Below are positions 1 through 32,000 of a stretch of 32,000 nt of DNA, one piece after another. The position numbers were made by a program, and so were the translations under genes. The stretch is taken from contig OY781970.1 in NCBI GenBank assembly GCA_963677525.1, positions 5,894,802-5,926,801 of the forward strand, given 5' to 3'. The notes beneath the pieces were generated by a model that saw only the letters and a list, made by a program, of their open reading frames with translations, was not told where the DNA came from and ran no database searches. Within the stretch, counting starts at the first letter, position 1. Each line of letters begins with the position of its first letter. The stretch is from an uncultured Draconibacterium sp. GTDB taxonomy: Bacteria > Bacteroidota > Bacteroidia > Bacteroidales > Prolixibacteraceae.

Positions 1-820
1 AAGTTTTGGCGGCGAAATTTTTCTAAGCTCCGAGGTAACACGCTTTGAGGTGGGAGAGAAAAAAATGGATGCCCTGATTGTTAACGGAGAGGAGCGAATT
101 GAAGCCGATCACTTCATCTCCGGAATTCATCCGCAGGCAACGCTTGACCGGGTCGATGAAACTCCATTGCTTCGAAAGGTTTTCAGAACCAGGATCAGGA
201 GCCTGAAAAATACGATCTCGAATTTTACCATCTATCTTAAGTTCAAAAAAGATTGTTTCAGGTATAAAAATTTCAATCTGTATTATTATAGAAACGAGGA
301 TGTTTGGGATGCATTTTCCTATACAGAAGGCGAATGGCCCAAAAGTTTTCTCATGATGAATCAGGCCAGGTCGAAAGATACGTCGGGTTATGCCCACAGC
401 GCCATTGTAATTGCCTACATGAACTTTGAAGATGTGGCCAGGTGGAACGAAACGACTGTGGGAAAACGCGGCCAGGAATATCTCGATTTTAAGAAGGCGA
501 AAGCCGAAAAACTGTTGCAGGAACTGGAGTTGTGTTGCCCGGGAATAAACGATTGTATTGAAACGTATTATACTTCTTCTCCGTTAACTTACCGCGATTA
601 TACAGGAACAACAAACGGATCGATGTATGGCGTAATGCGCGATTGCAGCATGTCGTCGCAGCTGATGGTTACACAAAAAACAAAAATACCGAACCTGTTT
701 TTTACCGGCCAGAATATTAACGCGCACGGAATGCTGGGTGTAGCAGTTGGTTCCATAATTACATGTTCGGAGTTGATAGGGGCTGAAAAGTTGATTGGAC
801 AACTAAAGAGTTACAGCTAA
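1..820 (+). CDS. FAD-dependent oxidoreductase, phytoene-desaturase-like (CrtI/COG1233 type), 5'-truncated by the window edge
   Basis: The frame is open from nt 2 (SFGGEIFLSSEVTRFEV precedes the listed Met at 50) and stops at 818-820. It aligns colinearly by eye with the C-terminal half of the downstream paralogue 945..2462. Matching blocks: ISGIHPQATLD/ISAIHPAITLD, RIRSLKNTISNFTIYLKFKKD/RIKSIKNTTSSFTLFVKFKKD, PLTYRDYTGTTNGSMYG/PLTIRDYTGSKDGTLYG, FTGQNINAHGMLGV/LTGQNLNMHGILGV. Confidence 0.8.
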   Translation, partial: SFGGEIFLSSEVTRFEVGEKKMDALIVNGEERIEADHFISGIHPQATLDRVDETPLLRKVFRTRIRSLKNTISNFTIYLKFKKDCFRYKNFNLYYYRNEDVWDAFSYTEGEWPKSFLMMNQARSKDTSGYAHSAIVIAYMNFEDVARWNETTVGKRGQEYLDFKKAKAEKLLQELELCCPGINDCIETYYTSSPLTYRDYTGTTNGSMYGVMRDCSMSSQLMVTQKTKIPNLFFTGQNINAHGMLGVAVGSIITCSELIGAEKLIGQLKSYS

Positions 821-857
821 CTTTAGCAAATAGTAGCTTTTGAATTGTTTTAAGTAA

Positions 858-865
858 TAGATTTG
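858..865 (+). promoter_or_regulatory. candidate -7 box TAGATTTG (TAnnTTTG) upstream of the oxidoreductase gene
   Basis: Exact TAnnTTTG match 80 nt upstream of ATG 945. A TTTG at 839-842 sits closer than the usual -33 spacing. Confidence 0.3.
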
Positions 866-944
866 TGAATTTGATCATGATTGTTAATACAAAAATGAGA
901 AATTTTGGAGGTGTTAATATTTGTTATATTATTTTAGCTGCTAA

Positions 945-2462
945 ATGAGCTTTAAGTACGATATCTTAATAATAGGTAGCGGTTTGGGCGGCCTTACTTG
1001 CGGCAGTATTTTAAGTAAGGAAGGATATAAAGTTTGTGTACTCGAACAAAACCCTCAAATCGGCGGATGTCTTCAGAATTTCAGGAGAAACGGATATGTT
1101 TTCGATACCGGGATGCATTATGTCGGTGGGTTTGAACAGGGGCAGTCGCTTCAGAAAATATACTCTTATCTTGGTATTTACCACAAACTGAAGTTGCAAC
1201 CTCTGCATTCCGAACATTTCGATTTGATACATATAGGCAGCGATAATGCGAAATATCCACTTGGTTTGGGGTACGAAAGATTCGTTGAAAACCTTTCCAA
1301 AATTTTTCCCGAAGAAAAGGCAAATATCGAAAAGTATGCCGAAGCGGTTCAAACAATTTGTAAAAGTTTTCATTTATATTTTCTCGAATCGGTCTCCGGA
1401 ACAAACCATATGTTGGGTGAATATTCAACGACAAGCGTAGGCGAGTTTATCGATTCTATAACTACCAACGAAAAGTTGCGGATTGCTTTAGCCGGGAATA
1501 ATATGTTGTATGCCGGCGAACGTTACGAAACACCTGTATTTGTGCACGCGCTTATAAGCAATATGTTTATTACCGGTGCCAAATATTTTGTTGATGGTTC
1601 GCAACAACTGGCCAACGAAATGGCAGATTTGATCCGCAGTTCGGGTGGAGAAATAATTACGAAAAGTAAGGTTGTACATATCGAGGCGGCTGATAAAATG
1701 GTTAAATGGGTACAAACCGGTGATGAAAATATTTATGAAGCTGATACCTATATCTCGGCTATTCATCCGGCCATAACACTCGATATGATTGAGGATGACC
1801 AGATTCAAAAATCATACAGGAAACGGATAAAAAGTATTAAAAATACAACCTCGAGTTTCACTCTTTTTGTGAAATTCAAAAAGGATAAATTCAAGTATCT
1901 GAATTATAATTATTACTACGGAATTGATTATAATTCTATGTGGGAGATGGCCAATTATGATTTTGAAAAAGAATGGCCCAAAGGATTTATGATGCTTACT
2001 CCGCCACATTCCGATTCACCCGAATATGCCAAAACTGCAATTGTAAATTGTTTGATGAATTTTGATGAGGTAAAGCAGTGGGAATCGACACAAGTGGGGA
2101 ATCGGGGGGAAGAATACAAACAATTTAAGCAAAATTGTATCGACCGTGTAATACGAAGGATTGACGAGAGTATACCCGGTTTTTCTAATAATGTGGAGAC
2201 TGTTTTTGGAGCCACACCGCTTACTATCCGCGATTATACAGGATCGAAAGACGGAACTTTGTATGGAACCCGAAAAAGTATTAACGAATTAATGATTTCG
2301 CATATCTCACCGCGGACCAAATTGAACAACCTGCTTTTAACAGGGCAGAATCTGAATATGCACGGTATATTGGGCGTTCCGTTAACGGCGGTTCAAACCT
2401 GCGGCGAGTTAATCGGGTTAAATAACCTGATAAATAAAATAAATGAGGGAGCAGAAACATAA
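945..2462 (+). CDS. NAD(P)/FAD-dependent oxidoreductase, phytoene-desaturase-like (CrtI/COG1233 type)
   Basis: 505-aa ORF. It has an N-terminal Rossmann dinucleotide-binding fold (YDILIIGSGLGGLTCGSILSKEGYKVCVLEQ, GxGxxG with an acidic end), followed by GGCLQNFRRNGYVFDTGMHY, typical of amine-oxidase-fold desaturases. It is a tandem paralogue of 1..820. Confidence 0.85.
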   Translation: MSFKYDILIIGSGLGGLTCGSILSKEGYKVCVLEQNPQIGGCLQNFRRNGYVFDTGMHYVGGFEQGQSLQKIYSYLGIYHKLKLQPLHSEHFDLIHIGSDNAKYPLGLGYERFVENLSKIFPEEKANIEKYAEAVQTICKSFHLYFLESVSGTNHMLGEYSTTSVGEFIDSITTNEKLRIALAGNNMLYAGERYETPVFVHALISNMFITGAKYFVDGSQQLANEMADLIRSSGGEIITKSKVVHIEAADKMVKWVQTGDENIYEADTYISAIHPAITLDMIEDDQIQKSYRKRIKSIKNTTSSFTLFVKFKKDKFKYLNYNYYYGIDYNSMWEMANYDFEKEWPKGFMMLTPPHSDSPEYAKTAIVNCLMNFDEVKQWESTQVGNRGEEYKQFKQNCIDRVIRRIDESIPGFSNNVETVFGATPLTIRDYTGSKDGTLYGTRKSINELMISHISPRTKLNNLLLTGQNLNMHGILGVPLTAVQTCGELIGLNNLINKINEGAET

Positions 2463-2624
2463 AGTTGCCCTAATTTTTTTAGTTTTAACCGAACGCTTAA
2501 ATTCGGTGATGAATTTAACTGTTGAAATACTATTAACGAACAAGAAATAACGAATGTTGATCATATGAAACGAGCATGATAAAAATTATCACAAAGAAGG
2601 ATGACTAAAATTATGCGAGTTCCA

Positions 2625-2640
2625 TCCGTCAGCTGACGGA
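2625..2640. repeat. perfect 16-bp palindrome TCCGTCAGCTGACGGA upstream of the radical SAM gene
   Basis: Read directly: TCCGTCAG/CTGACGGA are exact reverse complements. It lies 27 nt upstream of ATG 2668 in a 205-bp intergenic region and no T-tract follows. Its function is unknown (operator or 5'-UTR hairpin). Confidence 0.5.
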
Positions 2641-2667
2641 CTTAAATCATAAAACAATAATAAAGGG

Positions 2668-3948
2668 ATGAAATTCAAACTTATATATCCAAGGTGGGAA
2701 AAACTGGAAGGGCAGACTACCTTTAACCTGCCTCCACACGGACCGGTGGTTTTTGCTGCCGCATTGCCTGATTATGTTGATGTCTCGTTTACCGACGAAA
2801 ATGTACAAACCATTGATTTCGATGAAGAATGCGATTTTGTTGGCATCTCGATGATGTTAAGCACCCAGGTGAACCGTGGCTGGCAAATTGCCAAAGAATT
2901 CAGAGCAAGAGGGAAAAAGGTGATTTTTGGTGGTATATCTACTATGTTGCATGCCAAAGAAACCATGGAACATGCTGACTCAATATTTCTGGGAGAGGCC
3001 GAAGGATACATGGAACAGGTTTTTAACGATTTCAGAAATAATAATCTGCAGAAGGTGTATAATTTCATGAATAAGTTGCCGGATATTAATCTTGTGGGAA
3101 CAGCACGGAGAGATATTCTCGACCGGACTTTGTACAACCACAAAGGCGTGCAAATGGTTGATTTATATCACGCTTCAAGGGGCTGTCGTTTTTCATGTTA
3201 CCCATGCGCCGTTGCTTATCTCGGTAGCCGGAAATTCAGGCCGCGCCCCATCGATAAGGCTATTGAGGAACTGGAAGCCATCGATAACAACCGCGTTTTT
3301 ATTGTTGATAACTCACTGGCACAAGATACCAAATGGGAAATGGATTTGTTCAGGGAAATGATTCCCCTAAAAAAGAAATTTATTAGTCATACCATTGAGG
3401 ACGATCCGAAAGTGCTTGATCTGGCCGCACAGGCAGGATCGTGGTATGTTTACCAGGCTGTGTTCGATACTTCAGATTACATTAAAAATCGTATAAAACG
3501 ATATCACGATTATGGTATTGGTGTGGAAGGAACTATCCTGCTTGGCCTTGATAACCAGACCGAAGACGACATGAAACGTCTGATTGACTTTTTATTGGAA
3601 ATAGATCTCGATTTGGCGGAATTTACGATTTTGGCTCCTTTTCCGCATACAAAAGCCTACAACGATCTGATGAAAGAAGGCCGTATATTCGATCATAACT
3701 GGGATAATTACAATGCAGGCAGGGTGGTTTATCAACCAAAACATATGAGTCCGGAGCGTTTGCAGGAATTGTATCAGTATGCCTGGGATACCTTTTATAA
3801 AGATGAATCGCAGGAGCAGAAGATGCTGAAATTATTCACTCAGGTTATGATGCGTGAAATGACCGACGGAACTTATCGTCCGCGCGACAGGAAACTGGCA
3901 AACAGAAGCTTCGGAAAAGAAGTGGTAAGAAATATCCAAACTCTTTAA
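2668..3948 (+). CDS. B12-binding domain-containing radical SAM protein
   Basis: 426-aa ORF. An N-terminal cobalamin-binding-like Rossmann segment (DFVGISMMLSTQ...KKVIFGGISTMLH...IFLGEAEG) is followed by the radical SAM cluster motif CRFSCYPC (CX3CX2C). Confidence 0.85.
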   Translation: MKFKLIYPRWEKLEGQTTFNLPPHGPVVFAAALPDYVDVSFTDENVQTIDFDEECDFVGISMMLSTQVNRGWQIAKEFRARGKKVIFGGISTMLHAKETMEHADSIFLGEAEGYMEQVFNDFRNNNLQKVYNFMNKLPDINLVGTARRDILDRTLYNHKGVQMVDLYHASRGCRFSCYPCAVAYLGSRKFRPRPIDKAIEELEAIDNNRVFIVDNSLAQDTKWEMDLFREMIPLKKKFISHTIEDDPKVLDLAAQAGSWYVYQAVFDTSDYIKNRIKRYHDYGIGVEGTILLGLDNQTEDDMKRLIDFLLEIDLDLAEFTILAPFPHTKAYNDLMKEGRIFDHNWDNYNAGRVVYQPKHMSPERLQELYQYAWDTFYKDESQEQKMLKLFTQVMMREMTDGTYRPRDRKLANRSFGKEVVRNIQTL

Positions 3949-3960
3949 GCGAATAGGAAA

Positions 3961-4338
3961 ATGAAGATTTCTTTGGATTATATTGATACAAATTTTGACT
4001 TTGAAGGCGATTGGGGAGTTGAGTCAAGATGTGGATTAAAGATTGTTGAAGGGAAAGAAAAAACCATTGTTATTGCAGCCGAATTGCCCGAAAATCCAGG
4101 TACTCAAATCACATCGGTTAGTGGCGACCTGGCCCGTCAGATTTGTGAGGCGCATAATATTCAGCCTGAAAATCTGTTGTACATAGAACATACTCCGAAT
4201 ATGAATTCGAAACTTTCGTTTTACGGAGAAACATTTTTCAGGGTTGATTTTGAGTTGGCCGACGGAAACTTTTCAACGCCAAAATGGGAAAAATTAACCC
4301 GGCAACAAGTTGACGAATTGATAGATTCAATTAAGTAA
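3961..4338 (+). CDS. hypothetical protein (125 aa), no motif recognised
   Basis: The ORF sits 12 nt after the rSAM stop and 2 nt before the ligase start, on the same strand, with codon usage similar to its neighbours. I recognise no family signature. Confidence 0.55.
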   Translation: MKISLDYIDTNFDFEGDWGVESRCGLKIVEGKEKTIVIAAELPENPGTQITSVSGDLARQICEAHNIQPENLLYIEHTPNMNSKLSFYGETFFRVDFELADGNFSTPKWEKLTRQQVDELIDSIK

Positions 4339-4340
4339 CT

Positions 4341-5648
4341 ATGGAGAGTTTTATTCCGGAAATAGAGTTGCAGGATCCGAAAACGGTTAAGCGGTTCCAG
4401 GAAGAAAAACTGGCAGAACATCTTCATTACCTGAAATCAGGTTCGAAATTTTATTCTTCGCTGTTCCAAAAGGAACATATCGACATCGATAAAATAAAAT
4501 TACTGGAAGATTTAAAACATATTCCGGTTACTACTAAAAAGGATTTACAGGAGCGAAACAACGACTTTATTTGTGTAGAGGAAGATAAGATTATCGATTT
4601 TATTACCACCTCGGGAACATTAGGCGATCCGGTTACTTTTGCCATGACCGACAAGGATCTCGACCGTTTGGCATACAATGAATTTATATCGTTTGCCTGT
4701 GCGGGAGGACATGCCGGTGAGAAATACCAGTTGATGACCACCATCGACAAACGTTTTATGGCGGGGTTGGCTTATTTCCTGGGAATAAGAAAAATGGGTG
4801 CGGGTATTATCCGTGTTGGCAACGGCATTCCAGAACTGCAGTGGGATACCATCGAACGTATATCGCCCAATGCCATAATTTGTGTTCCTTCGTTTATTTT
4901 GAAGATTATTGATTACGCCGAAAAACACGGCATCGATTATAAAAATTCATCAGTAAAAAAAGCTATTTGTATTGGCGAAAATCTGCGAAACGGCGATTTT
5001 GAGTTAAACATGCTGGGACAACGGATAAAAGCCAGGTGGGATATTGAATTGTATTCTACCTATGCATCAACCGAAATGGCAACTACTTTTACCGAATGCT
5101 GCGCACACCAAGGCGGGCATCATCATCCCGAATTAATTATTACTGAATTGCTGGATGAAGACAATAATCCGGTTGCAGAAGGCGAAGTGGGAGAGTTGGT
5201 TGTAACAACGCTGGGAGTTGAAGGTATGCCGCTACTGCGTTTTAAAACCGGCGATATGTGTCGTTTTTATACCGGGCCTTGTTCGTGTGGCAGAACCACG
5301 GCACGCATCAGCCCGATAATCGGGAGGAAAAATCAGATGATAAAATATAAAGGTACAACCCTTTATCCTCCAATGATTTTTGATGTATTGAATAACCTCG
5401 AGGAGGTGGAAAATTACATTGTTGAGGTGGGAACCAACGATTACGGCACCGACAATATTCTGGTTGCCGTTGGATGCACAACACCTTGCGAAGATTTTGA
5501 AAAACAAATAAAAGATAACTTCAGGGCGAAATTGAGGGTGGCACCTGAAATACGTTTTATGGAAATTGATGAAATAGCCAAAAAACATTTTCCAAATGGT
5601 AACAGAAAGCCACTTAACTTTATTGATAAGCGAAAAACCAAAATATGA
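4341..5648 (+). CDS. adenylate-forming ligase, phenylacetate-CoA ligase / coenzyme F390 synthetase-like (PaaK, COG1541 type)
   Basis: 435-aa ORF. ANL-superfamily motifs occur in order: TTSGTLGDP, YASTEMA, FKTGDMC, KYKGTTLYP. The short length and motif spacing fit the PaaK/F390-synthetase family rather than long 4CL/FadD enzymes. Confidence 0.8.
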   Translation: MESFIPEIELQDPKTVKRFQEEKLAEHLHYLKSGSKFYSSLFQKEHIDIDKIKLLEDLKHIPVTTKKDLQERNNDFICVEEDKIIDFITTSGTLGDPVTFAMTDKDLDRLAYNEFISFACAGGHAGEKYQLMTTIDKRFMAGLAYFLGIRKMGAGIIRVGNGIPELQWDTIERISPNAIICVPSFILKIIDYAEKHGIDYKNSSVKKAICIGENLRNGDFELNMLGQRIKARWDIELYSTYASTEMATTFTECCAHQGGHHHPELIITELLDEDNNPVAEGEVGELVVTTLGVEGMPLLRFKTGDMCRFYTGPCSCGRTTARISPIIGRKNQMIKYKGTTLYPPMIFDVLNNLEEVENYIVEVGTNDYGTDNILVAVGCTTPCEDFEKQIKDNFRAKLRVAPEIRFMEIDEIAKKHFPNGNRKPLNFIDKRKTKI

Positions 5649-6781
5649 ACACAACACGATTTGAAGATATTCGGCCCTATTACGATCATGAGGTAAATGA
5701 AGCGATGCAGCGAATTGCCGAGAATCCATTGGTGGACACGGTTCGGCAAAAGATGTTTCCTCAGATCCCTCTTGATATTTTGAAAGATAAGATCAGGAGT
5801 ACGGAAACCACATATCAATTTCAGACCACGTTTATGTACATGGCCATGAATGCGATTCTGGAAGGGACTACTAAAGGATGCGGTACGTCCGGTTTTGGTC
5901 GGATTTTGCCGGAAGGTTCGTATATTTTCTTGGCTAATCACCGCGACATTATTCTCGATTCAGGGATACTTCAGGTGAAATTGCACGAACATGGTTTCGA
6001 AAGTTCAGAAATGTCGTTTGGAAGCAACCTGATGATGAACGAGTTTGTGGTTGATATCGGCAAATCGAATAAAATGTATAAAACCATCAGGGCTAGCAAT
6101 AGAAAAGAATTGATTGAAAACTCGAAGCACCTGTCGGATTACCTGCGATATACTATTACCGAAAAACACAGTTCCACCTGGATTGCCCATCGTAACGGGC
6201 GTACCAAAGACGGCAACGACCGCACTGAACCCGGTTTGCTCAGAATGTTATCAATGACGGGTGTAAAAGATTTTGTGCCCAACATGTTCGAATTAAATAT
6301 CACTCCCATAAGTGTTTCATATGAATACGAACCATGCGCTGCTGAAAAGATCCGTGAGATTTACCTGTCGTCGAAAGGGCCTTATGTGAAGGAACCCGGT
6401 GAAGACCTGAGAAGTATTATCAGTGGCGTTCAGGGATACAAAGGAGGAATGCATTTAGCAATAGGTCATCCGGTTTCTAAAGAGATGCTGGAAGAAGCCG
6501 ATTCATATGTTAAAAGTGAAAAATATATTCAGCTTGCCGCATTAATCGATCAGGAAATTTTCCGGAATTACAAGCTGTGGAAAACCAACTACATGGCTTA
6601 TGATATGTTGAAAAAGGATGGAGAATATTCGGATAAATACAGCAAGGAAGATCTGGAACAGTTTACCGATTATATGAAAAAGACCACTGATAAAGTGGTG
6701 GAAGGACCGAGGGATGAGATAGAAACTTTATTCCTTAAACTTTATGCCAATCCGGTTATCAATAAAAAAAGCGTGGAATAA
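5645..6781 (+). CDS. acyltransferase, PlsC/LPLAT-like (1-acyl-sn-glycerol-3-phosphate acyltransferase family) with a C-terminal extension
   Basis: 378-aa ORF. ATG 5645 overlaps the ligase stop (ATGA). The LANHRDIILDSG block resembles the NH..D catalytic box of PF01553 acyltransferases, and a later WIAHRNGRTKDG block resembles the EGTR-type box. The assignment is motif-level only. Confidence 0.65.
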   Translation: MNTTRFEDIRPYYDHEVNEAMQRIAENPLVDTVRQKMFPQIPLDILKDKIRSTETTYQFQTTFMYMAMNAILEGTTKGCGTSGFGRILPEGSYIFLANHRDIILDSGILQVKLHEHGFESSEMSFGSNLMMNEFVVDIGKSNKMYKTIRASNRKELIENSKHLSDYLRYTITEKHSSTWIAHRNGRTKDGNDRTEPGLLRMLSMTGVKDFVPNMFELNITPISVSYEYEPCAAEKIREIYLSSKGPYVKEPGEDLRSIISGVQGYKGGMHLAIGHPVSKEMLEEADSYVKSEKYIQLAALIDQEIFRNYKLWKTNYMAYDMLKKDGEYSDKYSKEDLEQFTDYMKKTTDKVVEGPRDEIETLFLKLYANPVINKKSVE

Positions 6782-9275
6782 AACGTACGGGCTACAGCTA
6801 CTTATCATTATTTTTATTTCACTGATCCCTTTTGCAAGCCTAAGCCAAAGCTTTGTTCTTAAGGGTAAAATTATTGATGCCAAAACTTTTGAGGCGCTCC
6901 CTTATGTAAATATCGCCGTTCAGGGAACAACTCTGGGCACCATGTCTGATATTCGCGGGGAGTTTTCTTTTAAATTACCCGAAAGTAAGGTTTATAAGAT
7001 TAGTATATCGAGTGTTGGGTACAATGCACAAACATTTATAGCTTCCAAAGACACCTCTGTTTCGGTTCTGCTGAACCCGACCACCATGGAGTTGGAAGAG
7101 ATAACCGTTAAACCCGACGACACCGCCAATACTCTGGTTCGAAAGGTTATTGAAAATAGACCGCAATTTTCAGTTGATAAATGTTCGGCGCAGGAGTACG
7201 AAATGTATACCAAAGCCATGGTTACCTTTCGAAAATTCAATTTTAAAAAAGATTCGTCGTTAAACACGCGTTTTTTCAAAAAGGAATTCGAACGGTTTTC
7301 TATCCTCTCGGAAGATGATAAGGTGCCGGGATTACCCGGTTATATGATAGAAAGTTTGTCGAAAGTGTATACCTTAAAATCGCCGCAAAGGGTGCGCCGC
7401 GATGTGTTGTCGATGAATATGGAAGGTACGGTTTTTAATCAGACCGAAATGCTGGATGAGTTGATAAATAAACAGTTGGATCTGAATTTGTATGAGAACC
7501 AGGTTCAGCTTTTTGGGAAAACTTTTATAAGTCCGCTGGCTAATGGCGCCAAAGCCTTTTATAAATATTCACTGGTCGACACTCTGGAAATTGAAGGTGA
7601 ACGATGTCTCGAAATATACTTCTTCCCAAAACAGAAAGGAAACCTGTGTTTTTCGGGTTCCATGTGGATTGTTGATTCATTGTACATCCCCAAAAGAATG
7701 AGTGCCCGCACTTCGCTGCAAACCGATATCAACTACATCGATGCCATCAGTATTCACCAGGACTTCGATTTGAAGGATTCAAAAAGTGCTCCTTCCGAAT
7801 TACGCATTGGCATTACCGGTTTAAACCTGCTGATCGATGTGTTGAGTGTAAAGGATAATTACGTTTTATCAGTTCCCCGAAACACCGACTTTTATTCAGA
7901 GGAAATGCCGGCCGGGGAGAAAGTTGAAAACAAAACCAGATTATTTGAAAAACGGGAGGCTTATTTTTCCGATTATGATCAAATTGCTTTGGAAAACCTG
8001 AATAAACTTTCGGAAAGTGGAAAGATCAGAACCTTTTCGAAATTGATTGAAACGTCGATTACCGGTTTTTACAAAACAAAGTATCTCGATTACGGTCCCT
8101 GGTTGTTGCTGGCTTCATCGAACGAGATTGAAGGTACCCGTTTACGATTGGGAGCGAATACAACACTTGCGTTCAGCCCGAAATTTCATTTGGATGGCTA
8201 CCTGGCCTATGGTTTCGGTGACCAAAAATGGAAAGGGGCGTTCAATACTTCTTTCTTTTTTAATAAGAACCGGTGGGGATTGATCGGTTTTCGTTACGGT
8301 AATGATCTGGCCAATATCGGATCGGCAAATCCGTTCGAACAGCAGGATGCGTTTTTTGCCTTGTCAACAGCTATTAACAGCGCAGTTGATGTTAATCGGG
8401 TCGAGCTAAAATCACTTTATGGTCAGGTTGATGTGTTTCAGAATTTTACCTTGAAAACAGCATTTACTCAGGCCGATTATTCTCCGGTGGGCGAGAAGTT
8501 TGTTTTTGCCTGGTACGATAATGAAACTAAAACAAATCTTGCTTCTGATTTTGCCACCACTGAAATCGATGCGAGTTTAAGTTATCATCCCGGAAATAAC
8601 TACATCGTTGATGGAAACCGTCGTTTTCTGGCTGGCAATAATTCATCACCAGTTTTGGTGGTGGGTTATACCAAAGGTTTAAAGGATGTATTTGGTGGTG
8701 ATTTTGATTACGATAAACTGAAATTTTCGCTCGAACAAAAGGTTTTTACCAGCGGATTCGGTTACCTGCACTATTTGGCAGCTTACGAACAGACCTTCGG
8801 ACAGGCAGTTTATCCCTTATTAAATGTGCTTCCCGGAAACGAATCGATTTGGCGCTCGTGGACGCAGTTTAACCTGATCGATAAAGGAACGATTGTAGCT
8901 GATAAATTGATCAGTGCCCGAGCAGAGTGGCATTTTGAAGGAAGCATAACACGAAAATTGCCGCTGATAAAATGGTTGGATGTACGTTTACTTGCCGGTG
9001 GAAATCTTGCCCTTGGAAGTTTCGATGAAAGTAAAAATGGTTTTTACGATCCGGTGAGTAATCCGGGAGGAATATTGTCGGCTACGGATGCCGGTGGACT
9101 TCCGTCAAGTTCTTTTCAACCTTTGCAATTCGACAAACCTTATTCTGAGGTTTTCTTTGGCGTTGAGAATATTTTTAAAATTTTCAGGGCAGATTTTATT
9201 TTCAGAGCCAATTCATTTTATGAGAATTATGCTTCGGAATTTGGAATAAAAATCAGCGGTAGGTTCGGATTGTAA
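6744..9275 (+). CDS. DUF5686-type outer-membrane protein with an N-terminal carboxypeptidase-regulatory-like domain
   Basis: 843-aa ORF. The N-terminus is signal-peptide-like (KKAWNK then LQLLIIIFISLIPFASLSQS). A CarboxypepD_reg-like beta-sandwich follows (LKGKIIDAKTFEALPYVNIAVQGTTLGTMSDIRGEFSF...SISSVGY), then a long beta-rich region. The start overlaps the upstream CDS by 38 nt and no alternative ATG is available. Confidence 0.7.
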   Translation: MPIRLSIKKAWNKTYGLQLLIIIFISLIPFASLSQSFVLKGKIIDAKTFEALPYVNIAVQGTTLGTMSDIRGEFSFKLPESKVYKISISSVGYNAQTFIASKDTSVSVLLNPTTMELEEITVKPDDTANTLVRKVIENRPQFSVDKCSAQEYEMYTKAMVTFRKFNFKKDSSLNTRFFKKEFERFSILSEDDKVPGLPGYMIESLSKVYTLKSPQRVRRDVLSMNMEGTVFNQTEMLDELINKQLDLNLYENQVQLFGKTFISPLANGAKAFYKYSLVDTLEIEGERCLEIYFFPKQKGNLCFSGSMWIVDSLYIPKRMSARTSLQTDINYIDAISIHQDFDLKDSKSAPSELRIGITGLNLLIDVLSVKDNYVLSVPRNTDFYSEEMPAGEKVENKTRLFEKREAYFSDYDQIALENLNKLSESGKIRTFSKLIETSITGFYKTKYLDYGPWLLLASSNEIEGTRLRLGANTTLAFSPKFHLDGYLAYGFGDQKWKGAFNTSFFFNKNRWGLIGFRYGNDLANIGSANPFEQQDAFFALSTAINSAVDVNRVELKSLYGQVDVFQNFTLKTAFTQADYSPVGEKFVFAWYDNETKTNLASDFATTEIDASLSYHPGNNYIVDGNRRFLAGNNSSPVLVVGYTKGLKDVFGGDFDYDKLKFSLEQKVFTSGFGYLHYLAAYEQTFGQAVYPLLNVLPGNESIWRSWTQFNLIDKGTIVADKLISARAEWHFEGSITRKLPLIKWLDVRLLAGGNLALGSFDESKNGFYDPVSNPGGILSATDAGGLPSSSFQPLQFDKPYSEVFFGVENIFKIFRADFIFRANSFYENYASEFGIKISGRFGL

Positions 9276-9289
9276 TCACCGGTATAAAC

Positions 9290-10804
9290 TTAAATCGGTG
9301 CTTTAAATCCGATAAAAAAACCATGTGTCCCGGCCGATGTAAACACATATTCGAAACGAAGTACAAGGTCGTAATAACTCACCAGGTCGAGCCCGGCTCC
9401 CCAACTGTATAAAAATTTGTTGTTGTATGGATTATAATTTGGATCCCCCGGAATATTGGTAGCACTGAAGTTCTTGATATATCCCACATCAGAGAATAAA
9501 TTAAAATATAAGGCGTATTGAATATTAAAAAACTTACTGTCGGGGCTGGCAAATTTCGGTCGCCTGACACCCGGTTCAACCAGCTCGTATTTTACATTTC
9601 CCCTGAAATAGTACATTTTCTCGCCGCGTAAAGCAAAATGGTCGTAACCTCTTAGAAAGTTATCGTCAGAAGTCATATTCAGCATATAATCGTATGACAT
9701 GTTATCGGTAGTCGACGAAACGGCTTTTACCATCTCGGCTACATATAACTTTTTGCTGATGGTTTGGTAGAAATGAAAATCGATACCATAAAAGAAATAA
9801 TCAACGTCGTAGGAAATCAATCCCAGTCCTTTTTTGTCGACAAATCCTTTTAAATACTGCCCTTCCAATGGATAAGCCTGGTTGTTCCGTGAATCGTAAA
9901 TATAGTCGATATAGAAATCGACACTGAACACCGATTGGGCTGTATCGGGTAAAAAATTAGGATTTAATTCGTAAAGCTGATCAGATATTCGTTTGTAGTT
10001 AAACGATAACTTTAAGTTGGAGTAATTGTAAAGTTTTGGGCGAAAGCTCAATTTCGACATAAGCGTTAACGATTCCTTACTCTTTTTTTCGTAAAGCATC
10101 TGGCGTTCGTTATCCTCGGAGCCATATTCAACCACTGCATTTGTTTGATAATCAACGCCGGTTGCCAGACCTATTTTCTGTCCTTTTCCGATCCATGGAA
10201 TATCGTAACCGATGCCATACCTTGATGAACTGCCACCGTAAGCTACCATCCAAAGTTTATGGCTTAATCCCCACAGGTTGTTGTGTCCCAGGAATATACC
10301 CTTGTTAAGTTGATCTTTGTCCCTGTCCGCAAGCCATTCGTTAAAGTTGGGTGCATCTACAGTAACAACCGGAATCGCCCAAATGTACCAACGCTCGGTA
10401 ACATCTATAATTAGCTTGTAATCTTTTCCCTGAATCTGCTGCAGTGTCAGGTCAACGGTAAGGAACAGTTTGGTATTGATAAGGTTTTCGCGGCTGTAAC
10501 TTATTATTTGGGCAAGTTCGGAAGTGGTATCATTAAGCATGATCCTTTTTTTTCCGAAAGAAATAAATCCCCGTTTTGAAGGTAAAGTCGATAATGAATC
10601 GCCCACCTGAAAATCGAGTTCGCGAAGAATTACCTTTTCTTTCGTTTTTTCGTTGCCGTTTATTTCAATGGAACTAATGAAAATGTAATTGCCTGAAAAG
10701 GTGTCAGGCATTCTTATCTCACCGTCTTTGTTTTGCGCGAAAAGCAAGCCCGGTAAGCAGGAGAGAAGTGCAGTCAGAATAAAAATTGGGAATCGTTTCT
10801 TCAT
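9290..10804 (-). CDS. Omp85/BamA-family outer-membrane beta-barrel protein with one POTRA-like domain
   Basis: 504-aa ORF. It has a signal peptide (MKKRFPIFILTALLSCLPGLLFAQ), a POTRA-like segment (ISSIEINGNEKTKEKVILRELDFQVGDSL), and an aromatic/Gly-rich alternating C-terminal region ending GFFIGFKAPI. Confidence 0.7.
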   Translation of the reverse strand: MKKRFPIFILTALLSCLPGLLFAQNKDGEIRMPDTFSGNYIFISSIEINGNEKTKEKVILRELDFQVGDSLSTLPSKRGFISFGKKRIMLNDTTSELAQIISYSRENLINTKLFLTVDLTLQQIQGKDYKLIIDVTERWYIWAIPVVTVDAPNFNEWLADRDKDQLNKGIFLGHNNLWGLSHKLWMVAYGGSSSRYGIGYDIPWIGKGQKIGLATGVDYQTNAVVEYGSEDNERQMLYEKKSKESLTLMSKLSFRPKLYNYSNLKLSFNYKRISDQLYELNPNFLPDTAQSVFSVDFYIDYIYDSRNNQAYPLEGQYLKGFVDKKGLGLISYDVDYFFYGIDFHFYQTISKKLYVAEMVKAVSSTTDNMSYDYMLNMTSDDNFLRGYDHFALRGEKMYYFRGNVKYELVEPGVRRPKFASPDSKFFNIQYALYFNLFSDVGYIKNFSATNIPGDPNYNPYNNKFLYSWGAGLDLVSYYDLVLRFEYVFTSAGTHGFFIGFKAPI

Positions 10805-10909
10805 TTAGTTATCGGTTTTATTCAGGGAATTTATCATCCTGAAAATAAAAAGACTACTTAAAGATACGGATTATGTAAATAAAAAAACAGGGGTAGAGAT
10901 AAGTAAATT

Positions 10910-11269
10910 TTAGGCTGTTTTTGCCACGAGAATAACACCGATAATGATTAACGAAACGCCAATCCACCTGGCAACAGGTACCGCTTCCTTAAAAACAACA
11001 ACGGCGGCAATCATACCGAAAACGTAACTCATGGCCACAAGCGGATAGGCCAGACTGAATTCGTATTTTTTTAGCACGTGAAACCAAAGTAGTGTGGCTC
11101 CCACAATGGTAATCCCCGAAATAGCCAGCGGAATATTTTTCACCACGTTCAGGATATACTCTTTGGTCCAGACGAATTTTCCCAGTTTGGTCATGGCAAT
11201 TTTTAATGTAACCTGCGAAGTAACCAGCAGGAAACTTTGAATGACCATTATGGTAATAAGCCTTAGCAC
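10910..11269 (-). CDS. small 4-TM EamA/SMR-like (DMT superfamily, ArnE/ArnF-sized) membrane protein
   Basis: 119-aa ORF with four hydrophobic helices: ITIMVIQSFLLVTSQV, IPLAISGITIVGATLLWFHVL, LAYPLVAMSYVFGMIAAVVVF, WIGVSLIIIGVILV. The GTG start at 11269 overlaps the upstream stop by 7 nt. ATG at 11248 is an alternative start. Confidence 0.6.
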   Translation of the reverse strand: MLRLITIMVIQSFLLVTSQVTLKIAMTKLGKFVWTKEYILNVVKNIPLAISGITIVGATLLWFHVLKKYEFSLAYPLVAMSYVFGMIAAVVVFKEAVPVARWIGVSLIIIGVILVAKTA

Positions 11270-12333
11270 GATTTTAAGAGTATGAGTGAAATATTCGATC
11301 CCCTGTAATTATTAAAAAGCAACACGTTCGAGATTTTATTCTTTTCCGTGTTCTTTTTTAAGAGCATATAATCCGGTATTGATTGATCCTTAATTATTTG
11401 AGCGGCTGCCCAAAGCCCAAAGGAAGAAGCAGTGTAATAATCGCCCGACAGATGTTTGTACCAGGCAATATTGCTATCGTAACGATCATGAACAGCTGAA
11501 TAAACGTCGTTGAGTTTTTTGTTCCCGTTCACTCCCGAAACGAGTAAATCAATCTCGTTGTCTTTCAGGTTATTTTTTTCGAGGAAGGCAGAAATCTGAT
11601 GCTGCAGATCATCAATGTTTTCAGGTTTATAGATCATTTCCATATCGCAGATTTCGGCATTCGACTTCTCCGATTTTTCGCCGGAAAGCATAAAATAAAC
11701 ACAACCTTCACCTGCGATGGTTCCTTCAGAATCTGAATTGTTCAGCAGTTCGGTATTTTTGATCTTTTCTTTTTTCCAGTAGTCGATTCGTGATAGCAGT
11801 TGAAAATACGATGGTGTCATTTCATCATAACTGCCAACCATCACATTTTTTGCCTGTTTGTCTTCCAAAAGCATCAACCCGTCAATCAGCGAACTCTCGA
11901 ACGAAAAACCGCGGTTCACATAAGTTGAATTGTACCCGTGACATTTCAGCGCAATGGCAATTTGCGAACTTACCGTGTTGTGCGTTGATTGAATGAAAGC
12001 AGTGGGCTGTAAAAATTTCTCATCGTTTTCGATCATCGCTTTCAGGAATTTTTCGGTGTCTTCCATGCACCCAAGTCCGGTTCCTGAAATAATGGCGTCA
12101 GGTTTTTCAACGCCTGATTCGGCAATACAAAGTTTGGCCGCAACAATGGCACGTTTTATTACCAGGCTCATCCTGCGAACGGCAATAGGCGAAATAAAAC
12201 CCTTCGTATCAGGTGTCAAACAACGCAAATGATTGGAGTCGTATTCTATCACCTCTGTTGGCAACCCTTGATTTTCGTTGTTATTTTGAGGCGATATAAT
12301 TCCAGAACCTTGTATGTAAACCGGTGTATCCAA
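11263..12333 (-). CDS. beta-ketoacyl synthase-like protein, chain-length-factor type (degenerate KS, PF13723-like)
   Basis: KS-sized protein directly downstream of a complete KS. It has no Cys-His-His triad in canonical contexts. It carries the QPTAFIQSTHNTVSSQIA block typical of KS N-terminal-like/CLF proteins in aryl-polyene clusters. The ORF is open up to ATG 12384 (47-nt overlap with the KS). TTG at 12333 (MDTPVYIQGSGIISPQ), 4 nt after the KS stop, looks like the more natural start. The start call is uncertain. Confidence 0.7.
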   Translation of the reverse strand: MDTPVYIQGSGIISPQNNNENQGLPTEVIEYDSNHLRCLTPDTKGFISPIAVRRMSLVIKRAIVAAKLCIAESGVEKPDAIISGTGLGCMEDTEKFLKAMIENDEKFLQPTAFIQSTHNTVSSQIAIALKCHGYNSTYVNRGFSFESSLIDGLMLLEDKQAKNVMVGSYDEMTPSYFQLLSRIDYWKKEKIKNTELLNNSDSEGTIAGEGCVYFMLSGEKSEKSNAEICDMEMIYKPENIDDLQHQISAFLEKNNLKDNEIDLLVSGVNGNKKLNDVYSAVHDRYDSNIAWYKHLSGDYYTASSFGLWAAAQIIKDQSIPDYMLLKKNTEKNKISNVLLFNNYRGSNISLILLKSC

Positions 12334-12337
12334 GCAA

Positions 12338-13537
12338 TTAAATTTTAGAAAAAATGAGTGATGTATTGTTGCCGCCGAACCCAAACGAGTTGGTTAAAAC
12401 GTGTTTTAGTTCAACATCTCTTTTTAGCTCTTTTTCAGGAGAGAAAGACAATTCTTCCATTTGGTTCTCGAAGTTCAGATTGGGAGGAATGATTTTTTCT
12501 TCCATCATTAAAATGGAAATAACAGATTCGATTCCGCCGGCTGCACTTGTAGTGTGTCCTGTATATGATTTTGTTGAACTCACAGGCGGAATGTTTTCTT
12601 CAAAAACATTTTGAATGGCTGCTCCTTCCGATGCATCGTTGTTGGGTGTTCCGGTTCCGTGTGCATTAATATAATCAATGTCGGAAGCAGATAATCCGCC
12701 CGATGCAATGGCCTGTTTCATGGCCAGCGTAGCTCCAATTCCTTCGGGCGATGAAGCCGTTTGATGATAAGCATCGCAGGCATTTCCATAACCTGAAAGT
12801 TCGCAACGGGCTTTGGCGCCTCTTTTTTGTGCGTGTTCCTCCGATTCGAGAATCAGGTAGCCGGCACCTTCGCCCAGATTGATTCCGGCCCGTTCATTAT
12901 CGAAAGGGCGGCACTGGTTTTTGTCCAGAATCATCAACGAGTTAAATCCGTTTAGATGAAATTTGGTCAGGCACTCGCTGCCTCCTGCAATCACACAATC
13001 GAGCTTATTGTGTTTTATGAGTCTGGCGCCCAGCATAATCGCGTTTGCCGCCGACGAACACGCCGTTGAAATAGTAGTAACAAATGATTTTATTCCCAAC
13101 AGATCAGCGACTTTCTCAGTGCCCTCGCCACAGTCGTGAACTTCAATAAATTCTTTGTGATCTTCCGATCCCAAAAAATCGTTGTAATACAGTTCACTTT
13201 TTTCCATGCCACCCACCGTAGTTGCCGAAATAAAACCGATTCGCATGCCGGGAACAATCGTGAGATTGGCCGATGCAATAGCTTCTTTTGCGGCATGCAG
13301 GCTAAACAATGTGGTGCGGGTTATCACTTCGCTTTCCGGTAAATTAAGAGCCTGTTTTAATTCCTCATCGCTGCATTTTACTTCTGCTCCCGGCAATTCA
13401 TCTGCATGAACAGTATTCAGGTATTTTAAAGCGCCTATCCCTGTTTTTTGCTGAAGGATAGACTCAACTGTTTCGCCGGCATTATTACCAATACCCGAAA
13501 CAATACCCAAACCGGTAACTACAATGCGATGAGCCAT
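12338..13537 (-). CDS. beta-ketoacyl-ACP synthase (FabF/KAS II-like)
   Basis: 399-aa ORF with a complete catalytic triad in canonical contexts: TISTACSSAANAI (Cys), INAHGTGTPNND (His), YTGHTTSAAG (His). C-terminal NSFGFGGNN. Confidence 0.9.
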   Translation of the reverse strand: MAHRIVVTGLGIVSGIGNNAGETVESILQQKTGIGALKYLNTVHADELPGAEVKCSDEELKQALNLPESEVITRTTLFSLHAAKEAIASANLTIVPGMRIGFISATTVGGMEKSELYYNDFLGSEDHKEFIEVHDCGEGTEKVADLLGIKSFVTTISTACSSAANAIMLGARLIKHNKLDCVIAGGSECLTKFHLNGFNSLMILDKNQCRPFDNERAGINLGEGAGYLILESEEHAQKRGAKARCELSGYGNACDAYHQTASSPEGIGATLAMKQAIASGGLSASDIDYINAHGTGTPNNDASEGAAIQNVFEENIPPVSSTKSYTGHTTSAAGGIESVISILMMEEKIIPPNLNFENQMEELSFSPEKELKRDVELKHVLTNSFGFGGNNTSLIFSKI

Positions 13538-13539
13538 GC

Positions 13540-13797
13540 TTATTTTGTCTTGTTTTCAGAGATATAAGTTGCCATGGAGTTGATCGACTTGAATATCTCG
13601 CGTCCTTTGTTCGGATCGTCGATTTTAATTCCGTAGTTTTTCTCCATCAACACAATTAATTCCAGCGCATCAATCGAGTCTAAACCCAAACCGTCGCCAA
13701 AAAGCGGTAGTTCGTTGTCGATTTCTTCCGGAGTCATTCCTTCCAGGTTTAATATCTCAATAATCTCTTCTTTTAATTTGAAAATTAATTTTTCCAC
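13540..13797 (-). CDS. acyl carrier protein
   Basis: 85-aa acidic protein with the phosphopantetheine attachment motif GLDSIDALELI (DSxD/helix II). It lies 2 nt upstream of the KS. Confidence 0.9.
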   Translation of the reverse strand: MEKLIFKLKEEIIEILNLEGMTPEEIDNELPLFGDGLGLDSIDALELIVLMEKNYGIKIDDPNKGREIFKSINSMATYISENKTK

Positions 13798-13800
13798 AGT

Positions 13801-14427
13801 TTATACTTTGTTAAAAAGGTTATTTATTGTATTCGTTTCAAAGATAATTTTATCTGCTTCCTTTTGCGCTTCAACCAGCATTAAAAATGCAAAATAACTC
13901 TCATTTTTCAATTCGAGCCAACCTGTCAAACATTTTTTGGTTGAAGTTGTGGCGAATAGATGACTGATCGTATCATGCAACATTTTTGCGTCGAAATTCT
14001 CGGAGATTAAAAATGTATTTTCCCCCTGAATTTTATTTCTGATACATATTTCACCAATGGCAATATTGGGTAAAGTGTAAACAAATACCGACGGGCTTGG
14101 GAAATAATTCTCGCCCCGGACAATGGTCTTTTGATACGCCATATCGGTATCGAGCGACGAGCTGCTGTTCATTAAAACAACGCCCATTTCCGGTTTTGGG
14201 ACGTCGCGTTCTGTTTCTTCGCGCAACATTAATTCCGATGCTAAAAATCCCAGTTTTGCCAGCTTATCCATTTTAAAAAATTTTGGATAAGTGATGTAAT
14301 TATGCTTGTACGCTTCAATAATGAACTCCTTAAAATTTTCGCGGCCTTTATCCGAAAAAATTACTTTTCCGTCCATCCGGATTTCTCCGTCGACAATGAT
14401 GCAGTATTTTGAAATCTGTAAAGTCAT
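13801..14427 (-). CDS. truncated KS-like protein (about 208 aa, PF13723-like), probable partner of the upstream KS
   Basis: ATG at 14427 overlaps the upstream KS stop as ATGA. The ORF-track start at 14463 would add 12 residues inside the KS. The SPSVFVYTLPNIAIGEICI block parallels QPTAFIQSTHNTVSSQIA of 11263..12333. There is no active-site Cys context. Confidence 0.65.
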   Translation of the reverse strand: MTLQISKYCIIVDGEIRMDGKVIFSDKGRENFKEFIIEAYKHNYITYPKFFKMDKLAKLGFLASELMLREETERDVPKPEMGVVLMNSSSSLDTDMAYQKTIVRGENYFPSPSVFVYTLPNIAIGEICIRNKIQGENTFLISENFDAKMLHDTISHLFATTSTKKCLTGWLELKNESYFAFLMLVEAQKEADKIIFETNTINNLFNKV

Positions 14428-15578
14428 CGGCTTTGTTTTTGAATTAGAATTGCTGCATTGCAACCGCCAAAACCGGATGCCATTTTTAAACAGGTATTTA
14501 TTTCTGAGGGTGTATTTTCTTCGATGATCTTTATAGGATGTGACACTCCAAGGTTTTCGTAGCCTAAACTTTTTACCAGAAGATTGTTCTCCATCGATAG
14601 TAAGCTTAGCACGGTTTCGATAACACCGGCGGCACCCAGCGTGTGCCCGATGTAGCCTTTGTAGCTGTTAACCGGAACATCCAACAACTCGCTGCGGCTT
14701 AAAGCAATCGATTCCATTTCGTCGTTGTAAATAGTTGCAGTTCCGTGTGCGCTGATAAAATCAATTTTTGGATGATGTAATTCCCCAAGAATATTTTGAA
14801 TGGCCAGGTACAATCCTTCAGCGGTTCGCGACGGACCGGAAATATGATTGGCATCGTTGGTAACACTTCCGGCCTCGATGGAAAATAAAGTTTCAGAATT
14901 GAGTAAATTCTTATCTGAAGACAAGATTACGGTTGCCGCTCCTTCCCCCAGCGACAATCCGTCGCGGGTTTTGTCGAATGGTTTGCACGGGTTTGGCGAC
15001 AGGGCCTTAAACGACTGAAAACCGGACGCAACAAAAGGTGTTACCATGTCGCAGCCCACTACCACCGCGTTTTTAAACTGCCCCGTTTCGATGGCTCGTT
15101 TGGCAACAATTTGCGCCACCATCCCCGAAATACAGGCATGTGAAATGATCAGTGGTTTGTTGGGATTCCCTAAGAAATCCTGTACCAAAGCCGCGCTTTT
15201 CCAAAGGTTAACCCGGTCGGGTTCGTACAACGCTTTTTTCTCTTCCTCCAGCAAGTCGATGTTTCCCTTGGTGGAAGAAATTACCAGCAATGTTTCTTCT
15301 GATTTTACATCCACCCTCGTTTTGGCCAGTGCATTTGAAATGGAGCACAGCATCATTTTTTCAAAACGGGTGTATTCTTTTTCAGTGTGAAATTCCAGAA
15401 AAGCTTCTTCAAGTTTTTGATTGTCGATCCTCGATGCACAAAACGTATCCGGGATATAATACGGATCATCCTGCTTTTTTATTCCGCTCTGGTTCGCGAA
15501 CAAACTTTTTGCATTTTCATCCGATCCAAAACCCAGCGAGCTTATAATATCGTGTGCTATGTAATAAACAGGCTGCAT
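14424..15578 (-). CDS. beta-ketoacyl-ACP synthase
   Basis: 384-aa ORF with a complete triad: IISHACISGMVAQ (Cys), ISAHGTATIYND (His), YIGHTLGAAG (His). C-terminal ASGFGGCNA. Confidence 0.85.
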   Translation of the reverse strand: MQPVYYIAHDIISSLGFGSDENAKSLFANQSGIKKQDDPYYIPDTFCASRIDNQKLEEAFLEFHTEKEYTRFEKMMLCSISNALAKTRVDVKSEETLLVISSTKGNIDLLEEEKKALYEPDRVNLWKSAALVQDFLGNPNKPLIISHACISGMVAQIVAKRAIETGQFKNAVVVGCDMVTPFVASGFQSFKALSPNPCKPFDKTRDGLSLGEGAATVILSSDKNLLNSETLFSIEAGSVTNDANHISGPSRTAEGLYLAIQNILGELHHPKIDFISAHGTATIYNDEMESIALSRSELLDVPVNSYKGYIGHTLGAAGVIETVLSLLSMENNLLVKSLGYENLGVSHPIKIIEENTPSEINTCLKMASGFGGCNAAILIQKQSR

Positions 15579-15580
15579 GT

Positions 15581-16012
15581 TTATTCAATGATTTTCCATT
15601 TCTTTTTCCACTCGATAAAAAATTCCGGTGAGTTCCAAACCAGCTGGTATTTTTTATCTAAAAAAACCTGAACACTGTCGGCTGTCAATACCACGGAATT
15701 ATCTTTTTTATTTCTGATTTCGTATTTGTATTGAATTTTGGCAGCTTCTGAGTTGACAAAAGTGGTTTTTATAATGGCCGAATCGCCATAAACCAGCGGC
15801 TTTTTAAAATCCATATTCATCTGGGTGAGTGGTACAAAATACCCTTCGGTAAGGGTGTCGAGGTAGCCCAGCTTGTATTCTTTCCCGAAAGCCTCGCGTC
15901 CGTCTTCGAGGTATTTTACGTAGCTGCCATGCCATAAAATCCCCATGGAATCTACCTCGCTAAATCGAACTTCAATTTCTTTGGTGGCTGATAATTCTAT
16001 CTTTTTTGTCAT
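15581..16012 (-). CDS. acyl-CoA/acyl-ACP thioesterase, 4HBT (YbgC-like) hotdog fold
   Basis: 143-aa ORF. The N-terminal block EVRFSEVDSMGILWHGSYVKYLEDGREAF matches the 4-hydroxybenzoyl-CoA thioesterase family pattern (Asp followed by V.H..Y..Y.E.AR-like). Confidence 0.75.
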   Translation of the reverse strand: MTKKIELSATKEIEVRFSEVDSMGILWHGSYVKYLEDGREAFGKEYKLGYLDTLTEGYFVPLTQMNMDFKKPLVYGDSAIIKTTFVNSEAAKIQYKYEIRNKKDNSVVLTADSVQVFLDKKYQLVWNSPEFFIEWKKKWKIIE

Positions 16013-16027
16013 AACATAAAAGGGTCG

Positions 16028-16450
16028 CTAAACCAGCGATATTTTCATTTCGCACTCCGCAATTACCTTTCCGTTGCAAACCGATTTTGCATTCACCAAA
16101 GTAATATTAAAGTACTCGTTCATTACTTCAATTTTTGTTTCAATTTCGTCTCCCAACTCCGGGAAGAAATGAATATTAAGATTTTTTATTGCACCAATAA
16201 AACCCAGCCGAACCTCCTGGTTGTTCAAAAATTTATTGATGTAACCCATTCGCGCGGCACAGGTTTGTGCAAAATTTTCGATAATGCCGGCCTCGTAAAA
16301 TTTACCATTCTCAAAAAAGATATTATCCTCACGAACCGTAAATTTTGTGGCCGTAATTATTTTGTCGAACGATGTGAGTTTATCAATCATCAACATGGGC
16401 TGACGTTGGGGAATCAGTTCGAGTATGTCAATTTCTTCCAGATTCTTCAT
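16028..16450 (-). CDS. hotdog-fold FabZ-like (3-hydroxyacyl-ACP dehydratase-like) protein, non-canonical active site
   Basis: 140-aa ORF. ILELIPQRQPMLMIDKL aligns with FabZ ILELLPHRFPFLLVDRV, and IIENFAQT aligns with ILEAMAQA (Glu kept). The FabZ FFQGHFP block reads FFENGKF here. Confidence 0.7.
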   Translation of the reverse strand: MKNLEEIDILELIPQRQPMLMIDKLTSFDKIITATKFTVREDNIFFENGKFYEAGIIENFAQTCAARMGYINKFLNNQEVRLGFIGAIKNLNIHFFPELGDEIETKIEVMNEYFNITLVNAKSVCNGKVIAECEMKISLV

Positions 16451-16453
16451 TGT

Positions 16454-17818
16454 CTAATATCTTAAGTATTCCCAAAGTGGGCCCCTTCGTTTGCGCGCTC
16501 TTAATACGTCGTAAAAATCGCTTTTTTCATCTCCCGGGAAGATCCATTTTTTTCCTGTTGCCAGTCCCATTTCCTTCACATTTTCCAGGTCAACCTCGTC
16601 GGAAATGTAATACACCGGCTTTAATAATTTATCGTCCGGTTTAATTTTTCCTTCGCTCAAAGCTACATTATACAATTCAGTTCCCGGGTAAATCCGCATC
16701 CCGATATAAGGGAAAAATACCGAATGTTCAATTTGTTTGCTGTTTTCGAACGTTTCCTGAAGTGTTTCGTTTGTTTCGCCGTAACCGCCTAAAATAAGGA
16801 AATGCGAAAAGAAAATGCAAAGATCGTTGCAGATTTCCGACTTTTCGAGCACATCCTTAAAACGGAACGATTTTTTATAGCTTTTTAAGGTGGTATCGCA
16901 AAACGCATCGGTACCAAATTCGATGTGTGTGAGACCTGCTTTTCTATACAACTCCAGATCTTCGTATTTTAACGAGGCATCGGGTGCAAAATAAGCGCCC
17001 CAGTTTATTTTTATTCCGCTGTCGATAATTTCCTGGCAAAGCTCACGGTTGTATTTTTTATTGATATTAAAAATTGAATCGGTAAAAAACACGTAGTTTA
17101 TTTTTTGCTCGGTGCTCAGTTTTTTCAGCGTTTTTATAATGGTGTCGATGTCGAGAGTCCGAACTTCTTTTCCTTCAATAACCGGGTAGCTGCAGTAGAT
17201 ACAACTTTTGGGGCAACCCCGTTTTGTCTGGATGTTCAGCATTCCGCTTTTGTTCCAGTAGAAATCAATGTTTTCGAGGTTGAAATCGAGATCCAGGTTT
17301 TGAAGATATTCCGTTCTGGAATTTTGTTGAATGGAACTATTCGATTTAAAAACCAGTCCCTGGACAGTGCTGATATCACCTCCTGTATCAAGCAGGTTGA
17401 TTAATTCAACCAGGCTGTTTTCTCCTTCGCCTTTTACGCCGTAATTGGCTCCCAGAAAATCGAGCAGAAATTCGGGGAAAATGGAAAATCCTGCCCCGCC
17501 AACAATTACCGGGGCACTGGAAACTGCTTTCGCTTTATCAACAATTTGTTTGTACCAGTCGATAAAACTCCCCTTTTCGTAAATGTTGTTGTCGTCGATG
17601 TTGCGCAGCGAAACGCCAATATAACGAATGTCGTTGCCGGCAACAAGAGCGTCTATTTCGTCCAGTTCTTTCAGGTTTAAATCCAGCTCAAGCAAATTAT
17701 ATTCCGGCAGGTGTTTCTTCATGTAGGTGGAAAGATACGATAACCCAATTGGGTAAACCGGGTACGGATCGCAATACCTGTTGGCCGAAATAAGTAATAT
17801 TGACTTGTTTTTGCTCAT
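16454..17818 (-). CDS. B12-binding domain-containing radical SAM protein (lipid-biosynthesis-associated type)
   Basis: 454-aa ORF. An N-terminal cobalamin-binding-like region (ILLISANRYCDPYPVYPIGLSYL...IRYIGVSLRNID...VIVGGAGFS...GVKGEGE) is followed by the radical SAM motif CPKSCIYC (CX3CX2C). It has a 4-nt overlap with the upstream acyltransferase and a 3-nt gap to the downstream hotdog gene. Confidence 0.85.
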   Translation of the reverse strand: MSKNKSILLISANRYCDPYPVYPIGLSYLSTYMKKHLPEYNLLELDLNLKELDEIDALVAGNDIRYIGVSLRNIDDNNIYEKGSFIDWYKQIVDKAKAVSSAPVIVGGAGFSIFPEFLLDFLGANYGVKGEGENSLVELINLLDTGGDISTVQGLVFKSNSSIQQNSRTEYLQNLDLDFNLENIDFYWNKSGMLNIQTKRGCPKSCIYCSYPVIEGKEVRTLDIDTIIKTLKKLSTEQKINYVFFTDSIFNINKKYNRELCQEIIDSGIKINWGAYFAPDASLKYEDLELYRKAGLTHIEFGTDAFCDTTLKSYKKSFRFKDVLEKSEICNDLCIFFSHFLILGGYGETNETLQETFENSKQIEHSVFFPYIGMRIYPGTELYNVALSEGKIKPDDKLLKPVYYISDEVDLENVKEMGLATGKKWIFPGDEKSDFYDVLRARKRRGPLWEYLRY

Positions 17819-18699
17819 GCGGTTTTTTTGTTCATATCGTTCCAGAAATCGTAGAAATTAAACCACTGTTCCGGGTAGATTTTAAGTTGATTTTCTATTT
17901 CTGACACAAAGTTTTCCACCTTTTGCGGAATAGAATCGGCTTCTATTTTTTTAATATAAATGTTGTATGAAAATTTCCCGCTTTTCATTACAAAAAAGGA
18001 AAGTACCGGAACATTTAATTTTTCAGCCATGGTAAACGCTCCTGTTGGGAAATTTGCATCCTTTCCAAGGAAATTGCAAGTGTGAACGCGCGTTTCATGA
18101 AAACTCCTATCGCCCGGCATGCCTACAAATTCTCCTTTTTTTATCACATTCATAATGGTAAACAGGTGCGACAAATCGTGCGATACAGGAATGAGCGAGA
18201 TATTATTGCGGCTTAATATTTCGTCGCGATATTTTAACCAGTTTTTGCTTTCTTCACCAAAAACCAAACCGTGCATTTTCGCTTCTCCCATGCTAAAAAG
18301 ATAGCCCGCAATCTCGAAATTACCGATGTGAGAACTTAAAATGATAGCACCTTTTTTCTCTGCGATTAATTCGGTCAGAATCTCATTCCCCTCAACTGTA
18401 ACCTGAAATACATTTTTTTTACCGGCAAACAATGCTATCCGGTCTAACATAATCTGACCAAAAAGGTAATGGTTGCGAAAGGTCTTAAAAAATGCTTTAA
18501 GAGGAGGCAGATTTAATTTTTGTCGAAAGTAAAAATAAATGGAATTGTAGCCCTTACGGGCAAACAGCAAGTAGAAAGGTATAACAAACCAAAGAATAAA
18601 ATAACCTACTGATAGCGGAAATATTTTGAAAAACCAAAGCAGCAGTTTTATTCCAAAATTTCCTTGTGTTTTCCCTTGCCAATCTCGCGTGTAATTCAC
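17815..18699 (-). CDS. lysophospholipid acyltransferase family protein (LpxL/HtrB lauroyl-acyltransferase-like)
   Basis: 294-aa ORF. It has an N-terminal TM segment (IKLLLWFFKIFPLSVGYFILWFVIPFYLLF) and an SSHIGNFEIAG box (the H-x-G-N-x-E form of the HX4D/E acyltransferase motif typical of the LpxL family). The apparent GTG start at 18699 shares 1 nt with the ACP stop. Confidence 0.75.
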   Translation of the reverse strand: MNYTRDWQGKTQGNFGIKLLLWFFKIFPLSVGYFILWFVIPFYLLFARKGYNSIYFYFRQKLNLPPLKAFFKTFRNHYLFGQIMLDRIALFAGKKNVFQVTVEGNEILTELIAEKKGAIILSSHIGNFEIAGYLFSMGEAKMHGLVFGEESKNWLKYRDEILSRNNISLIPVSHDLSHLFTIMNVIKKGEFVGMPGDRSFHETRVHTCNFLGKDANFPTGAFTMAEKLNVPVLSFFVMKSGKFSYNIYIKKIEADSIPQKVENFVSEIENQLKIYPEQWFNFYDFWNDMNKKTA

Positions 18700-18947
18700 T
18701 ATTTATCTTTTACCTTGCTATAAATATAGTCGTAGAAATCGTTGAGAACTACCACGTTGGTCATTTCTTCTTGTTTTATTTTAAAACCAAAGGCTTTTTC
18801 AACAATTACAACTATATCAACAAAATCGAGGCTGTCGATTTCCAGGTCGTCTTTAATGCGCGCATCCGGTGAAATTACATCCTCGTCAACTTCAATTTCC
18901 TCAACGAGGAACTCATTCATGATTTTTATTACCTCTTCTCTTTCCAT
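18699..18947 (-). CDS. acyl carrier protein
   Basis: 82-aa acidic protein with the attachment motif LEIDSLDFVDIVV. Confidence 0.85.
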   Translation of the reverse strand: MEREEVIKIMNEFLVEEIEVDEDVISPDARIKDDLEIDSLDFVDIVVIVEKAFGFKIKQEEMTNVVVLNDFYDYIYSKVKDK

Positions 18948-19049
18948 CTTTTAAAATTACATGCGTACCGGCAAGTTTTTGCTTGCCACTTAGTTCTTTC
19001 AGTCAGGGCTGCTCAGGCTTTGAACAGCTCCTGATTTTATAATTGCCCG

Positions 19050-19601
19050 CTAAAATAAGAAACTTACTCCAAAACTGAGTATACTTACATTATAACTTGT
19101 TTCTGCATACACGGCCAGGCCGTCTGAAAACTGGTAGCGGCATCCTGCAAATATGTCGTGTACAAATTGATTTGGTTCTTCATATTTATAGTAAGCTTCA
19201 TCCTCATAATTACCATTATAATTGTTACCAACAAGGGCATAACCTGCAAGAACTCCGGCGTAAACATCGAAATACCTGAAAAAATCGTTGTGGTTCATTG
19301 CATAAAAATCGAAGTGGTAGGCGCCACGTCCTGCTACTATCCAATAGTTGTGCTTGTTGTCGTAATTCGTGGTATGTTTAAAGGCGCCAAATCCTCCAAC
19401 GCTAATATAACCGATTCCGAGTTTTTCGAAAGGAAGGGTTTCATAAGAGAAGTTAATTGATGGTATTCCGCTTCCACAATACATTAATCCATCAATTCCT
19501 AAACCTAAGTTTACAGCCTGGTCGCCGGTTTCAATTGCCTGCGCCTGCGAAGTTCCATAAGCTATTAGGCTTACAAATAAAATCAATACTAATTTTTTCA
19601 T
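19050..19601 (-). CDS. small outer-membrane beta-barrel-like protein (hypothetical)
   Basis: 183-aa ORF. It has a signal peptide (MKKLVLILFVSLIAYGTSQAQA), a Gly/Tyr/Phe-rich alternating sequence, and a C-terminus SILSFGVSFLF ending in Phe, as in many beta-barrel OMPs. The size fits an 8-10-stranded barrel. Confidence 0.6.
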   Translation of the reverse strand: MKKLVLILFVSLIAYGTSQAQAIETGDQAVNLGLGIDGLMYCGSGIPSINFSYETLPFEKLGIGYISVGGFGAFKHTTNYDNKHNYWIVAGRGAYHFDFYAMNHNDFFRYFDVYAGVLAGYALVGNNYNGNYEDEAYYKYEEPNQFVHDIFAGCRYQFSDGLAVYAETSYNVSILSFGVSFLF

Positions 19602-19624
19602 TTTAAATTAATTTTTGGGTTAAA

Positions 19625-20842
19625 CTAAATTTTTTTAATAATTAAAGCTGAGTTGGTTCCACCAAAACCGAAGGAGTTTGAAAGATAAGTGTCTATCTTT
19701 TGTTCTTTGGTTTTGGCAATAATATTTAGTTTTGAAGAGTGTTCGTCGCCTTCTTCGAAGTTGAGATTAGGTGCAATAAAATTGTTTTGCATCATCAGGG
19801 TTGAATATACAATTTCACTGGCTCCTGCCATCCAGCACTCGTGGCCGGTCATTCCTTTTGTTGAACTTACCGGTGTTTTTACATCTCCAAAAAGTTCATT
19901 GATGGCTTGTGCTTCGTACATATCTCCAAGCGGAGTGGATGTAGCGTGTGCATTAATATAATCGATGTCGGAAGTTTTCATGTTGGCATCTTTTAGTGCC
20001 ATCGACATGGCCCGGAATGACCCCTGGTTGCTGGGTTGCGAAATGTGCCCTCCGTTCGACGAAAAACCATATCCGACAACCTCTGCAAGAATTGGCGCTC
20101 CACGTTTTACTGCATGTTCGTATTCTTCCAAAATAACTGTGGCAGCTCCACCGCTTGGTACCAGTCCATCGCGGTTTTTATCGAATGGGCGCGAAGCTTT
20201 TGTGGGATCATTTACATTCACAGAGAAAGCTCCAAGCGAATCGAAACTTCCCATCGAATAAAAATTGGTTTCCTGAGCTCCTCCGCAAACAATAACATTT
20301 TGCAAGCCATTTTTTATAAAAAAGTAACCCAGACCGATGGAGTGAGAACCACTGGCACAGGCTGCGCTGATGGTCATGTTGATGCCCCGTAATTTAAAGA
20401 TTACCGAAAGATTCATGGTCACCGTCGAGTTCATGGATTGAAAAATAGCTCCTGAGCCCAGCAGCCCGGTATCGCGTTTTTCCATGATGGTATTATTGGC
20501 TTCGATAACTGCTTTTGCCGAGCTGTCGTTACCAAATAGGATGCCCACCTCGTTTTTTTCGAGGAAATCCATGTCTATTTTGGCATTGTCTAATGCTTCT
20601 GCCGTTGAAACATAGGCGTATTCTGCTTCTTCGGCTAAGCCAACACGCATCCTTCTGTCGAGTTTGCCTTTCAGTTTTGGCCGTTCTACCAATCCGGTTA
20701 AAGGAGAACGGTAGCCTATTTCTTTGCGTATTTCTTCTATTCCTATGCCTGAAGTTCCTTTAAATAAAGATTCCTTTACTTCTTCAATGTTTTTCCCAAT
20801 GCAGGCATATGCGCCCATTCCTGTTATTACAACTCTTTTCAT
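19625..20842 (-). CDS. beta-ketoacyl-ACP synthase (KAS I/II-like)
   Basis: 405-aa ORF with a complete triad: MTISAACASGSHSIG (Cys), INAHATSTPLGD (His), MTGHECWMAGA (His). C-terminal NSFGFGGTNS. Confidence 0.9.
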   Translation of the reverse strand: MKRVVITGMGAYACIGKNIEEVKESLFKGTSGIGIEEIRKEIGYRSPLTGLVERPKLKGKLDRRMRVGLAEEAEYAYVSTAEALDNAKIDMDFLEKNEVGILFGNDSSAKAVIEANNTIMEKRDTGLLGSGAIFQSMNSTVTMNLSVIFKLRGINMTISAACASGSHSIGLGYFFIKNGLQNVIVCGGAQETNFYSMGSFDSLGAFSVNVNDPTKASRPFDKNRDGLVPSGGAATVILEEYEHAVKRGAPILAEVVGYGFSSNGGHISQPSNQGSFRAMSMALKDANMKTSDIDYINAHATSTPLGDMYEAQAINELFGDVKTPVSSTKGMTGHECWMAGASEIVYSTLMMQNNFIAPNLNFEEGDEHSSKLNIIAKTKEQKIDTYLSNSFGFGGTNSALIIKKI

Positions 20843-20851
20843 AAATTCCTG

Positions 20852-21580
20852 TTAAGTATGTAATCCTCCGTTTATTGATATGGTTTGACCGGTAATATAC
20901 GAAGCTTTTTTTGATGCTAAAAAAGCAACCACGTTGGCTACCTCTTCAGCTTTTCCAAAACGGTTCATCGGGATAAGCGATTTCAGGGATTTTTCATCCA
21001 GATCTTTGGTCATGTCGGTATGGATGAAACCAGGTGCTACCGCATTAACGGTTACGTTTCTTTTTCCTACCTCCTGGGCCAAAGCTTTGGTTGCACCTAT
21101 TACACCGGCTTTTGCTGCCGAATAATTGGCTTGCCCGGGCAGGCCTTTAATACCCGATAACGAAACTACATTTACAATTCTTCCATACCGATTGGTAAGC
21201 ATGTCTTTAATCAGCCGGCGCGTTACATAAAAAAAGCCGCCAAGACTTATGTCGAGCACGCTGTCCCAGTCTTCATTTGTCATCCACATCAAAAGATTGT
21301 CTTTCCTGATACCGGCGTTGTTTACCAATACTTCTATAACCGAATCGCTGTTTTGCTCCATCCAGGCCATCAGTACATCATCTACCTGCTGGTAGTTTGA
21401 AACATCAAATTTTAACAGCTCGGCTTTTCCTCCTTTTTCTTCAATCAACGATTTTGTTGTGTTGGCAGCTTCGTCGTTCGATGTATAATTAATTAAAACC
21501 GGGTAGCCCATTTCTGCGAGTTGTAAACAAATCTCCCGCCCAATTCCACGTGAACCTCCGGTTACCAGTGCATATTTCAT
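20852..21580 (-). CDS. fabG: 3-oxoacyl-ACP reductase (SDR family, FabG-like)
   Basis: 242-aa ORF with the classical SDR motifs TGGSRGIGREI (TGxxxGxG), NNAG and YSAAKAG (YxxxK). Confidence 0.9.
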   Translation of the reverse strand: MKYALVTGGSRGIGREICLQLAEMGYPVLINYTSNDEAANTTKSLIEEKGGKAELLKFDVSNYQQVDDVLMAWMEQNSDSVIEVLVNNAGIRKDNLLMWMTNEDWDSVLDISLGGFFYVTRRLIKDMLTNRYGRIVNVVSLSGIKGLPGQANYSAAKAGVIGATKALAQEVGKRNVTVNAVAPGFIHTDMTKDLDEKSLKSLIPMNRFGKAEEVANVVAFLASKKASYITGQTISINGGLHT

Positions 21581-21622
21581 AGTTTGTTTGTCTTCAGTTT
21601 TGTAAATGAACGATTTTGAATG

Positions 21623-23143
21623 CTAAATCTCAATTATATTGTTCATTAAGTAATTTTTTACAGTTGCAAGTTCTTTATATTTTGTTGAATCTTCAACAAA
21701 AACAGGGAATACTTCCCTAATTTGTTCATAAATATTACGTGTAAAAGGAGCCATCAAATCCTGACATTTTGCGTAATCAATAGCCTGAAGCAGTGTCATA
21801 AACTGAACAGCCAGCACCTGGTAACTATTATCAATTACTTTTCTGGCGATAAGCGCCGAGTTGGTTCCCATACTTACAATATCCTGGTTGTCGTTGTTGT
21901 TGGTAATACTATGCACATAGTTCGGGAACGAATAAGTCTGGTTTTCAGCGGTTGTTGATGTTGCTGTAAATTGTACACCCTGCATTCCAAGATTAAGCCC
22001 AAGTGTGCCCAGGTTTACAAATGCCGGGAATTTTTCGTTCAATTTCGGGTTCAGCAGAAAATTCAGGTGGCGTTCTTCCAGCATCGACAAGCGGGTGATG
22101 GCAATTTTTAGTTTGTCCATTTCCAGCGAAACATAATCGCCATGGAAGTTCCCTCCGTGGTAAACATTCTGGTTTTTGTAATCGATTATCGGGTTGTCGT
22201 TCACCGAATTGGCTTCGCTTATAATAATGTCTTCTACGCTGTTGATGGTGTCGTAAATCGGTCCCAGAATTTGCGGAACACAACGCAGTGAATAAAATTC
22301 CTGCACCTTCCCGTTAATTACTTTTTCTTTCACATCGCGGTAAAGGTATTTATTCCTGTCTTTAATCATTTTACTACCTGAAAGAAGTTCGCGCATTTTT
22401 GAGGCCACATAATTTTGTCCTTGATGTAGTTTTACTGCATTCAGTACTTCGGCAAAACTATCGTCGTACGAACCAACAATTTCATTTAATATGGTAGATG
22501 AAATCAGCGACCAGTTGAACAGGTTTTTCGCTTTGATCAGGTTTATTGCCCCGATTCCGGTCATTACCGATGTGCCGTTAATCAGCGAAAGACCTTCGCG
22601 CAAATAAATTTTTATGGGTTCCAGGTTGTGAAGTTTCATCACTTCGGCAGTTGGTCTGATTTCACCTTTGTAAAATACTTCACCTTCTCCAATTAATGAT
22701 AGAGCAAGGTGAGAAAGCTGCACCAGGTCACCACTTGCGCCTACTCCGCCGTGTTCGTACAACACCGGACAAATATCAAAATTTATAAAATCCTGAAGTA
22801 ATTTGGGTACCGACGGATGAATGCCCGAGTAGCCTCGTTTAATATTTTGTAACCGGCAGATCATTGCAGCTTTTATGTCGTTGGTAGAAATTGGATTTCC
22901 GCTACCGGCTGAATGACTCCGGATAAGGTTGTATTGCAGTGCTTTATGGTCTTCGTCGTTAATTTTATATTGAGCCATTGGCCCAAAACCGGTGTTAATT
23001 CCGTAAATAACTTTATTTTTTGCAAAATCGGTCAGAAAATTGTAGGATGCTTCCACCCTGGCTAATTCATCTTCTGAGATAGTAACTTCTTTGCCATTGA
23101 ATATGACATCGTGAAAATAATCAAGTTTGATTGTTAAGGTCAT
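21623..23143 (-). CDS. aromatic amino acid ammonia-lyase (MIO enzyme), probably tyrosine ammonia-lyase of the flexirubin FlxA/FjTAL type
   Basis: 506-aa ORF. It has the MIO-forming Ala-Ser-Gly triad in GGVGASGDLVQLSH, plus YGINTGFGPMA, NLIRSHSAGSG and NDNPII blocks. It is the first gene of the polyketide-like operon and no hut genes are nearby. From memory, its length and many blocks resemble the Flavobacterium johnsoniae TAL. Confidence 0.8.
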   Translation of the reverse strand: MTLTIKLDYFHDVIFNGKEVTISEDELARVEASYNFLTDFAKNKVIYGINTGFGPMAQYKINDEDHKALQYNLIRSHSAGSGNPISTNDIKAAMICRLQNIKRGYSGIHPSVPKLLQDFINFDICPVLYEHGGVGASGDLVQLSHLALSLIGEGEVFYKGEIRPTAEVMKLHNLEPIKIYLREGLSLINGTSVMTGIGAINLIKAKNLFNWSLISSTILNEIVGSYDDSFAEVLNAVKLHQGQNYVASKMRELLSGSKMIKDRNKYLYRDVKEKVINGKVQEFYSLRCVPQILGPIYDTINSVEDIIISEANSVNDNPIIDYKNQNVYHGGNFHGDYVSLEMDKLKIAITRLSMLEERHLNFLLNPKLNEKFPAFVNLGTLGLNLGMQGVQFTATSTTAENQTYSFPNYVHSITNNNDNQDIVSMGTNSALIARKVIDNSYQVLAVQFMTLLQAIDYAKCQDLMAPFTRNIYEQIREVFPVFVEDSTKYKELATVKNYLMNNIIEI

Positions 23144-23185
23144 AAAGTGTAGAATTTGTTTGAGATGAGTCTCATTTAAACGCGA

Positions 23186-23193
23186 ACAAAATT
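23186..23193 (-). promoter_or_regulatory. candidate Bacteroidota -7 promoter box TAATTTTG (TAnnTTTG) for the ammonia-lyase-led operon
   Basis: The plus strand reads CAAAATTA and the reverse complement TAATTTTG matches TAnnTTTG exactly. It lies 42 nt upstream of ATG 23143. The expected -33 TTTG is only approximate (GTTTTC). Confidence 0.4.
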
Positions 23194-23411
23194 AATTTTT
23201 TAATTAATAACTGAAAACGGATCATGTAATTTAGATCAGAAAGTTATTAAAACAATAAATTAATCATATGGTCGAAATAATCTTGTGTAATTATTGATGT
23301 TCAGCTTGTTGGTGTATTCATTTCTTTGTAATTAGTGTTTGATTGTTCATTGTTTGTGGAATTTTCTGTAAAATAAACATATAGTTTTAACAGGCGTTGC
23401 AAGAATTTGCT

Positions 23412-23449
23412 GCTATTTGCTAATGTGCGGACATGTAGCTATTTGACAA
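23412..23449. repeat. direct repeat GCTATTTGCTAA / GCTATTTGACAA (10 of 12 identical, 26 bp apart) in the divergent intergenic region
   Basis: Read directly at 23412-23423 and 23438-23449. A third ATTTGC lies at 23405-23410. Its function is unknown. Confidence 0.4.
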
Positions 23450-23589
23450 TATTTATATTCAAAAAGTATTTATTGCTCCATCTCTTATGACAGAATTATT
23501 TGAAGATTAGAGCAACTTATCATTAAACTTTCTTCTCATAACTTTTATTTAGAAATCACCTTGTTTATCTTTGGTTATTACTAAAATCA

Positions 23590-25416
23590 TTGCTATTGAA
23601 AGCAGTTTTCCTTTTTATAGTATTCTTATTTGGCACTGTGTTATGTCTGGCTCAGGAAAATTTAGTCGTGCAAAAGATTAAATTCCAAGGCAATAAGCAT
23701 GTACAAACTTACCAATTAAAGGATGAAATTGCCATTGAATCAAGCTCCTGGATAAAAAGAAAGATTTTTAAAAAGGAACCGGTTTATTATACTTCACTAC
23801 TTTATAACGAGGACATTAATCGACTCAGGATATTCTATCAAAAACAAGGTTATTTAAATGTACAGTTTGGCCCGCCCGAGATTGTTGTAAATAAAAAAAG
23901 AAAGGTTGAATTGACTATTTTTATTGATGAGGGAAATCCGGTTTATATCTCTGATGTTTCTTTTCAGGTAGATTCTGTTTACGCCCTCAACGATGTATTG
24001 GAATTACCCGATAAGAAGAAACTTTTATTCCAGACCGAGGCAGTTGCGACTAAAATTTTTCGCGATGAGGCGATAACGAACGACAAGTTGTTGATTGCCG
24101 AAGCCTTTTACGATTACGGATATCCGTATGCTTTGGTAGATCATAAATTGGACGTTGATACCCTGTCTAATACAACTTCGGTTGAATGGTTTGTCAATCG
24201 CGGCCCCATATCTTATTTCGGGCCTACAAACATTACCGGAAATAAAAGGGTTCCTTCTAAAAGCATCCTCCGTCAGCTGGATTATAATGAGGGCGAATTA
24301 TGGAGTAAGAAAAAAATCGATCAAACACAAATGCAAATATACAACCAGGGGAATTACAGGGTAGCTTCGGTAAAATCACAGATTGGGGAAGAGCTTCACG
24401 ATACCATTTCTATGTTAATCAATATTAAGGAAGCTCCGCGATGGTCGGTGCGTTTTGGTGCAGGATACGGTCGTGAAGACAAATTCAGGGCTTTTACCGA
24501 TTTGCAGTACCTGAGTTTTTTAACAAACACCGGGCGCTTGAATTTTTATGCCAAGCATTCGGGGCTTGAACCTTATAATGTTTATCTGAAATTTTCGCAG
24601 CCATCATTTCTGTTTCCCATGAATACTTTAAGTATTTATCCATTTCTGCAGGAAGAAAATGAGCCGGGTTATAAATTAAATAAGATTGGGTATAACATTA
24701 CTTTACTTCAGAGTTTTTCGGAAGAACTGAATACATCGATAGGTTTTGTTTATGAAGATGTTGAGCTTGATACTACCGGCTATTCTGAAAGTAACTCGTC
24801 TACTGATGTGGAATCGATATACAAAAAAACAGGTATCGTTTTGGGAGGAATTTACAATAATGCCGATCCTATTTTAGACCCGGTTCAGGGGTATTCCGTT
24901 TCGTTTAACATTAAAACCAACGATATTTTGTTTACTGGTGAAATTCCGTTTTATAGAATTTTGACAGAGTTTAAAACCTATTTGGGAATCAGGCGGGGAG
25001 TTGTGCTTGCCCTAAAAGGGAAAATGGGTGGGATACAAAGAACCGACGATATGGATTTTATTCCGGTTGACGAAAAGTTTTTTGCAGGAGGAAGTCATTC
25101 AGTAAGAGGCTGGTCGAGGAGCGATCTTGGTCCGCACGATGAAAACGGAGTTCCTGTAGGAGGGAACAGTTTGCTGGAAGCATCGACTGAGTTCAGAATT
25201 GATATGGGGCGAAAACTGAAACTGAATTTATTTATGGATGCCGGTAATGTCTGGGAGCAGTCGTTTGATTATCACCCGGGAGATTTGCATTATGCAACCG
25301 GTTTTGGAATCAGATATAAAACCCCGATTGGTCCGGCAGGAATTGATTTCGCACGCCCGGTTTTTGATTCAGAAACCAATTGGCAGATACACTTTAATAT
25401 TGGGCATACATTTTAG
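23590..25416 (+). CDS. BamA/TamA-family outer-membrane protein (POTRA domains plus beta-barrel)
   Basis: 608-aa ORF. It has a signal peptide (KAVFLFIVFLFGTVLCLAQE) and POTRA-like repeats (VVQKIKFQGNKHVQTYQLKDEI; PVYISDVSFQVDS; YFGPTNITGNKRVPSKSILRQLDYNEGELWS). The surface-antigen barrel contains FFAGGSHSVRGW and ends HFNIGHTF. There is no ATG in the signal peptide region, so the start is TTG at 23590 or 23596. Confidence 0.8.
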   Translation: MLLKAVFLFIVFLFGTVLCLAQENLVVQKIKFQGNKHVQTYQLKDEIAIESSSWIKRKIFKKEPVYYTSLLYNEDINRLRIFYQKQGYLNVQFGPPEIVVNKKRKVELTIFIDEGNPVYISDVSFQVDSVYALNDVLELPDKKKLLFQTEAVATKIFRDEAITNDKLLIAEAFYDYGYPYALVDHKLDVDTLSNTTSVEWFVNRGPISYFGPTNITGNKRVPSKSILRQLDYNEGELWSKKKIDQTQMQIYNQGNYRVASVKSQIGEELHDTISMLINIKEAPRWSVRFGAGYGREDKFRAFTDLQYLSFLTNTGRLNFYAKHSGLEPYNVYLKFSQPSFLFPMNTLSIYPFLQEENEPGYKLNKIGYNITLLQSFSEELNTSIGFVYEDVELDTTGYSESNSSTDVESIYKKTGIVLGGIYNNADPILDPVQGYSVSFNIKTNDILFTGEIPFYRILTEFKTYLGIRRGVVLALKGKMGGIQRTDDMDFIPVDEKFFAGGSHSVRGWSRSDLGPHDENGVPVGGNSLLEASTEFRIDMGRKLKLNLFMDAGNVWEQSFDYHPGDLHYATGFGIRYKTPIGPAGIDFARPVFDSETNWQIHFNIGHTF

Positions 25417-25420
25417 AAAA

Positions 25421-28400
25421 ATGAGAAAAAAGTGGAAATACATACTGATAGTTTTAATGGCACTCGTGCTGTTATTTATATCGTTGTTGTTATTGACACA
25501 GACCTCTTTTTTCAGGGAAAAAGTAAAAATTCAGGTGGTAAAGCTGGTAGAAGAACAGCTGAAAATGGATTTTGAAATTGAGGCAATTGAAGGGAATTTC
25601 TACAATAATTTAATCCTGAAAGAAGTAAAACTGGCTGATGCCGATTCACTGCTCGCCTCGTTTGGCAGTTTAAAAATTAACTACGAGTTGATTCCGCTTT
25701 TAAAAAAGACAATTTACATCGATTCTGTTATTCTTGTGAATCCCCAAATTAACCTGTGGCAGAAAGCCGATAGTTCCTGGAATTTCAACACTATAGTAGC
25801 ATCCGACGACGAAACACCTGCAAAAAAGAGTAAAAGTTTTCCTTTTGAAATAAGCGTTGAACATGCTGCGATTAAAGATGGAGAGATAAACATTTCGTCA
25901 TTCACTGACATTGTTCCCGCAAAACTTGCTGATATTAACCTGGTTGCCGGCGCTTCTTTTTGTAAAAATGAAACTGCAATCCGGTTAAACAGCTTTGATT
26001 TAAGGGCGCAAAATCCAGCTATTGAGTTAAAAAAATTCAGCGGTATTTGTAAAATGAATCAAAAGGGGATTCAGGTAGACAGCCTGCTTTTTGTTGCCGG
26101 AAATTCAACTATCGACTTCCACGGAAAATATCAGTCGCCTGAAAATCTGGCGGGGAAAATAGATTCAGCTAAAATAAATAAAAACGATCTGTCCATTTTT
26201 GTGCCATCGTTTAAATTGTTGTGTTCTCCGGGTTTTAAAGTTGATTTCGTTGCTTTAAATGATTCTGTTTCTGCACACGTGCAACTTAATCACAATGAAC
26301 AGTTACTTGCAGCAGAAATTTCTTTTGAGTCTTTAACCAACCTGCAATCTTCGGATAAAAAGGTTCCATATTTTGCACAGATCAATTTCGATAAATTCCG
26401 TGTAAACGACTGGATAGAAACTGGATCGCAAAAAGGATTGGTGAACGGAAGTCTGGAAATTAATGGTGAAAACCTCACCGATTTTAACGCACGGGCACAA
26501 ATAAAAGGTGAATTCGAAAATTCGGAGTATAACGATTTGACTTTGGATTCGATCTTGCTCAACGGAATTTATACCGGCGACAGTATTGAAGCTGACATTT
26601 CTCTTTGTTCTGATTTTGGTGCATTTTGGGTGGATGGGAAACTGATTAATTCTGAAATCCCTGAATATAAAGTCAGGGTTGATTTGGAGAACCTGGAACT
26701 GACGAAATTTGTGCCCGAACTTTTACGTACCACTTTAAACGGAAGGGTGGAAGCAGAAGGAAAAGGATTTAATCCTGAAGATTTTGTGACAGAGGCGAGT
26801 GTAAATCTTGTTGGTAGTTCGGTGTATCAAATTCCCATCGACAGTTTGGATGCGCAACTTACTCTGAAAAAAAATAATCTTGATATTGATTCGATTATTC
26901 TGTTTGCTCCCGGTGCATTTGTTTCCGGACGCGGGCAGCTGAATTTCGATTCGCTTTATCTGAACTCTTCGGTTTATGGCGATATTACATCCTTACAAAT
27001 GATTGATTCTTTTGTTGATTTGCCTGTTGCTTTCAAAACTGCATCAACAAGTGCTACTATAAAAGGCCCGGTTGCGGCACTCGAAATAGTTGGCGATGTT
27101 GATCTGTTTAATGCAGATGCGTACTCGCTAAAAGGAGATTCTCTTCAGGGAATTTATAATGTGGCTATAAAAGGCGATTCTACTACTGTTGATTTGGATG
27201 CAGCTGTCTTTGGTGTAAAAACAGGATCGGTTGATGTGGACACCGTTTTTGTTGATTTTGGCTACACCACTGATTTTATGGATATAGCTGCAGATGTACG
27301 TTGGAAAGATGTGCTGCAGGCCCGGTTGGGCAGTCGGATCAGCATCGGGGATACCTTGTCGGTTGATGTCTCAGATTTTGAGATGAATACAGTGCTGGCC
27401 AATTTCTACCTGCCCGATACTTTGCGGGCGCGTTTGTATAATAATGAAAAGCTGGAGATTGAAAATTTAATCTTGAAGGATCGTAAACGCGATGATTTTG
27501 TTTTTTCTGCTAACGGCAATATTTCTATTAACGATACGTGCAATTTTCATGTTGAAGCAAATCAGTTTGATCTTAGTCAGCTGAACCGTTTTTTAGACGA
27601 ACAGAATCCTTTAAAAGGGTATTTGAAATCCGATATTTCTATTGGTGGAGTTTCTGCTAAACCTTTAATTAATGGGCAGATTGAAATAAAAGATCCCGGA
27701 TTTGGTCCATATGTTGTTTCTTCAATGAAATCGAATTTTTCATATAAGGATGAAAACGGATTTGTTGAGCTTTCCATCCCCGATATGGGCGATTCATTCT
27801 ATGCCAGCATCAGTGCTCCACTTAAAATTTCTTTAGATTCATCGAACTTTGTTTTTGATCCTCCAAAAGAATATAACGGTTTGCTGGTTTTCGACTCATT
27901 CGATGTCTCAGAAATCTTCAGTTCGTTTACTCCCGGCGATAGCATTAGCGGATTGCTAAACGGAAAGATCGAGGCCAAAGGGGAAATTCAGAAACCGCTT
28001 GTTTGTGGCAATCTTGATTTTACTGATGGATATTATTACAACGAAGATCTGGGGATTGATTACAATGATATTGCAGCATCGCTTTCGTTCGATGGTAATT
28101 CTGTTGATATCGATACTTTTTTGGTTCGGCAAAAAAATGGTATGATTTCGGTTTATGGAGAACTGGATTTTGACTCAACACTTGTTAAGGGCGAAATTAC
28201 AAGTTCGTCGTTGCAGGTAGATGCAAATAAGTTTCTACTTACCAAGCATCGCAACTACGAGATTGTACTAGATGCAAATACTTTTATAAAATCTAAAAAT
28301 CAAAGCCCGGAGTTTGGAGGAAAAGTAAAGGTTGTCCGGTCTGATTTGTATTTACCTGCTTTAATGTCGGAATCTCAATCCGATGTCGAAAATGATGTTC

Positions 28401-29269
28401 CTCTTTTGGTTCAGGCAATACAAACACCAAAAGATTCAACAGAACAAATTCCGGGAGAAAAATCGCCTAAGAAAGCAAAAGAAAAACAGAGTTATGCATT
28501 CGTTGATCAGTTGACCGGCCGCCTGGAAGTTGAAATCCCCAGGAATACCTGGATAAAAAGTGACGACATGCGTATAGAGTTAAGCGGAGAACTGGAGATT
28601 GCGAAAAGCGGTCCATATTTCGAACTGTTTGGCAACATTGAGGTAATTCGGGGACAGTACATTCTATATGGCAGAAAGCTTAATATAAACGAGAGCGAAA
28701 TTATTTTTCAGGGTGGTGAGGAAATGGATCCCACATTAAATATTGAGGCAGAATATGTTTTTAGGGGAAGCGATAAGGTAAAACGTTACCTTACATTAAA
28801 TGTAACCGGGGAACTTTCGGAACCGGAAATTACATTTTTGCTCGACGGTACTGAAATTTCAGAAACCGATGGTGTGTCTGTTTTAATTTTTGGGGCAACC
28901 AGCGATGAAATCGGGTACGGAGGACAGAACGGTCTGCTCAATTCCATTGGATCAAATGCCCTGACCAGCCTTATTTCTTCGCAACTGAGCCGGACAATTG
29001 GCTCGCAGTTAAATCTCGATATGATTGAAGTTACCACTACCGAAAACTGGCAAAGTGCTGCCTTCGTTGTTGGTAAATACATAACCAACGATATTTTCGT
29101 TATTTATCAGCGTGGTTTTGGCGAAGAGAGTGGCGATGAAATCACGCCCGAAACAGTTACCATTGAGTACGAAATAAACGATAAACTATTCCTCCGGTTA
29201 CAAAGTGGGAATTCTAAGGACTCGGGTGTAGACATTATCTTGAAATTTGAAGAAGAGAACGACAAATGA
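25421..29269 (+). CDS. TamB-like translocation and assembly module protein (AsmA-like, DUF490 C-terminus)
   Basis: ATG 25421 lies 4 nt after the TamA-like stop and gives MRKKWKYILIVLMALVLLFISLLLL (N-terminal membrane anchor). The protein is about 1282 aa and repetitive beta-rich. Its C-terminus (GNIEVIRGQYILYGRKLNINESEIIFQGGEEMDPTLNIEAEY) is typical of TamB/DUF490. The ORF-track start at 25238 lies inside the upstream gene. Confidence 0.75.
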   Translation: MRKKWKYILIVLMALVLLFISLLLLTQTSFFREKVKIQVVKLVEEQLKMDFEIEAIEGNFYNNLILKEVKLADADSLLASFGSLKINYELIPLLKKTIYIDSVILVNPQINLWQKADSSWNFNTIVASDDETPAKKSKSFPFEISVEHAAIKDGEINISSFTDIVPAKLADINLVAGASFCKNETAIRLNSFDLRAQNPAIELKKFSGICKMNQKGIQVDSLLFVAGNSTIDFHGKYQSPENLAGKIDSAKINKNDLSIFVPSFKLLCSPGFKVDFVALNDSVSAHVQLNHNEQLLAAEISFESLTNLQSSDKKVPYFAQINFDKFRVNDWIETGSQKGLVNGSLEINGENLTDFNARAQIKGEFENSEYNDLTLDSILLNGIYTGDSIEADISLCSDFGAFWVDGKLINSEIPEYKVRVDLENLELTKFVPELLRTTLNGRVEAEGKGFNPEDFVTEASVNLVGSSVYQIPIDSLDAQLTLKKNNLDIDSIILFAPGAFVSGRGQLNFDSLYLNSSVYGDITSLQMIDSFVDLPVAFKTASTSATIKGPVAALEIVGDVDLFNADAYSLKGDSLQGIYNVAIKGDSTTVDLDAAVFGVKTGSVDVDTVFVDFGYTTDFMDIAADVRWKDVLQARLGSRISIGDTLSVDVSDFEMNTVLANFYLPDTLRARLYNNEKLEIENLILKDRKRDDFVFSANGNISINDTCNFHVEANQFDLSQLNRFLDEQNPLKGYLKSDISIGGVSAKPLINGQIEIKDPGFGPYVVSSMKSNFSYKDENGFVELSIPDMGDSFYASISAPLKISLDSSNFVFDPPKEYNGLLVFDSFDVSEIFSSFTPGDSISGLLNGKIEAKGEIQKPLVCGNLDFTDGYYYNEDLGIDYNDIAASLSFDGNSVDIDTFLVRQKNGMISVYGELDFDSTLVKGEITSSSLQVDANKFLLTKHRNYEIVLDANTFIKSKNQSPEFGGKVKVVRSDLYLPALMSESQSDVENDVPLLVQAIQTPKDSTEQIPGEKSPKKAKEKQSYAFVDQLTGRLEVEIPRNTWIKSDDMRIELSGELEIAKSGPYFELFGNIEVIRGQYILYGRKLNINESEIIFQGGEEMDPTLNIEAEYVFRGSDKVKRYLTLNVTGELSEPEITFLLDGTEISETDGVSVLIFGATSDEIGYGGQNGLLNSIGSNALTSLISSQLSRTIGSQLNLDMIEVTTTENWQSAAFVVGKYITNDIFVIYQRGFGEESGDEITPETVTIEYEINDKLFLRLQSGNSKDSGVDIILKFEEENDK

Positions 29270-29350
29270 TGTAAAATAGGATAAATCAAAACGTTTCTTT
29301 AACGCAAAGAAAACTGAACCCGGTATCACAAATATCTTATTGTGTTTAAT

Positions 29351-29548
29351 TCTGTGATGCACTATAATTAACAGTTAATTAAATAATTATGAAATAAATA
29401 TATTTATGTTTTATATTATTGATATATTATTATGTTTGTATTATACCTATCTGTGTGTTACTATAATTAACCTTAAATAAATTATTATGAAATCAAAAAT
29501 TTTATGTTCTATCATGCTGACAATTATCGGCATGTGTTTTTTTAGTTG
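29351..29548 (+). repeat. imperfect tandem duplication (period about 99 bp) of the lipoprotein gene's upstream region plus first codons
   Basis: Copy 1 starts at 29351: TCTGTGATGCACTATAATTAACAGTTAATTAAATAATTATGAAATAAATATATTTATGTTTTATATTATTGA. Copy 2 starts at 29450: TCTGTGTGTTACTATAATTAACCTTAAATAAATTATTATGAAATCAAAAATTTTATGTTCTATCATGCTGA. Shared blocks are TCTGTG, ACTATAATTAAC, ATTATGAAAT and TTTATGTT. Copy 2 contains the real start codon. Copy 1 reads ATG AAA TAA. Confidence 0.6.
29431..29438 (+). promoter_or_regulatory. candidate -7 box TATGTTTG (TAnnTTTG) upstream of the lipoprotein gene
   Basis: Exact TAnnTTTG match 48 nt upstream of ATG 29487, inside the duplicated AT-rich region. Confidence 0.35.
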
Positions 29549-30443
29549 TGACAGTGGCGATGATGATGGGGCCGCATTAGAAGAATTTAAACGAAAATTT
29601 TTTAATGTTGAGAATGCCAACTTTAAGGTAGGTGACTTCCCGAGCACTACAAGTGTTGATCTGGATATTTCAGATATTTCCGGCAACCCATATGTTCTGG
29701 CAGGCGGTGGTAATATTGTGTCGGTTAGTGCCTATAGTCAGGCAGTTAGAGAGTTGCTGATAGGTGTTCAAGGTGAAGATGGTTTTTTTAGTTTGCCTGT
29801 TTCTACGTCGGGTTCTGGTAGTTTTGAGAAGAGCTTTACGATTCAAACAAGTCAGGAAATTGACGGGGGATTTGTAATTCTTGTCGCCTTAAAAGATGCG
29901 AATGGTGACGTGGGGACTCATGACAGGTTTAGTGTGGAGTATTTGGAAGCGGGAACCGGTCTTTTGCAAGTTAGTGTTGTTTGGGATCAGTTAACCGATG
30001 TTGATCTTCACCTTTTAGAACCGGGAGGTGAGGAAATTTATTGGGCAAATGATGTCTCTGAGAATGGAGGAGAGCTTGATGTGGATAGTAATCCTGACTG
30101 TGATATTGATTATATAAATAATGAAAATATTTTTTATTCTGAAAATGACATTGTTGAAGGAGGAGAATATGTTGTAGGAGTCGATCTTTTTTCTGCTTGT
30201 GTCTCTGCGAAAACGAATTATAGTGTAAGTGCTTGGTATAACGGAGTAGCAGTTAAACCAACTTACGGAACAAACCCATATAGCGGAGTGCTTAACCCGT
30301 CAGATGTTGATGAAATGGCTGTGCCTATGAGATTTCGTGTTGAAGGGAATAAGTCGGTGAGGGTAATAAAATATGGATTCTCTTCAAAACCAGAAACAAA
30401 ATCGAGTGTAATTAAAGAAGGAGGTAATACTCTTAAGAAGTAA
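29487..30443 (+). CDS. lipoprotein, hypothetical, with a C-terminal DUF2135/YfaP-like segment
   Basis: 318-aa ORF. It has a lipoprotein signal (MKSKILCSIMLTIIGMCFFSC, lipobox-like FFSC) followed by an acidic DSGDDDG tail. The C-terminal block VSVVWDQLTDVDLHLLEPGGEEIYWAN...GGELDVDSNPDC resembles, from memory, the DUF2135 pattern. Confidence 0.7.
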   Translation: MKSKILCSIMLTIIGMCFFSCDSGDDDGAALEEFKRKFFNVENANFKVGDFPSTTSVDLDISDISGNPYVLAGGGNIVSVSAYSQAVRELLIGVQGEDGFFSLPVSTSGSGSFEKSFTIQTSQEIDGGFVILVALKDANGDVGTHDRFSVEYLEAGTGLLQVSVVWDQLTDVDLHLLEPGGEEIYWANDVSENGGELDVDSNPDCDIDYINNENIFYSENDIVEGGEYVVGVDLFSACVSAKTNYSVSAWYNGVAVKPTYGTNPYSGVLNPSDVDEMAVPMRFRVEGNKSVRVIKYGFSSKPETKSSVIKEGGNTLKK

Positions 30444-30465
30444 TAATCTCGTTTAATGATATAAT

Positions 30466-30500
30466 ATGCCATTCTCTCTTTCTGGGGAATGGCATTTTTG
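30466..30500. terminator. intrinsic-terminator-like hairpin between convergent genes
   Basis: ATGCCATTC (30466-30474) pairs with GAATGGCAT (30487-30495), with an extra U-G at 30475/30486 and a 10-nt loop. TTTTGTTT follows on the plus strand. It lies 23 nt after the lipoprotein stop and about 25 nt beyond the AraC stop. Confidence 0.65.
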
Positions 30501-30519
30501 TTTCCAATAGAAATTCGTA

Positions 30520-31380
30520 TTAGTTCGCCCTATTGCGATAATTACGCGGCGACATTCCCATTTTTTTCGTAAAATCTTTTGTAAAATAATAAGGATCGGT
30601 GTAACCCAGTTTAAACGAAATTTCTTTCACCTTCACTTTTGTATAGTCGAGGTATTCGCAGGCTTTCAGAATTTTAAGGTGTGAAAAATAGCTGATGGGC
30701 GAGTAGTTGGTTTCCTTTTTAAACAGGTTAATTAAATAAGTGGATGAATACCCGACTTCATTTGCTAACTCGTTTAATGTTAGTTTTTTATCGAGATTCT
30801 TGTTCAGGAAGTTAATTGTCCGGTTTACCACCGGATTGGCCTCTGCCTCAACATCGTCGCTGGTGCGGTTGGCATAAATAAACGTAGCAAGCAGGTGCCC
30901 AAAACAAAAGTTAATGTATTGCAGATTTTCATCGTGGAAACCTTTCGAAAGATTGTTGAAAATTTCGTCGAAAAGCATTTCACGGTTGGCAACCATATTG
31001 TTTACCGATGGAATCAGGTTTCGCACAAGTGCAAATTCTTTTCCCAGCCGCATGGCTTTCCATCCGTCAAAATAGGTTATTAATAAGCGAGAATCGATAT
31101 CGAGCACCGAGTAAAATTTGAACGAAACCCCTTTGGGAATAATATAGAACTGGTCGTTCGAAACCGGGATCTGTTCATTATCTATTACAACAAAACCATT
31201 TCCCTTTGTGCAGTACACCAGTAAATATTTTTCCAGCGGCTGAGCCGATCCCCAGATAGTGCCCTGTTCCACCTCAATTTCGCCGGTTTCGGTTATGAAT
31301 AGATCCAGCACCAGCGGATTTCGGCGCTGTTCGTTAATCAATGGAGGAGGAATGATATAATACCTGTTTTTCTTTATCAT
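30520..31380 (-). CDS. AraC-family transcriptional regulator (N-terminal cupin-like sensor, C-terminal double HTH)
   Basis: 286-aa ORF. The C-terminus (LTLNELANEVGYSSTYLINLFKKETNYSPISYFSHLKILKACEYL...EISFKLGYTDPYYFTKDFTKKMGMSPRNYR) is a canonical AraC/XylS HTH pair. Confidence 0.85.
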   Translation of the reverse strand: MIKKNRYYIIPPPLINEQRRNPLVLDLFITETGEIEVEQGTIWGSAQPLEKYLLVYCTKGNGFVVIDNEQIPVSNDQFYIIPKGVSFKFYSVLDIDSRLLITYFDGWKAMRLGKEFALVRNLIPSVNNMVANREMLFDEIFNNLSKGFHDENLQYINFCFGHLLATFIYANRTSDDVEAEANPVVNRTINFLNKNLDKKLTLNELANEVGYSSTYLINLFKKETNYSPISYFSHLKILKACEYLDYTKVKVKEISFKLGYTDPYYFTKDFTKKMGMSPRNYRNRAN

Positions 31381-31489
31381 TGAAAAAAGAATTAATCAGA
31401 AAAGTAAAATTGCGAAATAATGAATAAATACAGTAATATTTTCCATCTTTTTCTAAAAAATTACTATTTTTTCAGGCGTTAATCGCATT

Positions 31490-31497
31490 TATTTTTG
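31490..31497 (+). promoter_or_regulatory. candidate -7 box TATTTTTG (TAnnTTTG) upstream of the corrinoid protein gene
   Basis: Exact TAnnTTTG match 28 nt upstream of ATG 31526, in the AraC/corrinoid divergent intergenic region. Confidence 0.4.
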
Positions 31498-31525
31498 TGT
31501 AAAATCATAATCCAGAATTTAAACC

Positions 31526-32000
31526 ATGAGTGAACTATTATCAAAGATTGCAGATTGTATCGAGTTTGGAAAAATAAATAAAGCGGCTCCGTTTCCTCCG
31601 CAAATGAAAGGGCAGGATGGAGCCGACGAGTTGACTGCCCAGGCCATTTCCGAAGGTGTGAGTGCCCAGGATATTCTTACAAAAGGATTGATGGTGGGAA
31701 TGGAAAAAATCGGTGTGAAATTCCGCGAAAATAAAGTTTTCGTTCCGCAGGTATTAATGTCGGCAAAGGCAATGAGCACAGCAATGGTACACCTGAAACC
31801 GTTTTTCGCTTCGGGCGATGTAAAACAAAAAGGTACATTTATAATTGGTACCGTTGAAGGCGATTTGCACGATATTGGCAAAAATCTGGTATCGATGATG
31901 GTGGAAGGAAACGGTTACAAAGTAATTGATCTTGGTACCGATGTGAAAGCTGAAACATTTATTGAGGCGTTAAAAGAGAACAAAGACGCATTTGTGGGCT
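31526..32000 (+). CDS. corrinoid (cobalamin)-binding protein, methyltransferase-cognate type, 3'-truncated by the window edge
   Basis: This gene is not in the ORF track because it has no stop in the window. I translated it by hand from ATG 31526: MSELLSKIADCIEFGKINKAAPFPPQMKGQDGADELTAQAISEGVSAQDILTKGLMVGMEKIGVKFRENKVFVPQVLMSAKAMSTAMVHLKPFF...KGTFIIGTVEGDLHDIGKNLVSMMVEGNGYKVIDLGTDV. It shows a B12-binding cap helix bundle followed by the DxHxxG cobalamin-ligand motif (GDLHDIGKN). The listed antisense ORF 31519..31881 is its shadow. Confidence 0.8.
   Translation, partial: MSELLSKIADCIEFGKINKAAPFPPQMKGQDGADELTAQAISEGVSAQDILTKGLMVGMEKIGVKFRENKVFVPQVLMSAKAMSTAMVHLKPFFASGDVKQKGTFIIGTVEGDLHDIGKNLVSMMVEGNGYKVIDLGTDVKAETFIEALKENKDAFVG

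Follow-up and report, generated by a model that had tools for sequence, protein, structure and literature searches.

A flexirubin-family aryl-polyene locus with two cobalamin radical-SAM genes in an uncultured Bacteroidales bacterium

Described clusters and the place of this locus among them

The flexirubin cluster of Chitinophaga pinensis, flxA-flxY, corresponds to Cpin_1853-1877 (Schoner et al. 2014, PMC3992019). Its FlxY acts in vitro as the 4-coumarate-CoA ligase of flexirubin biosynthesis and its FlxL has been given as a 'condensing enzyme' (PMC3992019), while FlxW is the enzyme proposed to join the polyene to resorcinol. Anammox bacteria possess a gene set called Cluster I (KustE3603-3608), which has related clusters in Desulfotalea, Geobacter and Pelobacter (Rattray 2009; Dietl 2023; Granatino 2026); between Kuenenia and Desulfotalea the synteny extends further, to genes for a phenylacetyl-CoA ligase, a membrane protein and a glycosyltransferase. 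The cluster of Flavobacterium johnsoniae (Fjoh_1075-1110) shares with the locus studied here the core enzymes, a FlxY-type ligase, a FlxV-type flavoenzyme and genes for small outer-membrane barrels, and it also contains LolA, GT2 and MMPL/acyltransferase genes. The ape clusters of Escherichia coli CFT073 and Xenorhabdus doucetiae make aryl-polyene lipids (APELs), a membrane-anchored glycerolipid, from starter units of 4-hydroxybenzoate type instead of coumarate derived via TAL and 4CL; proteobacterial aryl polyenes end on a GalNAc-phosphate-glycerol lipid. Common features with these clusters are the type II KS/CLF proteins, two ACPs, ApeP-/ApeI-like dehydratases, a ketoreductase, a thioesterase, LolA-like and MMPL proteins, a GT2 and lipid acyltransferases, whereas radical-SAM and CrtI-like genes are present only on our side of the comparison.

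The locus covers positions 1-23143 of the window, namely the whole stretch of 32,000 nt that was analysed, and probably constitutes about 23 kb of a larger cluster in an uncultured Bacteroidales bacterium. Judged by its sequence, it is a flexirubin-family aryl-polyene cluster, predicted to be primed by tyrosine and to work with KS, CLF, KR and DH but no enoyl reductase; it belongs to a widespread and undescribed variant with two cobalamin radical-SAM enzymes, distributed in anaerobic-type Bacteroidia. The locus is not a product of chance, since E-values reach down to 1e-246 and the gene order is repeated in dozens of independent contigs. FlxA, FlxB and FlxY all exceed the cut-offs of their NCBIfam equivalogs, and the minus-strand genes follow the flxA–flxO order of C. 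pinensis (Table S4 of PMC3992019). This evidence upholds the flexirubin or aryl-polyene logic without enoyl reductase that an earlier, sequence-only reading of the same DNA had proposed, and the gene inventory, coordinates and gaps given there all agree with our ORF map and family scans. We consider it probable that one explanation covers the whole: a radical-SAM variant of the flexirubin family that extends beyond nt 1 on its left side, has an inverted arm and may yield a product of glycerolipid type.

The minus-strand array

The array consists of 16 ORFs running from 23143 down to 9290, with intergenic gaps of 42, 9, 23 and 102 nt, then overlaps or gaps of 2-15 nt, and finally one of 105 nt; a convergent gap of 14 nt (9276-9289) separates it from the plus-strand arm. 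Family scans of the window identified three ketosynthases with Cys and the two His retained, single copies of an SDR ketoreductase, a FabZ-like hotdog dehydratase, a 4HBT thioesterase and an LpxL-type acyltransferase, as well as two B12/radical-SAM proteins, two CrtI-like flavoenzymes and one PaaK/F390-like ligase, and found no enoyl reductase in the locus. Reading of motifs added two KS-like partners devoid of the active Cys, and both ACPs have their serine motif (DSL/DSI).

From TAL to the second KS, the order TAL, SDR, KS, ACP, LpxL-type acyltransferase, dehydratase, thioesterase and KS is that of C. pinensis. FlxA, a tyrosine ammonia-lyase of 506 aa (21623..23143, minus strand, as are all genes of this section), scores 816 bits against the cut-off of 700 of the FlxA_rubin_TAL equivalog, matches Pfam Lyase_aromatic at 3.5e-158 and has the MIO motif ASG at residues 136-138. 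It is followed by FlxB, the SDR ketoreductase of 242 aa (20852..21580; FlxB_rubin_SDR equivalog, 418 bits vs a cut-off of 340), and by a FabB/FabF-like ketosynthase of 405 aa (19625..20842) that lies in the position of flxC, has the N and C domains of Pfam ketoacyl-synt and, as read directly from its motifs, an intact Cys-His-His set. The 183-aa protein encoded next (19050..19601) matches no family and has a counterpart in L001 (53% identical); its signal peptide and C-terminal Phe suggest that it is probably a small outer-membrane barrel. ACP 1 (82 aa, 18699..18947; FlxD-type, Pfam PP-binding, DSLD serine motif) precedes the LpxL-family acyltransferase of 294 aa (17815..18699), which matches Pfam Lip_A_acyltrans at 4e-15 in the position of flxE and overlaps by 4 nt the gene of rSAM1, a B12-binding radical-SAM protein of 454 aa (16454..17818; TIGR04072 equivalog, 408.6 bits vs a cut-off of 360). 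The FlxF/ApeP-like hotdog dehydratase (140 aa, 16028..16450) matches NCBIfam FabZ models down to 1e-11, below their cut-offs, and its orthologues in relatives carry the ApeP-like domain PF22817; then come the FlxH-type thioesterase (143 aa, 15581..16012; Pfam 4HBT_2 and 4HBT) and the FlxI-type ketosynthase (384 aa, 14424..15578; family scan, Cys-His-His intact).

The subsequent order, short KS-like protein, ACP, KS and KS-like protein, again equals that of C. pinensis. The short partner of FlxL type (220 aa, 13801..14463) has no Pfam match, yet its position is conserved, with counterparts 38-83% identical. ACP 2, of FlxM type (85 aa, 13540..13797), matches Pfam PP-binding and NCBIfam PRK09184 (79.5 bits vs a cut-off of 70). 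The FlxN-type ketosynthase, KS399 (399 aa, 12338..13537), has an intact Cys-His-His set and is most closely related, among solved proteins, to ordinary FabF enzymes, while its FlxO-type, chain-length-factor-like partner (373 aa, 11263..12384; Pfam Ketoacyl-synt_2) shows STHNT and no active-site Cys. A small EamA/ArnE-ArnF-like membrane protein of 119 aa (10910..11269) exceeds the Pfam EamA cut-off (33.7 vs 28.2 bits) and matches ArnF (4e-13) and ArnE (1e-12) below theirs; its gene is kept 3' of the KS-like gene in L001, L003, L083, L085 and several metagenome loci. The array ends with an Omp85-like protein of 504 aa (9290..10804) with weak POTRA and BamA matches. It has no counterpart in any fetched locus, and positions 9266-10909 of the window are missing from L001 and L003; the gene is probably a lineage-specific insertion and not a core member of the cluster.

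The plus-strand arm and its continuation beyond the left edge

The plus-strand arm has seven ORFs. Nearest to the array lies the gene of an 843-aa protein with DUF5686 (Pfam, 1e-51) and CarboxypepD_reg (6744..9275), which adjoins the cluster in L001 and L003 (75%) and in L083 precedes TAL. The protein is a probable outer-membrane component, one of three outer-membrane candidates together with the Omp85-like and 183-aa proteins. Its neighbour encodes a protein of 378 aa (5645..6781) without Pfam match, the AlphaFold2 model of which (pLDDT 90.5, pTM 0.88) has the GPAT/PlsC fold of acyltransferases, with Foldseek matches to GPAT1 (1.5e-8) and to PlsC and squash GPAT (4e-5). Its residues N98-H99-R100-D101...D105 are invariant, and some homologues are named 'acyltransferase' or match PF01553. 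That it might replace FlxW is ruled out, since the two are found together in 27 loci. FlxY (435 aa, 4341..5648) scores 727.5 bits against the cut-off of 520 of the FlxY_rubin equivalog. A protein of 125 aa (3961..4338), with no family match and a pLDDT of 43 in single-sequence AlphaFold2, is always paired with rSAM2, the second B12-binding radical-SAM protein (426 aa, 2668..3948), which exceeds the cut-off for Radical_SAM (31.1 vs 29.5 bits) and lies under that of Pfam B12-binding (29.7 vs 32.1 bits). Across at least 120 homologues listed, each representing a 90%-identity cluster, rSAM2 is at least 78% identical; such a conservation, around 80% vs 40-60% for the neighbours, is unusual for a tailoring enzyme. 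The FlxV-type flavoenzyme (505 aa, 945..2462; Pfam Amino_oxidase and NAD_binding_8), resembling CrtI/CrtD, shows 39-43% identity with the gene in FlxV position of Chitinophaga and 37-40% with that of Flavobacterium. In tandem with it, the outermost ORF (1..820) is interrupted by the window edge and encodes the C-terminal 272 aa of a second CrtI-like flavoenzyme, matched by CrtD and carotenoid-isomerase models and 90% identical to a 499-aa gene of L090.

Contig L090 has 88% DNA identity to the window and is colinear with it starting at nt 1. Its 499-aa gene is preceded, within 7.4 kb upstream of the equivalent of nt 1, by genes for a 1265-aa MMPL/acyltransferase protein, a GT2, an ApeI-like dehydratase, a 190-aa protein and LolA, and L003 has the same LolA, GT2 and MMPL/acyltransferase genes upstream, the last with an additional methyltransferase domain. 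Since the window also starts inside a gene, these relatives indicate that it interrupts a cluster the rest of which would lie to the left of nt 1. The distal block of C. pinensis (LolA, hypothetical, dehydratase, GT2, MMPL/acyltransferase, FlxV ... FlxY) is present in L003 and L090, while in the window it is inverted. Colinear versions, running from TAL to the KS-like gene and on to EamA, LolA, GT2 and MMPL/acyltransferase, occur in L083, L085, L094, L101 and others, and the two-arm layout probably arose by inversion of the distal half of such a cluster. Other differences from C. pinensis are the insertion of rSAM1 after the acyltransferase, the presence of rSAM2 and the 125-aa gene where FlxW (C45) and FlxX (PPTase) stand, the duplication of the CrtI-like gene, an ArnE/F-like gene in the place of the FlxP deacetylase, the addition of the GPAT/PlsC-fold acyltransferase and DUF5686, and the absence of the FlxJ methyltransferase and FlxK halogenase. 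Unlike the window, the F. johnsoniae cluster has an ABC transporter and FlxW.

The sequence-only reading had instead seen a cluster truly lacking LolA/MMPL export, glycosyltransferase and methyltransferase, with an alternative accessory set in their stead. Among the 28 window ORFs scanned there is indeed no above-noise match to methyltransferase, glycosyltransferase, LolA, MMPL, ABC or DarB families. What holds for the window would not extend to the whole locus: LolA, MMPL and GT2 genes are directly upstream in L090 and L003, a methyltransferase domain is encoded in L003, and in the colinear relatives LolA, GT2 and MMPL/acyltransferase genes stand 3' of the KS-like gene. Much of the supposedly non-canonical set is also standard, for the PaaK/F390-like ligase is FlxY itself, the very 4-coumarate-CoA ligase thought to be missing, one CrtI-like enzyme is the FlxV 'retinol reductase' of both C. 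pinensis and F. johnsoniae, and the LpxL-type acyltransferase (FlxE) and small outer-membrane barrels are regular members too. We therefore regard this interpretation as close to refuted. Several points persist: the two B12-binding radical-SAM enzymes are present here and lacking in characterised clusters, the second acyltransferase is borne out by its fold, the window has no FlxW, and DarA/DarB are found neither in the window nor within about 10 kb in Pfam-annotated relatives. An anchor other than dialkylresorcinol, combined with radical or cobalamin tailoring, is accordingly plausible.

Radical-SAM enzymes, product and competing explanations

Both radical-SAM proteins have an intact CxxxCxxC motif (C202/206/209 in rSAM1, C173/177/180 in rSAM2). 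The neighbour of rSAM1 is the LpxL-type acyltransferase on the 5' side in 58 of 64 metagenome loci and the dehydratase on the 3' side in 57 of 69; TAL is found in 26 of the 35 rSAM1 loci with enough flank, and a natural fusion, P0112 (758 aa), combines LpxL-type acyltransferase and radical-SAM protein. Such associations point to rSAM1 as a fixed member of the cluster. Its slot is that of DarA/DarB in F. johnsoniae, between LpxL-type acyltransferase and dehydratase. The nearest characterised relatives of rSAM1 are the B12 methylases BzaD, TsrM and PhpK, TsrM being the best solved one with a match covering the B12 domain only, and a PF00891 methyltransferase fills the slot after the LpxL-type acyltransferase in L086/L087 and three Draconibacterium loci. 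From this positional substitution and distant family resemblance, our best guess is that rSAM1 and rSAM2 would be C-methyltransferases that depend on cobalamin, or tailoring enzymes related to these, with carrier-bound intermediates as their substrates. Between FlxV and FlxY, rSAM2 and the 125-aa gene occur in nine loci and FlxW in 71, with no overlap, and counterparts of the 125-aa gene follow rSAM2 in L002, L003, L084 and L086-L090; in this variant the pair takes the place of FlxW, a C45 acyltransferase.

By family membership, FlxA would deaminate tyrosine to 4-coumarate and FlxY would convert it to 4-coumaroyl-CoA, a starter that the type II system (three ketosynthases with two partners that are catalytically dead, two ACPs, FlxB and the ApeP-like dehydratase, with no enoyl reductase) would elongate to a conjugated aryl polyene. 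The 4HBT thioesterase may serve to release or edit this polyene. Its attachment to a lipid anchor could be the task of the two acyltransferases, of LpxL type and of GPAT/PlsC fold, acting with the GT2 and MMPL/acyltransferase proteins encoded just beyond the left edge of the window. Flipping and transport to the outer membrane may involve LolA and the ArnE/F-like protein, the MMPL domain, and either DUF5686 or the small barrels. The fold of the 378-aa protein and the lipid of proteobacterial aryl polyenes lead us to guess, by analogy, that the final product might be an aryl-polyene conjugate of glycerolipid type and not a dialkylresorcinol ester.

Could the product be an ordinary flexirubin, a textbook dialkylresorcinol ester made with DarA/DarB from a second locus and only slightly decorated by the radical-SAM enzymes? 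The darA/darB genes of C. pinensis lie about 5 Mb from flxA-flxY, and a similar location in this genome would imply that the product could be a true flexirubin. The equivalog status of FlxA, FlxB and FlxY, the LolA, GT2 and MMPL genes upstream in relatives, and the Dar-cluster accessory genes (BtrH-like, ABC transporter) in the radical-SAM-type loci L084 and L088 would fit this idea. Yet neither the window nor any rSAM2-type locus has FlxW, which is present in 71 other loci, the DarB model gives 20 bits on the window vs a cut-off of 550, and no ACP_syn_III-type DarB occurs in the Pfam-annotated relatives L001, L002 and L083-L090, so that we hold this possibility to be rather unlikely.

Much less probable still is a radically remodelled lipid, in which rSAM1 and the CrtI-like pair would act on the chain while it is bound to its carrier, by cyclisation, cross-linking or desaturation, and take the product beyond a simple linear aryl polyene. 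This idea draws on the position of rSAM1 above the cut-off of TIGR04072, 'rSAM_ladder_B12', a family named after the anammox candidate for ladderane synthesis, and on anammox Cluster I, each of whose six gene types (ACP, FabZ-like dehydratase, KS, inactive KS partner, phytoene-dehydrogenase-like and B12 radical-SAM) has a representative in the window. Radical-SAM and phytoene-dehydrogenase-like genes are common to Kuenenia, Desulfotalea, Geobacter and Pelobacter, with the latter genes adjacent in Desulfotalea (DP2405/DP2406), and the phenylacetyl-CoA-ligase-like and glycosyltransferase genes of the Kuenenia-Desulfotalea synteny add to the resemblance. However, a role of the anammox set in ladderane synthesis has never been demonstrated, and we know of no ladderanes from Bacteroidota. 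The present cluster, moreover, is of Bacteroidota and apparently tyrosine-primed, its KS399 and dehydratase resemble ordinary FabF and FabZ at least as closely as they do the solved anammox proteins, and the conventional methyltransferase that takes the slot of rSAM1 in other lineages points to methylation.

Gene order of the cluster and its continuation in relatives

Our open reading frame (ORF) map reproduced exactly that of the sequence-only reading: 16 minus-strand ORFs run from 23143 down to 9290, separated by 42, 9, 23 and 102 nt, then by overlaps or 2-15 nt and then by 105 nt, and they converge across a 14-nt gap (9276-9289) on a plus-strand arm of seven ORFs, the first of which is incomplete, the window edge leaving only the C-terminal 272 codons of its gene. 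A promoter and terminator scan near the convergence point gave counts about equal to the shuffled expectation. The enzyme inventory of that reading was also borne out when the 28 sizeable ORFs of the window were all scanned against Pfam and NCBIfam. Three full ketosynthases (KS) have the Cys and both His intact, while the KS-like partners comprise a 373-aa protein with STHNT at the Cys site and a truncated protein of 220 aa; the CxxxCxxC motif is retained in both B12/radical-SAM proteins, the serine motif in both acyl carrier proteins (ACPs) and the MIO triad in the ammonia-lyase. The same scans matched no window ORF to methyltransferase, glycosyltransferase, LolA, MMPL, ABC or DarB families, and the absences listed by the earlier reading are therefore correct within the window.

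The closest known systems are the flexirubin (flx) clusters of Chitinophaga pinensis and Flavobacterium johnsoniae. The FlxA-type tyrosine ammonia-lyase (TAL; equivalog NF053541, 816 bits vs. a cut-off of 700, MIO motif present), the FlxB reductase (NCBIfam equivalog, 418 vs. 340 bits) and the FlxY-type 4-coumarate-CoA ligase (equivalog NF053551, 727.5 vs. 520 bits) all exceed their cut-offs, and the type II set of KS, KS-like, ACP, ketoreductase (KR) and dehydratase (DH) genes, without an enoyl reductase, is present in flxA-flxO order (compared with Table S4). In C. pinensis, flxA-flxF encode TAL, an SDR, KS, ACP, the LpxL-type acyltransferase and a dehydratase, flxG-flxK a hypothetical protein, a thioesterase and a KS (with a methyltransferase and a halogenase), and flxL-flxO a condensing-enzyme-like protein, ACP, KS and a KS-like protein (Schoner et al. 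2014, PMC3992019); the minus array of the window matches flxA-flxO gene for gene, and the plus arm corresponds to the flxV...flxY end. FlxY was demonstrated in vitro to be the 4-coumarate-CoA ligase of the pathway, and is explicitly unrelated to plant-type 4CLs (PMC3992019). Since the window follows the order of the flx cluster and its FlxY can be identified, three genes that had been taken as unusual prove to be canonical: the PaaK/F390-like ligase is FlxY, one CrtI-like flavoenzyme is FlxV and the LpxL-type acyltransferase is FlxE. The F. johnsoniae cluster, too, has small outer-membrane barrel genes, which had likewise been counted as unusual. Most of the apparent oddity of the locus is an effect of the window edge, combined with FlxY, FlxV and FlxE having gone unrecognized. 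In the window the CrtI-like gene is duplicated in tandem, an arrangement that is common in Marinilabiliales-type loci and was not seen in Chitinophaga or Flavobacterium.

What, then, lies to the left of the window? The metagenome contig L090 (JGI) is 88% identical in DNA to window positions 1-2570 and 2668-4311, and its nt 7436 aligns with window nt 1. Upstream of that point its 7.4 kb contain genes for LolA and a 190-aa protein, then for an ApeI-like dehydratase, a GT2 and an MMPL/acyltransferase protein of 1265 aa; the first half of the CrtI-like gene that the window edge cuts comes next. The same block stands in L003, a Bacteroidales MAG of 74-82% DNA identity, where the MMPL/acyltransferase protein (1262 aa) has an additional methyltransferase domain at its C-terminus. 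The LolA, GT2 and MMPL/acyltransferase genes (FlxQ, FlxT and FlxU) thus lie outside the window and directly upstream of the equivalent position in both relatives, from which we judge that genes for export, glycosyl transfer and methyl transfer very probably stand just left of nt 1. The earlier reading had also proposed that DarA/DarB, 4CL and LolA/MMPL genes immediately upstream of nt 1 would make this a standard locus; in the relatives LolA and MMPL do lie upstream, but DarA/DarB were not found there.

Other Bacteroidales contigs are wholly colinear, running from TAL to the KS-like, EamA-like, LolA, hypothetical, ApeI-like dehydratase, GT2 and MMPL/acyltransferase genes, as in L083, L085 and many metagenome loci; by this comparison the two-arm layout that the window shares with L001 and L003 is an inversion of the distal half. 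In L085 the ammonia-lyase is cut to a 102-aa fragment (6010-6318) abutting a type I restriction-modification system, and was probably disrupted by an insertion, the cluster being otherwise intact and colinear.

A widespread variant with two radical-SAM genes

From gene content across the loci compared, a consistent variant of this cluster can be recognized in a large group of Bacteroidia of anaerobic type, human-gut contigs included. Two predicted cobalamin radical-SAM genes are fixed members of it, one of them replacing FlxW, the C45 (acyl-CoA:6-APA acyltransferase-like) enzyme proposed to join the resorcinol. The replacing gene, rSAM2 (2668-3948, plus strand), encodes a B12/radical-SAM protein of 426 aa and is followed by a gene for 125 aa. 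This pair lies between FlxV and FlxY in the window, in L002 (Tenuifilaceae), in L003 and in L086-L089; the L090 contig ends before FlxY, and L084 has the pair elsewhere. In 71 other loci the slot between FlxV and FlxY holds FlxW, as judged from tblastn counterparts and confirmed as PF03417 for L013 and L045. No FlxW counterpart was found by tblastn in any locus of rSAM2 type, no window ORF matches PF03417, and FlxW and the rSAM2 pair never co-occur among the loci compared. We take the replacement of FlxW by rSAM2, together with the fixed member of family TIGR04072 described below, to be real and general on these comparative grounds.

Identity of rSAM2 is 78% or more among the 120 homologues listed, which represent clusters at 90% identity and come from Bacteroidales, Lentimicrobiaceae and Paludibacteraceae, and it is 81% with the Tenuifilaceae counterpart; neighbouring cluster genes are less conserved, FlxV showing about 40% and FlxA 57-60% identity. 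For an enzyme presumed to act in tailoring, such conservation would mean uncommonly tight constraint or else a recent spread, and a tailoring role leaves it unexplained. The 125-aa protein has no family match even at E = 1, and AlphaFold2 run on the single sequence gave no usable model (pLDDT 43). Between the FlxV-type gene and rSAM2 lie 205 nt in the window (2463-2667) and 103 nt in L090, its 88%-identical relative; an Rfam search of the whole window at gathering thresholds gave zero matches, and hence no cobalamin riboswitch before rSAM2.

Flexirubin-type and aryl-polyene clusters are among the commonest biosynthetic clusters of bacteria, with gut Bacteroides already flagged, and flexirubin-like aryl-polyene clusters are routinely found by genome mining in anaerobic Bacteroidales, for example in Bacteroides xylanisolvens. 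The TIGR04072 family, for its part, already has a curated NCBI model. Our literature search found no paper tying radical-SAM enzymes to flexirubin or aryl-polyene pathways, nor any mentioning TIGR04072. Given a known cluster type, a curated enzyme family and no published link between them, the locus is a new, widespread variant of the flexirubin family rather than a new kind of cluster. The ketoacyl lipids for which a review of 2026 considers modification by radical-SAM enzymes likely are two, ladderanes and jawsamycin; set against this literature, the variant is a concrete case in which radical-SAM or cobalamin chemistry on a lipid of polyketide type can be tested.

The TIGR04072 protein and its neighbours

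The other radical-SAM protein, rSAM1 (16454-17818, minus strand; 454 aa), matches TIGR04072 over residues 7-452 with 408.6 bits (cut-off 360). It combines the Pfam domains B12-binding and Radical_SAM, with the CxxxCxxC motif at C202, C206 and C209; the model is named rSAM_ladder_B12 and carries the NCBI label "lipid biosynthesis B12-binding/radical SAM protein". A profile of rSAM1 found 80 metagenome loci, several of them from human-gut metagenomes. With neighbours counted only where the flank suffices, the LpxL-type acyltransferase gene stands directly upstream of rSAM1 in 58 of 64 loci, a dehydratase gene downstream in 57 of 69, and 26 of 35 include a TAL gene. The homologous protein P0112 is a natural fusion of 758 aa joining an LpxL-type acyltransferase domain to a B12/radical-SAM protein, and the corresponding window genes share 4 nt; fusion and overlap suggest that the acyltransferase and rSAM1 may act together.

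Relatives of rSAM1 outside any flexirubin-type context account for eight of the 80 metagenome loci (L103, L106, L115, L117, L132, L165 and two shorter loci). They are mostly 451 aa long, about 46-54% identical, and neighbour unrelated Fic, Band 7, NadA, GNAT and metallophosphoesterase genes; the two inspected closely, in L117 and L132, adjoin a calcineurin-like phosphoesterase. These orphans form a paralogue group, the function of which is not informed by their neighbours.

The nearest characterized relatives of rSAM1 are the B12 methylases BzaD, TsrM and PhpK, the models of which score 119-169 bits on it, far below their cut-offs; the match to the TsrM structure in the PDB is limited to the B12 domain. 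The position after the LpxL-type acyltransferase is filled, according to lineage, by rSAM1, by a PF00891-type methyltransferase, by the dehydratase directly, or by DarA/DarB, as in F. johnsoniae. The PF00891 methyltransferase occupies it in five loci of two lineages (L086, L087, L004, L007 and L010), the genes of the Draconibacterium loci L004, L007 and L010 being 46-48% identical to that of L086. Resemblance to BzaD, TsrM and PhpK, and a methyltransferase in the same slot, lead us to propose tentatively that the radical-SAM enzymes may carry out cobalamin-dependent C-methylation, or a closely related tailoring, of carrier-bound intermediates.

A more far-reaching possibility arises from the biosynthesis of ladderanes. 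[quoted passage not shown] The accessory combination of the window has in fact been noticed before: Rattray et al. (2009) found that FASII-type clusters in Kuenenia, Desulfotalea, Geobacter and Pelobacter contain radical-SAM and phytoene-dehydrogenase-like genes, to which the synteny between Kuenenia and Desulfotalea adds a phenylacetyl-CoA-ligase-like enzyme, a glycosyltransferase and a membrane protein. Specific kinship with the anammox proteins found no support for either the KS or the dehydratase, the FlxN-type ketosynthase of 399 aa and the dehydratase resembling ordinary FabF and FabZ no less than the solved anammox proteins or any other solved structure, and for this reason we do not assign the locus to Cluster I. 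The setting of rSAM1 is a tyrosine-primed pathway with a polyene-type KS/CLF pair, ACP, FabZ-like dehydratase and CrtI-like enzymes. We consider it very improbable that rSAM1 there goes beyond methylation and uses radical chemistry to cyclize, cross-link or desaturate conjugated polyenes bound to the carrier. If it did, the pigment-lipid of these Bacteroidia would be structurally new, and the cluster-bearing organisms could offer a culturable system, perhaps amenable to genetics, for an enzyme family that has stalled work on ladderane biosynthesis. Complete genomes exist for some carriers, among them Tenuifilaceae bacterium CYCD, and others belong to the human gut; in the variant, a relative of the anammox enzyme, itself unexpressed, becomes accessible.

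Lipid anchor and flanking genes

Family membership establishes a pathway in which FlxA converts tyrosine to 4-coumarate and FlxY activates this to 4-coumaroyl-CoA; the KS/KS-like pairs then extend the chain iteratively on the two ACPs, FlxB serving as ketoreductase beside hotdog dehydratases, and extension without an enoyl reductase yields a conjugated aryl polyene. Proteobacterial ape clusters share the logic of KS/CLF, ACP, ApeP/ApeI, KR, thioesterase, LolA, MMPL and GT. Grammbitter et al. define the aryl-polyene core by KS, ACP, CLF, KR, an MMPL transporter and DH of both the ApeI and the ApeP type; of these the window contains KS, ACP, a CLF-like protein, an ApeP-like DH and KR, the ApeI-like DH and MMPL having been seen only in the upstream DNA of relatives.

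Is the product a true flexirubin, esterified to a dialkylresorcinol made by DarA/DarB elsewhere in the genome? C. pinensis shows that this can be so, its DarA/DarB lying at a locus distant from the flx cluster. Besides the absence of FlxW, however, no DarA/DarB were found in the window, where the DarB model scores at most 20 bits against a cut-off of 550, and no gene of ACP_syn_III type was seen in the Pfam-annotated loci of relatives; we therefore regard a true flexirubin as unlikely. Proteobacterial aryl polyenes terminate on a GalNAc-phosphate-glycerol lipid (the APEL structure), and this precedent, with the missing FlxW and DarA/DarB, supports a putative glycerolipid-type anchor over a dialkylresorcinol ester. 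On the glycerolipid reading, the LpxL-type and GPAT/PlsC-fold proteins, the FlxU acyltransferase domains (encoded outside the window) and the GT2 could acylate the product onto its lipid head group, an ArnE/F-like protein could flip it, and LolA and MMPL could deliver it to the outer membrane.

The candidate flippase is a 119-aa EamA-type protein (10910-11269, minus array) situated where C. pinensis instead has the FlxP deacetylase, after the KS-like gene. Its best named relatives, at E 1e-12 to 4e-13 and below cut-off, are ArnE/ArnF, the subunits of the undecaprenyl-phosphate-aminoarabinose flippase; with the GT2 of the cluster and the deacetylase of other lineages it is reminiscent of the Arn lipid-linked sugar pathway.

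The GPAT/PlsC-fold protein is the plus-strand product of 378 aa encoded after FlxY. It has no Pfam match, missing PF01553, and its sequence and profile searches against the PDB returned noise. Its AlphaFold2 model (pLDDT 90.5, pTM 0.88) is matched by Foldseek with probability 1.0 to GPAT1, PlsC and plant GPATs (E 1.5e-8 for human GPAT1), and the protein has an invariant NHRD...D block (H99, D101/D105) with HX5D spacing versus the classical HX4D. The modelled GPAT/PlsC (LPLAT) fold with its His...Asp block makes it a predicted acyltransferase. Replacement of FlxW by this protein was considered and rejected, as both genes occur together in 27 loci, which makes it an additional acyltransferase. 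A further difference is a DUF5686 gene, retained near the cluster in L001, L003 and L083.

Some neighbouring genes do not belong to the cluster. The Omp85-like gene at the end of the minus array (504 aa, 9290-10804) is not conserved with it: L001 and L003 align with the window as far as 9265 and then again from 10910, lacking the gene and its flanks (9266-10909), and its product has no counterpart among the loci compared. At this meeting point of the two arms the segment has the look of an insertion specific to the lineage. At the right end of the window (29487-31881) lie a 318-aa protein without family match, an AraC-family regulator (30520-31380, minus) and a 120-aa ORF, for which no link to the cluster was seen except one tblastn match of the 318-aa protein in L104. 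An AT-rich gap (GC 0.30 in 23001-24000) separates flxA from a divergently oriented pair, a TamL-like Omp85 gene (23590-25416) and TamB (25238-29269), which were likewise rejected as members because the pair is not conserved beside the cluster in relatives; their ORFs overlap by 179 nt, and the true start of TamB is therefore probably later than called.

Follow-up and report, generated by a model that had tools for sequence, protein, structure and literature searches.

To our knowledge, no reaction has been assigned since 2009 to the TIGR04072 family of B12-binding/radical SAM (rSAM) proteins, which was first noticed in candidate ladderane clusters, and no genetic system exists for anammox bacteria, in whose clusters such a protein is found. 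The ring methyl group of flexirubin comes from methionine, and the Chitinophaga pinensis cluster carries the gene for FlxJ (PMC3992019 and its Table S4). Deletion of apeB gives desmethyl aryl-polyene lipids, methylation occurring during chromophore synthesis, and the acyltransferase domain of ApeJ has been proposed to offload the aryl-polyene from its acyl carrier protein (ACP; bioRxiv 10.1101/2020.12.19.423268). Among class-B radical SAM enzymes, the radical methylases have a hydrophobic residue (Trp or Leu) under the corrin, the two structures with a hydrophilic residue under its lower face, TsrM (Arg69) and OxsB, are of enzymes without radical methylation, and BzaD is predicted to methylate a Csp2 of 5-methoxybenzimidazole, an aromatic carbon beside an oxygen substituent (PMC12931638). 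Full-text searching found no paper joining flexirubin with radical SAM or B12-binding, and a literature search found none on how the ring of the F. johnsoniae pigment is substituted.

The radical SAM protein and its relatives

The window, the whole 32,000-nucleotide stretch of DNA analysed, encodes one TIGR04072 protein, with the following features.

16454..17818, minus strand: TIGR04072 B12-binding/radical-SAM gene, 454 aa, ATG start (ORF, HMM and AF2 model)
17402..17767, minus strand: cobalamin-binding Rossmann domain, residues 18-139 (PF02310, 40.7 bits, cut-off 32.1)
16745..17227, minus strand: radical-SAM core, residues 198-358 (PF04055, 65.7 bits, cut-off 29.5)
17192..17215, minus strand: CX3CX2C motif CPKSCIYC, with Cys202, Cys206 and Cys209 as [4Fe-4S] ligands (translation)
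17603..17605, minus strand: codon of Arg72 in the motif SLRNID, aligned with TsrM Arg69 (translation, HMM alignment to 6WTE)

The protein scores 408.6 bits against NCBIfam TIGR04072 (rSAM_ladder_B12; cut-off 360, E = 2.6e-122), the match being full-length (residues 7-452 of the protein, positions 2-441 of the 443 in the profile), and with such an E value the ORF is not a chance one. It is thus a further member of a known family, the one that the sequence-only reading had named as lipid-biosynthesis B12-binding/radical SAM proteins. The statement there that no reaction has been assigned agrees with two 2026 reviews (PMC13459092, PMC12931638) and with Dietl 2023 (PMC10139942), and the cobalamin-binding N-terminus and CPKSCIYC motif that it reported are borne out by the Pfam matches and the translation. 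Close homologues in Flammeovirga aprica and Bacteroidales MAGs already bear the NCBI name 'lipid biosynthesis B12-binding/radical SAM protein'. Within the family, the window protein falls in a divergent clade from Bacteroidota and is 30-40% identical to the clade that scores top on TIGR04072 (P0145 with 608 bits, P0156 with 551 bits). It has the domain order and the FAS/PKS-like lipid neighbourhood of the family, but the fixed neighbours of the two clades differ, being an acyltransferase upstream and a dehydratase downstream in the window clade and rSAM2 upstream and GT-AT downstream in the other. A profile search from a diverse alignment found Bacteroidota proteins again and added little. All three cluster cysteines are kept in 132 of 132 family representatives, and Arg is present at position 72 in 129 of the 132.

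After TIGR04072 the HMM scores run BzaD 169, TsrM family 131, PhpK 120, HpnJ 97 and BchE 92 bits, an order that recurs in ten distant family members. PhpK is a P-methylase, and HpnJ and BchE are non-methylases. Both leading scores lie well below the cut-offs of their models (TsrM, TIGR04428, 130.7 against 500; BzaD, TIGR04385, 168.7 against 450). In the PDB, the tryptophan C2-methyltransferase TsrM (6WTE, 6WTF) is the best match in both sequence and fold; the family profile finds 6WTE with E = 3e-54, the cobalamin-binding domain aligns with TsrM residues 5-164 in the HMM alignment, and the AF2 model (pLDDT 92.7) superposes on TsrM over its whole length with a TM-score of 0.88-0.89, compared with 0.64-0.74 for the next class-B enzymes.

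Two TsrM residues have no counterpart. Glu273, which caps the unique iron and blocks SAM cleavage, aligns with Ile249, a position taken by Val, Ile or Leu in 121 of the 132 representatives and by Glu in none, and Glu236 aligns with Tyr211, an aromatic residue there being what radical enzymes have (PMC12931638). With no capping Glu and with Tyr211, the enzyme can, judging by the alignment, probably make a 5'-deoxyadenosyl radical, though a nucleophilic phenol carbon would not need one. The same two replacements mean that the strictly non-radical mechanism of TsrM cannot be assumed, and the protein is filed here as TsrM-like in fold only and not as a TsrM-type enzyme.

The operon and its conservation

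The surrounding genes are as follows.

19625..23143, minus strand: upstream part of the operon (FlxA, FlxB and ApeR-like ketosynthase)
21623..23143, minus strand: FlxA tyrosine ammonia-lyase (816 bits, cut-off 700)
20852..21580, minus strand: FlxB ketoreductase (418 bits, cut-off 340)
19625..20842, minus strand: ApeR-like ketosynthase, 35% identical to ApeR
18699..18947, minus strand: acyl carrier protein FlxD, closest to ApeF (PP-binding domain; 43% identical to ApeF)
17815..18699, minus strand: LpxL-type acyltransferase, FlxE-like, HIGNFE (HX4E) motif kept (PF03279, 56.2 bits)
17815..17818, no strand assigned: ATGA overlap of acyltransferase stop and rSAM start (sequence read)
16028..16450, minus strand: hotdog dehydratase FlxF, ApeP-like (weak FabZ matches)
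15581..16012, minus strand: 4HBT thioesterase FlxH, ApeK-like (HMM/Pfam and ApeK comparison)
11263..15578, minus strand: downstream part of the operon (FlxI, FlxL, ACP, ketosynthase, chain-length factor)
14424..15578, minus strand: ketosynthase FlxI
13801..14463, minus strand: FlxL
13540..13797, minus strand: ApeE-like ACP, too short for the ORF list
12338..13537, minus strand: ApeO-like ketosynthase
11263..12384, minus strand: chain-length factor
4341..5648, plus strand: FlxY 4-coumarate-CoA ligase, activating the aryl starter (NF053551, 727.5 bits, cut-off 520)
2668..3948, plus strand: second B12-binding/radical-SAM protein, 426 aa, CRFSCYPC (HMM and ORF)

The junctions around the rSAM gene are as tight as the sequence-only reading had them: the TGA stop of the acyltransferase gene and the ATG start of the rSAM gene share four nucleotides, read as ATGA on the minus strand, and a gap of 3 nt (16451..16453) precedes the hotdog gene. 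The 4-nt overlap is present at 21 of 67 homologous junctions, with most of the others within ~13 nt. Translational coupling reaches beyond the genes listed in that reading, to the ACP, thioesterase and ketosynthase genes; the ACP gene overlaps the acyltransferase start by 1 nt, and 15 nt separate hotdog from thioesterase gene and 2 nt the latter from the next ketosynthase gene. A sigma-70 promoter and terminator scan, of a kind unsuited to Bacteroidota, gave promoter-like sites below the shuffle mean.

The identities proposed for both neighbours hold. The LpxL-type acyltransferase matches E. coli ApeJ residues 253-550 (BLASTP, E = 4e-28) and, by that comparison, is a homologue of the acyltransferase half of ApeJ and not of ApeD; orthology with ApeD, the enzyme of conjugated fatty acid transfer, was rejected (BLASTP, E = 0.13). 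The hotdog protein is an ApeP/FlxF-type dehydratase, 48% identical to the product of a Chitinophaga gene carrying PF22817 (ApeP-like). The polyene operon setting is of flexirubin type, with FlxA, FlxB and FlxY equivalogs present and all above their cut-offs; DarA/DarB, which define the true flexirubin ester, are absent from the window, where the DarB model gives sub-threshold matches on ketosynthase genes only. DarG and DarH are likewise absent from the window, no rSAM-type locus has DarA/DarB within 10 kb, and no KSIII-type gene recurs in these loci. From the absence of DarA/DarB, the product may not be a true flexirubin (dialkylresorcinol ester), though dar genes could sit elsewhere in the genome. 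The window also holds two phytoene-desaturase-like ORFs.

The locus survey covered 80 genome loci, from a search with a 12-sequence alignment, and 80 metagenome loci, 160 in total. FAS/PKS-like lipid genes (ACP, ketosynthase, dehydratase) surround the rSAM gene in the window and in both sets. The order ACP, acyltransferase, rSAM, dehydratase is kept in ~65 of 80 Bacteroidota loci, the acyltransferase gene is immediately upstream in 67 of 79 loci, an 80%-identical relative in a 6.74-Mb genome (L169) has the gene order of the window, and in two proteins (P0112, P0132) acyltransferase and rSAM are fused. With synteny conserved across the 80 genomes, the description of the rSAM gene as a core operon member stands, and what is new is the fixed place of a translationally coupled TIGR04072 gene in a widespread Bacteroidota pigment-lipid operon. 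In 53 of 79 non-Bacteroidota loci, the gene directly upstream of TIGR04072 encodes a homologue of the second rSAM protein of the window. The possibility that the two are paralogues was rejected, as only the cluster-motif region aligns, and a structure-database search gave no useful PDB relative for the second.

Proposed methyl transfer and its rivals

The protein is best read as a cobalamin- and [4Fe-4S]-dependent enzyme of TsrM fold at the core of a variant of the flexirubin/aryl-polyene-lipid pathway. Fold and neighbours suggest that it is the pigment methylase, and we tentatively put first, as possible though short of probable, a role in place of FlxJ/ApeB as cobalamin-dependent C-methyltransferase acting on the aryl-polyene, which would make it a class-B rSAM methyltransferase. 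FlxA would deaminate tyrosine, FlxY would activate the product, and ketosynthase/chain-length factor, ketoreductase and dehydratase enzymes would extend the chain on ACPs; the rSAM protein would move a SAM methyl group via methylcobalamin onto the ACP-bound aryl-polyene, most likely at the ring position ortho to the phenolic OH, in a step that might be radical or, as in TsrM, polar. Its partner would be the offloading acyltransferase, the ApeJ-type enzyme encoded just upstream, which would hand the chain to its acceptor and to which the rSAM protein is fused in some organisms. In this role it would stand in for the class-I methyltransferases FlxJ of Chitinophaga and ApeB of E. coli and Xenorhabdus. 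In its favour count the methylases among the nearest relatives, the TsrM fold with Arg72, the methionine origin of the flexirubin ring methyl group, the desmethyl products of apeB deletion, the place next to the offloading acyltransferase and the distribution of FlxJ and ApeB.

None of the 160 loci carrying the rSAM enzyme has an ApeB homologue and none a FlxJ homologue, the latter being absent from the window too. Stand-alone class-I methyltransferases hidden among unassigned in-cluster ORFs number, by Pfam scan, at most 5 in 143, none ApeB- or FlxJ-like. In three collinear clusters lacking the rSAM gene, those of Chitinophaga, Ferruginibacter and a metagenome contig, a FlxJ-type methyltransferase is encoded each time, as it is in C. 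pinensis; the control set for the exclusion is small, at four clusters. The pattern tracks phylogeny (Chitinophagaceae versus Bacteroidales and others) and could be lineage history, not functional replacement.

Several further points count against the methylase reading, among them the probable capacity for a 5'-deoxyadenosyl radical. Not all flexirubins or aryl-polyenes are methylated, and we know of no product of any rSAM-type cluster. In two rSAM-type loci (L054, L073), the FlxU-like exporters have a C-terminal class-I methyltransferase domain. TIGR04072 genes also occur with no visible aryl starter, near FAS-like and aminotransferase genes (L015), as a bare acyltransferase-rSAM pair (L077), alone in six Bacteroidota loci, and in anammox FAS-like clusters (PMC2649909, PMC10139942). 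The conserved second B12-rSAM partner has no explanation in this reading.

Somewhat less likely, on our assessment, is a radical reaction other than methylation, on the conjugated chain while bound to its ACP or on the lipid product, in which cobalamin would be a redox partner, as it is in OxsB or BchE. Such a reaction might, for example, form a C-C bond or a ring, rearrange the substrate or cross-link it, and the enzyme might act with the second B12-rSAM. Such chemistry has long been postulated for the family in ladderane synthesis. It would be suited by the free unique-iron site, by Tyr211, the aromatic residue between cobalamin and cluster in radical class-B enzymes, and by the hydrophilic residue under the corrin, found also in OxsB, which is no methylase (PMC12931638). 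The clusters without obvious aryl starter, the bare acyltransferase-rSAM module, the frequent second rSAM upstream, the relatives fused or adjacent to a SPASM rSAM (P0143, L158, L160), and the anammox ACP/FabZ/ketosynthase/phytoene-desaturase-like clusters that carry such an enzyme (PMC10139942), with two phytoene-desaturase-like ORFs in the window, point the same way. However, every one of the closest characterised relatives is a methyltransferase, aryl-polyenes and flexirubins are not known in cyclised or cross-linked form, the absence of FlxJ/ApeB from exactly these clusters is left unexplained, and D. psychrophila, whose cluster is reportedly similar and includes two radical SAM enzymes, produced only acyclic polyunsaturated hydrocarbons (PMC2649909). 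Of the two chemistries that the sequence-only reading had offered, methylation at an sp2 ring carbon has more evidence on its side than cyclisation, though not enough to settle the matter.

Methylation elsewhere, of the polyene or fatty-acyl chain or of a lipid or sugar acceptor, by the ordinary class-B radical route of H-abstraction followed by methyl transfer from methylcobalamin, is improbable. Methylase kinship and the free iron site make the enzyme competent for it, the rSAM is fused or adjacent to an acyltransferase, and acyltransferase-rSAM pairs exist outside aryl-polyene clusters; yet radical class-B methylases have Trp or Leu, not Arg, under the corrin (PMC12931638), and flexirubins and aryl-polyene lipids have not been described with a branched polyene chain. 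Slightly more doubtful again is that TIGR04072 and the second B12-rSAM are both non-methylases, which would use radicals to form C-C bonds in conjugated polyenes bound to an ACP, or to rearrange these. Very unlikely is replacement of DarA/DarB, the rSAM enzyme helping to build, or aromatising without oxygen, the partner moiety esterified to the polyene. Many rSAM-type clusters keep DarG, DarH (456 bits against 300) and ABC transporter genes with no DarA/DarB within 10 kb, but non-Bacteroidota clusters have the enzyme without DarG/DarH, as does the window itself, a cobalamin rSAM is no obvious substitute for a KSIII-type Claisen/Michael cyclase, and dar genes can sit elsewhere in the genome, as in C. 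pinensis. A well-characterised unrelated rSAM enzyme (BchE, HemN-type oxidase, HpnJ, MiaB) next to the operon by chance, a case that the sequence-only reading had set as its own refutation, is refuted, the weak HMM matches all being far under cut-off (BchE 92.5 against 481, HpnJ 97.1 against 578; no coproporphyrinogen-oxidase-type, HemN-type, model matched) and the position being kept in ~65 of 80 genomes with translational coupling on both sides.

Comparison with known systems

With TsrM the protein has in common a layout of three domains, the TDS.FN strand and the RN.D motif, whose Arg lies under the corrin, but identity is ~20%, TsrM has 575 aa against 454, and its substrate is free tryptophan whereas an aryl-polyene or lipid in thioester linkage is proposed here. 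BzaD (TIGR04385, anaerobic dimethylbenzimidazole pathway) is the second-best family, reaching 233 bits in other TIGR04072 members, and its predicted reaction is of the type proposed for the rSAM enzyme; its genomic context differs, the score is far under cut-off and BzaD is itself biochemically uncharacterised. If the enzyme is a methylase, it would bring a new substrate class to TsrM/BzaD-like aromatic methylation, and if not, it would open a way to radical lipid chemistry as yet undescribed. FlxJ (C. pinensis) and ApeB (E. coli, Xenorhabdus) are proposed to do the same job in otherwise collinear clusters and never accompany the rSAM enzyme in the examined loci; fold and cofactors are unrelated, and the likeness is an analogy of role, not of family. 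With the rSAM enzyme in place of FlxJ/ApeB, a 14 Da loss is a prediction testable by mass spectrometry, and knock-outs and labelling could prove feasible, since the operon is carried by Bacteroidota of gut, rumen, sediment and sea, named Flammeovirga species among them.

Should radical C-C chemistry be true, the many Bacteroidota and APE-like clusters would make an undescribed cyclised or cross-linked polyene lipid, and these clusters would be tractable non-anammox models for ladderane-building chemistry. The candidate ladderane B12-rSAM of anammox bacteria is of the same named family, a likeness drawn from the papers' descriptions. Its cluster shares a dedicated ACP, a FabZ-like dehydratase, several ketosynthase genes and a phytoene-desaturase-like gene, but lacks, according to the papers, the tyrosine ammonia-lyase, the aryl ligase and the ApeJ-type acyltransferase. 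No ladderane is expected from the window operon, and the findings suggest that 'ladderane' cluster calls in non-anammox genomes may be aryl-polyene-like lipid clusters with a TIGR04072 enzyme.

The rSAM gene and its family

The gene in question, here called the rSAM gene, encodes a 454-residue B12-binding/radical-SAM protein, and the three ORFs described in the sequence-only reading match the window's ORF list exactly.

The rSAM gene and its two neighbors
17815..18699, minus strand, ORF, LpxL-type acyltransferase (AT) gene
16454..17818, minus strand, ORF, rSAM gene
16028..16450, minus strand, ORF, hotdog dehydratase (DH) gene

The 4-nt overlap claimed for the first junction is present, the AT stop and the rSAM start both using 17815..17818 (ATGA on the minus strand), as are the 3 bases between the rSAM stop and the hotdog start. 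The ACP and acyltransferase genes overlap by 1 nt, and downstream there are 15 nt before the thioesterase (TE) gene and 2 nt before the next ketosynthase (KS) gene. The CPKSCIYC motif, encoded at 17192..17215, and the cobalamin-binding-like N-terminus are also borne out, with Pfam placing a B12-binding domain at residues 18-139 and a radical-SAM core at residues 198-358, both above gathering score.

Membership of the lipid-biosynthesis B12-binding/radical SAM family, proposed in the sequence-only reading, is upheld by NCBIfam TIGR04072 (408.6 bits against a cut-off of 360). The protein does not fall into a well-characterized rSAM family unrelated to lipids, since BchE, HpnJ and all other characterized families score far below their cut-offs. 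The TIGR04072-type family comprises 643 clusters (50% identity, E <= 1e-30), and TIGR04072 is the best model for ten distant representatives, with nine above the cut-off and one just below. The statement that no reaction has been assigned agrees with two 2026 reviews in which the ‘ladderane’ enzyme is listed among unknown transformations (PMC13459092, PMC12931638) and with Dietl et al. 2023 (PMC10139942), and a full-text search found no literature linking flexirubin to a radical-SAM or B12 enzyme. The family name is already on close homologues in NCBI annotation.

The flexirubin-type cluster and its relatives

The window cluster is flexirubin-type, with equivalog-level matches to FlxA tyrosine ammonia-lyase (816 bits, cut-off 700), FlxB reductase (418 bits, cut-off 340) and FlxY coumarate ligase (727 bits, cut-off 520). 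Its minus-strand operon runs FlxA, FlxB, KS, a small beta-barrel-like ORF, ACP, AT, rSAM, DH, TE, KS, FlxL, ACP, KS and chain-length factor (CLF). With the E. coli CFT073 ape cluster as reference, the KS at 19625..20842 corresponds to ApeR and that at 12338..13537 to ApeO, the ACP at 18699..18947 to ApeF and that at 13540..13797 to ApeE, while FlxB corresponds to ApeQ, CLF to ApeC and TE to ApeK. The ApeE counterpart (minus strand, 85 aa, DSID motif, 44% identical to E. coli ApeE) sits between KS and FlxL genes and is below the 100-aa limit of the ORF list. The acyltransferase resembles the C-terminal half of ApeJ (E = 4e-28); its identity as ApeD is ruled out by E = 0.13. For Xenorhabdus ApeJ, the proposed role is to move the aryl-polyene from its ACP onto the sugar of a lipid anchor (bioRxiv 10.1101/2020.12.19.423268).

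Neither DarA/DarB (dialkylresorcinol genes), DarG/DarH nor an exporter was found in the window, from which the usual flexirubin-cluster LolA2/LolB2, glycosyltransferase, deacetylase and MMPL export genes are likewise absent. The operon ends, at 9290..11269(-), with an ArnE/ArnF-like EamA membrane protein and an Omp85-like protein, with TamA- and TamB-like genes at 23590..29269(+) on the opposite side. The 183-aa ORF at 19050..19601(-), between the operon KS and ACP genes, has a signal-peptide-like start, a beta-barrel-like sequence and no family match; it has a counterpart in an 80% relative (locus L169, 13549..14112) and is missing from nearly all other loci.

Homologues 47-58% identical to the window protein were taken from 80 genome loci, mostly of Bacteroidales, Rikenellaceae, Alistipes, Muribaculaceae, Prevotellaceae and Prolixibacteraceae, plus two Flammeovirga. 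The recurring order there, FlxA-FlxB-KS-ACP-AT-rSAM-DH-(DarG-DarH-ABC-ABC)-TE-KS-FlxL-ACP-KS-CLF, supports the earlier view of the gene as a core operon member and not a mere neighbor. The immediate upstream neighbor is an acyltransferase in 67/79 loci and the downstream one a dehydratase in 63/79, the commonest AT-rSAM junction is a 4-nt overlap, and the 80%-identical relative (L169) has the same gene order as the window. Natural AT+B12+rSAM fusions occur at two divergence levels (family members P0112, 758 aa, and P0132, 754 aa). In six Bacteroidota loci the rSAM gene stands alone; locus L077 has a bare AT-rSAM pair, and in locus L015 that pair adjoins FAS-like genes and a class-I/II aminotransferase. 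In L015 (3386..14701) it is accompanied by an Nramp transporter, ACP, three FabG-like reductases, the aminotransferase, PPTase, FabD, a FabA-like dehydratase and KS, and the contig lacks tyrosine ammonia-lyase and aryl ligase; L015 is a different lipid cluster with the same AT-rSAM two-gene module.

In 80 metagenome loci from the clade scoring highest on the TIGR04072 model, the enzyme is within APE-like clusters ordered KS-FlxL-rSAM2-rSAM-GT-AT-ACP-KS-CLF, where the GT plus AT pair is a split ApeJ. In 53/79 of these loci, which are from phyla other than Bacteroidota, the immediate upstream gene is a homologue of rSAM2, a second B12-binding radical-SAM gene of the window.

The second B12-rSAM gene and the ORF after it
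2668..3948, plus strand, rSAM2, 426 aa with CRFSCYPC; weak family matches only (TIGR04013, 55 bits)
3961..4338, plus strand, conserved ORF of 125 aa without assigned function, following rSAM2

No PDB relative of rSAM2 was found. Its identity across Bacteroidota is 74-77%, far above the conservation of the TIGR04072 gene, and in about 10 Bacteroidota loci it is within a divergent sub-operon of DarG, DarH, ACP, a sulfotransferase-like gene, rSAM2, the small ORF and ACP. Some distant relatives have a SPASM-domain radical-SAM protein fused to, or directly before, the TIGR04072 domain (P0143, 807 aa; L158, 3111..5614; L160, 8934..11365). One rSAM-type cluster has a third B12-binding/radical-SAM gene about 8 kb upstream of FlxA (L168, 1..1905), followed by an ICMT/PEMT-type membrane methyltransferase gene.

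Methyltransferases in related clusters

The ring methyl in known aryl-polyene and flexirubin clusters is ascribed to class-I methyltransferases, ApeB and, putatively, FlxJ: a ΔapeB mutant yields desmethyl lipids (bioRxiv 10.1101/2020.12.19.423268), and C. pinensis FlxJ is a putative ring methyltransferase (PMC3992019). Homologues of ApeB are found in 0/160 rSAM-containing loci and those of FlxJ in 0/160, with none of the latter in the window, and of the 143 unassigned ORFs inside the clusters, no more than 5 have a class-I methyltransferase domain of any kind. Among the control clusters, located via FlxA homologues, collinearity (FlxA-FlxB-KS-ACP-AT-DH-...-KS) is seen in Chitinophaga (L162), Ferruginibacter (L163) and a metagenome contig (L167); AT and DH there have no rSAM gene between them, and KS is followed by an FlxJ-type methyltransferase and a halogenase. 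Three compact clusters without an acyltransferase have neither rSAM nor FlxJ. In F. johnsoniae, both darA and darB occupy the rSAM-gene position, and there is neither methyltransferase nor rSAM gene. Acyltransferase-containing clusters thus far compared have rSAM or FlxJ and never both, in a small control set where the pattern tracks taxonomy.

FlxU-like exporters of about 1285 aa (L054, 48..3905; L073, 92..3955) have a class-I methyltransferase motif near residue 1116, and a Ferruginibacter homologue has MMPL, acyltransferase and methyltransferase domains. This domain makes it less simple to argue that a methyltransferase has been replaced by the rSAM enzyme.

Proposed role and known enzymes

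The next-best models after TIGR04072 are BzaD (169 bits), the TsrM family (131) and PhpK (120), and the family profile matches TsrM (6WTE) with E = 3e-54. The AlphaFold model of the rSAM protein (pLDDT 92.7) gives a full-length match to TsrM with a TM-score of 0.88-0.89, those for MgmA, AprD4, CysS, OxsB and TokK being 0.64-0.74.

TsrM positions (meaning from PMC12931638) and their rSAM protein equivalents, with frequencies over 132 representatives
Arg69, under the corrin: Arg72; Arg in 129/132
Glu236, between cobalamin and cluster: Tyr211; Tyr in 115/132
Glu273, capping the unique iron: Ile249; Val, Ile or Leu in 121/132, Glu in none

From these three residues and the fold match, the rSAM protein is therefore TsrM-like in fold and cobalamin setting; in contrast to TsrM, it should be capable of binding SAM at the cluster.

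The most economical reading, a tentative one, is that the rSAM protein serves as methyltransferase of the cluster. Depending on cobalamin, it would put a methyl group on the aryl-polyene; the probable target is the ring position ortho to the phenol, a carbon that is nucleophilic enough to react well with methylcobalamin, as in TsrM. The enzyme would work on the ACP-bound chain beside the offloading acyltransferase. The missing capping Glu is the chief structural argument against ring methylation. Somewhat less likely is radical, non-methylating chemistry on the chain, kept in play by an iron site that is free, by Tyr211 and the conserved second rSAM, and by the SPASM-rSAM fusions and TIGR04072 occurrences without an aryl starter. 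Methylation at a site other than the aryl ring is improbable, and replacement of DarA/DarB by the rSAM enzyme highly improbable.

We found discussed nowhere the fixed place in TAL-primed Bacteroidota aryl-polyene operons, the TsrM-like fold with mixed diagnostic residues, the ApeJ-type nature of the partner acyltransferase or the mutual exclusion of rSAM and FlxJ/ApeB; these points bring the family's reaction within reach of a simple knock-out and mass spectrometry. They also suggest that non-anammox ‘ladderane’ cluster calls may stem from such rSAM-carrying clusters. Two phytoene-desaturase/CrtD-like ORFs are at 50..820(+) and 945..2462(+) of the window, the former matching only the C-terminal half of the family and perhaps truncated or frameshifted, and in the anammox candidate ladderane cluster a phytoene-desaturase-like gene is likewise paired with a B12-rSAM.
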